Shown: one piece after another, positions 1 to 64,000 of the stretch
How positions within the stretch are numbered: the stretch's first letter is position 1
How the letters are laid out: the number at the start of each line of letters is the position of its first letter
Assembly: GCA_963790205.1 (NCBI GenBank)
Contig: CAWBNQ010000001.1
Location: forward strand, 672,001-736,000
From: Nitrospirota bacterium
GTDB taxonomy: Bacteria > Nitrospirota > UBA9217
Direction of reading: 5' to 3'
Length of the DNA stretch: 64,000 nucleotides
Position numbers and translations under genes: made by a program
Notes under the pieces: model-generated
Told to the model about the DNA's origin: nothing
The model's database searches: none
Seen by the model: only the letters and a program-made list of their open reading frames with translations

Positions 1-2
1 GC

Positions 3-176
3 GGCAGGCTGATCACCGTCATCGGCGAGGTCGCGGGACTGAAAGTCCAGCCGCTCGGCGAGATAGAGTACCGGTACCCCGTGGTGACCCCCAAAGAGCT
101 TCATCTGTGGGAGCCGAGCGCGGGTCCGCGGTTCTCCTTCGGCGTGGTGGGCGTCGGTGTTTTCCACGGGCGCTAG
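3..176 (+). CDS. Slp-family outer membrane lipoprotein, C-terminal part (runs off window start)
   Basis: Manual translation [36 protein letters not shown]…GVFHGR* matches the Slp pattern GRxITVxG…GExxYxYPV…LHLW; TAG at 174-176. Confidence 0.7.
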
Positions 177-379
177 ATGCTTGTTGTTTACGGCTGAGGC
201 TTCGAGGGATTGAGAGAAACGCCGGATCCCGAGCGCCGAATATCAAGTAAATCCCGACTTCATCATACGGTCCCTTGCGCACATGCGACTAAGGGAAGGT
301 CGGGGGCTTTGCGTTCTATTAAATAAATTGAAATTTTTTTCTCACGGCATCCGTGTAATCACTGGAACGGGGGACTGCT

Positions 380-2209
380 ATGAAGAAAGGTTCTCAACTC
401 TTCTTTTATGTCCTGATCTTTCTGGCGTTTTTAAGCATGTTCCGGCTGTTTTCCGAAACGCCGAGCGAAGAAATACCCTATAGTACGTTCAAGAGCCTCC
501 TGGCGGAGAAAAAAGTGCAGGACCTCGTCATCTCGCGCGACACCATCAAGGGAACGCGCGTGCCCGAAAAGGACAAGGGTGAGAAGGGGAAGCCCTTCAC
601 GGTCGTGCGCGTCGAAGATCCCGACCTCGTAAAGGCCCTCGCAGCAAGCGCCATCACCTACCGCGGCGAGCTTTCGGACAACTGGCTCAGGGACTTTCTG
701 CTCACCTGGATCCTTCCCCTCGCCGTGCTAATGCTCATCTGGAGCTTTGTCTTCCGGCGGATGGGGGCAGGCGGTCCGGGCGGAGAGACGTTCATGAGCT
801 TCGGCAAGTCGCGCGCCAAGATCTACGGCGAGAGCGACGTCAAGGTGACCTTCAGCGATGTGGCCGGCGTGGACGAGGCCAAGGAGGAGCTCATGGAGAT
901 CATCGAGTTCCTCCGTCACCCTGAAAAATTCACCAAGCTCGGCGGCCGCATTCCCAAAGGGGTGCTGCTGGTCGGTCCCCCGGGCACGGGCAAGACGCTC
1001 CTGGCCAAGGCCGTGGCCGGCGAGGCCAAGGTGCCCTTCTTTTCCATGAGCGGCTCGGAGTTCGTCGAGATGTTCGTGGGCGTGGGCGCCTCGCGCGTGC
1101 GCGACCTGTTCCAGCAGGCCGTGCAGAAGGCGCCCTGCATCATCTTCATCGACGAGCTCGACGCCCTGGGCCGGGCGCGGGGCGCGGGCATCGCGGGCGC
1201 ACACGAGGAACGGGAGCAGACCCTGAACCAGCTCCTTGCCGAGATGGACGGCTTCGATCCGCGGAAGGGCGTGATCATCATGGCCGCCACCAACCGGCCC
1301 GAGATCCTCGACCAGGCCCTGCTCCGCCCCGGCCGCTTCGACCGGCACGTGCTGGTGGACCGGCCGAACATCAAGGACCGCGAGGACATCCTGAAGATCC
1401 ATATCAGGGGCGTCAAGCTCTCCAAGGACGTGGACATTGCCGTGCTCGCGGCGCGCACGCCCGGTTTCGTGGGCGCGGACCTCGCCAACATGGTGAATGA
1501 AGCCGCGCTTCTTGCGGCGCGAAAGGGCAAGACCGAGGTGGACATGACGGACTTCGAAGCAGCCATCGACCGTCTCGTGGCCGGCCTCGAGAAAAAACGA
1601 AGGGTCATGAACAAGAAAGAGAAGGAGATCGTGGCCTATCACGAGTGCGGCCACACCATCGTGGCCGAGCTCCTGCCCACTACCGATCCGGTGCACCGCG
1701 TGTCCATCATACAGCGCGGTATTACGGCGCTCGGGTATACGCTCCAGCTCCCGACCGAGGACCGCTACCTCATGACCAAGACCGAGCTCCAGGACAAGCT
1801 CTGCGTCATGCTCGGCGGCCGCGTGGCGGAGGAGACGATCTTTCACGAGGTCTCGACCGGAGCGCAGAACGACCTCCAGCGGGCCGCTGACATTGCGCGC
1901 GGCATGGTCAAGGAATACGGCATGACCGAAAAGTTCGGGCCCCTTACCTTCGAAAAGGAACGGCGGCCCCTGTTCCTCGATCTCGGACTGCCGCCGGGTG
2001 CCAAGGAATACAGCGAGGACACTGCCCGGGAGATCGACCAGGAAGTAAAGCGCTTGATCGACGAGGCCTACCGAAAAGTCAAGGAAACGCTTGCCGCGAA
2101 CCAAGACAACCTGAAAAAGCTCGCCGCGGTCCTGCTCGAAAAAGAGACCATCGAGGGCGATGAGATCAGGAAGATCCTGGGGCTGCCGGAGAAGAAGGGG
2201 CAGGGGTGA
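380..2209 (+). CDS. ftsH: ATP-dependent zinc metalloprotease FtsH
   Basis: Two TM segments, Walker A GPPGTGKT, Walker [20 protein letters not shown], Zn motif HECGH. Confidence 0.97.
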
Positions 2210-2252
2210 TCGCGCTGGCTCCTGATACAGGATGCACGATGCAAAAAATATA

Positions 2253-2286
2253 AAAAGCGCCTGCATGGTTGAGAGCGCTTTTATTT
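2253..2286. terminator. Probable bidirectional intrinsic terminator between convergent ftsH and yjbQ
   Basis: AAAAGCGC (2253-2260) / GCGCTTTT (2275-2282) inverted repeat with A and T tracts. Confidence 0.45.
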
Positions 2287-2341
2287 ATTACAACCATTAA
2301 CTGAACCGGCCAGTTACGGGGGGCTTCCAAGAAAAAGAAGA

Positions 2342-2386
2342 TCACTCCCCGACGATCTTGACCAGCACCCGCTTCTTTCTCCTGCC
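2342..2386 (-). pseudogene. yjbQ: 3' fragment of yjbQ separated from the rest of the gene by the island
   Basis: Reads GRRKKRVLVKIVGE*, the canonical YjbQ C-terminus that is missing from the ORF at 36822-37208. Confidence 0.93.
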
Positions 2387-2391
2387 TCCCG

Positions 2392-2420
2392 TTAAATGAC
2401 ATTCGAGTGTATTATATTGG
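2392..2420 (+). repeat. Terminal imperfect inverted repeat, low-coordinate end
   Basis: TTAAATGACATTCGAGTGTATTATATTGG matches the reverse complement of 36807-36835 at 19/29 positions; an inner copy AAGTGTAGGACATATG at 2468-2483 matches the other end at 14/16. Confidence 0.75.
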
Positions 2421-2852
2421 AATAAACAGAGGAATTAAAGAGGTTTTTTGCTTTTAAGACAGATATTAAGTGTAGGACATATGTAAATTTTCGTATTTTG
2501 CGGACTTCAATCAATAAAGAAAAGATGCATCGCATAAAGACAGGCAGATAACCTCAGCTACAACATGATACCTCCGCACTCCAGACATTTTGCGAACTTT
2601 CAGTTGTATATGAAAATAATGGCGTGAGGGGCGCGGCTTTTAGCGACCCTCTCGACGCGTCTCGTTTACGTGCGGTTTCTGCTCTTCCGAGGCTTACTCC
2701 ATTTCAGACACTACGTTATATATGGGTAGAGCATGAGGTTAGATTCTCCCATTAAAGTATAGGGAAAATTATCTTCAAGACTACCCAAAATAGAAACCTC
2801 CTGCTAAGAATAAGTTTATAGCGAAACTAAATTCTTGTGGCAGGAGGTTCCT

Positions 2853-4160
2853 ATGAATTATGTAGATGATATCAGACTTGAGCAGTTTCTTCAACTGAAG
2901 AAAGAAATTCGCGGTTCGGAAAAGCATTTGATCGTCGGCATTGACGCGGCCAAGGAGAAGCACAACGCTTTTTTCGGTACGGCACGCGGAAAAACGCTGG
3001 TTAAGAATCTGGTCTTTGACAACACGCTTGAAGGCTTTCAAAAGCTGCTCGCCTATGTCGAGCGAATCAAAGTTCAATATAGCCTGACCACGGTCGTTTT
3101 CGGAATCGAGCCGACGGCGAACTATCACAAGCCCCTGGCGGAGCATCTGATCAAGTGCGGGCACATGGTCGTTCTCGTGGGAGGCGTCGCGGTCAAGAAC
3201 AACCGGCAGCTTCTGGACGGCCGCTGGGACAAACATGACGTCAAAGACGCGGCAAACGTCGCAGATCTTATCGCCCAGGGGAAGTGCCTGTTTTACGAAT
3301 ACCCCCTGATGACACTGCGGAACGTGCGCGTCCTGATCGCACTCAAACGGCGTTTAAAGAGAAGGGAACACGGCATGAGCGTATGTGTTCGCAATCACCT
3401 CATCGCGCAGTATTTCCCCGAGTTGGACCAACACTACGGCCCATCGGAAACCCTGACGGTGGTAAGGGAATGTCTTGACCCCTCGGAGATCGCCGGCATG
3501 GAATACGATGCCTTCTGCCGCACCGTCGCGCCGGGCAAAATGACGCTGGCGAAGGGCCGCAGGGTGGGAATGATCTGGAGGGCCGCGGTTGATTCCATCG
3601 GCTGCACTATGGGAGAAGCGGCGTCTTTCGAAGCTCAAGTCATGGTGGACGGCCTGAAGCAGATCAGGCAAACCATCAAGTCGGTGGAGGAAAAACTCGA
3701 AGATGCCTGCATGGAATTTCCGGAGTACACCTACTTGCTGAGCATTCCGGGGTTCGGACCGGATGTTTCCTCAAAGGTGCTTGGGGCCATTGGAAATCCA
3801 CGCCGCTTTACGAGCGCCAAGCAGGTATTGAAAATGGCAGGCCTCGACCTGTGCGCGGATCGAAGTGGCAAGAAGTCCACCAGCGCGATACCGGTCATCT
3901 CCAAGCAAGGCAAGGCCGATCTCCGCTACGGACTGTATCAGGCGGCATTTATCGCCTCGCTTAAGAACAAGGACTTTATCACCTACTTTACGAACAAGCT
4001 CAAGGGCCGGGCAAAGGAGAAAGGCATCGTCACAAAGATGCGCGTCAAGCTGGCCGCGAAGCTCCTGGTTATCGCTTGGACGCTGATGAAAAAAAAAGAA
4101 TGCTTTGATCCGAAATATCTCAAACAGGAGGATGAGGCCGCGAATAAAAAAGCGGCATGA
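2853..4160 (+). CDS. IS110-family transposase/recombinase (DEDD RuvC-like domain plus Tnp domain)
   Basis: VGIDAAK, GIEPTANYH, KHDVKDA (D-E-D-D); SIPGFG, RRF.SAKQ, RSGK catalytic-Ser motif; RBS GGAGG before ATG 2853. Confidence 0.93.
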   Translation: MNYVDDIRLEQFLQLKKEIRGSEKHLIVGIDAAKEKHNAFFGTARGKTLVKNLVFDNTLEGFQKLLAYVERIKVQYSLTTVVFGIEPTANYHKPLAEHLIKCGHMVVLVGGVAVKNNRQLLDGRWDKHDVKDAANVADLIAQGKCLFYEYPLMTLRNVRVLIALKRRLKRREHGMSVCVRNHLIAQYFPELDQHYGPSETLTVVRECLDPSEIAGMEYDAFCRTVAPGKMTLAKGRRVGMIWRAAVDSIGCTMGEAASFEAQVMVDGLKQIRQTIKSVEEKLEDACMEFPEYTYLLSIPGFGPDVSSKVLGAIGNPRRFTSAKQVLKMAGLDLCADRSGKKSTSAIPVISKQGKADLRYGLYQAAFIASLKNKDFITYFTNKLKGRAKEKGIVTKMRVKLAAKLLVIAWTLMKKKECFDPKYLKQEDEAANKKAA

Positions 4161-4184
4161 TCCGTGAAACGTAAAAAACCAATT

Positions 4185-4366
4185 TCGGCGAGAGAGCCCG
4201 GGACACTACGTTGAGGCTACGACCTCGGTGGGGACAATACAGGACCTCTCGTTTGAACGATAGAATCTGGATAAGGTATTCTGGGCGGCCAAACTGAAAG
4301 CGCGGCATGCCGAATAGGCTGTAACGATTAGAGTTATCGTTCGTCTGGATGCGAGAGACTCGCCGA
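4185..4366 (+). ncRNA. Candidate IS110 bridge/seek RNA
   Basis: Stems 4185-4192/4359-4366 and 4255-4262/4335-4342; GACACTACGTT (4202-4212) is identical to the left target flank 2707-2717. Confidence 0.65.
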
Positions 4367-4698
4367 TCAAAGCGATGCTGGCAGGAATGCCGGGAGGAAA
4401 GCTGCGTCTTCAATCGACGCAGAAAACCATCTGATTGAAAATTATGAAAACTAAACTGTCACTTGACGGGAGCGTTATAGTATGTCCTCAAGATTCTGCT
4501 ATCACAGCAGACCTTAGCAGGCACACCTTTTCCGACTAAGCAACACGTCACCACTCACCGTTAACAAAGATTACTTCACCGAAGCATTACCCTAAATGTC
4601 GAAGCGTCTCGACCATCCTCCTGCCGCTACGGGCTTCTTGAACACTGGATTGGGTACGATGTGAAAATGTCGTCTCAATCCTTAAAGGTTAGGCCTCG

Positions 4699-5130
4699 CT
4701 ACCTTCCGGCGATAGTCCATGCTGCAAACACGAGCAGTGCTCCAAATCCAACAACAAAGCCACCGACTTGGATTGTGTCGGCGACCTTTCGCCGCCAATT
4801 GAGTTTCCAACGCCACTCCTTGGCAGACTTTTTCTCATAGTCGAGACCCCAGGAGATGTAGTACTGAGCCCAGAGTCGCATATGAAATATTCCTGCGATC
4901 GTCGAGATCGCTAGCGCAGCCCATCCTGCTAAGAGTGCAGCCTTCATAGCTGCAGAGATCGGACTACTGCCAAGGATATCCTTGGTGAACGTAACGGAAA
5001 AGACGAATGCGCCGGCCGCAATTGACATCAAATGCTTGATGTACTCGATTCTGTAGTTGTTCCCTAGGCCAATATCCAGATGGGCTTCTGAGAGCGTTCG
5101 ATTATCTGTTTCATGTGTTTTCTCGTTCAT
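4699..5130 (-). CDS. Hypothetical membrane protein (about 3 TM helices)
   Basis: Three hydrophobic segments; start chosen at MNEKTHE with GGAGAG RBS. Confidence 0.7.
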   Translation of the reverse strand: MNEKTHETDNRTLSEAHLDIGLGNNYRIEYIKHLMSIAAGAFVFSVTFTKDILGSSPISAAMKAALLAGWAALAISTIAGIFHMRLWAQYYISWGLDYEKKSAKEWRWKLNWRRKVADTIQVGGFVVGFGALLVFAAWTIAGR

Positions 5131-5254
5131 CAGAGACTCTCCTTTAAATGTGCTGGCGGCACAGATGTGAGGCAACACGCGCGTGAACCGCAAGCATTTC
5201 GCGGCGACGCGCAGGTTGGGCCATATTGGCCGTCTATTGACGGCGCTTGTCCTC

Positions 5255-6172
5255 TTATGGAAGCTTATTCTTTAGCAGCTGCGAGCGGATATGTTTCATT
5301 ATATGAGCCTGATGCGAAATGATATTGTCATTAGAACGCTTGAACACGTCACCAAACTTAGTCCCTTGGTTTTTCTGAAGACGGGCCTCGTCTGAAAACA
5401 AACATTCTTTAGAAGAACTAACGTAATTGCACAACCATGTCAATTTTGAAGACAACGGAGTTTCTGCTGCAATCATCTTATCGCTCGCCGTTTCCTGCAA
5501 GATGTTATCAATTTCATCAGCTAAATAAAAGTCACCAGCGATTGGATCGTAACCGAGATAATCAACAAAATATAGACCATCGGTATCAACACATACCATG
5601 TGAGCTATGCGATTTTTTATGAGTATAGGTATCTTTGGAATAGGGTCTGAAAGTAAAATTTTAATTAATTCGTCGTCAATTACTGCCCGGGGGTACAAAG
5701 CGGCCCTGGATTCAATGCGGTAAGCTTTGACTAAAGCTTCTCCTAAGACCATATCTCTCTTGTGAAATAAACGGCCACAAGAGATGCCGCCTCGCGTACG
5801 AACTCCTAGGCTTAGAAGACCCCTTTGTAACCAAAAAACCGATTGAAGACAACGTAATATTGGGACGACTCTACTATTCAAAGAATACTCGTTATCTCTT
5901 TCACGTTCAGGGAAAGACATCGTTATTGCATCAGAAAGCAATGTAATCTTGTCATACGCACCGAATGGCTTATCAAACTGTATTTGAACTTCTTTGCCAG
6001 TTCGCACATGGGGCAGTGAAAAAAATACTTCTTTTTTACTTCCTACTAAAGCGGAAAACAAACTATATATTGCTTGGGCATAATTTTCAGATTGATCTGT
6101 TGCAAGCATCTGGTCAGATATTCCAAGAACATCGATAAATGCTACATACCTATTTTTGTATTGCAGGTGCAT
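5255..6172 (-). CDS. Class III nucleotide cyclase-like fold protein
   Basis: YVAFIDVLG, LLSDAITM, RGGISCGRL…GEALVKAYRIE, YPR motifs resemble the two metal-binding Asp and the RxGI.xG segment of AC/GC domains. Confidence 0.6.
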   Translation of the reverse strand: MHLQYKNRYVAFIDVLGISDQMLATDQSENYAQAIYSLFSALVGSKKEVFFSLPHVRTGKEVQIQFDKPFGAYDKITLLSDAITMSFPERERDNEYSLNSRVVPILRCLQSVFWLQRGLLSLGVRTRGGISCGRLFHKRDMVLGEALVKAYRIESRAALYPRAVIDDELIKILLSDPIPKIPILIKNRIAHMVCVDTDGLYFVDYLGYDPIAGDFYLADEIDNILQETASDKMIAAETPLSSKLTWLCNYVSSSKECLFSDEARLQKNQGTKFGDVFKRSNDNIISHQAHIMKHIRSQLLKNKLP

Positions 6173-6241
6173 TCAATCACTTTTTAGACAATCAAATTAA
6201 ATTAAGAAATCTTTCGTAGCGTTGGAAGTTTCTATCAGATG

Positions 6242-6871
6242 TTAGGTCGGTTTTTTATCAATACCGTGCTTTTCATATACCTTCGATTTTTCCGGCTGTG
6301 CCCAGTGGGTATGAGGAAACGTCGGGATTTCCCGATCGAATTCTTTCAACAATTCTTTTCTTGCATCAGCCCAAAGCGCAAAGATTTTATCTCTCACAAT
6401 TTTTCCATCATCAGTTGTGATTTGCTTGTTATATCCCAAATCACTTATCAAACGGAGTATATCCTTGACCGGTTCAAATGGATAAAGACCGATTTTGTTA
6501 TCAGTTTCACCCAAGTTCATGAAGACACCCCGAACCTCTTCAATAGCAGCACTGAGACTACAAAGAGTTTCACTATACTGTTCCTTAGTAGGGTACTCGA
6601 TATGAGTATACTGACTTGCTGTCTGGACCGCCTTCACTAAGGTGCTCCACAAAAGCCGCAATTGCTGCATATAGCTTGAGCGTCGTTGCAAACAATAGCC
6701 AAGCCAAGCTGCGGGAATAGCAATTATAAATGGAATCATGTCCTTATACGTTGAATAGATCACAGAGTTAGTTGTTTTGTCATATAATCGAAGCGATATG
6801 CCCAAAGCAACTGCCGTAAGGTAAATAACGCTGGCTACGAAGAACCACCTGAATAATTGTCTTTTTGTCAT
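6242..6871 (-). CDS. Hypothetical protein with two N-terminal TM helices
   Basis: 209-aa ORF with two hydrophobic segments followed by a helical soluble region. Confidence 0.7.
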   Translation of the reverse strand: MTKRQLFRWFFVASVIYLTAVALGISLRLYDKTTNSVIYSTYKDMIPFIIAIPAAWLGYCLQRRSSYMQQLRLLWSTLVKAVQTASQYTHIEYPTKEQYSETLCSLSAAIEEVRGVFMNLGETDNKIGLYPFEPVKDILRLISDLGYNKQITTDDGKIVRDKIFALWADARKELLKEFDREIPTFPHTHWAQPEKSKVYEKHGIDKKPT

Positions 6872-7238
6872 ATTCTATTTTTTACGCTCGAATTAAAGGC
6901 ACAGCTGGGCCGCCCCAGTTGCCACGCTTTCATATTTTCGAAAGAACATCTTATTGACTATTATGAACCAGCCATCTATAGGGATATAGAGCTATCTACC
7001 GGTATATACTTTTCGAGGTTTGCTTATTTCACGAACCAGATCCCGGAGGAACCGATCCGCTACCATATCGTACAATGCCACGAATATATGCCGAATCCCG
7101 TGGCATGTCAATCGCCCGAGATGGATATAGAGGGGTAGCAGCCAATCAATTCCACTTGTAGTATTGGAATTTCGCGGACCCGTAACTAAAACAAGTGCAG
7201 AAAGAATTCTTCGAGATGTAGAAAAGGTTTATTCTGTA

Positions 7239-7823
7239 TTAATGCTTCTTTGTAGAATGCTCTTGCCGGTTTATAATTTCCTCAGAGCTTATAAACATAT
7301 AACCTTGATTCAAAACTTTGTTATATTCCATTACGATGTTGGTCGCATTTGTAAACCAGTAATATTTATTCTTCAATTTATTCGGTTTGTCCGGCCTGCC
7401 ATATTTATGAGCTGTGACCTTCTTGAGTTTATTGAAATTGTCATATCCTGCAAATTTTATATCCACATCGGATAGTTTATTTTGCCAAAATCCATATTGA
7501 ATGCTTGTAAGTGTTACCCCTCCGACTTCAAGTGGATCGTCTTTTCTAGAATAAAACTTGACTCCTCCGTAGCTGGGATCTGTTCTGGGATGGATCATCA
7601 CGTCTTTTACCAAAGAAAAATCAGTACCCCAACTAATGCCTCTGAACCCCTCCGCCTCTTCGGATATGCCTTTCGTTGAGGATGCAAATGATAACGCAAT
7701 CACTATGATAAAAATCGCTACCCGTTTTATAACAACCTCGCTTTTATTACGAATGGTAAAAGCAATAGTCTTGGCCAGATTAATCTCCGGAATAACTATC
7801 CAAATCGGGCGAAACAGGGCCAC
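7239..7823 (-). CDS. Hypothetical exported protein (start uncertain)
   Basis: Signal-like KRVAIFIIVIALSFA followed by GFRGISWG motif. Confidence 0.6.
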   Translation of the reverse strand: MALFRPIWIVIPEINLAKTIAFTIRNKSEVVIKRVAIFIIVIALSFASSTKGISEEAEGFRGISWGTDFSLVKDVMIHPRTDPSYGGVKFYSRKDDPLEVGGVTLTSIQYGFWQNKLSDVDIKFAGYDNFNKLKKVTAHKYGRPDKPNKLKNKYYWFTNATNIVMEYNKVLNQGYMFISSEEIINRQEHSTKKH

Positions 7824-7849
7824 TTATCTACCGAATATGCAGTTGAGTC

Positions 7850-8401
7850 TCATCTGGGAACGCATCTCTCTGACAAGCGGCGTAAATCAGCAGAGTAACA
7901 AGCTGGAAACAATACACATAGTTGTTCAAACGTCACAGCATTAAGACTTCCTGCAATTGCACGAGCACGATAAGCTGCAGGAAAGGTACCCCCAGGAAGC
8001 GCACGAGTCAATTGAAGCGCCTCAAGGTAATTTCCAGATTGAGGGACTTGAGCAGCAAGGCCGTATAGGCCTTGCGCGTAAATAGAAAACTCAACGGCGA
8101 CCCCTTCCTCAAGGAAGTTCGTGTTGCTTACAGTCGGATTTAATAAGTGAATCGTCTCGTGAGCCATTTCGTACACGACGGTAGGCCAATAGATTTTGCT
8201 AGTCGGGCTGAGCTCAGCAAACGCACCATCGAGCGTAGGTGTATTGCGTAGATGAGGTCCGTTGTCGTGAAAAACGGGTTGATAGATTGTTTTCGTTCGG
8301 TCACGTTCGCCGAGAAGTTTTTCGGCCAGTGTCAGCAGTTCTTGCTGTAAAGCCCAAAGGCCTGGATAGTCATGTTCCGGAATCGAGGTGGGTAGTTGCA
8401 T
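7850..8401 (-). CDS. HExxH zinc-metallopeptidase-like protein
   Basis: YEMAHETIHLL followed by FLEEGVA (zincin third-ligand motif). Confidence 0.65.
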   Translation of the reverse strand: MQLPTSIPEHDYPGLWALQQELLTLAEKLLGERDRTKTIYQPVFHDNGPHLRNTPTLDGAFAELSPTSKIYWPTVVYEMAHETIHLLNPTVSNTNFLEEGVAVEFSIYAQGLYGLAAQVPQSGNYLEALQLTRALPGGTFPAAYRARAIAGSLNAVTFEQLCVLFPACYSADLRRLSERCVPR

Positions 8402-8444
8402 ATTGAGCTATCGTTATCGCTTTTCTGAGTTCAGGTTGGGGCAA

Positions 8445-9488
8445 CTAAATATTTTCCCCGTAGTATTGCTTGTAAACATCTTTAAAGATGAGCGGGAAAT
8501 TACTCGTGAATTCTCTAAAACCTTCGCTATTATCCTGGTACTCATAGTGTCTCAGATGTTTAAAGTCAAAGGGAATGTCAGATATATCCTGAGTAAGGAG
8601 GATTGCAGGTTTTCCGATGGCATGAACAATTCCTACTTCGTACAGGACATTCGGATTTTTTGCTGTCAAATCAGCAACAATAATTGCGCATTGGTTTATT
8701 TTAGTCCATATATCCTCAATGATAATAGGTCCGTTCAAATTATCCGCACGTAGGCATTGAAATCCGAGTGCTTCAACATTTTCTCTTATCAACTCTTTGT
8801 AGACATGATCGGACCATTCCTTTTTAAAAGGCATCAATACGAAGCAAAGTCTCGGATCTATTTGTTCAATCTTCGTTCTAAAAATTGGATGCGGTTTATT
8901 TGAGGATGAATTATCTTCGGCTGAATATCCTAACGGATTTGCTACGGGTCTTACTTTTGGTGATGATTCTCTTTGGTGATTAATTATCAACTGCTCGATG
9001 TCTCGATATTTTATATATTCGTCGAAAACCTCATTTCCGTCTAGGGCAAATTTGGCAATGCCGCCGTAATTAGTGAGTGAATATGAAGTAGATGTGAAAC
9101 TGCCAAGTCCACTAATGAATCGCAGGATAACCTCAACTTCATATTTGTCAATGCCAGACTGTGTTGATATCTCTTCTGATGATATTTCTCTCAGCTCCGG
9201 ATTTTTAAATAGGAAGTCTTTTATGAGCAGAATGACCTTATGTGTTTTTTCTATTAAATCTGTTTCCGGATCTAAATGCCATATACCTAGAAGGGTTAAT
9301 CTGTCTTCTCCTTCTAGCAATCGTCTGTCAATCTGATAGGGATTAAAGTCGTCAGGTATTTTTCCGAGTAATTCAATCTTTAAACTTCTATGGCCTGCCT
9401 TTTCTCGTGTCTTAAATTTTGTATATATCGCTCCAAGCCACGCTTTAGCGTCATCGGTAATTTCTATTTTAGGAAAATTATAGGGCAT
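8445..9488 (-). CDS. Protein with C-terminal nucleoside 2-deoxyribosyltransferase/TIR-like domain
   Basis: CFVLMPF, CLRAD, IVADLTAKNPNVLYEVG, GKPAILL, IPFDF motifs. Confidence 0.75.
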   Translation of the reverse strand: MPYNFPKIEITDDAKAWLGAIYTKFKTREKAGHRSLKIELLGKIPDDFNPYQIDRRLLEGEDRLTLLGIWHLDPETDLIEKTHKVILLIKDFLFKNPELREISSEEISTQSGIDKYEVEVILRFISGLGSFTSTSYSLTNYGGIAKFALDGNEVFDEYIKYRDIEQLIINHQRESSPKVRPVANPLGYSAEDNSSSNKPHPIFRTKIEQIDPRLCFVLMPFKKEWSDHVYKELIRENVEALGFQCLRADNLNGPIIIEDIWTKINQCAIIVADLTAKNPNVLYEVGIVHAIGKPAILLTQDISDIPFDFKHLRHYEYQDNSEGFREFTSNFPLIFKDVYKQYYGENI

Positions 9489-9597
9489 GGAGATTCCATT
9501 GCTATTTAACGGTTGCTCGCGACTTTGTCGAGTCCGTTATAGTTGATATTTCCAACTGTCTACATGACTAGACTGTCTTCACTCTGCCGGCAGTCTG

Positions 9598-10779
9598 TCA
9601 ATTTATCGAAAAAACCTCATGCAATAGTGATTGAAATAAATGTTCTGCCTGTCGTAATGATTCCACCTGTGTCGTATGCAGACCTTCGTGGTTCCGAATG
9701 CCCTCAACATATTTTATTTGCAGCGGCATCGGGGGCAGTGGAATCCGTAATTCGGACAAGGTTGATGTGTTCATGAAAGTGTACGCATCTTCTTGCCCGG
9801 TCTTTAACTTACCAATTTTTGAAGCAAAATAGGTCATCAGTATCACGAAATATTCGGGCAAGCACTTTGTCGGATCAAGAGAAAGTCTAATAGTGTTACT
9901 GTGAATGATGGACTTCTCATAGCTGGTCTTAACTATAGCCATTCTTCCGACAGTTCCAGCACGCGATACGATGATATCACCGTTCCTAACCGTGTAAGCT
10001 TTAAGCTCCTCATATTTTTGGGGAGTAATGTAAAAACATTTGTCCTCGCGGAATTCGTTCGCACCCACGCAGTCCACCGTCCATACCGGGATGCCGCTTG
10101 AAACATATTCATCCTTCTTAAGGGCGCTACCAAATGGACCACATTTTACACCATCTTTATTGTTAGGGAACAATTCTTCAACCTGATAAAGAGAATAGTT
10201 GTTTGGATTGTGAAAGGGATCGCCAAAAAATTTCAGGAAAACTGATGGAAGCACTGTATCATTAATGTCCAGAGCATATCGGCGCATTTGTCTCAAATTG
10301 TCGGCACTTTTTAACATCTCAGCTATAAGCTTTTGCTCAGGCATATCGCGATAGGGTATTTCAACAGCCTCCATAATTTCTTTTGTGACCTCGTCAAAAG
10401 TTGCTCCTCTCCCTTTATTGACGATGGCAGGTGTCAAATATTTAAGCGCGAAGTATCCGTAAAGTGGATTGAGATATTTATTTGGAATAATATTTTTGAA
10501 ACCTTGATTTGTACAAAGCGGGAAGGCAGTAACGGCACAATGTCCGATTGGCGCTCGGCTACTAAACAAAATGGTTCCTGTCGGTAGCATTTTTAAAGAA
10601 CAGCTGTCATATCCTTTTTTTGATATTTTTTTTAATGCTCCGTGAAAATATATTTTGTCATTCGATGATAAATCCGCGGGTGTTACCCATGGGATATCAC
10701 CATTCCAATATTTTGGCTCGTTAGTTCTAGGCGTAGATCCAGAGACTATTTTACCGAGCTCACTTAGAGGCTTTATCAT
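9598..10779 (-). CDS. hsdS: Type I RM specificity subunit
   Basis: SGSTP…YWNGDIPW, SSRAPIG, TNQGF, GPFGS, IPLPP..LQ; two TRDs. Confidence 0.92.
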   Translation of the reverse strand: MIKPLSELGKIVSGSTPRTNEPKYWNGDIPWVTPADLSSNDKIYFHGALKKISKKGYDSCSLKMLPTGTILFSSRAPIGHCAVTAFPLCTNQGFKNIIPNKYLNPLYGYFALKYLTPAIVNKGRGATFDEVTKEIMEAVEIPYRDMPEQKLIAEMLKSADNLRQMRRYALDINDTVLPSVFLKFFGDPFHNPNNYSLYQVEELFPNNKDGVKCGPFGSALKKDEYVSSGIPVWTVDCVGANEFREDKCFYITPQKYEELKAYTVRNGDIIVSRAGTVGRMAIVKTSYEKSIIHSNTIRLSLDPTKCLPEYFVILMTYFASKIGKLKTGQEDAYTFMNTSTLSELRIPLPPMPLQIKYVEGIRNHEGLHTTQVESLRQAEHLFQSLLHEVFSIN

Positions 10780-12493
10780 ATTTAGAAATTACCTTGTTTA
10801 GCAAAGCTATTTTTTTTGTAGACGCTATATCAATTTGCTGTAGACGTCTGAGAGTCATCTCTGGCTTCTCGAAAAACACTTCTTCATATTCCATCTGCCT
10901 ATAACGGCTTACGGATAAGTCGTAGTTCTTATTCTTAACATTCTCTTTGGTAATCCAGAACTGACGGCCGAGCTGATTTATTTCTTGCTGTAATGGTGAT
11001 ATTTTCAATTGAAGATTTGCTAGCTCACCCTCTGCTTTTTCCCTTGTCTTGCGCGCCTTATCTGAATCCTTCTCGGAAGCAATTACTTCCTCAAATTTCA
11101 ATCGATGAATTATTTGTTGATGTTTTAACTGTTCTTTCTTTAGCGGTGCAACTTGCTGCTTTAGCTTCTCTAGTCGGTCCGTTCTTTTTTGCATAAATTT
11201 CGTCTCACTACGTCTATCCCAGCATTCAAGAAGGTCCGGGATATCATTCTCTGATACCTTTTCTCTTTTATCATCAAGCGAAAATCCATCATGCTGCATG
11301 TCATAAAACCATATTTTATCGGTTGTTGCGCCCTTTGTAAAAACAAGCACCGCAGTTGATACACCGGCATACGGGCGGAATACACCTGACGGCATAGAAA
11401 TAACGGCGTCCAGACGGTTTTCCTCAATTAGCTTCCTTCTTATTTCCACATGGGCTTTAGATGAGCCGAAGAGGACTCCGTCTGGAACAATTACCGCACC
11501 TCTGCCACCGTTTTCCAACAACCTTACAAACAGGTGAAGAAACAGTATCTCTGTCTTTTTCACCTTGGTCGGAAGTGTCGGATTTACATCGAGTGAGTCA
11601 ATTGCTCCTTTGAATGGCGGATTTGCAAGAACCACATCATAGCTTCGCTCTTCGCTATATGCTTTTGACAGGGTATCCTTCCACCTAAAGTTCGGTTCAT
11701 CGATTCCATGGAGAATAAGGTTCATGCAGCCGATTCGGAGCATGGTCATGCCTGAGTCGCTGTCATAACCAGTAAACGCCTTTGATTGAAGAAATTTATG
11801 CTCCTCTTTTGAGAGCTTATCCCCAACAAGAAAGTGTGGCCAACCTTCCTCGTCATACTTGAGAACATCTTTCTGTGTGTGTCTCTCAAGAATGTGCTGA
11901 TAAGCGTTAACCAGAAACCCGCATGTGCCGGCTGCTGGATCACAGATACGCTCACCCGGACGAGGGTCGATTATTTTCACCATCATGCGGATAATGTGGC
12001 GAGGGGTTCGAAACTGTCCATTCTTTCCAGCAACGCTAAGATGGTTCAGGATGTATTCGAATATATCTCCCTGCACATCCTGGTTCTGGGAAGAGAGCTG
12101 CATTTCCTCAAGTGATTTGCACGCCTCGATGAGCAAGCTGGGTTTACTGATCTTAAATTCAGCATTGGCCATGTACTCCCCGAAAGCGCCGCCCTCACCA
12201 CCAAGACCCTTCATAAATGGGAACACTTCTTCCTTCACATGCTTTAATGCCTTTTCAGCAGGAAGTTGCGTCCAATAATCCCAGCGCAGTTCTCTCTTAG
12301 GAAATATCGGCTTATACTTAGTACCCTTCCTCTTCGCTGCATGTATGCCATCTTCTTCCTTTTCATTAAGCCTTTTTAAGAAAATTAAGTAGGAAAGTTG
12401 CTCGATAACATCTGCCGGATTTGCTAATCCGCCGGACCAGAGCTTATCCCATAACGCATCAACTTTTGAACGAAGTACTGAGTCGGTGAGCAT
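10760..12493 (-). CDS. hsdM: Type I RM N6-adenine methyltransferase subunit
   Basis: GQFRTPRHI, DPAAGTCGFL (motif I), NPPF (motif IV), VPDGVLFG. Confidence 0.95.
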   Translation of the reverse strand: MLTDSVLRSKVDALWDKLWSGGLANPADVIEQLSYLIFLKRLNEKEEDGIHAAKRKGTKYKPIFPKRELRWDYWTQLPAEKALKHVKEEVFPFMKGLGGEGGAFGEYMANAEFKISKPSLLIEACKSLEEMQLSSQNQDVQGDIFEYILNHLSVAGKNGQFRTPRHIIRMMVKIIDPRPGERICDPAAGTCGFLVNAYQHILERHTQKDVLKYDEEGWPHFLVGDKLSKEEHKFLQSKAFTGYDSDSGMTMLRIGCMNLILHGIDEPNFRWKDTLSKAYSEERSYDVVLANPPFKGAIDSLDVNPTLPTKVKKTEILFLHLFVRLLENGGRGAVIVPDGVLFGSSKAHVEIRRKLIEENRLDAVISMPSGVFRPYAGVSTAVLVFTKGATTDKIWFYDMQHDGFSLDDKREKVSENDIPDLLECWDRRSETKFMQKRTDRLEKLKQQVAPLKKEQLKHQQIIHRLKFEEVIASEKDSDKARKTREKAEGELANLQLKISPLQQEINQLGRQFWITKENVKNKNYDLSVSRYRQMEYEEVFFEKPEMTLRRLQQIDIASTKKIALLNKVISKYDKASK

Positions 12494-12501
12494 TACTCTC
12501 C

Positions 12502-15291
12502 TTACGCTGCTAGTTTAGCAGTTAAATCAATCAAATCCTTAATCTGCTGCGGAGAAAAATATCGTTCCACCGCGTTCCGTCCGAAAATCGTTAACGGCGG
12601 TTCGTAGAGATCGGCCTCGGAAATAGTCCTTTTCTGTAAGAAAACTTCTTGCACTGACCGAAGAAATCTGATCTGGTCCCCTGTATAGTTGTGGCTGGTA
12701 ATGTGCTCGTCAAAAGCCTGTTTAACTATATGCTGATAATCAGGCAGGTCGTCCATCTCGAGGATATACCAGATAAATCCAAGGAAATCGAAAGACCTTG
12801 AACCGGCATTAATATCTATGAAGTTTTTGCCGTATGCCTTCATAATATTCTGCTTCGTTACACGGAGATCGCTCTTGCCCAATTCTTGGCTAAGCGTCCG
12901 CTCTAATGCTGCCATATCTTCTAGGGAAATGGTTTTGCCTTCGCGTATGGCTTTAAGCGTGGGATGAGTTTCTGCGATTCTCAATATACGTGCTTCTATT
13001 TGTTTTCTGTATTCTTCAACATAAATCTGCTTGCCGCCTTCCCCGATGGTTATATATCCTCGGGTTGCAATGAAGTCTGGCAAGTCCAAATTAAGGAAAT
13101 AGCCCGGCCTGTCCCTTCGGTTCTTCATTTCCCCGGCAAAGTCAGTGATTATCTGATGTATCTGTTCCGAAGATGCAACCGCAAGATCCTGAGATAAGCT
13201 CAATTTCACTGAAGATTCTTTTGCCGGATTCTTCAATACAAACTCCGGTAATAAACTTACGTCCTCAGCAATAGAGGTTAATAGATCTGCTGACGGTTTG
13301 CTGCACATTATTTGAAGCTTCAAGCGCTCAAGCTTACTCGTAAATGTTTCTGCTGCAACATCCACATTGGGTACGTGACGCAGCAGAGGACCCACCTTGA
13401 GCCGCAAATAATTTATCTTATCAGTCGTCATAAAGAGCCAAAATGAATCTTCCCAAGCTTCCGACACTTCTCCCCACATTTTTCGAATCGGAAATGACTC
13501 GACAGGAATTCTCCCGATCATTGCACGCATGTCTTGCAATGCCTGTTGGTAAGTAAATGAGCCCTGGTCTCCAAGATTGTTTTCCAGCAACTTCAGCCGG
13601 GTATTGAATATTGAAACAAGAACCGGCACCTGAACATGCTGTTTTTCTTCAGTCTTTTTCTCGAAGTCGTTCTGCCAAAAGTCAATTATCTTGAATTCTG
13701 TTTTTTTCCCATCAGGAAGACGATCGCGATATCTACATGCCTCGTTATTTCTGGTTCCTCTACCGATCATCTGCCATAGCTTTATCGGTGATTGAACAGG
13801 CTTCATAAAAACGAGATTTACTACCTCGGGAACATCGACGCCAGTATCGAGCATGTCCACGGACAAAGCAATTCTCGGAAGATCATTCTTCTTGAACTTA
13901 GTTATTAAGCCGTCACCGTACGTGCCGTCGTGCACGCGCTCCATGCCGTGGTAAATCGTTTGAACCATACCAACATGCTGAGGATACATTTCCTCAAAGA
14001 CTAGTCTTATTCTTTCAGCGTGCTTCTTGGTTATAGCGAAAATTATAGTTTTCCCCACCAGGTGGCCAGATTTGTCCTTAATGCTAACATCCAGAATCTC
14101 TTCCCACTGCCTGCGAAGCGTATCTTTGTTGCTGACAAGTACTTCAAGATCTGTTCCTGAATAATCAATCTGGTCAGGGTCGAGACCTTGTTCAATTAGG
14201 GCATTACGCTCTTCCTCACTCAGGTCTGCGCCCTTAATACCCTTGCGCTGAAATCCTGTCTGAGCCTGATATAAGCTGAAGTCAACGAGATAGCGTTCTT
14301 TAATGGCTTGATCATAGGGATATAGGAATGTAGGTTCTGTTCCGCTGCATTTAAAGACAAGAAACGTATCGCGATCAATGAAGTTCGCCGGGGTCGCCGT
14401 TAGTCCGATCATCCTGGCATCAAAATACTCGATAACTTCCGTGAATCTATTGAAGATAGAGCGGTGTGCTTCATCAAATATAATAAGATCGAAGAATGCG
14501 GGGCTAAACTGCTCGAAGCAGCGCCCCATGGTCTGGAGTGTGGCCACGAACAAACGCTTCGTAGTGTCAATATTATTGGTGAACACCCGGTCCCGAGGCT
14601 CATTTGGAAGGTAGGTTTTGAAACCATCACCTAGTGCTTGTTCTACAAGTGCATCTCGATCAGCTACAAACAGGACATGCTGGGCCTGAGACGCCCTCAA
14701 GAACAGGTCAACCAGAGCCATCGTCGTCCGTGTTTTGCCGGTGCCCGTTGCCATTACGAGAAGGGCGCGTCGTTTCCCTTGGACAAATGCCTCAGAAACC
14801 CTCCGGATAGCTTCGTGTTGATAAGGACGATTTACGATCGAATTGCTGATTGAGAATGACGCCAGAGGTTTCTGATTCTGTCGGATAAATTGAAGCCTCT
14901 TGATGTCGTCAGGTGTGAAGAATCCAGCTACGAGCCGGGGATTGGCTACTCCTATTTCCCAGAAATAGGTCTCATGGCCATTTGATAAAAATCCGAAGGG
15001 TTGAAAACCTTGTCGCTTTCCAATTTCCTCGATATAATACTGCAGTTGTGCTTCGCCTTCCCGGGGGCTTCGGGAGGTCCGTTTGGCCTCGATTACAACG
15101 CAGACATTCCCCTCAGCGTCATACAGGCAATAATCGGTTACTCCGTTCCACGGCTCGGCATCATAACCGTCAACAGGAACCTCAAACCGGACTTGTGTAC
15201 GATTCTTCAGATCCCATTGTGCGTGCTCGAGCTGAGGATCAATACGCTTGGTTCGAGTTTTTGATTCGCTTTCAGACATGTCTTTAGTCAA
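12502..15291 (-). CDS. hsdR: Type I RM restriction subunit (EcoEI/EcoAI-like)
   Basis: DY…IEAK nuclease motif, MATGTGKT, DEAHRS, LTATP, QMIGRGTR, C-terminal LYEPP. Confidence 0.95.
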   Translation of the reverse strand: MTKDMSESESKTRTKRIDPQLEHAQWDLKNRTQVRFEVPVDGYDAEPWNGVTDYCLYDAEGNVCVVIEAKRTSRSPREGEAQLQYYIEEIGKRQGFQPFGFLSNGHETYFWEIGVANPRLVAGFFTPDDIKRLQFIRQNQKPLASFSISNSIVNRPYQHEAIRRVSEAFVQGKRRALLVMATGTGKTRTTMALVDLFLRASQAQHVLFVADRDALVEQALGDGFKTYLPNEPRDRVFTNNIDTTKRLFVATLQTMGRCFEQFSPAFFDLIIFDEAHRSIFNRFTEVIEYFDARMIGLTATPANFIDRDTFLVFKCSGTEPTFLYPYDQAIKERYLVDFSLYQAQTGFQRKGIKGADLSEEERNALIEQGLDPDQIDYSGTDLEVLVSNKDTLRRQWEEILDVSIKDKSGHLVGKTIIFAITKKHAERIRLVFEEMYPQHVGMVQTIYHGMERVHDGTYGDGLITKFKKNDLPRIALSVDMLDTGVDVPEVVNLVFMKPVQSPIKLWQMIGRGTRNNEACRYRDRLPDGKKTEFKIIDFWQNDFEKKTEEKQHVQVPVLVSIFNTRLKLLENNLGDQGSFTYQQALQDMRAMIGRIPVESFPIRKMWGEVSEAWEDSFWLFMTTDKINYLRLKVGPLLRHVPNVDVAAETFTSKLERLKLQIMCSKPSADLLTSIAEDVSLLPEFVLKNPAKESSVKLSLSQDLAVASSEQIHQIITDFAGEMKNRRDRPGYFLNLDLPDFIATRGYITIGEGGKQIYVEEYRKQIEARILRIAETHPTLKAIREGKTISLEDMAALERTLSQELGKSDLRVTKQNIMKAYGKNFIDINAGSRSFDFLGFIWYILEMDDLPDYQHIVKQAFDEHITSHNYTGDQIRFLRSVQEVFLQKRTISEADLYEPPLTIFGRNAVERYFSPQQIKDLIDLTAKLAA

Positions 15292-15772
15292 CTAATAAGC
15301 ACTTACACGCTCAGTTTTCCGCGATAAGATCGTGGAATTGCACGATAGTCATCCAGCTGAAGTTTCTAAGCAGCTCACCGGCCGCGATGGAGAGGGAGTC
15401 GGCCAGGTTCTTGAGATCGCTGAATTGAGTCTAGTCGCAGTCGATCCGGAATATGATAACTTTTGCCGAATAGTTGCAAAGATTATCCGCAAACGACGCA
15501 GATATTTGTCACCGACCGACTTTACTACAGATCGTTACAAAAGTCCAGAATATGATGGGTATTTTGGTGGGAGCAAGTGCAGAGGAGGTATGATGCCGTT
15601 TAAAGATTATAAAGCTCAAATCATGACCGCAAGTCAGCTTCCGAATAAATCTCGTATTCTATTCTAACCAGCAAATCAAACATAGTATGTATCCCGGCAA
15701 AAGTGCTCATAAAGCGTTGCGGAGTTTTATCACCTAGTGCCTTGATCAAGGTACTCATCCCTTTGCAGAATC

Positions 15773-16012
15773 TTAAACGGGATCATTGATATTACTGGCG
15801 CTTTCAATACTTTTAATAAATCGGATAACGAACTGATGAAAAGGCAAACCATCAACTTCACCGATTTTGCCCGTAATTTTAGCGACATATTTGTCACGGT
15901 CTGCTCGTACACTTGCGACAACATCTCCATAGTTGATAGACAGGCTCATATTTGCCGTAGGATCGATAGGGTTGCTTGCTTTGCCAGTTTCACTTTTTGC
16001 CTTACGGTGCAT
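15773..16012 (-). CDS. Small hypothetical protein
   Basis: 79-aa ORF with GAGGAG RBS, divergent from the XRE gene. Confidence 0.45.
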   Translation of the reverse strand: MHRKAKSETGKASNPIDPTANMSLSINYGDVVASVRADRDKYVAKITGKIGEVDGLPFHQFVIRFIKSIESASNINDPV

Positions 16013-16180
16013 TTAATTCTCCTCTCGCTACCATTTATAAAACTGATACTCGCGAATTGCGATTCGCAGAACGTGTGTCTTAAGTCTACATTATATGACG
16101 GATTTGTCAATATTTTTCTATTTTTGATGTTGTGTTAAAAACCTCCTTGAAAGTTAATGATAACAAAACTTGGAGGACGC

Positions 16181-16504
16181 ATGAAACCGACAACGAAGAA
16201 GCTGCTGGGGGCAAGAATCAAAGAGCTGCGTAAATCAAGAGGCTTCTCGCAAGACGAGCTCGCGGAAAAAGTAGATATCGACGCCAAACACATGAGCCGC
16301 ATCGAAGTAGGTGGCAGCTACCCCTCCCTGGATACTTTGGACCGGATTGCCAAGGCACTCGGCGTCGAACTAAAAGATTTTTTCGATATAGTTCATGAAT
16401 CAAAGAGAGCCGATCTCATACGAGCAATAATGAGCTTGATCAAAGATGCTGACGATGCCCAATTGAAACTCCTCGTCAAAATTGCTCGCGCCACTGTACG
16501 CTAG
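16181..16504 (+). CDS. XRE-family HTH regulator (RM controller-like)
   Basis: LGARIKELRKSRGFSQDELAEKV…SRIEVG…PSLDTLDRIAKAL; GGAGG RBS. Confidence 0.9.
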   Translation: MKPTTKKLLGARIKELRKSRGFSQDELAEKVDIDAKHMSRIEVGGSYPSLDTLDRIAKALGVELKDFFDIVHESKRADLIRAIMSLIKDADDAQLKLLVKIARATVR

Positions 16505-16582
16505 TTTCAGGCAGACGAATTAAATCTCTCTAGTCCGCGGCGGGAGTCTCTGACTCAGTGCATGCTAGACTTTTCGCAAAGA

Positions 16583-17059
16583 TCAGCCAACCTCAAGCTC
16601 GTTAAAGGGAAACAGGTTATCCGAGGGAGCAATGTTGTTCGTGCTTATGTATTCTTTTAATTCCTGGAATAACTGCTCTGGCAGCATCATGCCTCGCGGC
16701 TGCCAAGAGGGTACGAATAATCTATCGGCTGAGACATCAGCGCCTTTAAGTCCCGCCAATTCATTGATACGCAGTTGATATATTAGCAACAATTCAAGAC
16801 ATAAGGTGAAGGGTTCCATCATTTTTTTATTATTTTCTTTTGTGCTCGCTGAAGTAGTAAGTTTGCTCTTGCTCAGCATTGGTAGAAGCTTCTCTGATAA
16901 AACCGCAATTTTCTCCCACTCGCCACTACGTTTTTTCATTTCTTTTAACCATCTCATTACTTCTACAAACTTTTCTCTTTCGGTCTTATGGTTTGTGTCT
17001 TCACAAATGCCGCGTATTATTCCGAGGGCGCAGGAAGCAGCTATTGTGTCTATATCCAT
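16583..17059 (-). CDS. Hypothetical protein with truncated tyrosine-recombinase-like C-terminal segment
   Basis: LELLLIYQLRINELAGLKGAD resembles box I (GxRxxEL..L…D); no box II. Confidence 0.5.
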   Translation of the reverse strand: MDIDTIAASCALGIIRGICEDTNHKTEREKFVEVMRWLKEMKKRSGEWEKIAVLSEKLLPMLSKSKLTTSASTKENNKKMMEPFTLCLELLLIYQLRINELAGLKGADVSADRLFVPSWQPRGMMLPEQLFQELKEYISTNNIAPSDNLFPFNELEVG

Positions 17060-17079
17060 TCGAGTTTCTCCTTGTATCG

Positions 17080-17556
17080 CTATTTGATACGCCTGATCTT
17101 CTCGTATTGTTTCAGTTTAGTCCGCAATAGGTCGATTTCTCGTTGGAAGCTCTGAAATCGATCCTTATAGTCATCATTCTCGGATTGCAGCCGATTATTT
17201 TCTCTTGCAAGATTCAACTTGTCGATCGACAGTTGTTTATTTGTCTGCAAAAGGATTTTATATCGTTCGTTGATGTTCGATGGTTCTACGTTGTTGTTTT
17301 TTTCAAGCGATATATTACTCTTATTTTTTACTTTCCGAATATATGCGAGTGCCCCGGGGTATCGGTAAATCGTATCTCTGCCAATTTCGGCTTCACGTGC
17401 TACTGACGTAGGGGTCATTTTGGTCCACTTACCGATTATCTGGGGCTTCCGGGATTCAATTCGCTGAATTGCCGAATGAATACGCTCTTCGGTTTGAGCC
17501 GTTCTTTTTGCTGCAGCTCTTTTGAGGGCTTCTGGATTTCCTTTTTTGGGCGTCAA
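17080..17556 (-). CDS. Small HTH plus coiled-coil accessory protein (Srap/GinD/TnpC-like)
   Basis: MTPTSVAREAEIGRDTIYRY HTH and C-terminal coiled coil; fourth gene of the recombinase operon. Confidence 0.7.
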   Translation of the reverse strand: MTPKKGNPEALKRAAAKRTAQTEERIHSAIQRIESRKPQIIGKWTKMTPTSVAREAEIGRDTIYRYPGALAYIRKVKNKSNISLEKNNNVEPSNINERYKILLQTNKQLSIDKLNLARENNRLQSENDDYKDRFQSFQREIDLLRTKLKQYEKIRRIK

Positions 17557-19342
17557 TCTTGTTCTCCTTATTAGATCCGCCTTGGAGTTTATTTATAATT
17601 GGCATGACAAAGGTGTCAAGCTGAGTCTTAATATATTGCCTGTTTATGGATTTATTTTTGCTCATCGATAGTAGTTTTTCGTGCTTTTCTTTTAAACGAA
17701 GCCAAAGGGGCAGATGTTCCTGAGTAACAACTGCATTGTCGCATATATTGGGATTGCATCTACATTCAAGGCCCGCCTCACATCTTGCCTGTTCGGGATT
17801 CCAGATGCATAGGCCGAGAAACGTGCTGCGAACATATAGATCTGCAATGATTTCTTTAAACAAACTTTCTTTCTCTCTCACTGTTTTGCCGCTAAAGTAG
17901 GCATCTCGATTATCAGCTATATGCTGGCCTCCCTTGCCCGCAAGAGCGATTGAATCCAGCAAGATTGGTCTCAGAATGTCCCGAGTCACTTCAATGCTCA
18001 TTGCGTAAACTTCCTGCTTCAAATCCTCGTCATCTGTTTCCGCATACCAGATGGTCATATCCATACTCAAATGCTTAAATTGTGTCTGCAAAAACTTTAA
18101 ATTACATTTATTTTCTTTCATCATATAATATGCAAAAGATCTTCTGAATTGATGGGTATGTATTCTCCACCGTTTACCATTATAAAGAGCCACATTGTTA
18201 TTTTTAATAAATTTTTTCAATTGACCATTGGCGCTCTGGTTTGACAGGATCATGACCCGATCGCCAGACTCGATCAGAAATAATTCTTTTAGCCCCGACT
18301 CCTCTCGTAACGGTTTCGTAAGCAAGGATAAAACGTCAACTGCTGTTTTAACAACTTTAGGTACCATCCAGTGTTCCAGTTTAGGCTGAGTGTGAGGCTT
18401 ATACGTGAGTGAAAAAATTTTATAAATAATGCCGCTGCCCTTTTTTTTCTTCTTTTTAATGCAATTATCTTGAATGCTGACAACTTCGGAGTCGCGCATG
18501 CCTGAGAAAAAGGCAATGATGATGTAGCAAGCCATTCTAAGATTTGTAACGTCTCGGTTTAGAGCGTGAATACTCGGTAAGTTATGTGTCTGGCAAAAAC
18601 GCGTGCGTGCCTTGTCTCGGAAGTTTGCCGATCGATTTTTAAATTGCTTTCTCAGATTTCGATACTCGTGATAAATATTAATGATAGAAACTTTTGTTTC
18701 TACATGTTTTAAGGCCTTGCCAATGAGGTCCGCGAGTACTATCTCGGGAATGCGAAGAGTCTTGTTCTTTTCTTGTTCGGCTAAATTATTACCGACCAAG
18801 CTTCCGGTTGGTTCGTAGTTGAAGGGATGTTCGCTAATTGCGTCATCAATCACCGATTTTTGTCTGAAAAGATCGACGAGAATATCAAGAAGTGCGCCTT
18901 TTCTTGATTTTGAGATTGATAAGGAAAGTACATATTTTAAATAATCTTGGCAGGCCGTTTTATCAAGCTCGGCAAATTTATTATAGGCTCTGCTAGCCAT
19001 CCATTTCAGTAGTTTTCTTAAAGGATATATTTTGCTCAAGATAGTAATGCGCTTTACGCGAGATGAGGAGCTGAATAAGAGAGAGTATATGAAGTTTCTG
19101 GTGCTATCATACAATTCTTCATGCTTCGCATCTGTGATCTTTGTCTTGTCGTTAAATACAAATCTGTTCCAGTCAATAATCTTTCGGTAATCGGTTATAT
19201 TCTTATTGGGGATTTCTTTGACAAAATCCCAACATTGGTCACTATAATTCGACACTTTAGAAACAAAGAGATTCTTTCTTCTTTTTTGAGAAATTTTATT
19301 TATGATGATCGGGCCAGACTCTGTATTTAAGCGAGTTATCAT
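17456..19342 (-). CDS. Large tyrosine recombinase (IntB/GinC-like)
   Basis: Complete catalytic set: SGMRDSE, HQFRRSFA, FKH…MTIWY; Cys-rich C-terminus. Confidence 0.85.
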   Translation of the reverse strand: MITRLNTESGPIIINKISQKRRKNLFVSKVSNYSDQCWDFVKEIPNKNITDYRKIIDWNRFVFNDKTKITDAKHEELYDSTRNFIYSLLFSSSSRVKRITILSKIYPLRKLLKWMASRAYNKFAELDKTACQDYLKYVLSLSISKSRKGALLDILVDLFRQKSVIDDAISEHPFNYEPTGSLVGNNLAEQEKNKTLRIPEIVLADLIGKALKHVETKVSIINIYHEYRNLRKQFKNRSANFRDKARTRFCQTHNLPSIHALNRDVTNLRMACYIIIAFFSGMRDSEVVSIQDNCIKKKKKKGSGIIYKIFSLTYKPHTQPKLEHWMVPKVVKTAVDVLSLLTKPLREESGLKELFLIESGDRVMILSNQSANGQLKKFIKNNNVALYNGKRWRIHTHQFRRSFAYYMMKENKCNLKFLQTQFKHLSMDMTIWYAETDDEDLKQEVYAMSIEVTRDILRPILLDSIALAGKGGQHIADNRDAYFSGKTVREKESLFKEIIADLYVRSTFLGLCIWNPEQARCEAGLECRCNPNICDNAVVTQEHLPLWLRLKEKHEKLLSMSKNKSINRQYIKTQLDTFVMPIINKLQGGSNKENKIDAQKRKSRSPQKSCSKKNGSNRRAYSFGNSAN

Positions 19343-21402
19343 GAATTGAGATGGTCCTCCAAATACATTGTAGGCAGATCTATAGCTGGAGCAGGGTATT
19401 TCGCAGCACTTGTTCTTGCTTTTTCAACAGTAGTTTTGCTAAAACGAGGAAGAATATCGTTGTCAATTATTGAAAGAATGAACCCATATGTCTTCTTAAA
19501 TGCCTTTGCGCTCATACTTTTTTTAAACTGCGCTATGCGATTATAATGAGAGATTAGTTCCGGCAGATCAGTGTCTAAGACAAGCGTGTGTCGACACGTT
19601 ATGCATTTCCAAAAACGGCTACAACGCTTCATTGCTTTTTCTCCTTTTAGCGGTGATCTAAACGGATCAAGACAGTTGCCGAGGCCCGTGAAAAATATCT
19701 GGTTGCGTAAAAGAGTTATTACTTTTTCCTTAGTCGTTCCGACTTTTTCTGCGTATCGGCCGATTAAATCATTATTTCTTATAGCACTTAATATATTTGC
19801 GATTCCGCGGAAGGCTCGATCTTCAGCTTTTTCTTTATCGAACTGATGTATATATCTCTGTGTTGTCTTTAGTTGAGCGTGATTTAAAAGCGTGCGAATT
19901 TTGACGATATCCCCATCGCATAATTCAAAAGCTCTAGAAGCAAATGTTGGCCTGAAACGCGTAATATTAAGTTTGAGCGGGCTGCCATCATCTGCTTTTA
20001 AATTGTACTTTTTAATAAGCCAGTCAAATTCATTATTAGAGATATCATCAATACTTCTTATTCCATTTGAATAGCTATTATAGAGCCATAGATTTTTTTC
20101 ATCTATGCCTGCTCCGGGCACAAGCGAATCGGTCAGATGAAGAACGCGCTCGACAATCAATCTAGCGATTGGGCTCCAGGATCGGTGAATTGAATGGCCT
20201 CGGGTTTTCGACCACGTTACATATTTGCGTCCAAGTAGCGCATCTTCCCTTATGCAGTCGCGTTTCATCTCAATAAGCGGCGTCTTATTTGCGCCTGTAA
20301 CAATAGCAAAAAACATTACAAAGGGTGTTAGCGCCTGTTTCGTTGTTGATGACCATACGTCTAAGCGCTGCCACACTGCGTCGATACCGCCATGAAAAAA
20401 TCTTGCAGCTCGAATAAATGAGTGATGGCCATTATCACGCAGCCAGTTTATTGATCTATATTCACACTGAAGAACATTTTCAAAATACCAAACAATGTTA
20501 TTCCACTGCGTCCAGGGTACTTGTGCCCCCTTGGTAGGATCCGTCCCAATACGCTTTTTGGTGTATTGTCTGTCAGAACCCACCCCTAATTTTGTCCAAA
20601 CGGCTTTTAACCCGTTATGAAATTTAACACCGACGACAAAACTTAAATGTCCGTGCTTACAAAGCCACCTCTGCGTTCTCGGCGTGCACCGTAATTTGGT
20701 CTCGAAATACCAAACAACGTTTTCCCATCCTCTCCAGGGTGAGTCTTTGTTGTGATTGCCGACACGGGGATCACGCCCAACATTTTTTTTAATATAATGG
20801 TTTTCAAGCTTTATATTGACCTCCTCCAGTTCCGCTTCTATGGCCCTCATAATCTGTACGAGTTCGCTTTTGGAGTAGGGTTCTCTAGGCGTACTATGTC
20901 TTGACGCTTTTGCATAAACGTCATGAGGAAATACTAAATTAACGGAGCAATCTTGCCGTTTGTGAATAACGAGCCACTCAAGCATTTTTTTTACATAAGA
21001 ATAAAATTTTCTCTGTGTATTTGGATTCCAGGGCTCGTCCGAAATTTTGTTATTTTGCTTTAGCCAATATATGTATAATTCTATGAGCCCTGAGTCGATT
21101 TGATCTAAAGTTGTTATGACGTTACCATAAGAGTCCAAGTGATCCAGAAACCGCCAAAATATTTTTAGCGCAAAAAGATAGCTTACTCGAGATTTATGTC
21201 TCAGAAACTGGCCGCAAAATGCATGTTGAAAGTGACGGGCTAGTACAGGTCTTTTATGTGCAAACGGTGAAAAATCATAGGGATATTTTTTGCCGGATCT
21301 ATCTTTAAGAACAACCTTCCAAGTAGGAAAAGCAACGGCAGCCTTTCGGCTTGTCACTGCAGATTTCTCAGTCGGAATCCTTTTTCGTTTCGTTATGTCC
21401 AT
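19339..21402 (-). CDS. Tyrosine-recombinase-fold protein with incomplete catalytic motif (Tfp/GinB-like)
   Basis: TGAN replaces TGxR; TRFRPT replaces HxxR; LNH…TTQRY retained; CWKC-like Cys cluster (CSRFWKCITC). Confidence 0.8.
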   Translation of the reverse strand: MDITKRKRIPTEKSAVTSRKAAVAFPTWKVVLKDRSGKKYPYDFSPFAHKRPVLARHFQHAFCGQFLRHKSRVSYLFALKIFWRFLDHLDSYGNVITTLDQIDSGLIELYIYWLKQNNKISDEPWNPNTQRKFYSYVKKMLEWLVIHKRQDCSVNLVFPHDVYAKASRHSTPREPYSKSELVQIMRAIEAELEEVNIKLENHYIKKNVGRDPRVGNHNKDSPWRGWENVVWYFETKLRCTPRTQRWLCKHGHLSFVVGVKFHNGLKAVWTKLGVGSDRQYTKKRIGTDPTKGAQVPWTQWNNIVWYFENVLQCEYRSINWLRDNGHHSFIRAARFFHGGIDAVWQRLDVWSSTTKQALTPFVMFFAIVTGANKTPLIEMKRDCIREDALLGRKYVTWSKTRGHSIHRSWSPIARLIVERVLHLTDSLVPGAGIDEKNLWLYNSYSNGIRSIDDISNNEFDWLIKKYNLKADDGSPLKLNITRFRPTFASRAFELCDGDIVKIRTLLNHAQLKTTQRYIHQFDKEKAEDRAFRGIANILSAIRNNDLIGRYAEKVGTTKEKVITLLRNQIFFTGLGNCLDPFRSPLKGEKAMKRCSRFWKCITCRHTLVLDTDLPELISHYNRIAQFKKSMSAKAFKKTYGFILSIIDNDILPRFSKTTVEKARTSAAKYPAPAIDLPTMYLEDHLNS

Positions 21403-22499
21403 TTAAATTTATTTTTGAACATGCGCATGATCTCTTTGTCGAGCTCAGCGACCGTCTTCAATATGGTTTCTGGGTCTAAATGCGTATAAATTTCAGTGGA
21501 CGATATCCGGACATGTCCTAGAAGCCTTTTCAGAGCGTATATGTCCTTTGTTTTTGCGTAATACCTGAAAGCAAATGTATGCCTGAACATGTGGGGCGTC
21601 AGTCGAAACCCCGCTTTTCGTCCCCAATTTCGCACTCGGTTCCATAATGCCTTTCGTGTAAGTGGACCCCCTCTTGAGTTGAGCCAGAAAGATTTTATAT
21701 TTTTTTTCTTGAGTCGCTTGATCTTTATTGAACGATCGTAGTCTCGCCAATTTAAAAGTGCTACAAGGAGAGGACGCCCGATATATACAGTTCTTTCTTT
21801 ATTGCCCTTCCCTATGACCTGAAACTCATACGTTTTTCTTTTGCTAAGCAAGTCTTCTTCTGGTATATCATCAAGGTTGATACCGACGAACTCAGCTAAT
21901 CTAGTTCCGGTAGAGATTAGAAGCGCATAAATCAGTTTATCCTCTTCGGAATCTAAAACCTTCTCAATGAGAATTTTTTGCTGTTCTTTTGAAATATAAG
22001 GTGCTTCTTTGCGGATTTTAGAAGGCACGACATCGGCAACATCTATAAAAACGGGCGATTTGTATGCATGAGCAAAAAAACCTTGATCTCCTGATATAGT
22101 GGCTTGCTGCTTATTTAAGGTAAAAGGGAGTTTGGATATAAAACCTTCCCTAAACGCCCATTTGTAGAATCGCACGTTCGTACTGATATAATCATGTATC
22201 GAATTAACTTCGATCACCTTTCCAGGTCCGTTTGCACATTCAAGATAACTTCGATATCTTGCAATATCTTTCTCAATAACGTGATTCCATTCTAAGTTGT
22301 TTTTGTCAAGCCAGTCGAAATAATACAGAGAATGATATCCGTATGTAGACCACGTTTTATCGCTTTGCGTCCTGCCTCTGACAAGGGCCAAATATCGAAA
22401 CCAACGGTTGGGGACAGTGATCAACTCCATTTTGTCATTGACCAGGAAAGGGATGCCTACCTTGTCATGTTCTTTGCCTGTGAAAAAGATTTCAGCCAT
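21393..22499 (-). CDS. XerC/D-like tyrosine recombinase (IntA/GinA-like)
   Basis: TGTRLAE, GKGNKER, PHMFRHTFA, LGHVRISSTEIY. Confidence 0.92.
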   Translation of the reverse strand: MAEIFFTGKEHDKVGIPFLVNDKMELITVPNRWFRYLALVRGRTQSDKTWSTYGYHSLYYFDWLDKNNLEWNHVIEKDIARYRSYLECANGPGKVIEVNSIHDYISTNVRFYKWAFREGFISKLPFTLNKQQATISGDQGFFAHAYKSPVFIDVADVVPSKIRKEAPYISKEQQKILIEKVLDSEEDKLIYALLISTGTRLAEFVGINLDDIPEEDLLSKRKTYEFQVIGKGNKERTVYIGRPLLVALLNWRDYDRSIKIKRLKKKNIKSFWLNSRGGPLTRKALWNRVRNWGRKAGFRLTPHMFRHTFAFRYYAKTKDIYALKRLLGHVRISSTEIYTHLDPETILKTVAELDKEIMRMFKNKFKWT

Positions 22500-22605
22500 C
22501 TTCTGCTCTAACGGGTCACCCAAAAGGTCCTGTTCAAATGCTTTGTAAATGCGTGTGGGGACGCAACCGAATTGGATTATGAGCTCGGTTATTCATATGA
22601 CTGAA

Positions 22606-22634
22606 ATGGTACGTTAAGTGGGCGGCATTGTCAA
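22606..22634 (-). promoter_or_regulatory. sigma70 promoter for the recombinase operon
   Basis: TTGACA-N17-TACCAT on the minus strand. Confidence 0.6.
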
Positions 22635-22672
22635 TAGAAAAGCTTCGTAAGTAACTGAAAATATTAACTATT

Positions 22673-22697
22673 TCAGTGGCACTGACTCAGTGGCACT
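22673..22697. promoter_or_regulatory. Palindromic/tandem operator-like site between divergent promoters
   Basis: TCAGTG-G-CACTGA palindrome; TCAGTGGCACT repeated at 22673 and 22687. Confidence 0.5.
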
Positions 22698-22737
22698 AAA
22701 ATAGTCGTTCTAAATTCGAGAAGCGATGCGGCTCCCA

Positions 22738-22766
22738 TTGACACCGTTTTGAATCAGGCATATAGT
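22738..22766 (+). promoter_or_regulatory. sigma70 promoter upstream of the DUF6361-PLD-helicase operon
   Basis: TTGACA-N17-TATAGT. Confidence 0.6.
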
Positions 22767-22911
22767 CGTGCTATTACGGATTTTAAAAATAGCGAAAAAA
22801 GAGACCGCGCAGGTATTGTCATGAAAAAGCTGAGGCTGCCTTTACTCATCCTTGTTCTACCTGTCACTGTTAATGCAGAAGGACTCACTCTGAATATAGG
22901 GTCTAACTGAC

Positions 22912-24138
22912 GTGAAACTGGATGCTGTCACGTGGCTGGACTTCCGGGCCGACGATCTTTCGCAGGCGCGCAATTTCATTCGCTCGCTGCAAGAAGAAGG
23001 TGTGATCGACGAACTGGGATTCCTTGCCCTGCTGGGACGGTTCTCAGATCTCCTGCATCCCGCGACAACGACATTGATGCGTTCAGCGCGGTATTTTTAC
23101 TTCGTTGCCGGAATCTATCGCGAACTCGAGAGAGAGAGTGTTCGCTCCAGCCAAGTTGCTCTTCGTGCTCAGCAGCGGCAGAATGCTCTTGCCGTAGAAC
23201 TTGCCGTCAAGGAGAGTGTCGGCGTTATTGGTAAAGAATCTGGGATGACGTTGCAACAGTTCCCCTCACTGATTTACTGGGGTGCACTGCGCAAGCTCGG
23301 GATGATGACCACCCAACTATCCGAGAGCGCATACCAGGAGCAGTTCGACGACATTCGTGTTCAGCGGCGCGGGTACAAGGACGATGACAAGACTGCTCAA
23401 GGACCGGTAGATTTCCTGTACTGGGACGCGACGTTACCGCCCGCAACGTTCCTCGACGCGCAAGGCGGTGTGAAGTCAGGAGTGACCTTCAAGCTCACCA
23501 ATGCTGAAGCCCAGGATTTGCAGAGGCGGTTCACGTCCAAATTCCCTAAATCACTGTTGTCGCACATGCTCACGAATCGTCTTGTGGGTACGCTGTGGCC
23601 TTGGGATTGCCCGAAGCCGCCGGCGGACCTCCATGTGTGGCTCTCCCACGCCAGGAGCATGAGTCTTTTTGTTCGTGGCGCGACACTTCAATACTACGCG
23701 CTCTTGATAGAGTCGCTCGACCAATTGGGGGATCGCCAGTCGAAAGACGTAGTCACTCCGGTCTTTGAGAATTGGTGGGTCGAAGCGAGAGGCATTCTGA
23801 AGAAGTGGAACACGAATGAGTTTGCGACCGTGCCCACGGTGGCTTCTGCGCTCCGTGTTGACCCTAAAGGAGATCGGTGGTTTATGGACGGCTGGCTTGA
23901 TCGCTTCCTAGCTGCGCCGAATGCTAAAGCCCTTCTTGCTGACAGGCAAGCACGCGACTTGATACGAGAAAGAGAAATTAGGGTAAAACCGGCCAAGGCG
24001 CGACTCAAACATCCAAAACACCTGAAGCAGTGGAAGCCCGATCGTGTTGGAGATGCCGTCTACCAGTTTGACTACCGGCACAACATTGGCTCCCGGTTTG
24101 TGTCTGAGATTCTTGGCGGCATGGGGTATGGGCAATGA
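22912..24138 (+). CDS. DUF6361-like protein (Azaca ZacA-like)
   Basis: WLDF…EEGVIDELG…FSDLLHPATTTL..ARYFYFV and PSLIYWGALRKLG motifs; first of three overlapping genes. Confidence 0.7.
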   Translation: MKLDAVTWLDFRADDLSQARNFIRSLQEEGVIDELGFLALLGRFSDLLHPATTTLMRSARYFYFVAGIYRELERESVRSSQVALRAQQRQNALAVELAVKESVGVIGKESGMTLQQFPSLIYWGALRKLGMMTTQLSESAYQEQFDDIRVQRRGYKDDDKTAQGPVDFLYWDATLPPATFLDAQGGVKSGVTFKLTNAEAQDLQRRFTSKFPKSLLSHMLTNRLVGTLWPWDCPKPPADLHVWLSHARSMSLFVRGATLQYYALLIESLDQLGDRQSKDVVTPVFENWWVEARGILKKWNTNEFATVPTVASALRVDPKGDRWFMDGWLDRFLAAPNAKALLADRQARDLIREREIRVKPAKARLKHPKHLKQWKPDRVGDAVYQFDYRHNIGSRFVSEILGGMGYGQ

Positions 24139-25928
24139 GTGTCCTCGACGTGACCCGTCAACGCAGCGCTTTCACGGACGCTCTACGCCCGCCGCCCGGG
24201 TACGTTTTGGGGGCCTGCATCGGAACCACCTACAGCTTGGACTTTGAAGCGTTTACCGCCGTCCTGTTGGCATTTGTCGGAGCGGATGTTGAAGATCCTC
24301 TCAATGATGCGCCATCCGTGCTGACTACAGTTTCGCGTTTACGGTCTCGTCTGGGTGTGTTTGTGAACAGTGGAAGCTTGCACCCGCCAAGAACGACCAA
24401 CAGGCTCTTTGCGCTGTACGACCGGATTCTGCGTCCAATCACACTGGATCGGGGAGCGTTTCATCCCAAGGTCTGGGTTTTGCGGTACGATCCTACGAGG
24501 CGACCCGAACAGAATAGTGTCGAGCCGATCTATCGAGTTCTCACAGCCAGCAGGAACGTGACGGATTCCGGTTGCTGGGAGCTTGGTGCGTTGCTGCAGG
24601 GCACCAAGCAATCGAGTCGCCAACAGTTTGGCTCCGATCTGTCCGCCTTCTGTCGAAAGGTGGCGGCAGCGCCGAATCTGCCAAAGGCACTCTGGCAGCT
24701 GATCAACGAGCTCAAGAATGTCGAGTTTGCCCAACCTCGGGAGGCGGCGACCAACCTGAGATTCGATTGGCAGTGGCCAGGTAAGCAAGTGCTCATCAAT
24801 CATCTGCCGAATCGTGCGACCCGAGTACTCCTGATCTCGCCATTTGTTCGCGCGGAATTTCTCACGAAGATTTGCGAGCGGGTTGACGAGCTTATCCTCA
24901 TCAGTACTCAGGAGGAACTTGACAGCCTGTCAGAAAATACTCACGCCCAGCTAGCCGATGCCCAAGTTTTCGTTGTCACAGGCAGCGGCGTTGAAGACAT
25001 GCCGACGCTGGATCTTCACGCCAAGTTGCTCGTGTGGGAAAACAACGCAGAGACCGAGACCATGATTGGGTCCGCGAATGCCACCGGTCCGGGTTGGGGT
25101 TGCGGTTCGATCACGAATTGCGAAGCCATGGTTTCGCTGCGGCCGGGGCTTGGGATAGAACCGGTCATGAAAGCTTTTGTGTCTCCGTCAAAAGGGCAAC
25201 TTCATGAGTGGATCGAGCAGTATAATAGAAAGCCCGAAGTCGTTGACCCCGAAAAAGAGGCGTGTAGGCATTTAGAGAAGTTTAAACGTATCCTGTTAGC
25301 TGACAAAATTCATGGGGACTACAAGCCCGACAAGAAGCTCTTGCGATTGGTTGCCAAGTCACCAGTGGCTGGAGATGCGTGGCCGTCAAGCGTTCGCGCC
25401 GAAATCGTCCCCCTCCTGCAGCGTGATCTAAAGATGTGGGAGGACTATCGTCTGATATATAGCGCAGGCGCGTCATTTGCCGGTATTGAGCTCGAGGATG
25501 TCACGGCCTTTGCGATAGTCATCCTTCGTGACGAACACTACAAGGACATCGATGTTTCATTCGTTGTTCAGTTTGAACTTAACATGGATCAACAGGAAGC
25601 TGACGCGCGAGACAACGCAGTGAATACGCGGCTTCTTGAAGGGGTTGACGCTCGCAACTTGCTCTTAAATGTCCTAAGCGGTTTACCAGGTGGAACGTCG
25701 CGCTCGCCTTCAGTCGACCAGCATCATGGTGGCGGGCATGGAAGCGAGCCACTTCTACGCCGGGCAAGCATCGAGCGGATTCTTGAAGTATGCACGGCCG
25801 ATCCCAGCCGTGCCGAGGAGGTCGAGGCTGTCCTGGCGGCCTGTGGCGATGCCGAGAACATGAGCTCATTCCGTAAGTTCTGGGCCGTGTTTCGGGAGGC
25901 ACTCGCAGAGGAGCGCGCCGGTGTCTGA
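24135..25928 (+). CDS. Phospholipase D-superfamily nuclease-like protein (ZacB-like)
   Basis: GTTYSLD; two HxK motifs FHPKVW…SRNVT and LHAKLL…GSANAT. Confidence 0.8.
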   Translation: MSVLDVTRQRSAFTDALRPPPGYVLGACIGTTYSLDFEAFTAVLLAFVGADVEDPLNDAPSVLTTVSRLRSRLGVFVNSGSLHPPRTTNRLFALYDRILRPITLDRGAFHPKVWVLRYDPTRRPEQNSVEPIYRVLTASRNVTDSGCWELGALLQGTKQSSRQQFGSDLSAFCRKVAAAPNLPKALWQLINELKNVEFAQPREAATNLRFDWQWPGKQVLINHLPNRATRVLLISPFVRAEFLTKICERVDELILISTQEELDSLSENTHAQLADAQVFVVTGSGVEDMPTLDLHAKLLVWENNAETETMIGSANATGPGWGCGSITNCEAMVSLRPGLGIEPVMKAFVSPSKGQLHEWIEQYNRKPEVVDPEKEACRHLEKFKRILLADKIHGDYKPDKKLLRLVAKSPVAGDAWPSSVRAEIVPLLQRDLKMWEDYRLIYSAGASFAGIELEDVTAFAIVILRDEHYKDIDVSFVVQFELNMDQQEADARDNAVNTRLLEGVDARNLLLNVLSGLPGGTSRSPSVDQHHGGGHGSEPLLRRASIERILEVCTADPSRAEEVEAVLAACGDAENMSSFRKFWAVFREALAEERAGV

Positions 25929-28900
25929 CCTGAAGCTTGCAGAGTTCCAGAGTGCCGCGGCTCAGACTATCTGTGATCGTCTGACGGACCGCAATGGTTC
26001 GCGACGCTTTCTCCTTGCTGATGAAGTCGGTCTCGGCAAAACCGTTGTTGCGCGCGGCGTCATCGAGGAACTGTTGCGTCGTCGAAGAGGAAGAGACCTG
26101 AATGTGGTCTATCTCTGCTCGAATTCGGAGATCGCAGATCAGAATCGAATCAAACTGGCGCCAAAAGCGCCGCCATCCGTGCGTAGGATCACCCAGCTTG
26201 CATGGAGCGGGAGCGGCAGTGATTCTGACCGGCTTCAGCTCTACTCGTTTACGCCTGGTACATCGCTAACAGCGGGCACCGGAATGGCTTGGGAACGCCG
26301 GATGCTCCTTTATTTAGCCTATCGGGTGCTCCGGCTCGACATTCTCCGAGGCAACTGGCGAAATTACTTCCGGTGCGGCGCGGGCAAGGAGAATTGGAGA
26401 AAGGACACCAGGTTCCGCTCGCTGAAGAACGAGTTTAGTCGCAAACTTCGCTCAGGCTTACAGGAGCGGATAGCCGACGAATGGAAGAAACCGATTGAGA
26501 TTGGCGGCGCCACGCTGGTGCCACTGTCAGCGCTGCGGGCTGAAGTGGATATGTTTGATCCGGAGGATCCGGAGAGTCGGAGGCGCCGCAACAAGCTTAT
26601 AGGCATTTTGCGTACGGGCGCTCAGCGTGCTCTCTTGGATGAACTGGAGCCCCATCTCGTGATTCTTGACGAGGTTCAGCGCTTCAGAGAGGTGATTGAG
26701 GAGGCTGGAAGCAAGAAATCCATCGCGGCGCGTCTCTTCGAGCGCGACCCGGCGGTGCTGATTCTGTCGGCCACCCCGTACCGAATGCTGTCCCTGGATC
26801 ACGAAGGACAGGGAAACTACGACGAATTTCTCGATACAGTGCGCTTCCTGTTTGCGGCCAAGGGTAAAGGGGAAGTAAATAACCTCCGGGCTGATCTGAA
26901 GGCCTTTCGCGAGCGGCTGGAAGTCGGCGTCTTCTTGCGAGGGAACGATACGGATCTCTTGACGCTGAAGTTTAGGATCGAAACACGCTTGCGCAAAGTG
27001 ATCTGCCGTACGGAGCGGAATGCGTACATTCAAGACCAATCGAAGGGCATCGAAGAATTCCGTCCCACGGGAAATGCGTTTGCCGTGCCTCAGAAGCAAG
27101 AGGTGGTTGACTTCATCCGACTACGGCGGTTCCTACTCGATAAAGTAGATACCTCCCAACACATCACAGAGTATTGGAAATCCTGTCCGGCACCGTTCAC
27201 CTTCATGGATGCTCAATATGCTCCGATGGCAGCAGCGAAACGCAAAAAAGCCATTGTGCCCACGGGAGTGGTTGAGCCTCCCTCGAGACTCCGAGAACTA
27301 GCGCACCGGAACCTGCGTTTCCGCCAGCTGTTCCAAGCCGTGTTTGGCGCAACCAATACGCCGTGGAAGTTTCTATGGACTCGGCCGACTTACACTTATT
27401 ATCGAGACGAATTCTTCAGGGACGCAGATCCCGCAAAAATGCTGGTTTTCTCAGGGTGGCGTTTTGTTCCGAAGGCCATAGCACTTCTCACTAGCCTCGA
27501 GGCGGAGCAGCGAATCGCCCCTCACGGCCGCCTATGGGAGGCCGAGTATAGTCAACCTCTGAGTTTCACAGAAAAGGGCTCGTACCACATTTTTGACGTT
27601 TGCTTCCCGTCGCCGGCGCTTGCTCGGCTAATCGAGCCGTCATCGATGGCGTACGAGGAATTGACGGCCAAAGAAGTGCTTAAACGCTCTCGAAAGTCAC
27701 TCAAAGCGGCTCTGACGAAGGCCGGCATTGTGATCGCAGATACGAATAACTCGCCGCTCTGGCAAGTAGTTGCTCGTCTAGAAAAGAATGCAAGCACACT
27801 CGTGCATCTCAAGCTCAAAGAGTGCTCTGCCTATCGGGGCAACCACGCGACCGACCTATTCGAAGAGCACGTTGATACATTCGTCGACTGGATGAATAGC
27901 GACGAGCCACTGCGAATCTCAGAGGAGCGATTGACGCACCTGGCCATGATTGTCGCCTTCTCGCCCGCAATAGCGCTCCTGCGTGCATTCTGGTCGACGT
28001 TTCCTTCTGCGGGAAGACAGGTACCAATTGGTTTAGTCGACCTGTGCTTCGGAGCACTCAGAAGCTATTTCAACCGGCGCACCGTTCGAGCTATCGTCCA
28101 ACGGAGCGTGCCGGAAGGTCGACGCTACGCGCGCGCAGTAATTGAGTACTGCCAACGCGCACATTTTCAGGCGGTGGCCGATGAGTACCTCTACGTCGGG
28201 AAGAATGTGCTTCAGCGAAATACGCCCGGCGAGATGGCGGAGCATTTGCAACGAGTATTGGGTATCGGAACGGGAAGCCCCAACATCAACCTGACCACGG
28301 ATACAGGACGTCTGCGTCAGGACCAGCTGGCGAGACGTGCCCATTTTGCCCTTGCTTTCGGCGAAGACCTCAAGGCTGATCAAGAATCACACCTTGAGCA
28401 ATCGGGGCCCAGCCGAAAGACGGCGGTGCGTGAAGCCTTCAATTCGCCATTCTGGCCGTTTGTGTTGTCAACGACCTCGGTGGGGCAGGAAGGTCTGGAC
28501 TTCCACCTCTTCTGTCGTGATATCGTGCATTGGAACCTGCCGTCCAATCCGGTGGACCTTGAGCAACGCGAAGGGAGAATCAATCGCCGCGATGGACTCG
28601 TCATTCGCCGCGCCATTGCCAGAGAATGGCCGATGAAGCGACTTACCAGAGCGCTCACGGGTGAGCCGACAAGTTTCTGGGATGGCGTATTTAACGTGAT
28701 CGGCGAGGCCTCTGATGTGCAGCGCTATAAGCACGGGCTATATCCTCACTGGATTTTTGAATCAAGAGGCGGTCAGGTTGAGCGTATCAGGCGACACCTG
28801 TTTTTCTATGCTGACAGCCAAGATGCGAGTCGTTACGATGAACTGAAGGAGCGACTTGCGCTCTATCGCTTGGTATTCGGCCAGCCGCGTCAGCAGGACC

Positions 28901-29343
28901 TGCTTGATCGCATCCAGCGATCTGTACGAGACGTGTCTGGGCAACGGGTGAGCCACGTTTCGCTGACCCGATACATGATTAATCTCTCGCCACTTGGAAA
29001 AGCACATGCAATTGCCAGGGCGGCGCTTGAGGCCGATGAGGTCGCAGGTTCAACCGAGAAGCTGAAGCAGCTACTTACGGATGTCGAGCGAATTGAGGTC
29101 GATCGCAGTACCGAGTTGCTCGCGGTCAAACGTGACCTAGAGCAGCTTAAAGCCATCGTCCGACGGCAATTAAAGGCGCTAAACGAAGACGTTGTACCGC
29201 TAACGGCAGCGGTCCGCGCCCTTATCTATTTGCGCGATCCATACGACGCCGTGATGGATCAGCACGTTGCCCTTGGACTACAAGATGACCTCGAAGTGAT
29301 TCGATCGGCAGCCCGCGTGCTGGCGAGGATTCCCGTCAATTAG
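25921..29343 (+). CDS. SF2 (SNF2-like) helicase (ZacC-like)
   Basis: LADEVGLGKT, DEVQRF, LSATPY, FNSPFWP, SVGQEGLDFH, PSNPVDLEQREGRINR. Confidence 0.9.
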   Translation: MSDLKLAEFQSAAAQTICDRLTDRNGSRRFLLADEVGLGKTVVARGVIEELLRRRRGRDLNVVYLCSNSEIADQNRIKLAPKAPPSVRRITQLAWSGSGSDSDRLQLYSFTPGTSLTAGTGMAWERRMLLYLAYRVLRLDILRGNWRNYFRCGAGKENWRKDTRFRSLKNEFSRKLRSGLQERIADEWKKPIEIGGATLVPLSALRAEVDMFDPEDPESRRRRNKLIGILRTGAQRALLDELEPHLVILDEVQRFREVIEEAGSKKSIAARLFERDPAVLILSATPYRMLSLDHEGQGNYDEFLDTVRFLFAAKGKGEVNNLRADLKAFRERLEVGVFLRGNDTDLLTLKFRIETRLRKVICRTERNAYIQDQSKGIEEFRPTGNAFAVPQKQEVVDFIRLRRFLLDKVDTSQHITEYWKSCPAPFTFMDAQYAPMAAAKRKKAIVPTGVVEPPSRLRELAHRNLRFRQLFQAVFGATNTPWKFLWTRPTYTYYRDEFFRDADPAKMLVFSGWRFVPKAIALLTSLEAEQRIAPHGRLWEAEYSQPLSFTEKGSYHIFDVCFPSPALARLIEPSSMAYEELTAKEVLKRSRKSLKAALTKAGIVIADTNNSPLWQVVARLEKNASTLVHLKLKECSAYRGNHATDLFEEHVDTFVDWMNSDEPLRISEERLTHLAMIVAFSPAIALLRAFWSTFPSAGRQVPIGLVDLCFGALRSYFNRRTVRAIVQRSVPEGRRYARAVIEYCQRAHFQAVADEYLYVGKNVLQRNTPGEMAEHLQRVLGIGTGSPNINLTTDTGRLRQDQLARRAHFALAFGEDLKADQESHLEQSGPSRKTAVREAFNSPFWPFVLSTTSVGQEGLDFHLFCRDIVHWNLPSNPVDLEQREGRINRRDGLVIRRAIAREWPMKRLTRALTGEPTSFWDGVFNVIGEASDVQRYKHGLYPHWIFESRGGQVERIRRHLFFYADSQDASRYDELKERLALYRLVFGQPRQQDLLDRIQRSVRDVSGQRVSHVSLTRYMINLSPLGKAHAIARAALEADEVAGSTEKLKQLLTDVERIEVDRSTELLAVKRDLEQLKAIVRRQLKALNEDVVPLTAAVRALIYLRDPYDAVMDQHVALGLQDDLEVIRSAARVLARIPVN

Positions 29344-29664
29344 AGGGCGACTGCGTTGTCTGGCGGTTCTTGGTTTTCCAGCCGATGAGCCGGTGAGTTT
29401 CTGCGCCGTTCATTAGCGACGTTTATGTGCATGTTACCAGATAAGTAATCAGTATTTTGCACGATGTAGTGGGTGGAGCTGATATTGTCTGTCTATCTTA
29501 TCCGATGCTGAAATACTTCTTGAAGTATATACTATCGGGATCTAAAGTCAGTGTCCGGCCAGATCGGAATTGATGTCTGACGCAAACTGGAGCGGTCGTT
29601 CGAACGCGATCGGAACGGATGTCCGATCCTATTGGAATACGCAGCTCTTGACAGGAGAATCAAT

Positions 29665-30135
29665 ATGGACGCAATAATTGAGCTCTTTACTGTTGCGATA
29701 CAAGATCTAAAAAATAAAGACAACCCCATTTTGCGAAACCAGATAAGAGAGGAATCTATAAATCATCGGCTTGCTTGTTATTTGGAAAAACACCTGAATG
29801 AGTTTCAAGGCGGAAGTACTTGCGTAGATATTGAATACGACAAGCATGGTGATGATAAAAAAGAGAATGTCTATAAAAAAGAATTTAGGCCCGACATAAT
29901 AATTCATCGAAGAATGGTCGACAGCCATAATTATGCTTATGTTGAGGCAAAGAAAAATCCAACACAAAGAGAAATAATCGAAGATGAGAAGAAAATAGAG
30001 CTGGCAATAAAACCACCGTTCAATTACAAATGGGGGATCCGAGTCACGTACGGAAATGGTTTTGAAAAAATAAGACTAAAGCTGTTCTGGCTAAACAAAG
30101 ATTCTGCTGTAGAAAAAAAAGACTTAGAAATCTAA
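29665..30135 (+). CDS. PD-(D/E)XK nuclease-like protein
   Basis: E.SINHRLA.YL, VDIEYDK, RPDIIIH, VEAKK; AGGAGA RBS. Confidence 0.7.
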   Translation: MDAIIELFTVAIQDLKNKDNPILRNQIREESINHRLACYLEKHLNEFQGGSTCVDIEYDKHGDDKKENVYKKEFRPDIIIHRRMVDSHNYAYVEAKKNPTQREIIEDEKKIELAIKPPFNYKWGIRVTYGNGFEKIRLKLFWLNKDSAVEKKDLEI

Positions 30136-30191
30136 GCCAGCTCGTTGTCAATAAATTAAATAGTGAAAGATAGTAGGAGACTTGGTCGATT

Positions 30192-30755
30192 ATGGGCGCC
30201 ACACGTATAAAATATCAAGAGGCCGAGTTCTTCCTCAACAAGCTGGACGAGCATTACTACGATGATATTCAAAACATGCTTGCCGGCAAAATCGATCGGC
30301 CTATTTTTCTTTATAATCTAAGTGCCTTCTTGAGTGCTGCCCGAAGTGTCACATGGATTATGCGCAATGAATATGCCACCATTCCTGGATGGGAGCAGTG
30401 GTTCCGAGGCCAGGCCCCCGAGAAGGAAGAGGCTCAATTGCTCTCGCTATTTAACCAGCTTCGTATCAAGAGTGAGAAAATTCGTCCAATTCGTCCGGGA
30501 AGGGCATTCCGCCTCGAGGGTGATAAAGGTTCTCCGATTGAGCGCGATCCGCGCCTACCGCGGTTTCACATCACTATAACCGCAGTCGACCCAGAATCAG
30601 GTTCCGGGCCGGTTATGGCCGGCGAGGTCGTCGAGTGTAGTTGGACTATTGATGAACTCGATGGTGCAGATCTCGTAACAGCCTGCCGTAGGTATCTTCA
30701 ATCGATCGGAACTCTTCTTGAAAAATGCGAAGCACAGTTCGGATCACCTACATAA
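30192..30755 (+). CDS. Hypothetical protein (possibly degenerate HEPN-like)
   Basis: EAEFFL…YNLSAFLSAARSV…LR pattern; RxxxxH incomplete (LRIKSEK). Confidence 0.6.
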   Translation: MGATRIKYQEAEFFLNKLDEHYYDDIQNMLAGKIDRPIFLYNLSAFLSAARSVTWIMRNEYATIPGWEQWFRGQAPEKEEAQLLSLFNQLRIKSEKIRPIRPGRAFRLEGDKGSPIERDPRLPRFHITITAVDPESGSGPVMAGEVVECSWTIDELDGADLVTACRRYLQSIGTLLEKCEAQFGSPT

Positions 30756-30815
30756 TAATGTCAGATAAATCAGGCTTGGCGATATCCCCCCTTGTAATGG
30801 AATAATATCAAGCAA

Positions 30816-32261
30816 TCAAGCAGATTCCCGACATGGTAGTCTGAATCGATCTCCCTTGGCTCTACGACTCCTGCTCCCATCCCCGCAGTCCAGACATTCT
30901 TTATTCGTTGCAGGCTCCACACTACTTACTGTGCGCTCCCGTATAAACCCTATCAGGTGATTCAGGGAAACAGTGCCCTCATAAAGGCCGGTAAACATCA
31001 TCATTAGATCATTGACCACTTGTGCCGCAGAGAGAACATTGAGCGTAATTACGCTTGGTTCCTTGATTTCTTCGTCATCAACGTAGCGCTGCGATTTTTT
31101 TTCACCCTCTGAAAGCGCCTCCTGTCTGAGTCGTTCTGGAGAGATCAACTGATGGCAATCTAAACAGCCACCACCGTTATACGGAAGAACCAGGCGGCTC
31201 GCAACATGGATGTCGCCGACCGCGCCAGTGTTCTTATCAATCCCGACTTTCGCACCGATCTGTGCTCCAGGAATGAGATATTGATGAACGAGAGCATTAA
31301 ACACAAGGCGGCTCTGTGTTGTGTCGCTTGCCAAAAACAAAAAATCGGCATCTGTTAATAGGCAGGCAGTCTGTTTATCGACGACGTCACCGACGACAGC
31401 ATCGTAGCGTATTCTTGGCCTGGCTTGTTTCGCCACACGTTCGGCGACTCTTACCTTGTGTCGCGCATAACGCCTCCCGAGTTGTTGAAAAAAAGGATGC
31501 TTGCTCCCCGACAGGAAGGAGAGAGCATCCCAGTGAGTCGCACCGACAATCCGCGGCAAGTTCGTAATATCGACCCTGTCAAAATCAACAGCCACGATAT
31601 GGCCGACCCCGAGACGGGCAAGCCACTCATTTATCAGTGAACCGCCGCCGCCGAGACCAATTATCCCAACCTTCAGATTTGAAAGTATATACTGCCCGAG
31701 ATCACCAAAGAGCCTGGCATTTCGATCATCAATGAGATCGGCTTTCGGAGGCCGTTTTGCTCGTTCAGGGTATAAGTGCTGGATCCGGGGACCGATTACT
31801 GTGGCATGATTTAATGCAAACCGTCCTTCGGGTGTCCATATATCCCCGGCAACCGCATTTTTTGCAAAGACTAGTGCCCCAACAGGACCGCCGTGGGTTA
31901 TGTCAAGAAGGGCTGGGTAGCCCCGTTCGTGCGATGCAATATCTGTACTGGAAAAAGCGACGCTGTCTGAACCGCGGTGGCAGTGAACCGCGAGATAGCA
32001 TAGTTTCTCCGAAGCACAGTATCCGGAGACTTTTGCAACAAATTCTGCTGTAAGGGCCCGATAACCGCGGCTGCCCGGCACATATTCTATCATGTCTTTT
32101 GCAAGGAATACTTGTCGCACTAGAAGCCGAGTACCCCGCGCCGTTTCAGATATGCCTGCCGTAATAATCGCTCCGTGTTCATCGTCGTCACCTGGAAACA
32201 AGTGGTCGAACAACTCGCGATACAATGGTAGTGGAATCGTCAGCGATAATGGAAGTTTCAT
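30816..32261 (-). CDS. JAB peptidase fused to ThiF/E1-like adenylating domain
   Basis: EHGA…VHCH…FSSTD (JAB); GIIGLGGGGS, DFDRVDITNLPR, two CLDC Zn motifs (E1). Confidence 0.88.
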   Translation of the reverse strand: MKLPLSLTIPLPLYRELFDHLFPGDDDEHGAIITAGISETARGTRLLVRQVFLAKDMIEYVPGSRGYRALTAEFVAKVSGYCASEKLCYLAVHCHRGSDSVAFSSTDIASHERGYPALLDITHGGPVGALVFAKNAVAGDIWTPEGRFALNHATVIGPRIQHLYPERAKRPPKADLIDDRNARLFGDLGQYILSNLKVGIIGLGGGGSLINEWLARLGVGHIVAVDFDRVDITNLPRIVGATHWDALSFLSGSKHPFFQQLGRRYARHKVRVAERVAKQARPRIRYDAVVGDVVDKQTACLLTDADFLFLASDTTQSRLVFNALVHQYLIPGAQIGAKVGIDKNTGAVGDIHVASRLVLPYNGGGCLDCHQLISPERLRQEALSEGEKKSQRYVDDEEIKEPSVITLNVLSAAQVVNDLMMMFTGLYEGTVSLNHLIGFIRERTVSSVEPATNKECLDCGDGSRSRRAKGDRFRLPCRESA

Positions 32262-32271
32262 AGTCGTCTCC

Positions 32272-32652
32272 TTATTGTACGTTCAACCATTCCAAAACCT
32301 TCGCCAGCTTGAAAGCGGCCGTGTCGACGGCCGGGTTCAGGCGATTGGATCTTCTAGAAATCTGCCAGACTTCCTTGTTGCGCCATGTTGTTGAGGAGAT
32401 TCCCCCGCCGTACTGACTACCGTCTGTCCGGCGAACTGCCCGGTCAAAAAAGTGAGGATACACATCGGAGCGCGGATACTGAAAGTCGATCAGGAATCCC
32501 ATCCAGTTCTTGGACGGAGTAAACTTTCCACCGAAGTCGAGGTCATGAACAATAACATACGCCCCGCCTTGAGGTTCACTTTCTGTCTCGATCGTGGACC
32601 CCGGAAAGTAGCATTTTATTTCCTCAATTGCTTGCTCTACCTCCGGTGTCAT
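32272..32652 (-). CDS. Prokaryotic E2-like (UBC-fold) protein
   Basis: F.IDFQYPRSD.YPHF and W…WQISRR motifs; lies between the Ubl and E1 genes. Confidence 0.7.
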   Translation of the reverse strand: MTPEVEQAIEEIKCYFPGSTIETESEPQGGAYVIVHDLDFGGKFTPSKNWMGFLIDFQYPRSDVYPHFFDRAVRRTDGSQYGGGISSTTWRNKEVWQISRRSNRLNPAVDTAAFKLAKVLEWLNVQ

Positions 32653-32942
32653 ATGAAGCCTCCGCTGTTATCATCAGTCGTCACCGCCCGGAAACGTTCA
32701 CCCTCATGCAGGGCTTCTGTCTCGTCATCCCTGACCTGTTTCAAGTTGTTGCCCGGATTTACTCTGAAGAGGTTGAAATCCTTCTGGATCGGCGCCCCCT
32801 GGGCTATCGCTGCGTCCTTGATCTCCATGCCGGTTGCCTTGTGTCCCTGGATGGTAACGCTGTATTTCTCGTTGACGATGATCGTGGTTGTCTTCGCCCC
32901 ATGCCCTTCTACTTTTTCCTTCTCCTTCACTGTCTGGTCCAT
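32649..32942 (-). CDS. Multiubiquitin-type ubiquitin-like protein
   Basis: TIIVN…ATGMEIK.AA…F.LF…L.EGERF beta-grasp pattern; ends DDNSGGFI. Confidence 0.75.
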   Translation of the reverse strand: MDQTVKEKEKVEGHGAKTTTIIVNEKYSVTIQGHKATGMEIKDAAIAQGAPIQKDFNLFRVNPGNNLKQVRDDETEALHEGERFRAVTTDDNSGGFI

Positions 32943-33003
32943 CTTTCATCTCCTTTGGGCTTCCAATGCCCTGTTGGTGGAATACGTAGGGCCATAGCCG
33001 TAC

Positions 33004-33082
33004 GTTGCACAATTGCTACTGTGCTAAGTATAGCACACAAGGGGAAGTGTTGCAAGTAAAAAACAGTGTTGCATATGAAACA
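33004..33082. promoter_or_regulatory. Operator cluster between the Ubl operon and the divergent HTH gene
   Basis: Perfect IR TGTGCTA-N4-TAGCACA (33020-33037); near-palindrome TGTTGCATATGAAACA (33067-33082); direct repeat AGTGTTGCA at 33046 and 33065. Confidence 0.6.
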
Positions 33083-33123
33083 GTCATATGCTATATTTCA
33101 ATAAAAAGGGGAGGTGAAATACC

Positions 33124-33501
33124 ATGACAACACGCGCTACAATGGCTCACCTGAGCGCATTGATCAAAACAAAAAGAAAAAATGAAGACATTGGATTAAG
33201 AACGGCTGCCGATCAAGCCCACGTGAGTGCATCTACTTTATCGAGGTTGGAACGAGGAATATCACCGTCACTGCCTGATTTTGATACAATCACTAACCTA
33301 GCTAAATGGCTCGATATCCCTGTTAGCTCTATTCTTAGTGAAAAGGAAACCCCAAAAAAAAAGAATGCACCCTCATTTGAAACGCCAGAGCAAATAGAAG
33401 TCTATCTTCGTGCAGACAAAAACCTCACTCCGGAAACAGCAGGTGCACTATACAAATCATTCAGAATTCTGTATGATCAGTTCACAACTAAAAGAAAGTA
33501 A
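33124..33501 (+). CDS. XRE HTH regulator (CapH-like)
   Basis: GLRTAADQAHVSASTLSRLERG; adjacent to an IrrE-type peptidase. Confidence 0.85.
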   Translation: MTTRATMAHLSALIKTKRKNEDIGLRTAADQAHVSASTLSRLERGISPSLPDFDTITNLAKWLDIPVSSILSEKETPKKKNAPSFETPEQIEVYLRADKNLTPETAGALYKSFRILYDQFTTKRK

Positions 33502-33529
33502 GAAATAATATTTTTACGGGAGATTCTGG

Positions 33530-34087
33530 TTGGGTAAATCAAATTATCCAAAATGGGTTGAAATACAAGGATATTACCTTCGACAACACCTGCGGTTATC
33601 GTCTTATGATACGCTCGACCATTTAGCTCTTGCTCAGGCAATGAAGGTAAAGATTCTTTCGATTAAGGATGTTTCTGCTATTCCTGCGACTATCGTCTCG
33701 CACTTATTGTCAAATGATCGTTGCAGTTGGTCGGCTGGATGCTTGCGACTTCCTGAGGGGAACGAATTACGCGCGGTGATCCTTTATAATCCAACTCACG
33801 CAATTACTCGACAACGAGCAACAATTATGGAGGAGTTGTCCCATCTTCATTTGAAGCACAAAGGCAGCAAGCTTACAAGAACGGATGGAGGATCAGGTTT
33901 CCGTAGTTATAATAAAAGCGAGGAAAGTCAGGCATACTTCGTGGGTGCGGCAGCATTATTGCCAGTCGAAGTGCTGAAAAAAGCCCGCGTAGAGCGAACA
34001 TTACGATATGAGGTGGCCAGCAAGTGCGTTGTAAGTGAGGATCTTGTTCTCTTTCGCGAAAAGATAACCGGCGTAAGACTATCATAA
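33530..34087 (+). CDS. ImmA/IrrE-family metallopeptidase (CapP-like), EExxH variant
   Basis: ILYNP.H…RQRATIMEELSH…H and EE.QA..VGAAALLP. Confidence 0.8.
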   Translation: MGKSNYPKWVEIQGYYLRQHLRLSSYDTLDHLALAQAMKVKILSIKDVSAIPATIVSHLLSNDRCSWSAGCLRLPEGNELRAVILYNPTHAITRQRATIMEELSHLHLKHKGSKLTRTDGGSGFRSYNKSEESQAYFVGAAALLPVEVLKKARVERTLRYEVASKCVVSEDLVLFREKITGVRLS

Positions 34088-34137
34088 CCATGGGGAGAGA
34101 CGGCTGATTTAGAGCCCGTTCATGAAAAGGGGCAATT

Positions 34138-35181
34138 ATGAATAGTGTGCCTTTGGCTTCAAGATTAGAAGGCAAGCGAGTTGGCGATTGGGATGTGATA
34201 GATAAAAGAGAAAAAAACAAGCAAGATAACAGCGGTGCTTTTTCGAGCTGCTACCTTGTCGAAAATGTCGTCAATGGCACGCTTGGTTTCTTAAAGGCGT
34301 TTAATTATTTATATGCTTTCAATGCAACAGGAAGAAAGGGTCAATCAGCCGATATCTTAAAGGAAATAACAAGTGATTTTATTTATGAAAGAGAACTCTT
34401 AGAGTTTTGTAAAGAAAATAGAATGCAGCGCGTAGTAACAGCCCTCGATCATGGCGAGTATACTGAAACGGGCGAACATTTCCCTGTTCCCTATCTAGTC
34501 TTCGAGACGGCAGATGGCAGTTTGAAAAATGTTAAGACGCTCAAAAATCCGAGCTTGGCATGGAAGCTTCGAGCTTTTCATGGGAGTTTGGTCGGCCTAC
34601 AACAGCTTCATAATAAAAATATCGCACATCAAGATATTAAACCTTCCAATATCCTAATATTTGGAGATACTATTTCTAAATTATCTGATCTCGGTAATGC
34701 AACTCAAATGCTAAACGAGTCTCCCAAATGGAGCAAGCAAGAATGTTGCGGCGACATGCGGTATGCCCCGATAGAGCTGCTGTACGGGCATTTCAGTACA
34801 GATTGGGACACACGACGATACGGTGCCGATCTTTTTATGATGGGTGGTATTATCACCTTCCTTTTGACGGATAGTAACTTCTTATGGATCACGCTCAACA
34901 ATTTACCCGAGGAGTTTAGGCCAGTAAAGTTTGGCGGTACTTTTGAGCAAGCAAAGCCCCATCTCATAGAGGCGTACTACAAGACGCTTAAGATCATCGA
35001 AAAGACCTTACCTGCGAACATAAAAAATGAATTGATGGAAGTAGTTGCTCAACTTTGTCATCCAGTACCCGAAGAACGCGGCAATCCCAAAAACATTTAC
35101 ACAAGTGTTACGCAGTATTCTTTGCAGCGTTACATTTCAAAAACTGATAGATTAGCCAAGATAATAGAATTTGAGAAATAA
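34138..35181 (+). CDS. Hanks-type Ser/Thr protein kinase
   Basis: SGAFS Gly-loop, FLKA Lys, HQDIKPSNIL, SDLG, YAPIE, DLFMMG. Confidence 0.9.
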   Translation: MNSVPLASRLEGKRVGDWDVIDKREKNKQDNSGAFSSCYLVENVVNGTLGFLKAFNYLYAFNATGRKGQSADILKEITSDFIYERELLEFCKENRMQRVVTALDHGEYTETGEHFPVPYLVFETADGSLKNVKTLKNPSLAWKLRAFHGSLVGLQQLHNKNIAHQDIKPSNILIFGDTISKLSDLGNATQMLNESPKWSKQECCGDMRYAPIELLYGHFSTDWDTRRYGADLFMMGGIITFLLTDSNFLWITLNNLPEEFRPVKFGGTFEQAKPHLIEAYYKTLKIIEKTLPANIKNELMEVVAQLCHPVPEERGNPKNIYTSVTQYSLQRYISKTDRLAKIIEFEK

Positions 35182-35184
35182 AAG

Positions 35185-36696
35185 ATGAATGATACACAGA
35201 ATACACAACGAGCACATGTCGTGCCGAAGTGGGCAGGTTTTTCAAAAGCCTCAAAGAAAGGCGAACTCCTTGTTCCCAGAAAGAAGTCATTTGCAATTAA
35301 TGCATATACTATCGGGAAAATTGACGCTGAGTATCGGGAGTATAAGCAATCACCTTCTATTGAAAATGCAATGTCTTTATTGGGGTCAGCTCTAATAACA
35401 GCAAATGCATCTCTTGCTCATGATACTGCGAGTTTCCTTAAAAGTAAGAAAAATGTAAGCAAAACGGCAATGGATTTTGCGGATAAGATTCTTCATCCTG
35501 GCAAGAATGATGAATCTGACTTTGAAACAGCTCTGCAAATAACGAAGATCAAGGAATGGCTGAATAAGTATCCTAAGAGTGCACTTCACTGGATCGAATT
35601 GGCACGTTTGTATACAATTAGTGGTCAACATGATAAAGCTAAAAGGGCAGCAGTGATCGCTCTAAATCTAGCACCGTTTGACCGTTACGTTGTGCGCTGT
35701 GGTGTGCGATTTTTTATCCACATACTAGACTTTGATTCTGCTTGGCATTACATCCATAAAGCAAATAGTCATGCTAGGGATCCCTGGTTAAAAGCCACAG
35801 AGATGAATGTTGCTCTTATAGCAGACAAGGGTACGCCTTCCTTTAGAAGACTTCTTCCGCAAGGCCTTAGTGGAATTGATTTGTTCCATTATTCGGAGCT
35901 CTTCGAAAGCTGCGGGATTTTAGAGCTTCGCAATGGCAAAGCTAAAGAAGCTAAAAAGCTATTTAAAACGGCTTGGACAACACCCTGTGAAACTGTGATT
36001 ACTCATGGCGAGTGGGTAATTCGGAATAAGTTTCCCGGGCTCAGAGAAAATAGCAATCTACAATATGAGAGAAGTTCCGAGGCTCTAACTTGGATAAAAT
36101 ATTTTGATCTGGATCTAACGGGTGCTCTTTCGACAGCTAGGGACTGGGAACTAGAGGAACCCTATTCCCGGGGGCCATTTGTATTAGGCGCAAGCATAGC
36201 ATGTTGTGCAGAATTGCCTGGCATGGCGATAGAAATCGCACAGCGAGGTCTAAAGGCAAATCCCGATGATCCGAAGATACTAAATAACTTGTGCTATGCA
36301 TTTCTAAGGGCCGGACGTATTTCTGAGGCGGAGAATGAATTCAAAAAATATGTACCTTTGGAAAATGATGAATCAAAAATATTTTACTTGGCCACTAAAG
36401 GGCTCCTGGAAATAAAACAAGGCAATTTGTCAATTGGCAGAAACCATTATCTTGAATCTATTAGATTATGCAAGTTGCAGGGGGATCGGGATTTGGTCGC
36501 AAAAGCATATCTTAATTTGGCTCTTGCCGAGTTGGAGGCTTTAACACTCGATGCAACAAAAACGGTTCAATTAGCGCTGTCTGTATCGGAAGGGTCTAAC
36601 CAGCCTGACGTTAGAATGTTAAGGAAGCAAATAACAAAAAATCTTAATGAAGGCGCGATTAAGAGAAGTAAAGCCGCTCGTACGAAAAGCAAATAA
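35185..36696 (+). CDS. TPR-repeat protein
   Basis: WIELARLY…G…KA, GLKANPDD..ILNNL.YA helical repeats; starts 3 bp after the kinase stop. Confidence 0.8.
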   Translation: MNDTQNTQRAHVVPKWAGFSKASKKGELLVPRKKSFAINAYTIGKIDAEYREYKQSPSIENAMSLLGSALITANASLAHDTASFLKSKKNVSKTAMDFADKILHPGKNDESDFETALQITKIKEWLNKYPKSALHWIELARLYTISGQHDKAKRAAVIALNLAPFDRYVVRCGVRFFIHILDFDSAWHYIHKANSHARDPWLKATEMNVALIADKGTPSFRRLLPQGLSGIDLFHYSELFESCGILELRNGKAKEAKKLFKTAWTTPCETVITHGEWVIRNKFPGLRENSNLQYERSSEALTWIKYFDLDLTGALSTARDWELEEPYSRGPFVLGASIACCAELPGMAIEIAQRGLKANPDDPKILNNLCYAFLRAGRISEAENEFKKYVPLENDESKIFYLATKGLLEIKQGNLSIGRNHYLESIRLCKLQGDRDLVAKAYLNLALAELEALTLDATKTVQLALSVSEGSNQPDVRMLRKQITKNLNEGAIKRSKAARTKSK

Positions 36697-36806
36697 AGTA
36701 CACCGAATAGACGTAGGCCTGCTAGGCATCGTAGCCCGACTGAACAACCGCCACGATCTCCACATATTTCTCAGTATTGATGACTAACCTTAGTCCTAAA
36801 CTAGCG

Positions 36807-36835
36807 CTTATATCCTACACTTCAATGGAATAGAA
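36807..36835 (-). repeat. Terminal imperfect inverted repeat, high-coordinate end
   Basis: Reverse complement TTCTATTCCATTGAAGTGTAGGATATAAG; partner of 2392-2420. Confidence 0.75.
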
Positions 36836-37208
36836 CGTCGAATTCACCGTAGAAGACCTGCTCCCAGGGGCCGAAGTCGAGCTTGCCGCTCGTGACGGCT
36901 ACGACGACCTCGCGGCCCATGACGGAGCGTTTCAAGTGCGCGTCCGCGTTGTCTTCGCCGCTGTTATGGCGGTACTGGGAGACCGGCTCGTGCGGCGCGA
37001 GCTTTTCGAGCCAGACCTCGAAATCGCCGAGGAGGCCGCGCTCGTCGTCGTTGATGAACACCGAGGCCGTGATGTGCATGGCGTTTACGAGGACCAGGCC
37101 CTCCTGAACGCCGCTCTCCCGCAGGCAGTCCTCGACCTGGGGCGTGATGTTGACGAAGCCCCGGCGGGAAGGGACGTTGAACCAGAGTTCTTTGCGGAAG
37201 CTCTTCAT
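36836..37208 (-). pseudogene. yjbQ: yjbQ (UPF0047, secondary thiamine-phosphate synthase), 5' part disrupted by the island
   Basis: [35 protein letters not shown], then island-derived VLFH*. Confidence 0.93.
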
Positions 37209-37231
37209 CTATGAAACTCTTTTGCCAAGCG

Positions 37232-37457
37232 GTCACAGAGAGCACAGAGGATGCGCGGGAAAACAATCCACAGATTTCGCAGATGACGTAGATTAATCAT
37301 AATAACAAAAATCAGGACATGTTGTTCTTTAACTTGCAATTCCCCGTAGCTTGCTACGGGGTCACCTTATAGAGGGAAGAGTTTGAGAAACCGCAGCTTG
37401 CTGCGGGGAGGTTCATTCTAAAAAATCTGTGGATTATGTATTGTCCTTCTCTGTGAC
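37232..37457. repeat. Nested palindromic element (MITE/REP-like arms around an IS200/IS605-end-like hairpin pair)
   Basis: IRs 37232-41/37448-57 and 37265-77/37423-35; hairpins 37342-37361 and 37391-37406 followed by TTCAT. Confidence 0.55.
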
Positions 37458-37483
37458 TCCGTGTCTCTGTGGTGGATTTTGTT

Positions 37484-39742
37484 TTACGCGAACTTTACTG
37501 CCTTCACCGCTTTAAAGCCAACCGAACCGCGGGTCATGACGCCGTAATGCTTGAGATCGATGACTTTCTCCTTGCCCTTCTCGTCGATCACTTTCACCTG
37601 CTCGCCTTTTTGCACTGCCCTAAAGAGCGTCACGTCGCCTTTCTTTACGTTCACGAGCTTCACTCCTTTGCCCGCGCCGGAGAGGAACGGAATATCCTTG
37701 GCCGCGACTACGACCGCTTTGCCCTCGCTGGTAAGGAGCAGCACATTGGGCAAATCGAGAATGTCCACGCCCATGATGCTGTCCCCGGTTTTTACGCCGG
37801 CAAATTTCTTTCCGGCGCGCGTTGTGACGGAATTGAACTGACCAAGGTCGAATTTAAAACCGATGCCCTTTGCCGAAACGGAGACGGCCGTCACCTCGCG
37901 GGGGGCGAGTGAGAGCTCGGCCTGTTTGCCTTTTTCCTCCTCACCAGGAGCGCCCGCAAATACCGTGGCAAGGTTCATGGCCGTGACCGGCCGTTCGCCG
38001 TCGCCGAACTTGAACAGATGTTGCACGGGCTCGCCGAACCCGGAGCCCGCGGGCAGGTCGTTCGCTTTCGTAACATACACCTTGCCGGCTGAGGAGAAGA
38101 CCGCGATATTGTCCCTGGTGTTCGCGGGGAGCAAGGCGAGGAGGTCGTCGCCTTCCTTGAACCGGAGGTTCTCGCCAACGGTCTTGACCCTCCTGATCCA
38201 ACCCATCTTCGTCAGGATCACGGTAACGTCCTCGTGGACGATAAAGTCATCATGCGAGAACTCCACGTCCTCGGCCGCCTTCATCACGGACTTGCGCTTG
38301 TCGCCGTACTTCTCCTTGATCTCGAGGAGCTCGGTCTTGATCAGGCCCCAGATCTTTTTCTGGCTTGCAAGAATCGCCTCGATCTCCTTTTTCGACTTCG
38401 TCTTCTCCGCCTTCTCTTTCAGAATGCGGTCGATCTCAAGGCCCACGAGCTTGTACAGCTGCATCTCGAGGATGGCCTTCACCTGTTCGTCGTCGAGCTT
38501 AAAATGTTTTTTGAGTTTCGCGGCCGCGTCCTCGCGCGATTGCGCCTTGCGGATGATCTTGATCGCCGTATCGAGGTCGTCATAGAGAACTTCGAAGGCT
38601 TTCAGGATGTGCAGCCTGGCCTTAAGCAGTTTCAGGTCATAGTTCAGGCGTTTGGTCGTGATCTCGTGCCTGAAATCGAGAAAATGCCGCATGATCTCCT
38701 TGAGCGGCAGGCGTTCGGGTTCCATGTTCGGCTTCAAGGCGGTGAAGTTCATCGGAAAGTTCGATTCGAAGTCCGTGTGTTTGAAGATATAAGCGGTCAC
38801 GAGGTCGGGATTCGCCTCGGTCTTGAGCTCGAGCACGACGCGGATCACGTCGGTAGATTCGTCCCTTACCGCCGATACCTGCGGCAGCTTTTTTTCCTCC
38901 ATCAGGCCGATGAGCTTCTCAAGCAGCTTCGCCTTGTTCACCATATAAGGAATGGAGGTGAACACGATCGCCTGCCTGCCGCGGGGGAGGTCCTCGAGCG
39001 TGTACTCGCCGCGGACCCTGATGGAGCCGCTGCCGGTCTGGTAGATCTCCTTCAGCTCTTTTTTGGAGTTCAGGATCTGGCCGCCGGTCGGGAAGTCCGG
39101 GCCTTTGATGAATTTCAGGAGGTCCTTCACTTCGATATTGGAGTTATCGATCATGGCCGCAAGCCCGTCGATCACCTCGCCGATGTTATGCGGCGCAAAG
39201 GAGCAGCTCATGCCCACGGCGATGCCCGACGACCCGTTCACCAGGAGCTGTGGAAAGCGCGCCGGAAGCACGACCGGTTCCTTGAGCGAATTGTCGTAGT
39301 TCGGCCGGAAGCCCACGGTCTCCTTGTCGATCTCGACCAGAAGCTCCTCGGCGATTTTTGAGAGCCGCGCCTCAGTGTAGCGCATGGCCGCTGCCGGGTC
39401 TCCGTCGAGGCTGCCGAAATTGCCCGACCCCTCGACCAGGGGATAGCGGAGCGAGAAATCCTGGGCCATCCTGACCATGGCGTCGTAGGCCGCCTGGTCG
39501 CCGTGGGGATGAAATTTTCCGAGCACCTCTCCAACCACCGCCGCGCTCTTTCTGAATCTCGCCGTGGGACCGAGGCCCATCTCCCACATGGCGAAGAGGA
39601 TCCGCCGGTGTACGGGCTTGAGCCCGTCGCGCACGTCCGGCAGGGAGCGGGACACGATGGTGGAGAGCGCATAGGTGAGGAACCGGCTCTCGACCTCCGC
39701 ATGGAGCGCAGTGGTTAAAACAGTATCCTCTTTCATCGTCAT
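37484..39742 (-). CDS. parC: Type IIA topoisomerase subunit A, ParC-like (no GyrA-box)
   Basis: [22 protein letters not shown] catalytic Tyr, GPDFPTG; QRRGGKG not seen in the CTD. Confidence 0.8.
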
Positions 39743-39866
39743 AGGTGACCCCTTTCTTTCATGAGCGCGCACCAGCAAAAGAACCCTTCTGCGCCTGGTT
39801 GATTTAATCCGGCCCGTATATTACCATAAAAAGATCGCCTTTTTCAAAGTAAGTTTAAAAAAATAG

Positions 39867-40727
39867 TTGTATACTGAAAAAATGGTGAACCTGCTGAACA
39901 GCCGGGCGGAAGCCTGCGGAGTCGAGACCTTCCATTGCGGGAACTGCGGCCGGGACTTTGAAGCGAAGATCATTACCTGGGTCGACGTCTCGCGCGCCCC
40001 GCAGGTGAAACGGGCGTTGCTTACGTGGGAGTTCAACATAATCCAGTGCGCACACTGCGGGTGCCGTCATTTTTCCGGAACGCTTTTTTTCTTCGAGGAT
40101 TTCGAGGAAGGCCTGCTTATTGCCGTGTTTCCCCGCATACCGGAGAAGCGCGGAGAAATGGAGAGGCGCATCAGGGAAAGGTACGGCTACTATCCGGCAC
40201 TCGAATTTTTTTACGACATGACGCAGCTATGGATGCTGATCTATTTTCAGGAGCACTATAAAACGAATAAGAATGCGAATGTCCCATCGAGGCTTGGCAG
40301 GGATGAGGAGCGGCTTCGCAAGATGCTTCATTTTCTGAAAGAAGACCCGCTGATGATCGGCATTCGGGAGAAGCTGACCGAATCGTTTTTCAGCGACGAG
40401 ACGAACGATGAGCTCGCCGACATCCTGGGGCAAGCCGTGTATACGCTGGAGGAGAGGTTTCCCTGGCCGCTGGACAGGCAATGCAGGTGCGGCGCCGATC
40501 TTACGGCCGGGCTCACCTGCTGCGGCACCCGGATAAATCTTGACAATCACGATCCTTTGCTCTCGCGCCGTTATGTTATCTATTGTCCAACGTGTAAAGA
40601 GGCGCTCGGGGGCGCGTCCTGCGGGGCATGCGGCAGGGCCTATACCTGGAAGCTCGGCCTTGTGGGTTCGTATGCTGCGGCAGTGCGCGAAGAGACGCCG
40701 CTCATGTGCAACGCGAAGCACGAGTGA
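39867..40727 (+). CDS. CpXC-domain zinc-ribbon protein
   Basis: N-terminal CGNCG…CAHCG and C-terminal Cys clusters. Confidence 0.7.
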   Translation: MYTEKMVNLLNSRAEACGVETFHCGNCGRDFEAKIITWVDVSRAPQVKRALLTWEFNIIQCAHCGCRHFSGTLFFFEDFEEGLLIAVFPRIPEKRGEMERRIRERYGYYPALEFFYDMTQLWMLIYFQEHYKTNKNANVPSRLGRDEERLRKMLHFLKEDPLMIGIREKLTESFFSDETNDELADILGQAVYTLEERFPWPLDRQCRCGADLTAGLTCCGTRINLDNHDPLLSRRYVIYCPTCKEALGGASCGACGRAYTWKLGLVGSYAAAVREETPLMCNAKHE

Positions 40728-41154
40728 AAAAATGTGAAGAGGGGCGCCGGGCGCAGCGATCCGGCGTGGGCGATCAGTGTTTAACAGAAAATCGTCCATC
40801 GCGATTTTCTTCCCGTTGAGCAGGCAACTGATGCCAAAGCGCCCTCGATTAACTATGCCGGATTTTTCTTGACGCATTGTTTATCTTGTGTTAATTTCAA
40901 TGTGGAAGACCTGACGGGTTTGTTCTTCAAACCGGTAAGGATAATGTCGGACAAGGATATAGGCGTGGAAATTCCGTGCAGGCTCTCTTGGACATCATGA
41001 GCGGGCAGCGTTTTCATTGACTTGCCTTCGCTGCTGCACGGGCAGCTTGACGAGCTGCATATTCCCACCCTGCAATGCACTTTATTCCCACTCCCTACAT
41101 CCCACGCTCAAAGAAAGCTCTTCATGTTTGAATGCGCAGTAGCTGGAGGCACGG

Positions 41155-43179
41155 TTGAAGGCGATAACGGGAGAGAACCTGAAGGACCTGTTCCTTGCCG
41201 AAAAATGGCAGGATCTTTTCACGACCCTCTCCGACGCTCTCGGATTTAGTCTGAGCATTTGTGCCGAGAACGGTAAGCCGATCTTTGTTCCGGAAGGAGC
41301 ACCTCCCCTGTGCAAGGCGTTCCGCTCCGCCTCGCCGGAGTTCAATGCTCATTGTGAGAAGTACTTGCGTGCCGTGATAACAAGAACGATCGAATCGGAC
41401 AAGCCAAAGCTCTTCAAATGTTATGCAATGATCATGAGCTTCACCCTCCCCATTGAATACATGGGAGAGAAGGCTGTGATCCTGGGACAGGGTTCGTTTG
41501 CAAGCTACGAAGATTTCCGCGAGTGTATGAATCGCGTGAATTCTTTAGACCTTGGTCCCGCCTCCCTGCGAATGCCCCTCACCTTTACCACCCCCCAACA
41601 TACCTCGAAGGTCCGCGGTCTTGTGGCCGACTCCGTAAACCAGCTTTTAAAGAACACCCAGGAGGCAGTTACCCTTCGGAAGAAGTTAGAAAACCTGAAA
41701 AGCGTTTTCAGCGCAGGGGCCACCACTGCAGAGGAACAACCCGACGCACTGTACAGAGACATGGTGCGCAAACTGTCGACGCTGCTTGATATCGAGTGCA
41801 TTGCCATCCTTACTCTTGACCGGAAACAGGGGAGGTATGCCAGTCGTTATAGCCTCTCGAAGCACGGCGGGCAGACCGAGGCTCTCAGTATCAGTGAACA
41901 TGACGGGCTCGTGCAGGATCTCCTGAGCGGGAGTCCGTTCGTCCTGTCCGCGGAGCCGGTTACGGACCCCAAGGCGGACTTTCTGGTCGGCAGGGGAGCC
42001 TTATATTTTTTCCCGATCATAGTAAATAAGAAATTAGAGGCAATTCTGCGTATCGACGACCGGGTTCTCAAAGAGAGCGATACCCATATCATCACCGGAT
42101 TCTGCAAGCAGGCCGCCCTCTCCCTCGAGAACCACCGGCTGCACCGCGACCTGTACAAGAAATTCGACCGGTTCGCCGCGATAGCAGAGTTGACGAAGTC
42201 GATAACGCCTATCCAGAATGAAAAGAATCTGCTCCGGCTGGTCCTCGACAAGTCCGCCGAGCTGCTCAAGGCGGAGCAGGGGTCCCTGATGCTGCTCGAC
42301 CGCGAGACCGACGTCCTGCTCCTGGAGGCAAAAAAGGGCGTCGTCGAAGGCGTGTCCGACAAGCTCAGGATAAACCGGGGTGAGGGGATCTCAGGCAAAG
42401 TTGCCGAGCTTGGCGAGCCCTTCCTGGTCGAGAACGTTGAGAGCGACCCGAGGATCAATCAGAAAAACAGGCAGCACTATAAAACACGGTCATTTGTCAG
42501 CGTGCCGCTCAAGATTGAAGACCGTATCATCGGGGTGCTCAACCTTGCGGACAAAACGAGTGGAGAGGTTTTTAATGAAGAAGACCTGAATCTCGTCCAA
42601 TCTTTTGCGAGCCAGGCCGCCATCGTCATGGAGCGGAATATATTTTATAATAAAACGGAAGAGCTCAAGAAGCTGACCATTACTGACCACCTGACCGGAC
42701 TCCTGAACCGGAGGTACCTGTATGAACGGCTGAAAGATGAAGTTGCGCGATCCGAACGGCATGGCCATCACCTGAGCCTCCTCATGCTCGATCTTGACGG
42801 GTTCAAAATGATCAACGACACCTTCGGCCATCTGTTCGGCGACCAGATGCTCATCGGCATTGCGGAGACCTTATTGAAGACGGTACGGTCCATGGACGTT
42901 GTGGCCCGGTACGGCGGTGACGAGTTCATGATAATCCTCCCCGAAACCGTGGAGTCACTGGCAGTCGAAATCGCGGAGCGGCTGAGGAACATCATTGCGC
43001 ATCAGGGAGTGTCTCCCCAGGAAGCGGCAGCCACGGGACTGCCGCTGCTGTCCGCGAGTATCGGCATCGTGTGCTTTCCTGAGCACGGCGAGACGGTCGA
43101 ACTCCTGATCGAGAATGTTGACAAAGCGCTTTACCGTGCTAAAAACAAGGGAAAAAACAGGATAGAGGTATTTTCGTAG
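41155..43179 (+). CDS. Diguanylate cyclase (PocR-GAF-GAF-GGDEF)
   Basis: TDHLTGLLNRR, DLDGFK.IND.FGH, RSMD I-site, RYGGDEF. Confidence 0.93.
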   Translation: MKAITGENLKDLFLAEKWQDLFTTLSDALGFSLSICAENGKPIFVPEGAPPLCKAFRSASPEFNAHCEKYLRAVITRTIESDKPKLFKCYAMIMSFTLPIEYMGEKAVILGQGSFASYEDFRECMNRVNSLDLGPASLRMPLTFTTPQHTSKVRGLVADSVNQLLKNTQEAVTLRKKLENLKSVFSAGATTAEEQPDALYRDMVRKLSTLLDIECIAILTLDRKQGRYASRYSLSKHGGQTEALSISEHDGLVQDLLSGSPFVLSAEPVTDPKADFLVGRGALYFFPIIVNKKLEAILRIDDRVLKESDTHIITGFCKQAALSLENHRLHRDLYKKFDRFAAIAELTKSITPIQNEKNLLRLVLDKSAELLKAEQGSLMLLDRETDVLLLEAKKGVVEGVSDKLRINRGEGISGKVAELGEPFLVENVESDPRINQKNRQHYKTRSFVSVPLKIEDRIIGVLNLADKTSGEVFNEEDLNLVQSFASQAAIVMERNIFYNKTEELKKLTITDHLTGLLNRRYLYERLKDEVARSERHGHHLSLLMLDLDGFKMINDTFGHLFGDQMLIGIAETLLKTVRSMDVVARYGGDEFMIILPETVESLAVEIAERLRNIIAHQGVSPQEAAATGLPLLSASIGIVCFPEHGETVELLIENVDKALYRAKNKGKNRIEVFS

Positions 43180-43180
43180 A

Positions 43181-44854
43181 ATGTCATTCAGCGCGCTCCA
43201 GGAAACTGACTTTTTTGGGAGGAGAGAGGAACTGGCCGGTCTTTCCCGCAGGGTCCTGCGTGCGGACAAGGGCTTGGCGCAGAGCGCCGTTCTTTCCGGT
43301 CCCCTGGGCGTCGGAAAGACGGAGCTGCTCAAACAGCTCTTCGGCTATCTGTTCTGGAGGCAGGATCGTGTCGTTCCTTTTTACTATACGGTGAACCCCG
43401 CTCTGCTGTCCGCCGCCGCTTTTTCCAAAGACTATCTGACCAGGTATCTTTGCCAACGGCTCGCTTTTGAGAAAAAGGAACAATCTCTCTTCTATCTTGA
43501 GGGGTTATCGCTTGATGGTTTGTCAGCTCTTGTGGAAGAACGGGAAGCCGTCTGGGCACGAGAGATTCTTGAACGGTTCATTCAGAGTTCCGGCGATCCC
43601 ATCGACGCATTGCGCGTTGCAATCAGCGCACCTCACCAGTCGGCACTTGCCACCGGGATGCCGGCAGCAGTCTTGCTCGATGAATTTCACAGGCTGAAGG
43701 ACCTCCATATCGGCAATACTCCCGATCCGCGCCTGGTCTCCCTTTTTGAAGCGCCGATGTTGTTCAGTAAGACCCCTCACGTGGTTACCGGACGTGCGGC
43801 AGAGATTCACGAGATGCCCGTCACCAGGGGTCTTGAGAGGATAGTGGTACAGCCGCTTGGCCCCGAGGAGACCTTGTTAAAAGCCCTCTCCCTCCTCCGG
43901 GCCCAAGAATCCGAGGGAAACGGACCTCCTCCTCTCCTCCTTCAACATCTCGGAGGCAACCCTTTCTATCTTTCGTGCCTGATCAACGCTGCGTGCATAA
44001 AGAAAAATCCGGAGGAAAAAGATTATTGGAAGGCCTATGCCGCGGAGATCACGGGGGGGGCTCTTTCCCTCTCCTGGTCATCGATTCTGAAGAGCTTTTT
44101 CCCGGACATGGGGGCAAAGAGAACAGCCCTGGCAATAGCCTATAAAATCTATCACACGAGCGAACCCCTTTCCTGCCCTCGGATCGCGAAAGCCTTTGCG
44201 CTGGCGGACGGCCAGGCGGAATCGATAGCGAATGCTCTGTATCTCGCCGGTCTTGTACGCGGAGAATTCGGCGTGTTCAGAGCAGCGGAAGACAGGGTGG
44301 TGCAGGACGTAATTGACAGCTTTTACATGAGGGAGATTCTCGGCAAGCCCTCTGATAGCCTGGAACAGGAATTCGTTGAAAAGTTACTTCCAAAGCGGGA
44401 AGAGGCCGTCCACTTTGAGATGACGCTGCCCATGGCTAAAGAGGCGGAACTGGTGGCGGCGCAGTGCCTTGACCAGATAGGCAAAAATCTCGGCATAAAC
44501 CGGGATGCCATCGGACAGCTTCAAATAGCGGTTATTGAGGCATGCATCAATGCGATGGAGCACAGCAAGGGGGCTGATAGGAACATATATTTAAGCTTTG
44601 CAGTTGATGGAGACGGTATGGAGGTTTCCATCGAAAGCTCCGGCCAGGAGTTCATCCTGCAAGAGACCGGCGAGCCCTTCGATGACAAAAAGCCCACGAA
44701 AGCCCCGGGCAGGGGGTGGGGGATTAAGCTGATGAAGCGCTTCGTGGATGACGTGAGGTTTGAAAAGACCAAGAGGGGGACGAAGACTGTATTGGTCAAA
44801 AACTTCGCAAAAACCGCAGAGGTGCAGAAGGAGAATAGAGAAGACCGTGAATAA
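43181..44854 (+). CDS. P-loop ATPase fused to C-terminal RsbW-like HATPase domain
   Basis: FFGRREEL, GPLGVGKT, LLDEFH, GGNPFYL; EACINAMEH…GRGWGI.LM..FVD. Confidence 0.8.
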   Translation: MSFSALQETDFFGRREELAGLSRRVLRADKGLAQSAVLSGPLGVGKTELLKQLFGYLFWRQDRVVPFYYTVNPALLSAAAFSKDYLTRYLCQRLAFEKKEQSLFYLEGLSLDGLSALVEEREAVWAREILERFIQSSGDPIDALRVAISAPHQSALATGMPAAVLLDEFHRLKDLHIGNTPDPRLVSLFEAPMLFSKTPHVVTGRAAEIHEMPVTRGLERIVVQPLGPEETLLKALSLLRAQESEGNGPPPLLLQHLGGNPFYLSCLINAACIKKNPEEKDYWKAYAAEITGGALSLSWSSILKSFFPDMGAKRTALAIAYKIYHTSEPLSCPRIAKAFALADGQAESIANALYLAGLVRGEFGVFRAAEDRVVQDVIDSFYMREILGKPSDSLEQEFVEKLLPKREEAVHFEMTLPMAKEAELVAAQCLDQIGKNLGINRDAIGQLQIAVIEACINAMEHSKGADRNIYLSFAVDGDGMEVSIESSGQEFILQETGEPFDDKKPTKAPGRGWGIKLMKRFVDDVRFEKTKRGTKTVLVKNFAKTAEVQKENREDRE

Positions 44855-45200
44855 TTTTTCCATCACTATGAGGTCGGCACATGGCGTGGCCGTCATGTTG
44901 CCCAAAGGGTACATTAATGACCTTGGGGCTGAGAGCCTCGAGCAGACGAGTGAGCAGTATCTCGGGGAAGGGTTGAAAAAGCTCGTCGTAAATTTTTCCG
45001 ACGTGCAGTTCATCAACACCATCGGTGTTTCTATTTTCACCGGTATCATACAGAAGACACAGGAATACAAGGGGTTACTCTGTTTTACCAATATGAAGAA
45101 GACGCACCGGGATATCTTTGAGATGGTGGGCCTGATACAGCACGTAAAGGTTTTTAAAGACGAAGAGGACGCTCTCAATTACTTGAATGAGCGAGGGTGA
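44847..45200 (+). CDS. STAS-domain anti-anti-sigma factor
   Basis: LVVNFSDVQFINTIGVS…IFEMVGL; GTG start overlaps the upstream stop. Confidence 0.85.
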   Translation: MNNFSITMRSAHGVAVMLPKGYINDLGAESLEQTSEQYLGEGLKKLVVNFSDVQFINTIGVSIFTGIIQKTQEYKGLLCFTNMKKTHRDIFEMVGLIQHVKVFKDEEDALNYLNERG

Positions 45201-45201
45201 T

Positions 45202-46428
45202 ATGGCGAATAAAAAGATGCATCTCAAACAGCTGATGTTCAGCATGGCATCGCTGGTTGACTTGGGGCAGGAAGCGACATCATCGAAGGACATAGCAGAG
45301 CAAATGAAAGCAGCCCTCTATATCGTTACGGGCATGTTCTCCGTACCGACGGCTGCTCTGTTTGTATACAACCCGCACCGAAAGAGTCTCGAACTTATTG
45401 CTCAGAAAGGCCATAAGGACAAGACCAAACAGGATGTCACCCTGTCCGTCCCGGGAGATCATATAATAAAACGCTTTCGCGTCAATGAACCGCATCCTGT
45501 AAAAGAGATGGCCGGGAGTGCGTTCTTCAAACGGAACGACAAGGTGTTTTCGAAACTGCAAGCAAGAGTGTTTATCCCGCTCTTTGCCAAAGATGAATTT
45601 GTCGGGACCCTGGCTCTCGGCAAAAAGCTCGGCCGGGCGGTCTTCCGTAAGAGCGATAAGGACGTTCTCCGGGTCATTGCACATCAACTGGCAATAACGC
45701 TGCATAATGCGAAGCTGTTTTTGGAGCTCACCAGGAAGGCCGCGGAAAACAAAAGGCTCTATGATAGCATGCGGCGTATTTACCATGACACGATACAGGC
45801 ATTTTCCGCGGCGATCGATGCCAAGGACGAGTACACCAGAGACCATTCCTATCGAGTGGCAAGTTATGCCGTCGCTATCGCACGAGAGCTCGGTTGGAAG
45901 AGGAGGGACGTGGAAGGGATCTATGTCGCAGGCCTGCTCCATGACATCGGGAAGATCATCATTGACGTAAAAATCATCAATAAAGGAGCGGAGCTTACGG
46001 CCCCCGAGATACGAGAAATAAAAAAACATCCCCAGATATCCTACGATATCCTTTCGAAAATAAACTTCCCCTGGAAGAATATTGAACGTTTTGTCCGGCA
46101 TCATCATGAGCGGCCGGACGGGAAGGGGTATCCGGATGCGCTCATGTCCACAGAACTGAATGACGGCGAAAAGATCCTCGCGCTTGTTGATGCCTTTGAC
46201 GCGATGACGACGGACCGGCCATACCGCGAAAAGTTGGGGCTGGACGATGCCTTCCGTGAAGTAATGAGATGCAGCGGTACGCAATTCGACGAGAATATCA
46301 CAAATACGTTTTTCAACATAATCCGCAAGGAACTGAACGGGGAAGTGAAAAAGCCGCAGATACTCCCCCATTTGCAGCACCTGGATTGTGATAATTTCAG
46401 GGCTCTCGGCTCAGGCAACAGCATTTGA
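45202..46428 (+). CDS. GAF plus HD-GYP phosphodiesterase
   Basis: AKDEYT.DHS.RV, LHDIGK, HHERPDGKGYP, DAFDAM. Confidence 0.92.
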   Translation: MANKKMHLKQLMFSMASLVDLGQEATSSKDIAEQMKAALYIVTGMFSVPTAALFVYNPHRKSLELIAQKGHKDKTKQDVTLSVPGDHIIKRFRVNEPHPVKEMAGSAFFKRNDKVFSKLQARVFIPLFAKDEFVGTLALGKKLGRAVFRKSDKDVLRVIAHQLAITLHNAKLFLELTRKAAENKRLYDSMRRIYHDTIQAFSAAIDAKDEYTRDHSYRVASYAVAIARELGWKRRDVEGIYVAGLLHDIGKIIIDVKIINKGAELTAPEIREIKKHPQISYDILSKINFPWKNIERFVRHHHERPDGKGYPDALMSTELNDGEKILALVDAFDAMTTDRPYREKLGLDDAFREVMRCSGTQFDENITNTFFNIIRKELNGEVKKPQILPHLQHLDCDNFRALGSGNSI

Positions 46429-46585
46429 CCAGGGCCACGGATAGATTGAATGATGAGCGGGACCTGGTCCCTTGCCGGCATGATACAAAGACCAAGGGCG
46501 GTGATTTCTCACCGCCCTTGCTTGTGGAATCCTGAATTCCCATGCAGTTTCTATAAGGGTTTTAATTCCGCAATCCGCATTCGGC

Positions 46586-46903
46586 TTACGCCTTGACTTC
46601 CGCTTCCTTCTTTGCGCGCATCGTTGCCGGGGCTGAGACCACGAAACCCATGACCGTGCCCAGCAGGCCGCCCACCACGATGCTCACCGCGGCCGCGCAG
46701 GCGATCCCCACCGCGATGCCCATCACCACCGCCGCCCGCACAAACAGCGTCGGCTCAACCGCGCCGCCCGAAAGCTTCTGGAGCAGGATCAAGGTCCCGT
46801 AGCTCCCGAAGTAGAACCCCGGCACGATCCCCAGCGCCAGAAACACCAGCCCGCCGATGCTCGCCCCGATCTTCATTCCCGCTTTTACCGTCTCGTTCTT
46901 CAT
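46586..46903 (-). CDS. Gly/Ala-rich small membrane protein
   Basis: 105 aa; paralog of the upstream gene. Confidence 0.75.
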   Translation of the reverse strand: MKNETVKAGMKIGASIGGLVFLALGIVPGFYFGSYGTLILLQKLSGGAVEPTLFVRAAVVMGIAVGIACAAAVSIVVGGLLGTVMGFVVSAPATMRAKKEAEVKA

Positions 46904-46957
46904 ATAAATCTCCTTTCAATACTAGATTATATTTTTTGACCCGATTTTATCCCCTTG

Positions 46958-47275
46958 TTACCGATGTGCAGCCTCTTCCGCACGTTCCCCGGCATGCGCT
47001 CTCGGCTCCAGCACCTTGCCCGCGAGCCAGCCCACGGTGGTCGATGCCGTCACGATCACGATGCCCGCAACGAGCACGCCGATGAGCATGGATATCAGGA
47101 CGATGGTCCGGGAGAGAAGCCCCGGATCAAGCGGCAGGCCGAAAAGCCAGCCGGCGATACTGATGCCCGCGGCGCCTCCCAGGAGACTTCCCGGTAAAAG
47201 ACCGAAAATAGCGAAAAGCACCAGTCCTGCGCCAGCCCCTATGTATGCTGTCTTTCTTGAGAGTGTGGTCTTCAT
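46958..47275 (-). CDS. Gly/Ala-rich small membrane protein
   Basis: 105 aa; GAGAGLVLFAIFGLLPG; GGAGG RBS. Confidence 0.75.
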   Translation of the reverse strand: MKTTLSRKTAYIGAGAGLVLFAIFGLLPGSLLGGAAGISIAGWLFGLPLDPGLLSRTIVLISMLIGVLVAGIVIVTASTTVGWLAGKVLEPRAHAGERAEEAAHR

Positions 47276-47315
47276 GGTCGTTTCCTCCTTTTATCCTGCT
47301 TTTGACCTGATAAAT

Positions 47316-47331
47316 TGCATCAAGCATGCCA
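47316..47331 (-). promoter_or_regulatory. sigma54 (-24/-12) promoter
   Basis: TGGCAT-GCTTG-ATGCA. Confidence 0.6.
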
Positions 47332-47460
47332 GAAGTCAACTAATTGATTTTATGCATATCCATCACGAAACTTTTTTGCAGGAATGAGAATCACGCGTTG
47401 CCGTGCTTATAAGTTTGCAAAAAAGAAGTCCAAAAAATTGCATAGTCACCGGCTTCTTCC

Positions 47461-47621
47461 CGCATACTCATCAGCGAGTTCACCGAGGCAAAGATCAGAA
47501 ACCTCATCGAGGGAGGCGTGCTCTTTAAGTGGATATGAAGGAAATGGACACGGTAAAGGTGAAGGGAAAGGACATCCCTGTCAAGATCTTCGGCATTGCG
47601 ACGAAGCTGAAGAAGGAGTAG
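47461..47621 (+). pseudogene. Relic C-terminus of an adenylate/guanylate cyclase
   Basis: RILISEFT…[frameshift]…VKVKGKDIPVKIF. Confidence 0.55.
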
Positions 47622-48177
47622 AAAAAATTTTCTGGATAAACGCAACTCGCTGCTATTTCACCTACTATTCTGCAGCCGTGTTGACGAAATATCTATGCAC
47701 AATACTGGTAGAATCCTGCACATAACACGTGCGTAACACGCCGCCTTATGGCGCGTCGCTGTTGACGTGAAGATTGAAAAGTACCGTTGTCCTGTACTAG
47801 ACTTTCTTAAGGTTTTAGCGGATGAAATCAGAGTTGTCGACAACAAGATATGCATTCGGGGAAGTCCTGCGGTGCTGACCGCGGCTATTGCAGAAAAAAA
47901 TGGGCGCCCGCTCCCTCGTGAGAGGAAGGGTGCCCGGTTTTGCACTTGAATGGCCCCAATCTGGGCATCGAATGAGTAGATCTTATGCGAATAATACAAG
48001 ATGAAGTGTTGATCGTTGCCGTGAATGTAAACTCCAATGATACAGGATGTTTTTTGCAATTTAAAAAAGCTGGAACTCCCGCTGGCTTCAGAAAGAAGTT
48101 CATTATTGCTTATATTCATTATCAAACGAAAAAGAAAATATGCGACAATGCGCGGGCTGAGAAATAGAAAAAGAATA

Positions 48178-49140
48178 CTATCCCCTCAAGTGACAGTCCA
48201 CAAAGTGGCCATTCCCGAGTTCGGTCGTCCTCGGGACGATCTTGTCGCAGGGCTCGAAGCGGTAGATGCAACGGGTGTGGAAGCGGCAGCCGGGCGGGAT
48301 CTGCGCGGGGCTGGGAATGTCGCCCTTGAGCAAAATGTGCTTCCTCTTCACGGTCGGGTCCGCCACGGGGATGTCGGCAAGCAGCGCCTCCGTATAGGGG
48401 TGGGACGGATTACGATACATCTCCTCCGCAGGAGCACTTTCCACGATCTTGCCCAGATACATGACGGCCACACGGTCCGAGAAGTGGCGCACCAGGTTCA
48501 GATCGTGAGCGATAAAGAGGAACGACAGCTTCAACTCATCCCGCAGGTCTTCGAGGAGGTTGATGATCTGCGCCTGGACCGATACGTCGAGGGCAGAGAC
48601 CGGCTCGTCGGCGACGATAAACGACGGTCCGCACGCAAGGGCGCGGGCAATGCCGACCCGCTGGCGCTGCCCGCCGGAAAATTCGTGGGGGTAACGGCGC
48701 ATGGCGTCGGCGGAGAGCCCTACCTTTTCGAGCAATGCTGCAGCCCGCACGGGCAGTTCGCGGTTCTTCGCAAGCCCATGGATCACGAGCGGCTCGGTAA
48801 TGATCTCCTCGATGCGCATTCGCGGATTGAGCGAAGCGAAGGGATCCTGGAAGATAATCTGCATCTTCTTGCGGAGCGCGCGGAGTTCCTGCTTCCTCAG
48901 CCCGCCGAGGTCCTTCCCCTCAAAGGCTACACTGCCCGATGTCGGCTCAAGCAGCCTGAGTGCGAGCCTGCCGAGGGTCGACTTGCCGCAGCCGCTTTCA
49001 CCCACGAGACCCAAGGCCTCGCCGCGCGAAACGTCCAGGCTCACTCCGTCCACGGCCTTGGCCTCGATGGTTTTCCCGAGGTCCGCCTTGACGGGAAAAA
49101 ATTTGTAGAGGTCTCTTATTTTAAGAAGGGGGTTGGGCAT
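48178..49140 (-). CDS. oppF: Peptide ABC transporter ATP-binding subunit (OppF/DppF)
   Basis: [41 protein letters not shown]. Confidence 0.92.
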
Positions 49141-49146
49141 AGTTCA

Positions 49147-49243
49147 TTTCGGATTGCGAATTGCGGATTTAGGATTGAGAAAAATCTGAGCCAGCAGGTT
49201 CTCCGATCATAAATTCGCGATTCGCAATCGGCAATCCGCAATT
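49147..49243. repeat. Inverted heptamer-type tandem repeats (TTGCGGA / TCCGCAA)
   Basis: Same unit recurs near 46565 and 60897. Confidence 0.5.
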
Positions 49244-49246
49244 AGT

Positions 49247-50206
49247 TCACTTTGCTTCCCAGCATCGCACCAGATGGCCGGGCTTTACTTCAACCAGTTC
49301 AGGCTCCACCTCACACCGCGCGGTCTTGATATCGCAGCGCGGGGCGAATTTGCATCCCGCCGGCAGGTCATGGAGCCGCGGCACGGTTCCCGCGATCGTG
49401 CGGAGCCGTTTCCTGCCTTCTTCGCCGGTTTTGGGGACCGAGGCCATGAGCCCGCGGGTATAGGGGTGCTCGGGATTCGCGAACAGCTCCTTTGTTTCTG
49501 CCTGTTCGACGATCCTGCCGGCGTACATCACCGCCACATCCTGGGCACGTTCGGCGATGAGACCGAGATCGTGGGTGACTAAAATCACGGCCATGCCCAT
49601 TTCAGCCTGTATCCGGCCGAGCAGTTCCAGGATATGCGCCTGGATCGTGACGTCGAGCGCGGTTGTCGGTTCATCGGCAAGGACAAGCGACGGCTTGCAC
49701 GCAATCGCCATAGCAATCATCACGCGCTGGCGCATGCCTCCCGACATCTGGTGCGGATATTCATGCACGCGTTTCTCCGGAGAGGGAATGCCGACGGAAT
49801 GAAGAAGCTCGACGGCGGAGTCCATGGCCTGTTTTTTCGTCACATCAAGGTGGGTGGTCAGCACTTCGGCGATCTGGTTCCCCACCGTGAAGACGGGGTT
49901 GAGCGCGGTCATGGGCTCCTGGAAGATCATCGAGATATGCGCGCCGCGGACCTTGCGCATCTCCTCAGGCGGCAGCGCGAGCAGGTCCCGACCTTCGAAA
50001 TAAATGCGGCCGGAAACGATCTTGCCGGGATAGGGGACGAGGTTGAGGATGGAAAGGGCGGTGACGGTCTTGCCACAGCCCGATTCGCCGACCAGGCCGA
50101 GCACGCGGCCTTTCCGCAGGCCGAGGCTGAGGTTGTCGACGGCCTTCACCACTCCCGAGCGGGTGAAGAAGTGCGTGGTGAGGTCTTTTATTTCAAGAAG
50201 GTCCAA
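49247..50206 (-). CDS. oppD: Peptide ABC transporter ATP-binding subunit (OppD/DppD)
   Basis: [24 protein letters not shown]. Confidence 0.92.
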
Positions 50207-50219
50207 AAGAGAGGCTCCG

Positions 50220-50942
50220 TCAGGAAGTCTGGGGTTTTACTACAAAGTTCAGATAAGTCCTCACTGCGGAGTTGTTCGGATCGAACACGAGCGCCTCTCT
50301 CCACTCCTCTTCAGCCAACCCGTAAAAGCCCTGGGAATAGTACGTGATGCCGAGGTGAAGACGCGCGGGAATGTAGTGCGGGTTGCTTTGCTTGGCGTGG
50401 TTGAATTGCGCGATCGCCTCATCGAAGCGGCCTTTGTCCCGGAGAGCGACGCCGAGGTGGGTGATGATGTCGGCGAAGTTCGGCGAAAGGCGGAGCGCCT
50501 TTTGATATTCATCGATGGCCTCGTCGAGCTCTCCTAGTTCGTAATAAATTTTGCCGATCCGCAGGTGCTCGTCTGCAAGTTTTCCCTTTATAAAGGGATC
50601 GATGGATGAACTCGAGGTCTTATTCTCCTGCTCGGAAAAGCGGGATGCCTGCTCAAAGACTTTACGGGCCTCTTCATACTTCCCGAGGTCGCTGTAGGTG
50701 ATGGCGAGGTTGAGCGAAGCCTCGGTATATCCCGGGTTCCTCTCCAGGGCTTTTTTGAAAGCCTTCGCCGCCATCTCGAGCCGGTTGGTCTGGTTATAAA
50801 TGATCCCTATTTTGTTCTGGATATCGGCAAAGGCAGGATTTATGCTCAAGAGCTGCTGAAACAAGCCTTCAGCTGTCCCGTAGTCACCTTTGTCGAAGGC
50901 TTCCGTACCGTTTTTATACAGCTCGTCGAGCTTTGGCGGCAT
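50220..50942 (-). CDS. TPR-repeat protein
   Basis: Several canonical TPR units (A…F.KAL..NP.Y). Confidence 0.88.
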   Translation of the reverse strand: MPPKLDELYKNGTEAFDKGDYGTAEGLFQQLLSINPAFADIQNKIGIIYNQTNRLEMAAKAFKKALERNPGYTEASLNLAITYSDLGKYEEARKVFEQASRFSEQENKTSSSSIDPFIKGKLADEHLRIGKIYYELGELDEAIDEYQKALRLSPNFADIITHLGVALRDKGRFDEAIAQFNHAKQSNPHYIPARLHLGITYYSQGFYGLAEEEWREALVFDPNNSAVRTYLNFVVKPQTS

Positions 50943-51262
50943 TTTTTCTCCATAACTCCCGGAAACTTACGAAATTAAAACAGTATATAAAAAATTTATC
51001 ATACCGCAGCATACCCTGTCAATGAAAAACAGGGCTGACGGCCCTCCCCCGGCGGGCGTTTAAATTCTTACTTCCAGGTGCCGCGGTCCGCAAGCGCGGG
51101 GCGGACGAAAAGGAGCGCGGTAACGAAAGCCACGGTCCGAGCAGGCTGGTTGTGCTTTTGCAGCTACAATATCACGATGGGAAGAGTCATTTTTACCACG
51201 GCCGTATTGCTTGATTTTTTTGCAACTCCTTGTTTATCGAAAAATTTTATAAAATATATGCG

Positions 51263-51278
51263 TGGCACATGGATTGCT
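51263..51278 (+). promoter_or_regulatory. sigma54 (-24/-12) promoter upstream of lpxC
   Basis: TGGCAC-ATGGA-TTGCT, consensus match. Confidence 0.75.
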
Positions 51279-51311
51279 ATATTACCAGCTGAAGATGGGG
51301 GCAAGCTTACG

Positions 51312-52217
51312 ATGAGATTTCAGCGCACCATAAAAAAAGCGATCCCTTGCAAGGGTATCGGTCTTCACTCGGGAAAAGCGGTGAAGATGAAGATCAAACC
51401 CGCACCGGTGGACACCGGCGTGGTGTTTATGCGCACCGATCTCGGAGGCTGTGAGATCAAGGCGGTCGCAGCCAACACCGCGGCCACGAGCTATGCAACG
51501 ACGCTCTGCCGGAACGGCGCAACGGTCAAGACGGTGGAGCACCTCTTGGCGGCCTTTGCCGGTCTCAATATCGATAACGCCTTCGTCGAGCTCGATGCTG
51601 AGGAAGTCCCGATCATGGACGGGAGCGCCGGGCCGTTCATCAGGTTCATCGCCGATGCCGGCATCCATACCCAGGAAAAGATCCAAGCGCTGATCAAGAT
51701 CATACAACCCGTCTTCGTGCGCGAAGGCAACAAGCAGCTCGCTATCTGGCCGGCGGACGCGCCGAGCATTTCCTACTTCATCGACTTCGATCATCCCATG
51801 CTCAAGGAGCAGAGCTTCCAGTACCTGCCGTCGGAAGAGGAATTTTTGCGCGAGGTGGCCGATGCCCGCACCTTCGGGTTCCTGAGCGACGTCAAAACCC
51901 TGCAGGCGAACGGCCTGGCAAAGGGCGCGTCCCTGGACAACGCCGTGGCCCTTGCTGAAGATTCGGTGCTGAACAAAGAAGGCCTCCGGTATAAGGATGA
52001 GTTCGTCCGGCATAAGATCCTGGACCTCATCGGCGATTTTTCCCTCGCGGGCATGCCGATTCTCGGCCACATTGTGGCGCACAAGTCCGGCCACGCCTTG
52101 AACGCGCAGATGGTGAGCAGGCTCCTGCACAATCCGCAGAGCTGGATCCTCGTCGGTCCCTCGGAGGAAGCGCCGGTCACGCAGCAGGAAATGCAGTATC
52201 AGCCCGCGGTCTTATAA
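51312..52217 (+). CDS. lpxC: UDP-3-O-acyl-N-acetylglucosamine deacetylase
   Basis: QRTI…GIGLHSG, TVEHLLAA, EVPIMDGSA, ARTFGF, RHKILDLIGD, KSGH. Confidence 0.96.
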   Translation: MRFQRTIKKAIPCKGIGLHSGKAVKMKIKPAPVDTGVVFMRTDLGGCEIKAVAANTAATSYATTLCRNGATVKTVEHLLAAFAGLNIDNAFVELDAEEVPIMDGSAGPFIRFIADAGIHTQEKIQALIKIIQPVFVREGNKQLAIWPADAPSISYFIDFDHPMLKEQSFQYLPSEEEFLREVADARTFGFLSDVKTLQANGLAKGASLDNAVALAEDSVLNKEGLRYKDEFVRHKILDLIGDFSLAGMPILGHIVAHKSGHALNAQMVSRLLHNPQSWILVGPSEEAPVTQQEMQYQPAVL

Positions 52218-52243
52218 GAGCACGATTATGCCGGAAAGAGAAG

Positions 52244-52278
52244 AAGCCGACGTTCATATCGAACGTCGGCTTTTGTTT
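52244..52278 (+). terminator. Intrinsic terminator after lpxC
   Basis: 12-bp perfect stem AAGCCGACGTTC/GAACGTCGGCTT followed by a T tract. Confidence 0.8.
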
Positions 52279-52668
52279 GGACTGAATCAGGCAGAAGTAA
52301 CATTTTCACCTACAATTAAACGAGTCTCAGTCAATCGAATCTCTAATGAATTCTGGTTGAAACTCGCAATTATCTCACCCTTCCCACTGCCGCCGCGAGC
52401 GGAAAAAGACCGCACTGAAGAGCAATAAAAACGACAACGGATATCGGGAAGCTGCTTCTCGTATAGATCATGCCTCGTTGTCGTCTCGAACGATCGGTTG
52501 AAGTCGAAACCCATTCATGGACGATCAAGTATATACAATTTCAATTGTCCAGGGGAGGGGAAAATTGGTCCGTCAAGATCCGTGTTCATCCACTCCCGTC
52601 AGAATATCGATTGACAGGGGCACGGCAATCATGGTAACTTTTAAACACTGCGATATATAAATTATTGT

Positions 52669-53838
52669 ATGCTGAAGCAGACATTAATAATCGTTTCCTG
52701 TCTCGTTGGTTCCGTGCTCGTCGGCATTGTTGTCGCTTTTATCGTCGACAGCACTGAAAATATCGCCATTGAAAAAAGTCTCCGTGCGTCCGTAGAAGGC
52801 GATATCAAAAAAACCCTTGTTTTGTTCAATGAGTCGGCCTTCCATCACAGACCGAGCGACGAAAAGAGGTTTATCGAAAAATATATCAAGACCGTCATGG
52901 CGGACAAAGTCGTTGCCTATGAACATGGACCGGGCAACCGGCCGAAAAGCGACGATGAAGATTTCCTCTTTACGCTGAACGGCAGGGACTATTTGCTCGA
53001 TGTTTACTTGCGGGATCAATATTTGGAATCTGAGTTCACCTTCCTGGATATCAGGGCTTATGCGGGGATCGCCGCGACCATCATCTTTTTCACGTTCACC
53101 GTTTATTTTCTCGAGAACAGGAAGCGGGCCCTCGTCATGCAGCAGCAGTTCGCCCAGAAACATGCTCAGCTCAACACCGCTTTACAACAGCATGAAGCAC
53201 TGGCCTTGCTCGGCCGCATGTCCGCGGCGCTCGCGCACGAACTGAAAACTCCGATCGCCTCGATCTCGAACCTTCTCCAGACGTTTCCCTCCCGCCGGGC
53301 GGACGAACAGTTCGTCAAACGCTTCCTTGAATTAATGGACGAAGAGCTCAATCGGACCCAGCAGTTGATAGACAATCTTCTTGCGTACGGGAAGGAGATC
53401 GACACCCACAACAGTGAACTGGCCGCGATCGGGGATCTCCTGAAAAAAAACGCGACGAGCGGGATAATCGTGGAGATTTCCACGAAGTTCAAGCTCCTTG
53501 GGGACAAATTCTATCTGGAGCTGCTTTTTAAGAATCTGCTGAGAAACAGCCGGGAAGCCGGGGCGGACAGGATCAGGATCCATCTCAACGCCCGCCCGGA
53601 GGACACTGCGTCGAATGCGGAAATCGTATGCGAAGACAATGGAGCGGGATTCTCTCCGACTGCTGATCTCGAAAAATTGACCGATCCTTTCATAACCAGC
53701 CGGTCCCGCGGCGGCGGGCTGGGATTGTATCTTGCAAAAAAAATTGCGACCGCGCACGGAGGCTCGCTTTCGCTTCAAAGAATGGAAAAGGGCGCGCGGG
53801 TGATTATAACGCTTCCGATGAGCAGGGTTAGGGCTTGA
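52669..53838 (+). CDS. Membrane sensor histidine kinase (no adjacent response regulator)
   Basis: AHELKTP H-box, NLLRNS N-box, DNGAG, GGGLGL. Confidence 0.9.
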   Translation: MLKQTLIIVSCLVGSVLVGIVVAFIVDSTENIAIEKSLRASVEGDIKKTLVLFNESAFHHRPSDEKRFIEKYIKTVMADKVVAYEHGPGNRPKSDDEDFLFTLNGRDYLLDVYLRDQYLESEFTFLDIRAYAGIAATIIFFTFTVYFLENRKRALVMQQQFAQKHAQLNTALQQHEALALLGRMSAALAHELKTPIASISNLLQTFPSRRADEQFVKRFLELMDEELNRTQQLIDNLLAYGKEIDTHNSELAAIGDLLKKNATSGIIVEISTKFKLLGDKFYLELLFKNLLRNSREAGADRIRIHLNARPEDTASNAEIVCEDNGAGFSPTADLEKLTDPFITSRSRGGGLGLYLAKKIATAHGGSLSLQRMEKGARVIITLPMSRVRA

Positions 53839-53982
53839 TCCGCGAAGCAACCAGCAGTTAGCCCGTCGATGATGAAAAGAATTTTACCGGATCGCCGCAT
53901 CTTGCGATCGAGGCTCTGTACGTTTTGATCTACGACACCTTGGGCCATGCGTGACAGCGGCCCCAGGGCCGTCGCACATTTT

Positions 53983-54825
53983 TTATCGGCCGATTCTCCC
54001 TCGTGTAAGCACCTCGGAGAAACGCGGATCAACCGAGAGGTCAGGTTTCAGGACCTCCTTTCGCAAATTCCTGAACGTGGTCTTGGGCCAGTCCTTCAGG
54101 AAAAAGTTAACGAGCCATTTTGGGATCATCCCTTTCGGATCGCAAAGGAACACCGCATCGATCCTGGTCTCTTTATCCTTATCGATAGAACTCAGGATAA
54201 AGGTCGTATCGATCAGTTCGCCACGGATATAGTGGGTACGCGGAGCAGAGGGATCGCCTGATGGCTGATAATGGAAAACTATCTCCTTCCTGGAAAAATC
54301 GAAGCTCATTTTGACTTTCGACACAAAATCACGATCTTTGATGATGAATGGCAATCCAATATGGTCGTACTCAATGAAATTGTCCCTGTTTCTCCAGCGG
54401 ATGATCCTGGAGTCGACGAGGCCCTCTATCCATTCCCGACGCCTGTCGGTATCAAAAATGACCGTCGCTACTAAGGGCAATGGCGCTTTGACGACGCCGA
54501 TACCCCGAAACGCAACCAGCCTGCTGCTGCCTGCTTCTTTCCTGAGAATCTGAATCCCATCGGTCGTGTTGTCAACAGAACGCCATTCAGAAGCGTGGCT
54601 CAGCTGCGCTACGAGCGCAAAAAGTGCGATACATGACCCTACCCTCCGTCCAACGCGACAACGAGAATAGCCGGGAGAGAATTCCCCAGGGGAGCTTTTT
54701 TTTAAACGATCTGGGTCACTCATTTTAATGCTCGTGATCTTTACTTTCTTTCGAACAGGTTTGCTTTGAAAGCGATTTAACGAAGTGGTCGGGAGGAGTA
54801 TCTCAGAATGATTATTATCAGTCAA
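53983..54825 (-). CDS. START-domain lipid-binding protein (true start probably downstream)
   Basis: W…DGIQI, RR.W, PFIIKDRDFV, DPKGMIPKWLVN. Confidence 0.75.
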   Translation of the reverse strand: MTDNNHSEILLPTTSLNRFQSKPVRKKVKITSIKMSDPDRLKKSSPGEFSPGYSRCRVGRRVGSCIALFALVAQLSHASEWRSVDNTTDGIQILRKEAGSSRLVAFRGIGVVKAPLPLVATVIFDTDRRREWIEGLVDSRIIRWRNRDNFIEYDHIGLPFIIKDRDFVSKVKMSFDFSRKEIVFHYQPSGDPSAPRTHYIRGELIDTTFILSSIDKDKETRIDAVFLCDPKGMIPKWLVNFFLKDWPKTTFRNLRKEVLKPDLSVDPRFSEVLTRGRIGR

Positions 54826-55026
54826 GGGATTTTGCGGATTGTGCCAGCGATATGCTGTTTTGGGGGTAGATGTATCGAATGCGGGTTCAAACTATAAGTG
54901 TTCCAAAGAATGGCAACAACACAAACTTCAAAAAGAACGTGTCGAACACTTTTTTCGAACCAGGCATAGGAAGCTTTACCCAAAATATATTCCCCTGCCC
55001 CCTTTGCGCCTGGATCGTAAGAAAAA

Positions 55027-55701
55027 TTATTTTTTGCTTCTCAGGAATTCTTTCATGATCGCGGGGCCAGCGCTGGTCCCGATGCGCTCGGCGCCGGCCT
55101 CGACGAGCGCCGAGACCGCGGCAAGGTCCCTGATGCCGCCGGAGGCCTTTATCCTGCAACGCGGACCGATCGAGCCGCGCATGAGACGGACATCGTCGAC
55201 GGACGCGCCGCGCGGCCCGTACCCGGTGGAGGTCTTCACGAATTCGGCTCCGCTGCCCACGGCGATCCGGCAGGCGCGGGTTATTTCGTCTTGTGTGAGA
55301 CTGCCGGTCTCGATGATGACCTTATGGACCTTCTGCGGCGTCATGGCAATAACGTTCTTGAGGTCGATCTCGACGTAATCGAAGCGCCCCGATTTCGCCA
55401 TGCCGATGTTGATCACGATGTCGAGCTCCGAGGCCCCGTTCTTCACCGCCTCCATCGCCTCGACGATCTTGACCGTCGTGGTGCTCGCCCCGTGCGGGAA
55501 CCCGACGACGGCGCAGACTTTGATGAGCGTTCCGGAAAGCAATTCCCGGGCCCGCGCGACATGGCTCCCGCTTACCACCACGCAGTGGAATCCGTATTTT
55601 TTCGCTTCTTCACAGGCCGCGGCCACGTCAGTAATCGTCGCGTCGGGCCTGACGAGCGTATGGTCGATCAACTGCGCGAGCCCGGCGGCGTCCTCAAACA
55701 T
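55027..55701 (-). CDS. deoC: Deoxyribose-phosphate aldolase
   Basis: IDHT, VGFPHG, KVIIET, FVKTSTG, KASGGIR, RIGTS. Confidence 0.96.
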   Translation of the reverse strand: MFEDAAGLAQLIDHTLVRPDATITDVAAACEEAKKYGFHCVVVSGSHVARARELLSGTLIKVCAVVGFPHGASTTTVKIVEAMEAVKNGASELDIVINIGMAKSGRFDYVEIDLKNVIAMTPQKVHKVIIETGSLTQDEITRACRIAVGSGAEFVKTSTGYGPRGASVDDVRLMRGSIGPRCRIKASGGIRDLAAVSALVEAGAERIGTSAGPAIMKEFLRSKK

Positions 55702-56557
55702 CCCTGACGACCTCCCGCTGGTACGCCTCCCGGAGAGCGGTCGTTACGGGACCGGGTTTGCCATTTCCGATCACATTGCCATCGACGCGGGTGACCGGAA
55801 GCACCTCGACGGTCGTGTTCGTGATGAAGCACTCGTCCGCGCCTTCAAGGTCTTGCGGTTTGAGCCTGGTTTCCTTGGTGGGGATGCGGTCCTTTCGGGC
55901 CAGGTGCAGGACGAGGTCACGGGTGACGCCCTCGAGTATCCCCGTGTCGAGATTGGGCGTGTACAGGACGCCATGCTTGACCGTGAAGATATTGCTGATG
56001 GTCCCCTCGGCCACAAATCCCTCCCAGTTCAGCATGATCCCTTCATAGGCGCCTGACTTGAGTGATTCGATCTTCGCCAGGATGTTATTCAGGAAGTTCG
56101 TGCTCTTGATGACCGGGCTGATTGCCAGCGGATGGTTTCTCCGGGTTGTAACGACGGCCACGGCGACGCCCTGTTCATAAAAAGCGGCGGGATAATCCTT
56201 GAAGGGCTGAGTGACGATGATCATGGTGGGAGCGTGGCAGAGCGCGGGATCGAGCCCGATCTCGCCGGGTCCCCGCGACAGGTGGATCCGGACATAGGCT
56301 TCCGTGAGCTTATTGACGTTCAGGGTCTCGCACAGCGCCTCACCGATCTTCTCGAGGGGCAGGGGGAGCTTGAGCGAGATGGCGTCTGCGGAATGCTTGA
56401 GTCTGCTGAGATGCTTGCCAAGCAGAAAGAGTTTGCCGTTGTATGCGCGCAGGGTCTCGTAGATCCCGTCGCCGTAGAGGAATCCGTGATCGAAGACCGA
56501 GACGGAAGCTTCCGCCTTCGGGACGAAATGTCCGTTCACGTAAACGAGCATGATCAA
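55694..56557 (-). CDS. ilvE: Class IV PLP aminotransferase (branched-chain / D-amino-acid type)
   Basis: DHGFLYGDGIYE, IKS.N.L, EG..SNIF, ILEGVTR. Confidence 0.8.
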   Translation of the reverse strand: MIMLVYVNGHFVPKAEASVSVFDHGFLYGDGIYETLRAYNGKLFLLGKHLSRLKHSADAISLKLPLPLEKIGEALCETLNVNKLTEAYVRIHLSRGPGEIGLDPALCHAPTMIIVTQPFKDYPAAFYEQGVAVAVVTTRRNHPLAISPVIKSTNFLNNILAKIESLKSGAYEGIMLNWEGFVAEGTISNIFTVKHGVLYTPNLDTGILEGVTRDLVLHLARKDRIPTKETRLKPQDLEGADECFITNTTVEVLPVTRVDGNVIGNGKPGPVTTALREAYQREVVRDV

Positions 56558-56625
56558 AAAGTAGCATTATTGCCGGAGCGTGTCAAGCGGGAAAGATTCC
56601 GCGTCCGACCGGCCCCGACACTTCG

Positions 56626-57996
56626 CTAAAAGATCTTTCTCATCCATTTCAGATGGTCCTTGTACGGAGGATAACGCAGTTTGATGTCAAAAAGAAAACT
56701 GCTCTTGATGATGCTCCGATCGTGGGAGAACGCGTCAAAACCCGCCTTGCCGTGATACTTGCCCATGCCGCTTTCACCGACGCCGCCGAACGGCAGGCTG
56801 GTGGTCTCATGGATGACCGTGTCGTTGATGCATGCGCCGCCCGATGAGGCTTCACGAAGCACGCGCGCCTGCTTCTCCTTGTCCCGCGAGAAGAAATAAA
56901 GCGCCAGGGGCTTCGGGCGCGCATTGACCATGGCGATCGCCTCGGTCAGATCGCCATATTCGATGACCGGAAGGAGGGGCCCGAAGATCTCGTCTTCCAT
57001 GATGGGTTCCTGCCCCTTGAGGTTGTCGATGATCGTCGGTGCGATATAGCGCGCGGCACGGTCCGATTGTCCGCCCGCGATGATCGTTCCCTGTCCGAGC
57101 AGGCGCGAGAGGCGCTCGAAATGGGCGTCGTTCACGATCCTGCCGTAGTCGGGACTTTGCGCCGGATCGGCGCCGTAGAACTCGTTCACATACTTTACGA
57201 TAAGATCAAGAAGCCGTTGTTTGATACGCTTGTCGACCAGGAGATGGTCGACGGCCACGCAGCTCTGGCCCGCATTAAAGAACTTTCCCCATACGATCCT
57301 CCGTGCCGTATAGTCGAGGCGAGTGTCCCTGTCAACGATGCAGGGGTTCTTGCCGCCGAGCTCGAGCGTGACCGGCGTGAGGTGTCTCGCCGCCGCCTGC
57401 ATCACGAGCCTGCCCGTGGCGGGTCCGCCGGTGAAGAAGATGTAATCGAATTTTTCCTCAAGCAGCATCTGGCCGGTTTCCGCGCCGCCTTCGACAAGCG
57501 AAATATAAGCCGGGTCAAAGTTATCGGTGACGATCTTCGCGATCAAGCGCGCCGAATGCGGCGCGGCGATCGGCGGCTTGAGCACCCCGCAGTTGCCCGC
57601 AGCGACGGCCCCCACGAGGGGTCCGAACAGGAGCTGGAACGGAAAGTTCCAGGGGCCGATGATCAGTGCCACCCCGTAGGGTTCGGGCGCCACATAACTC
57701 GAACTCGGGAAGTAGGCCAGAGGCGTCCATACTTTTTTCGGCTTTGCCCAGTACCGGAGGCGCCTGAGCGCGTAATCGATCTCGTTGATCACGATCGCCG
57801 TATCTCCGCCGTAGGCCTCGAAGGCGGGTTTGTTCAGGTCCTGCTTCAATGCTTCGAAGATGGCGGTCTCCCGGCTGTTGATCGCCTTCCTCAGGATTTT
57901 GAGCTGTTCCATACGGAATGAGAGCTCCTTCGTCCTGCCTGAGGAGAAGAACGTCCGGTGATTTTCTAACAGCTCAAGAATGCGCGATTTATCCAT
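56626..57996 (-). CDS. Aldehyde dehydrogenase (ALDH3-like)
   Basis: PWNFP, FFTGG, LELGGKNP, NAGQSC, EIFGP, PFGGVGESG. Confidence 0.93.
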   Translation of the reverse strand: MDKSRILELLENHRTFFSSGRTKELSFRMEQLKILRKAINSRETAIFEALKQDLNKPAFEAYGGDTAIVINEIDYALRRLRYWAKPKKVWTPLAYFPSSSYVAPEPYGVALIIGPWNFPFQLLFGPLVGAVAAGNCGVLKPPIAAPHSARLIAKIVTDNFDPAYISLVEGGAETGQMLLEEKFDYIFFTGGPATGRLVMQAAARHLTPVTLELGGKNPCIVDRDTRLDYTARRIVWGKFFNAGQSCVAVDHLLVDKRIKQRLLDLIVKYVNEFYGADPAQSPDYGRIVNDAHFERLSRLLGQGTIIAGGQSDRAARYIAPTIIDNLKGQEPIMEDEIFGPLLPVIEYGDLTEAIAMVNARPKPLALYFFSRDKEKQARVLREASSGGACINDTVIHETTSLPFGGVGESGMGKYHGKAGFDAFSHDRSIIKSSFLFDIKLRYPPYKDHLKWMRKIF

Positions 57997-59515
57997 GATG
58001 CTTCCCTGCGGATGCTGTTGTCGTAAATGTTCTCTTTTCCTTTTTACAAATGATCTGGATCACATTCCTGCCGCTCATGGCGACCGCCGGGAGTCCGCCG
58101 CCGGGCTCGACCCACTGTCCGGCCATGTAAAAGTTCGAAAGTCCGGGCAGGGTCTTTTTCATCACCTGCCCAAGGTTCCAGGTCTTGGGTGTTATCTGCC
58201 AGCCTTCGTAGCTTCCCTTCCAGTTGCCGGTATAGCGCACGAAGGTGGTGGGCGACGCGACATCGCGCATCTCGACCTGGGACGCAAGCCCCGGAAACCG
58301 TTTGTCCAGGAGCGACACGACTTTGTCCGCGATCATTTCCTTCTCGGCCTTGTACAGCACATCGTTTTCACGAAGCGTTCTCCAATACTCATAATCTGTC
58401 GAGAGCATCACGATCAGAACGGTTTTGCCTTGAGGCGCGAGGGTGGGGTCGAAGTTATAGATATGAACGCCAAGATAGGCGTGTGGCACGCCGCCGACAA
58501 TCAGCGGCTCCTTCAATTCGAGGGCGAGTCCGGCGGAAGGCGGGACCTCGGGAAAAGACCTGTTCACGCCGAGAGCAATATACATGAGCGGCGGAAAGGG
58601 AATGAGCTTATCATAGTACCCCCGGATCGTATCATCGACGTATTTCCCGTCGAGCATGCCGAAGATCGTCGAGTGCCCGTCCGCGGCCGAGATCACATAA
58701 TCGGCGCGGTGCTCGGTACCGTCCTCGAGGCTCACGCCCGCGGCCCGTCCATTCTCCGTAATGACCTTCGCAACTTTCGACTGGTAGATCATTTCTCCGC
58801 CGAGGGAAAGATATCTTTTTTCTATGGCCTTCGCAAAAGGGAGCGACCCGCCGACCGGGTATCCGGCCGCCCGGTTATGCATCCAGGCGAAGGTCATGAG
58901 CATGAAGGTCATGGGGAACTCCGGCCTGAACAGCAGCGGAAAGGCTTTGCGGATCAGCTGGTTCCTGAACCGGTTGCCGAAGTCAGCGAGCGAAACCTTG
59001 TTCCATTTCCAGAGCAGCCGCATGAGCCCGAGGTTTGTCGCCATCATCTTGAGCAAGTCGAACAGGCTCATGACCTCGGGCGCTTTTTCCAGCGGCGGCT
59101 CGAAACGCGTGCATTTTCTGATCGCAGCGATGAACTCATCGATGACAAGAGCGTCTTCCGGCGCGAGCTCTTTCATGTGGCGCTCAAGCTTGTCGATATT
59201 CGTATAGACGATGAACGTCCTTCCGTCCGCGCCTTCGAGCCGTCCATACTCATCGAAATCAACGATCTTCTTTTCTTCCAGCGCGCCGAGGTCCTTCCAG
59301 ATACGGTAAAAGTTCGAGCGTTCGCTCGATCCGACCAGCCAGTGGATGCAGCCGTCCACGGTATAGCCCTGCCGTTTCCAGGCGGTGCAGAGCCCGCCTG
59401 GCTTCTTTTTGTGCATTTCGAAGATGCGCGTCTTGAAGCCGTTCATCTGGCCGTAGCACCCGGCGGAAAGGCCCGCGATGCCTCCACCGATGACAATGAT
59501 AGATTTTGGTGACAT
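57989..59515 (-). CDS. Phytoene-desaturase-like FAD oxidoreductase
   Basis: IIVIGGGIAGL, PGGLCTAW, YPVGGS, TFVRYT.N..G, AGQWV.PGGG. Confidence 0.85.
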   Translation of the reverse strand: MSPKSIIVIGGGIAGLSAGCYGQMNGFKTRIFEMHKKKPGGLCTAWKRQGYTVDGCIHWLVGSSERSNFYRIWKDLGALEEKKIVDFDEYGRLEGADGRTFIVYTNIDKLERHMKELAPEDALVIDEFIAAIRKCTRFEPPLEKAPEVMSLFDLLKMMATNLGLMRLLWKWNKVSLADFGNRFRNQLIRKAFPLLFRPEFPMTFMLMTFAWMHNRAAGYPVGGSLPFAKAIEKRYLSLGGEMIYQSKVAKVITENGRAAGVSLEDGTEHRADYVISAADGHSTIFGMLDGKYVDDTIRGYYDKLIPFPPLMYIALGVNRSFPEVPPSAGLALELKEPLIVGGVPHAYLGVHIYNFDPTLAPQGKTVLIVMLSTDYEYWRTLRENDVLYKAEKEMIADKVVSLLDKRFPGLASQVEMRDVASPTTFVRYTGNWKGSYEGWQITPKTWNLGQVMKKTLPGLSNFYMAGQWVEPGGGLPAVAMSGRNVIQIICKKEKRTFTTTASAGKHHG

Positions 59516-59645
59516 TGAACACTCCTTTCTGCTCCGCGGCGTACACCGTGAAACAAGTCCCAAATCCGGAAATTTATGCATCGCTTGAGATTTGCTTATC
59601 GGACCTTGCCGCTTACAGGTCATTTGATGCTTAAGTTTTGGAGCT

Positions 59646-60701
59646 TTATTTCACGCTCTTCAAAAACCTCTTCATATCGAACTCGAGGTCCATCAGCTGT
59701 CGTACCCGCTCCACCTTCTGTTTCTCGCGGATGCTCGTTTTGCCCATGCTGATCTCGATCTTATCGATGGTAGTGAAGGTGTCGTCGGCCACGGAGATGA
59801 TGGGTACGCCCTTCGTCTGGGCCTTGCCGATGACCACGTCGTTCGTCTGGAAGCCGCCGGTCAGGATGATGCACCTTGTCGACGTCTCCATGGCGGCGAG
59901 CTGGATGTCGGAACGGTGCGCGCCGGTGATCACGGCCTTGTTCGGAATTCTCCGGAAATAATTGAGCGCGCTGTCCACGTCCATGGCGCCGATGGAATAG
60001 TTTTCCACATACTCGTCCAATCGTTCATCGCAGCAGACCACCTTGCCGTTTAATATCTCGTTCAATTGGCGCACGGTCACGGACTCGAGCGCCCGGTCCC
60101 TGGCGAAGACACCCAGGACTTTGACGCCTTTCTTTTCCAGGAAGGGTCTCATGGTCTCTTTCACGTGGCCCGCGGTGTTCACCGGTACCTTATTGATCAC
60201 GCCGCCGATGAACCGTTCGCCGACAAGCCCGGCGCCGCCGAAGAGAGAGTCCGCCGAGACTTCGCCGCGCCAGGGCTCGACCATCAAAAGATAGGCTTTC
60301 ATGTCGTTGAGGAGTGAAAGCGTGCTCATACCGAGGAGCGATCCTTCGAACAGATCACCCGCTCCGCCGATGATGACGAAGTCCCTGCTCTTGAGCGTTT
60401 TGAACGCCGCCAGCACCTGTTTTTTTACGTCCTTGAGGCCGCCTGCAATGAGCAGGGTCTGGTTTTCATAGGTCTGGACAAAGGGCGAGATCACCTCCAG
60501 CGGATCTTCGAGCCCGAGCGTCTCCTTGATGAAAATCGCATCAGCGTCGTAAACGCCCCTGCCTTTCTTCACCGGCACATTGCCGATGGGCTTCAGGTAC
60601 CCGACCTTGTAACCCTGATCCCTGAGCTTCATGGCAAGGCCAAGGGAGATGAACGTCCTCCCGGAGTACCCGGTGTTGGATGCGACGAGTATGGGGATCA
60701 T
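59646..60701 (-). CDS. Phosphotransacetylase-family protein (BioD-like plus DRTGG domains)
   Basis: YSGRT…VGYLKPIG, IGAM, ITG..RSDIQLAA, ILTGG. Confidence 0.85.
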   Translation of the reverse strand: MIPILVASNTGYSGRTFISLGLAMKLRDQGYKVGYLKPIGNVPVKKGRGVYDADAIFIKETLGLEDPLEVISPFVQTYENQTLLIAGGLKDVKKQVLAAFKTLKSRDFVIIGGAGDLFEGSLLGMSTLSLLNDMKAYLLMVEPWRGEVSADSLFGGAGLVGERFIGGVINKVPVNTAGHVKETMRPFLEKKGVKVLGVFARDRALESVTVRQLNEILNGKVVCCDERLDEYVENYSIGAMDVDSALNYFRRIPNKAVITGAHRSDIQLAAMETSTRCIILTGGFQTNDVVIGKAQTKGVPIISVADDTFTTIDKIEISMGKTSIREKQKVERVRQLMDLEFDMKRFLKSVK

Positions 60702-60930
60702 GAAAACCTCCTGGAGGAATTGCGGAATGCACCCTGCACTCGCGCCAGGCAATCGTAAACGCTGGGCGCAGGCGGATGTGGAATACGGATCGAGAAATGA
60801 TGCCTGTCCGACTCCGGTACCTGATTCGGACAAAGAGAGCCTGTTATCGTGCGATATGTAGCGGTTTTAAACAAAACGAAACTAGTCACTGTTTTATTCC
60901 GCAATCCACAATCCGAAATCCGCAATGGAT

Positions 60931-63034
60931 TCACTTTTTCTCCTCCGGCCGCTTGAAAATGATCCTCGCATCGAGCGCAACAGCACCCTTCTCCATTACC
61001 AGGAGCGGATTGATATCCAGCTCCTGTATCTCGGGAAAGTCCGACACGAGGCAAGAGAGATTTACGATAGAGCTCGCGATAGCGTTGGTGTCCGCCGGGC
61101 GCTCGCCGCGGGCGCCGTGCAGGAGGCCCGCTGTTTTGATCTCGTTCACCATGGCGAGCGCGTCGCGCCGGGCAACGGGTACGATCCTGAACGAAACGTC
61201 TTTCAGGACTTCGACGTAGATGCCGCCGAGACCGAACATGATCATGTGGCCGAAGGTCCGGTCATAGGTGACGCCGAGGATCACTTCCTTGCCGCCCTTC
61301 GCCATTTCATAGACCATCACGCCCATTGACGAATGCGTCGCGCATGATGCGCCGGGCATTCGTGGTGATCTCCGTAAAGGCTTCTTCCGCCTCTTTCGGC
61401 GTTTTAACATTTACGCGCACGCCGCCCACGTCGGTCTTGTGCAGGATGTCCGGGGAGGATATCTTCATCACGACCGGGAAACCGATCTTGGACGCGATCC
61501 GGGCGGCTTCGCGCGAAGTCCTGGCAAGTGCCCGTTCAGGGAACTGAAATCCGTAATAGGTGAGGAGCTGCATGGCCTCTTCTTCGCCCACCTGGAAGAT
61601 GCCCGATTTGAGGATCGACGCGACGGTTTCGGCTGCCGCGTCAAAATTGTACCAGCAGCTCGACAGCTCTTCCGTTGTGTGATCCTTCCAGGCGCGGTAT
61701 TGTGCGAGGCGCTTGAACGACTTGACTGCAAGCTCGGGAAAGGAGAAGTTCGGGATGGAGCTGTCCTTGAGCTTCCGGATGGCGGAACGCACCCGCGTCT
61801 CTCCCATGAACGAGGTAATGATCGGCTTGCCCGTTTTTTTCGACGTTTCGATCACAACATCTGCGGTAGTTTCCACGTCCGTCATGGCCTGGGGTGTAAG
61901 GATAACCAGGATGCCGTCCACGTTCGGGTCCTGCGCAGCCTGCTCGAGCACGGCCGCGTACCGGGCGGAGGTGGCATCGCCGACCACGTCCACGGGGTTA
62001 AAAACCGTGGCATTCGGCGGAAGTCCCCTGGCCATGGCCGTGATGCTCTCTTTGGTCATGTGCGGCAGCTCTACGCCGAGCCGCTCCGCCGTGTCTGCCG
62101 CGATGATGCCCGGTCCTCCGGCATTCGTGATCACGAGCAGGCCGTTGCCGGCGGGGATTTTGCCTTCGGCAAAGGCCAGCGCCATGTCGAAGAGGTCCTG
62201 AACACCCTGCGCCCGCATGACGCCGGTCTGCTTGAACGCGGCATCAAACGCCACATCGGAGCCGGCGAGCGCGCCCGTGTGGGACGAGGCCGCGCGCGCG
62301 CCCGCCTCGGTGCCGCCTGATTTCAGGAGGATGACGGGCTTCGCCCTGGTCGCCTTGTGCGCGACTTCCATGAAGCGCCTGCCGTCGACCACGTCCTCGA
62401 GGTAGCCCAGGATGAGGCTGGTATCGGGATCGTTCATGAAATATTCGATGAAGTCGAGCTCGCTTAAATCCGCCTTGTTTCCAAGACTGATGAACTTGGA
62501 AAAGCCGACCTCGTTTCCAATGGCCCAATCCATGATCGCGATGCCCATGGCCCCGGACTGGGAGAAGAAAGCGATCTTTCCCTTCGGCAGCATGTCTGCG
62601 GCGAAGGTGGCGTTCATGCTGTTCGACGTGTTGATGAGGCCGAGGCAGTTCGGGCCCAGGATGCGGATATGCCGTTCTTTGCTGATCGTCTTGAGCTGTT
62701 CTTCGAGAAGCGTGCCCTCTCTGCCCGCTTCTTTGAATCCCGCGCTCAGGACCGCCGCCGACATGATCCCCGCGGTTGCGCATTCCCTGAGCGCATCGGG
62801 CACGAAACGCGCCGGTATTGCAATGATTGCGAGATCGACTTCCTTGCCGATGTCAGCCAGTTTCGGATACGCCTTAAGCCCGAGGATTTCTCCGCCGGCG
62901 GGGTTGACCGGGTAGAGCCCGCCCCGGAAGTCATATTTTTTAAGATTGTCCAAGACCGCGTAGCCGACTTTTTTAGGGTCCTGCGACGCGCCGATAACGG
63001 CGATTGACGCCGGGTTGAAGAACGCTTCGAGCAT
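60931..63034 (-). pseudogene. ADP-forming acetate-CoA ligase (alpha-beta fusion) with a one-base frameshift near 61323
   Basis: GPNCLG, SQSGA, SHTGALAG, HKTDVGGV in one frame; EM…GKEVILG…FGLGG…ELDINP in the other; may be a sequencing error. Confidence 0.85.
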
Positions 63035-63246
63035 GATGATGTAAGTTTAGTTGAGAAAGCAGGTGCGGTCAAGGGTGGATATCTGATAACCGTGTTTCCC
63101 GCGCAGAGGAACTTCTCCCCCCGGGGACGGGGGAGAAAATAGGGAGAGGGTGAAGATAAACACCCTCTCTCCTGGGGGATAGATTGGGGAGCGCCGGAGG
63201 GAAGGGGCCTCGATCGTTTGTAAAACTCCGGGCGAACCATTGAAAA

Positions 63247-63612
63247 CTAGTTATCGGCCAGCCAGCGTTTTGCCTGTTCAGCGTTGTCGAAGGACACGAT
63301 ATTCCGCTTTGAGAAGGCCATGACCGCTCCGAAAAGGATCTTCTTCAAGCCGGTGATCCCGACCACGGCAGCGGCCTTCACGTAGGGTTTGTTATGGGCA
63401 GAGAACTGTTTCATGCCGTCGTTTACTTCGTCGTTAAAACGGGCATTCGTCACGTCTGTCAGGGTAAGAAGCGAGTTCATCGGCTTAGTGCTGATCACCC
63501 GTTTTGCGTCCTCGATAATTTTCAAAACCTCATCGGTCCTGGTGTTTGAAAAATCCAGAAATAAGATGTCCTTTTCCTCGTGCTTAATGAATTTTACCCG
63601 TTCCGTTTCCAT
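63247..63612 (-). CDS. STAS/SpoIIAA-like small protein
   Basis: ILFLDFS…LTLTDV…KAAAVVG.TGLK…F…EQA..WL; AGGAG RBS. Confidence 0.7.
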   Translation of the reverse strand: METERVKFIKHEEKDILFLDFSNTRTDEVLKIIEDAKRVISTKPMNSLLTLTDVTNARFNDEVNDGMKQFSAHNKPYVKAAAVVGITGLKKILFGAVMAFSKRNIVSFDNAEQAKRWLADN

Positions 63613-63880
63613 GCATTCTCCTTAGTAGTCGGGTGACGTGAAAAACTTAAAAGTCAACCCGAAGCCAATCGTCTCTTTTACTGCTTCATGCTATAAGAAC
63701 TGAATACAATCGTCAATAACCCGGAAAGGGTATTTTTAGGGTATAAAAATGGTGATAACACATTTTTTTGTGCGCTCTTTCTTCTCCCATGTCGTTGCTT
63801 TCAAGAGATCTGCTCGGTGATTCGGGCCCGCTTTCTGCTATACTTCTTTATGAAGAGAAACGGCAGGGGGCGCTGTTCCA

Positions 63881-64000
63881 ATGACAGTACGGGAACTCGA
63901 CAGAAAACTGGCTGCAATGAGGTCGATCTATCCGGAAAAATTTCCGACCGAGGAACGGATTTTCAGCAATATCCACCCGGGAAACCGGATTTTCATCGGC
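63881..64000 (+). CDS. Acetyl-CoA hydrolase/transferase-family protein, N-terminus (runs off window end)
   Basis: MTVRELDRKLAAMRSIYPEKFPTEERIFSNIHPGNRIFIG. Confidence 0.6.
   Translation, partial: MTVRELDRKLAAMRSIYPEKFPTEERIFSNIHPGNRIFIG

Follow-up and report, generated by a model that had tools for sequence, protein, structure and literature searches.

A probable SE-type integrative element carrying predicted defence genes splits yjbQ in a Nitrospirota bacterium

The yjbQ gene of a Nitrospirota bacterium is split by an island which, with a probability that we put at about 0.7, is an element of the SE type (strand-biased circularizing integrative element) inserted by its own IntA-Tfp-IntB-Srap enzymes. 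Such an element is predicted to be copied out rather than to leave, and yjbQ would therefore probably stay broken. The analysis covered a 64,000-nucleotide stretch of DNA (the window) within a 1.2 Mb contig (CAWBNQ010000001.1), which contains zero N in the window. There are two departures from the published SEs, namely a host outside the Gammaproteobacteria and a recombinase operon set back from the left end by 14.3 kb.

The split gene and the ends of the island

The minus-strand ORF at 37208-36822 matches Pfam UPF0047 and TIGR00149 through residue 124 only; the family match breaks off at this codon (36837) and the frame then ends V-L-F-H-stop. The last 14 yjbQ codons (G-R-R-K-K-R-V-L-V-K-I-V-G-E-stop) were found at 2342-2386 on the same strand, and they share 43 of 45 nucleotides with the end of the uninterrupted gene at a related locus (L008), confirming the split reported in the initial annotation. 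A motif search picked up 26 of the loci L002-L030, and F-D-G and the tail were uninterrupted in all 26 of these orthologue loci. The proposed comparison with relatives was carried out, and in one genome (G014) parC (84%), intact yjbQ and ftsH (85%) were contiguous in the same order and orientation without the island. Truncation has probably inactivated YjbQ; a paralogue (34% identical, open frame) is encoded elsewhere in the genome.

The insert comprises 34,450 bp, either 2386-36835 or 2387-36836 as one G fits either side, and beyond this single G nothing is duplicated at the junctions, in agreement with the earlier statement that there is no duplicated att core. The earlier placing of the boundaries almost to the base was right for this insert but overlooked the imperfect terminal inverted repeats and a 6-bp footprint, which together set the element proper at 2392-36835 (34,444 bp). 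The repeats (2392-2412 and 36815-36835) match at 14 of 21 positions in a register that was the best of 21 tested, a match reached by 9e-5 of random island pairs, or by 9e-4 when the best of 13 registers is taken, and this register leaves exactly six foreign bases, at the intA-distal end.

The footprint 6-mer was present at the yjbQ position concerned in 0 of 26 alleles, and by the rule given for SEs (PMC9345347, PMC10214605) it would derive from the previous donor site. By analogy with PMC10214605 the circle would carry a copy of the host 6-mer. An origin of the footprint in another yjbQ allele with the register shifted by 4 was rejected; the match in 2 of 26 alleles is no evidence, because about 7% of random 6-mers occur in the set. 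A short duplicated core ACG (three bases at both junctions) was also discarded, since recombination at these bases would put the reading frame out by 4, and their presence is better accounted for by the register of the inverted repeats. The window contains no tRNA, and the region 2000-37500 gave no Rfam match. The GC content of the island (0.459 vs 0.60 and 0.55 in the flanks) is a mosaic of 0.42, 0.55 and 0.45.

Table 1. Features of the island and of the split yjbQ gene (positions in the window).
Feature	Position	Strand	Evidence
yjbQ 3' tail to stop codon, without own start	2342..2385	-	alleles and L008 comparison
6-bp foreign footprint CGGGAG, between C' and yjbQ tail	2386..2391	-	
Terminal repeat C' (right end, intA direction)	2392..2412	+	14/21 with other end; L062 comparison
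IS110-family insertion sequence, later passenger	2700..4487	+	
Six cargo ORFs, five without family match	4699..9488	-	
Cargo ORF with TIR/NDT-like effector domain	8445..9488	-	
Type I restriction-modification hsdR-hsdM-hsdS	9598..15291	-	family and PADLOC matches
HTH regulator	16157..16504	+	family match
Orphan 158-aa ORF, partly tyrosine-recombinase-fragment-like	16583..17059	-	E 0.007; 0.95
srap-like small protein, overlapping intB end	17080..17556	-	27%, 2e-8 to L056 fourth gene
intB, long tyrosine recombinase, full R-H-R-H-Y set	17456..19342	-	
tfp-like recombinase-fold protein, 687 aa; N for first R, first H missing	19339..21402	-	
intA, tyrosine recombinase, full R-H-R-H-Y set	21393..22523	-	
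Divergent sigma-70-like promoters for intA (-) and zacA (+)	22606..22766	.	consensus match only
ZacA-ZacB-ZacC (DUF6361, PLD-type, helicase)	22912..29343	+	PADLOC
PD-Lambda-3_A-like protein and unknown ORF	29632..30755	+	7e-9
Three-gene operon: 97-aa protein without family match, Prok-E2_E-like protein, ThiF/E1-domain protein	30816..32942	-	
HTH regulator and IrrE-like (M78) peptidase	33124..34087	+	family match
Kinase and TPR pair, PDC-M71A/B	34138..36696	+	PADLOC, 6e-101, 4e-92
Terminal repeat C (left end, intA direction)	36815..36835	-	14/21 with other end; resembles L062 ends
Read-through from yjbQ 5' part into element, adding V-L-F-H-stop	stop at 36822	-	
Host 6-mer TCGACG adjoining left end (attL)	36836..36841	-	equals 6-mer of 18/26 yjbQ alleles
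yjbQ (UPF0047) 5' part, codons 1-124	36837..37208	-	Pfam/TIGR00149 match

Recombinase operon, related elements and cargo

The gene order and catalytic pattern of the operon fit intA-tfp-intB-srap. The five catalytic residues were invariant across 42 homologues of IntA and 59 of IntB. In Tfp the position of the first R was N in 47 of 48 homologues and the first H was absent, while the second R, the H and the Y were retained (Y in 34/48). No other PF00589 match was found in the island and none to PF00239 or PF07508; a serine integrase was rejected, the genome having no PF00239 match and its sole PF07508 match lying on a different contig. Homologue searches with the orphan ORF next to srap returned none. 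A scan for sigma-70-like promoters found two against 0.9 expected, and intA has a promoter-like sequence of its own. The operon sits inward of the left end by the distance between the intA start (22523) and motif C (36835).

All four operon proteins could be aligned with those of a related operon, L056 (E 3e-38, 1e-24, 1e-60, 2e-8). The second and fourth genes of L056 (1692 bp and 516 bp, 1906 bp apart) agree in length and spacing with an SE-listed Tfp/Srap pair (PMC10214605 supplement), and they are named as closest matches either in that supplement or by way of the pMOL28 protein. The homology of Tfp and Srap to catalogued SE proteins thus runs through the L056 alignment, L056 itself being linked to the catalogue by length, spacing and annotation source. 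A Tfp-based search of genome contigs for related loci found zero.

The closest element with mapped ends is L062, from a metagenome (IntB 37%, Tfp 34%, IntA 36%), the ends having been mapped without an empty-site genome for comparison. It has terminal repeats matching at 17/24, likewise starting TT, lies directly 3' of the lemA start codon with a 6-base footprint at the intA-distal end, and carries its operon 148-166 bp from the left end; its geometry is that of the yjbQ island, at another gene. A profile made from the L062 ends alone ranked the two ends of the island 131st and 134th of 70,160 positions, a ranking that is not fully independent as the L062 left end was first spotted by its likeness to that of the island. 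When all four known ends were combined, high scores were obtained at the two outer ends only (22.3, 22.6), the next scores of 12.9 and 11.2 being within the range of other DNA. In a further genome with a related element (G153) the left end is duplicated and one intA copy is broken; no clear right end was seen there, and an empty site was found in 0 of 15 genomes of the genus.

The cargo consists largely of predicted defence (anti-phage) genes, which supports the earlier designation as a defence island. The operon with the Prok-E2_E-like and ThiF/E1-domain proteins may act in ubiquitin-like conjugation. The GC content of the ZacA-ZacB-ZacC segment (0.554) is near the host value. The IS110 has three more copies in the genome (99.7%, 99.9% and 90.6%) and was rejected as the mobiliser of the island, being a separate multicopy insertion sequence whose ends (about 2700 and 4487) are not at the island ends.

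Insertion, excision and alternative explanations

Following the course described for published SEs, a circle with six bases of the previous donor site would have recombined at yjbQ codon 125; the recombination would need no sequence identity, which would explain why no core is duplicated. If one strand were later exchanged between the ends, a new circle with the yjbQ 6-mer would arise while the host copy remains. The 14.3 kb of cargo now separating intA from the left end would have come in between them.

The initial annotation is supported in its view that yjbQ was split by a recombinase-made insertion and not regenerated. Its view of the mechanism as unusual was not sustained: characterised SEs split genes without rebuilding them (SE-6283 disrupts bcp, PMC9345347) and a foreign 6-mer at the intA-distal end is the rule, and GInts too insert inside a gene, some of them yielding empty sites (PMC5385486). 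That clean excision would restore yjbQ is also unlikely, because characterised SEs give no empty site; circles without an empty site are described wherever circles were detected (PMC10214605, PMC9345347). The junction 6-mers differ, and of the two possible rejoined sites one changes F-D to S-G.

Nor could yjbQ be upheld as a specific target. A search for a second yjbQ split at the same codon, as had been suggested, found none among GTDB species representatives, and so yjbQ is not established as a habitual target. A pattern scan of GTDB genome contigs gave 11 candidate sites with 0/11 insertions, each of them explained by substitutions or a small indel, with the tail coming straight after and no operon homologue present, and the scan of viral contigs gave 0 hits. 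One insertion is known, L062 is at lemA, and the footprint is not the 6-mer of any of the 26 alleles. No SE, GInt or RIT element in yjbQ was found in a literature search, nor yjbQ as a target in the portions of the published SE supplements searched; one preprint names yjbQ in Vibrio cholerae as a hotspot for defence islands.

We have to admit several observations against the SE reading: a distance of 14.3 kb separates intA from the left end, where published SEs have their operon, Tfp keeps the second R, H and Y vs an SE Tfp described without the RHRY motif, copy-out has been demonstrated in Gammaproteobacteria only, and the orphan recombinase-like fragment at 16583-17059 is left over.

The same element and enzymes might instead exchange both strands in a GInt- or Tn916-like cut-out, the mismatched 6-bp joint resolving to wild-type yjbQ or to the in-frame F-D to S-G allele, which is the nearest defensible form of the restoration idea. 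Both rejoined forms are in frame (138 codons) and some GInts gave empty sites, wild-type and altered (PMC5385486), but the gene order and protein homology are SE-like rather than GInt-like, none of the circle-making SEs showed an empty site, and sequencing run X1 contained no empty-site joint at a cover too thin for a test; we regard this version as unlikely. Also unlikely is the bolder proposal of an active SE-type element in a new host class with defence cargo on both sides of the operon, mobile despite the 14-kb intA gap, whose excision would reseal yjbQ in either form and so switch its integrity.

The yjbQ ends could also belong to an older SE-type element with decayed recombinases, into which the present operon arrived as a later nested element with unrecognised ends of its own. 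The central position of the operon, the GC mosaic and the recombinase-like fragment would fit such a composite, and G153, with its duplicated end and broken intA, indicates that these elements do stack. No end-like sequence was found between intA and zacA (best 12-13 of 21), however, the four-end profile is high only at the outer ends, and no split genes were seen inside the island except at the IS110, so that we consider a composite improbable.

Assembly error or chance rearrangement without the recombinase is very improbable: the island is known from one genome only and no reads or contigs bridged either junction in the runs examined (run X1, which may be the source sample, contained short pieces identical to the island at depth 2-4), yet the two parts of yjbQ complement each other to the base, G014 preserves the synteny, inverted repeats and a 6-base footprint mark the ends, and the long contig has no N in the window.

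Comparison with known systems

An assignment to the SE type would bring elements published from Gammaproteobacteria only, where host factors are believed to be needed, into a distant lineage; the ends and the footprint can be read to the base, and the cargo includes several defence systems. The suggestion that attL and intA-tfp-intB form one intact unit in cis (PMC10214605) would find a natural test in the central operon. For annotation, the island is a caution that reversible excision cannot be deduced from gene halves that rejoin in frame with no core duplicated.

RIT elements (RitA, RitB, RitC) likewise have three adjacent tyrosine-recombinase genes (PMC10214605), but they lack a fourth gene, have 34-bp terminal repeats and encode proteins of 315-410 aa, compared with 376, 687 and 628 aa plus srap here. 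Tn554 (TnpA, TnpB, TnpC), compared by its description in PMC10214605 only, shares one ordinary and one long tyrosine recombinase, a small accessory gene and a 6-bp footprint, but is without a Tfp counterpart. GInts (ginABCD; Bardaji 2017, PMC5385486) resemble the island in having three recombinase-fold genes and a small one, in the large cargo, in their position inside a host gene and in a 6-nt staggered exchange giving variant junctions. They differ in that the protein without the first arginine is the third (GinC) in ginA-ginB-ginC-ginD and the second here, and in their 10-17 nt direct imperfect repeats, none of which was found here, where the junctions share one G.

From the SEs the island differs in its operon position, the SE core operon being next to motif C, in its host (a class of 64 genomes outside the Gammaproteobacteria), in ends starting TTC/TTA where most listed SE ends start TAC/CAC, in the R, H and Y kept by Tfp, and in lacking a replacement copy of yjbQ such as SE-6283 has for bcp. 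It shares with them four genes intA-tfp-intB-srap with overlapping reading frames, the catalytic RHRY set in both IntA and IntB, imperfect terminal inverted repeats of about 20 bp, a GC content below that of the host, a size that falls in the published range of 6-58 kb, a lack of transfer genes among the island ORFs scanned, insertion into genes without target duplication, and a host 6-mer at attL with a foreign 6-mer at attR.

Disruption of yjbQ and its intact counterparts

The initial annotation had described a precise and cleanly reversible insertion of a defence island into yjbQ, and the split itself was confirmed by the complementary tail, by intact loci in relatives and by synteny with an island-free genome. 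The insert measures 34,450 bp, with a GC content of 0.459 compared to 0.60 and 0.55 in the flanks. A motif search covering 40 relatives recovered 26 yjbQ orthologue loci (from related loci L002-L030), and in all 26 of them F-D-G ran directly into the yjbQ tail; the tail found in the window was identical to that of L008 at 43 of 45 nt. The comparison with relatives that had been proposed as a check gave the expected locus in genome G014, where parC, an intact yjbQ and, on the opposite strand, ftsH are present without the island in the gene order of the window. A contig from another organism in sequencing run X1, whose assembled contigs are thinly covered, tracked the window yjbQ to 36836 and there diverged with a normal tail.

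In TM0723, a homologue with a solved structure, the residues lost from YjbQ show conservation right up to the C-terminus, and the truncated protein is therefore probably inactive. A yjbQ paralogue with an open frame is located on contig C11 of the host genome. Upstream of yjbQ (37327-37400) there is a segment of 43-74 bp with five further occurrences elsewhere in the genome (87-99% identity), and in related locus L046 (about 9930-10440) the 3' part of yjbQ is present as a frameshifted copy directly upstream of a complete yjbQ.

A role for yjbQ as a habitual target was not supported. Genome contigs were scanned for the yjbQ codons preceding the break with any codon but glycine next to them, a pattern blind to other registers, to divergent yjbQ and to variation between strains, and none of the 11 matches was an insertion; the tail followed immediately in all 11 (8 in frame, 3 shifted) and no operon homologue was found near them. 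As the intact form of the pattern was present in 187 of 401 phylum genomes, the scan sees about half of the phylum. According to the available text of a preprint (10.1101/2024.07.25.605194), yjbQ is a hotspot for defence islands in Vibrio cholerae.

Features of the split gene, the island and the homologous element in locus L062
Feature	Coordinates	Strand	Remarks
yjbQ (YjbQ/UPF0047), truncated ORF	37208-36822	-	family match through residue 124, then V-L-F-H-stop
yjbQ tail, missing 14 codons	2386-2342	-	same strand as truncated ORF
Terminal inverted repeats	36835-36815 and 2392-2412		21 bases inwards from each end
CGGGAG, non-yjbQ	2391-2386		between terminal repeat and yjbQ tail
Recombinase operon, four genes	22523-17080	-	376, 687, 628 and 158 aa; overlapping reading frames
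Promoter-like site of intA	22634-22606
Orphan 158-aa ORF	16583-17059	-	21 bp behind srap
Operon with E1/E2 domains	30816-32942	-	compact; 97-aa unknown, Prok-E2_E-like, 481-aa with C-terminal ThiF/E1 domain
SE-like element, 9.5 kb (L062)	6543-16072		inserted right after lemA start codon

Recombinase operon and element ends

The four-gene operon contains all the recombinase genes that were found in the island, with the exception of a multicopy IS110 (about 2700-4487). The five catalytic residues are complete in the first and third proteins and do not vary among 42 and 59 distinct homologues, respectively. In the second protein the first arginine is replaced by N (47 of 48 homologues) and the first histidine is absent, with R, H and mostly Y retained (Y in 34 of 48). 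The gene order is intA-tfp-intB-srap, that of SEs (strand-biased circularizing integrative elements). Each of the four proteins aligns with the plasmid operon of L056, whose second and fourth genes have the lengths and spacing of a Tfp/Srap pair in the SE catalogue as far as available from PMC10214605; the closest matches given in the annotation there are the fourth protein of L056 and the second of pMOL28. At 25-40% identity the operon has a wide distribution, an IntB relative being encoded by 315 of 598 metagenome candidates (80 of the 315 were kept), and it is rare in the host phylum (3 of 401 genomes, including the host's own). The promoter-like sites of intA and zacA are divergent, and CAGTG/CACTG repeats with a flanking inverted repeat, a possible operator, lie between them (22660-22710). 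An identical 346-aa tyrosine-recombinase frame occurs in seven copies in the host genome G000 (C1, C3, C5, C6 and C14), which suggests an active multicopy element.

The reported absence of a duplicated core held, the junctions having a single G in common. The ends carry imperfect inverted repeats with 14/21 matches, a score reached by 9e-5 of 200,000 random island pairs, rising to 9e-4 if each pair could take its best among 13 registers; the runner-up among 21 registers tested scored 11. The chosen register puts TCGACG, the last bases of the yjbQ 5' part, directly against one repeat, and CGGGAG separates the other repeat from the yjbQ tail. At this position the 26 yjbQ alleles contained TCGACG (18), TTGACG (6) or TCGATG (2) and never CGGGAG, which indicates that the footprint does not stem from this position in a different yjbQ.

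The same geometry is present at a different target in L062, whose operon is 34-37% identical to that of the window and whose ends were read without an empty-site genome for comparison. Its left end lies directly 3' of a ribosome-binding-like sequence and ATG, and on the right six bases separate the element from lemA codon 2; the ends are inverted repeats (17/24) starting TT, and the six additional bases are at the intA-distal end. With a profile built from the L062 ends alone, both window ends ranked within the top 0.2% of 70,160 positions, although the L062 left end was first noticed through its likeness to that of the window. The L062 footprint has ATG as its own end, such that the lemA frame is kept and the upstream signals are separated off.

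Proposed movement and excision

According to the available text of PMC9345347, PMC10214605 and bioRxiv 2022.09.22.508988, an SE circle contains six bases from the left flank of the donor, which on insertion are placed at the intA-distal end while the central six of the target remain intA-proximal. The window junctions agree with this six-base rule in both length and orientation. Insertion into yjbQ codon 125 would have been by a circle originating at a site with CGGGAG in its centre, and the element would leave by copy-out; for the SEs with detected circles these same texts report an empty site for none. Less probably, both strands would be exchanged, the joint then resolving either to wild-type yjbQ or to an allele that stays in frame with S-G in place of F-D, and empty sites are produced by some GInts according to the available text of PMC5385486. 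The surprise expressed earlier was based on core-duplicating integrases as the comparison and on reversible excision, and neither of the two applies well.

Cargo, displaced operon and classification

The label of defence island is fair, judged by profile matches of the predicted cargo to type I restriction-modification, PADLOC ZacABC, PDC-M71AB and a PD-Lambda-3_A-like gene. Further cargo includes a TIR/NDT-like effector, two HTH regulators and the operon with E1/E2 domains, which looks like a ubiquitin-like conjugation system and may resemble Bil-type systems. This operon is divergent from an HTH and IrrE-like pair, and its PADLOC match is weak and restricted to the E1 part. Among 30 island ORFs scanned there were no conjugation or phage genes. 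The non-coding ends of IS110 (2387-2835, 4160-4509) comprise about 135 bp on the left and 330 bp on the right, and IS110 is placed just ahead of a short palindrome (about 4497-4509). A 91-bp intergenic segment (29505-29594) is 76% identical to C10:10244-10334, with tyrosine-recombinase genes a few kb away on C10.

The intA start is 14.3 kb from the left end in the window, in contrast to 148-166 bp in L062 and to genome G153 (L039), where the duplicated left-end segment starts about 207 bp ahead of intA. In G153 (C29 63657-64413) the left end and the 5' part of intA from a homologous operon form a tandem duplicate with the first copy broken, and defence-type genes (type I RM, Mrr-like and TIR-DnaB fusion) are found upstream. 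Since terminal-repeat and profile searches found no internal element end within the island, the simplest reading is that cargo was gained between the left end and intA. A nested history is a possible alternative, to which the orphan ORF behind srap would point; the latter half of this ORF is similar to the beginning of a tyrosine-recombinase catalytic domain and stops short of the catalytic residues.

The insertion is real and precisely mapped, and a known class of element accounts for it; background on Tn554-like and RIT elements is given in the available text of PMC3414803. We have filed the element as an SE-like variant rather than a plain SE member because one defining SE feature, when tested, was not found. 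The points still of interest are the displaced operon and the host range: published SE hosts are Gammaproteobacteria only, whereas the host class comprises 64 genomes in one family, placing the present host outside the Gammaproteobacteria.

Follow-up and report, generated by a model that had tools for sequence, protein, structure and literature searches.

The 64,000-nucleotide stretch of DNA analysed here (the window) very probably carries an IS110-group element whose predicted bridge RNA directs it to the 14-nt tip of a TIRtron, and this reading extends to a proposed circular form, a predicted junction promoter, and putative half-match scars. Four guide segments in the RNA downstream of the gene would steer the recombinase to a 14-nt site (7 + GT + 5), which in this copy is the outer tip of a TIRtron terminal inverted repeat (TIR). 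Sequence comparison strongly supports an RNA-guided IS110 recombinase whose predicted bridge RNA is readable and lies downstream of the gene. The first-pass annotation had already placed guides in the downstream non-coding region of an IS110 element, and this was borne out by guide-flank covariation and by covariation within the RNA.

The ends of the element are marked by the following features.
2715-2716, plus strand: left GT core, placed by flank divergence in all copies and relatives and by empty sites.
2717-2852, plus strand: left end, 136 bp, with the right donor arm at 2717-2721 and the predicted -10 half of the junction promoter.
4477-4483, plus strand: left donor arm (element DNA), kept whatever the target and missing in empty sites.
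4484-4485, plus strand: right GT core, placed by conserved right ends and the empty site.

The element occupies 2717-4483 and is flanked by two GT cores. The genome holds four full copies, and two of them are 99.7-99.9% and one is 90.6% identical to the window copy; the three copies that are at least 99.7% identical each lie at a different site. These four copies and 71 fetched related loci, mostly from Nitrospirota and Thermodesulfobacteriota by record title, form the comparison set of 75. The left flanks of copies and relatives part just before GT-TATATA, and 53 of 56 parsed left ends open with TATATA. The right ends of relatives retain TAG(T/G)AT-GT irrespective of the sequence beyond, and 4476-4483 is retained there with any target. 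An empty homologue of the window's own site (G031) reads left target-GT-CCCC and is without 4476-4483; an empty paralogue of the C5 site (G000 C3:426815) also reads left target-GT-CCCC. Because 4476-4483 is kept regardless of target and is absent from empty sites, the core is GT, not the CGTTA proposed at first, and the target is 14 nt. The core dinucleotide is GT at both ends in the 14-nt register, with no other duplication. Flank divergence, conserved right ends, and empty sites together set the element at 2717-4483 instead of the 2707-4487 annotated earlier, and the earlier 22-nt target holds eight element bases. That version, with a CGTTA/TATA core and a 22-nt quasi-palindromic target that includes TATAGTAT, draws on a 7-bp repeat and a bulged complement that do exist in the window copy. 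It is nevertheless highly improbable, because the TATAGTAT segment is lacking in the empty sites, persists at the right end of relatives whose targets differ, and matches the IS621 left donor arm (PMC11208160, accessible sections), while scars and a mini element terminate at GT. The segment belongs to the element as its left donor arm. A left boundary at 2740 with subterminal repeats was ruled out, since the left flanks of relatives diverge at 2714 and the repeats are unconserved. The mini element (L150, G069:C135:4140) is about 100 bp long, keeps the two ends with their GT cores, lacks the gene and the RNA, lies in a CCCC-class site, and likely moved in trans. A second left-end remnant (G000:C6:46362) breaks at +21 without GT.

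A single gene lies between these ends.
2853-4160, plus strand: IS110 recombinase, 435 aa, with D31, E86, D129, D132, and S338-G339.

The product of this open reading frame matches PF01548 and PF02371 and scores above the cut-off of NF033542. A DEDD RuvC domain and a Tnp domain with the catalytic serine are both present; D31, E86, D129, and D132 are invariant in 29 aligned homologues, and S338 is found in at least 90%. Domains, NF033542, and catalytic residues thus uphold the initial call of a 435-aa IS110 recombinase. Homologues of this recombinase clade number in the thousands (5,336 of 8,000 scored candidates), and two occur in Durrant's tree, neither with an ISfinder name. Subterminal inverted repeats in IS1111 geometry reach 0-5 of 12 matches over 20 distinct end pairs. 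The bottom-strand guide (4203-4211) precedes the top-strand guide (4229-4235), which is the order of the IS110 group according to the accessible part of PMC11187229. The same source gives 395-455 aa for IS110 subgroup proteins, so the protein that had been called long is of ordinary size. The element is without the 11-13-bp subterminal inverted repeats of the IS1111 group, and its protein has 435 aa, not 330-350 aa. Therefore, the lack of subterminal repeats, the IS110-type guide order, and the protein length place it in the IS110 group. Its RNA lies downstream of the gene, whereas IS110-group RNA is usually in the left end. A downstream RNA region is a documented minority layout of the IS110 group (PMC11187229; PMC11208160, as far as their available text goes), and it is no defining exclusion from the group.

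The region behind the gene contains the predicted RNA.
4184-4367, plus strand: predicted bridge RNA, about 184 nt, with an outer stem, a target-binding arm, and a donor-binding arm.

An alignment of 29 sequences, from which long-insertion, misparsed, and duplicate rows were excluded, supports 40 pairs; 97.8% are paired and 18 show compensatory change. None of 500 shuffles reached this level, and slid controls gave 35-42%. The single-sequence folding energy is ordinary (z -0.69), and Rfam gave no match. The small hairpin noted at the outset (GAGG-CTACGA-CCTC, 4213-4226) is kept in 29 of 29 aligned relatives. The second stem-closed loop, which had been suggested to bind the donor, corresponds by RNA covariation to the donor-binding arm and is closed by 4255-4343. 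In two relatives (L055, L058), the apical stem of the donor arm contains long insertions, suggesting that extra sequence is tolerated there.

The target-binding arm carries two guides, and the second reads the right flank.
4203-4211, plus strand: left target guide (7 nt plus core), matching at 5.06 of 7 against 2.87 when shuffled, over 18 distinct guides.
4229-4237, plus strand: right target guide (5 nt plus core) with the target-loop handshake at 4236-4237, matching at 3.72 of 5 against 1.72, over 12 distinct guides.
4486-4490, plus strand: right target, the outer tip of the TIR, complementary to 4229-4233 with one wobble.

The identity of the 11-mer at 4202-4212 with 2707-2717, on which the first-pass annotation was built, was confirmed; the 11-mer was contained in 13 of 200,000 base-shuffled right ends. 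Guides were parsed in the 75 loci, giving a left guide with its left flank in 41 and a right guide with its right flank in 50; loci without such a pair were truncated or unparsed. Guides are common to kin, and matches were collapsed to distinct guides. Guide and flank covary across homologues, as had been expected, with p ≤ 5e-5 on the left and on the right. Guide-flank identity is 0.67-0.90 over the seven bases beside the core on the left and falls to 0.31 at the 8th; on the right it is 0.64-0.95 over five bases and 0.30 at the 6th. The guide match stops at seven and five bases, which refutes an unusually long quasi-palindromic target of 22 nt. The predicted target is the standard 14-nt IS110 register, 7 + GT + 5. 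A guide match that does no guiding and arose by chance, or through duplication of some flanking sequence, would agree with the shortness of the matches. Such an origin is very hard to reconcile with covariation over 18 and 12 distinct guides together with the handshake base, and with the conserved RNA scaffold. The right guide had been described as a bulged complement of the right flank. It consists of the right guide at 4229-4235 and the handshake base at 4236, and the further pairing of 4237-4240 is unsupported as a rule. These four bases could pair with the left donor at the tested position in 19 of 27 relatives and in 7 of 14 of the G class, and extended pairing with element DNA was rejected as a rule on these counts.

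In a tree of 29 proteins, members of the CCCC target class fall on either side of the midpoint root, and no fewer than six further right-target classes occupy separate branches. Comparison shows that the predicted guides of relatives were redirected to other sites on several occasions, and that the handshake base changed with them. Four relatives with a poor match to their own flank (L027, L033, L050, L053) probably moved in trans. One Nitrospirota genome (L006-L032) has more than 20 copies reprogrammed to an AGGTG-class site, and these sites are the middle of long degenerate palindromic repeats.

The donor-binding arm carries the remaining two guides.
4273-4280, plus strand: left donor guide, with the first core position mismatched in a subclade.
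4320-4327, plus strand: right donor guide (4320-4325) and donor-loop handshake (4326-4327), marked by the 4209-4326 covariation.

The donor guides and handshake bases match the element ends, and the donor covariation consists of few independent changes. Position 5 of the left donor guide equals donor position 5 in 26 of 27, again with few independent changes. The core base of this guide is G in 16 of 29 and T in 13 of 29; core pairing is missing in 13 of 29, including the window element, which has the mismatch. Positions 4209 and 4326 covary most strongly in the RNA; with wobble included, they are complementary in 28 of 29. This pair joins the last base of the left target guide (4209) to the donor-loop handshake base (4326), and both read target position 7, as is likewise described for IS621 in the available text of PMC13626964. 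TAACG at 4322-4326, taken earlier as a complement of a CGTTA core, is instead the right donor guide with handshake base 4326. The first target-loop handshake base is able to pair with donor position 7 in 26 of 27, and the second is mostly unpaired (A opposite A in 24 of 27). By analogy with the known family, the handshake bases would favour insertion. The donor junction is identical to the IS621 donor at 11 of 14 positions (PMC11208160, supplement). In one relative (L029), the protein clusters with the T-donor clade, yet its RNA and its right end belong to the G-donor type, and a module swap is possible.

Two predicted expression signals lie at the ends of the element.
2790-2855, plus strand: predicted hairpin over the ribosome-binding site, an inverted repeat whose AGGAGG stem folds in genuine left ends.
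4463-4468, plus strand: outward -35 hexamer of the predicted junction promoter, placed by its spacing to the left-end TATATA after circularisation.

As in the known family, the ends would join at GT to form a circle, in which a junction promoter TTGACG-17-TATATA would transcribe the gene and the RNA. The spacing after circularisation is 17 bp in 49 of 54 parsed relatives and 18 bp in the other 5. The predicted -10 matches at 4 of 6 positions, without the conserved last T. A linear promoter scan found no plus-strand promoter. The search for the circle junction gave one metagenome-contig match, which was an unrelated promoter, and no end-to-end joint in four runs of contigs. The modelled ribosome-site hairpin is conserved among left ends and, as in the known family, would damp translation. 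An isolated copy of this hairpin lies at C3:438253-438308 in the same genome (G000). Positions 2723-2729 and 2781-2787 of the left end may form another 5' stem; they are complementary by eye here and in distant relatives.

The target lies at the edge of a repeat.
2694-2714, plus strand: solo TIRtron-type terminal repeat, inner part, with the left target at 2708-2714 and an empty homologue in G031.

The target sequence fits the terminal inverted repeat of TIRtrons, which are Y1 tyrosine-transposase elements. TIRtrons, or TIRYT, are TnpA_Y1 subclass 2.1 (PMC3733652; 10.1101/279083, accessible parts). The reconstructed site scores 35.1 on a partly circular TIR profile, against 1.8 for the 99.999% quantile of the genome. 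The empty-site motif is found in 20 of 101 genomes (19 of 60 within the family and 0 of 40 outside), with 3 control hits. Among 30 fetched loci, three genomes have a Y1_Tnp+HTH gene between inverted motif copies spaced 1,063-1,086 bp, another genome has a degenerate partner repeat, and nine motif loci are 65-97-bp dimers. Evidence independent of the motif comes from relatives L034, L049, L051, and L130, which are inserted 46-59 bp from the end of a Y1 gene; L049 sits in the second TIR of a complete element. Published TIRtrons, as outlined in PMC3733652, share a Y1_Tnp with a C-terminal HTH between terminal inverted repeats starting GGGG, as well as short dimers; the repeat here differs in starting GGGGACGT, 6 of 8 positions of the published GGGGWSAS. 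In the window's genome, each of the three near-identical copies sits in a solo repeat that departs from the guide at one position, and every site within one mismatch of the guide is already taken. None of the genome's own sites has an inverted partner in the flank that was searched; they are solo TIR copies. The diverged copy (C5:354181) reaches only 0.9 on the TIR profile. An insertion at four bases from the tip would likely put the TIR out of action.

Target choice might also depend on the stem-loop that the TIR itself forms upstream of the left target, similar to the dual match reported for ISPpu10 (10.64898/2026.03.19.712850, accessible sections). An upstream TIR hairpin is present at the sites of all three near-identical copies and of the C3 scar, but many CCCC-class relatives are without one, and this requirement is considered unlikely. 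The genome holds no non-TIR site within one mismatch, so it offers no contrast for the dual-match reading. The preferred target is the 14-nt tip as read by the guides. Two other candidates were rejected. An imperfect palindrome that we take to be attC-like lies 55 bp upstream and is not the insertion site, and CGTC REPs are without transposase genes. The palindrome occurs in the window at 2622-2660, just upstream of the insertion, and at 41215-41242; 25 of 61 genomes carry it in multiple copies, along with a different short repeat. An island after ftsH (4699-22499) contains small minus-strand genes for which Pfam gave nothing, HsdS and HsdM of a type I restriction-modification set, and three large ORFs whose likeness to an integrase trio is one of position only.

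Remnants of the left end point to loss of the element through an internal site.
2738-2744, plus strand: internal GT and right-donor-like arm, the recurrent scar breakpoint (six clear scars in five genomes).

A left-end motif search gave 73 matches in 22 of 401 genomes. The scar survey covered 50 distinct left-end matches, 49 of them with enough sequence, and took in one of the 23 in G075; classes were assigned by script and then by eye. Full left ends make up 31 of the 49. Six of the 49, in five genomes, are 23-bp scars that read left target-GT-21 nt-GT-right target, four in CCCC and two in AGGTG sites. Three further left ends break at the scar GT and continue into unknown flank, and three break at other internal GTs. 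The breakpoint GT is 2738-2739, followed by the right-donor-like arm. The right side of one scar (L139) is 90% identical to the right flank of a full element (L028). The internal GT, 21 bp into the left end, may mimic a right donor half-site. Recombination of this half-match with the right junction would then sometimes delete nearly the whole element, leaving a 23-bp scar with the target side rejoined. Half-match recombination has been reported (10.64898/2026.08.31.748434), as have recurring partial circles with one donor match (10.64898/2026.08.14.744561), each in the accessible text. The scars could instead stem from host slippage, or from direct strand transfer that moved the left end into a new target and was then aborted, an account that keeps a real though minor share of the probability. 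CazIS110-1 shows direct left-end transfer without target rejoining (10.1101/2025.10.25.684509), and target rejoining by IS621 in vitro is about 34-fold rarer (10.64898/2026.08.31.748434), again as far as these sources are available. However, slippage is unlikely when GT is all that is shared and one breakpoint recurs across five genomes and two target classes, and excision would be expected to yield, as its reciprocal product, the recurring partial circles that have one donor match (10.64898/2026.08.14.744561). Excision via the internal site is the preferred reading, with the scars as putative natural traces of target-side rejoining. These scars suggest that the element is likely sometimes cut out and not solely copied. 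Such chromosomal scars were not found described in the literature search.

A broader interpretation is tentative. An unnamed IS110 clade with an IS621-like donor and a downstream bridge RNA may have preyed on TIRtron ends since before the Nitrospirota/Thermodesulfobacteriota branch split, clipping the last bases of the repeat and thereby immobilising the TIRtrons. Its built-in second donor half-site 21 bp inside the left end would give true excision, target-side rejoining, and countable 23-bp scars. If this is true, the scars document cut-out excision in nature for a family that is currently argued to work by copy-out.

The class of mechanism is known, and the element is not a new system. IS621 and ISCro4 (IS622), as presented in the available text of PMC11208160 and PMC13626964 (PDB 8wt6, 9t56), share with it the DEDD and SG domains, a target and a donor of 14 nt in which the 2-nt core occupies positions 8-9, handshake bases, the guide order LTG-RTG-LDG-RDG, the donor likeness given above, and a target repeat tied to Y1 transposases (REP for IS621). 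In those elements the RNA is in the left end and the core is CT, whereas here the RNA is behind the gene, the core is GT, and the target is a TIRtron end. The protein here is also longer by about 100 residues in the stretch between its domains (query 168-272 unaligned), and both RNA arms branch from one closing stem. The "green" group of IS110-group elements, by its description in PMC11187229 (Fig. 1b, available sections), likewise has no subterminal inverted repeats, a downstream RNA region, and a long protein within the range given above. The IS1111 group shares the downstream RNA, the junction promoter (predicted here), and insertion into the terminal repeat of another element. It differs from the present element in its subterminal repeats, shorter proteins, and guide order. 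IS4321 and IS5075 reportedly target Tn21 terminal repeats, and other IS1111-group targets are REP for ISPa11 and attC for ISKpn4. ISPpu9 and ISPpu10 are also repeat-targeting IS110 elements (PMC8450116, PMC12288879, 10.64898/2026.03.19.712850), and ISPpu9 has a 5' hairpin over the ribosome site (PMC8450116). Their non-canonical circles can be likened to the partial-circle products considered here, their bridge RNA differs in being described upstream, and no chromosomal scar was found described in the accessible parts of this literature. TIRtron ends are a target class for which the accessible TIRtron/TIRYT literature searched gave no link to IS110. The recurrent 23-bp scars make the copy-out versus cut-out question testable at one defined internal site. 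The new content consists of the TIRtron target, the natural reprogramming, and the scars, and a naturally reprogrammed, readable bridge RNA in a long-protein, GT-core, downstream-RNA IS110 clade is a candidate for ortholog screens.
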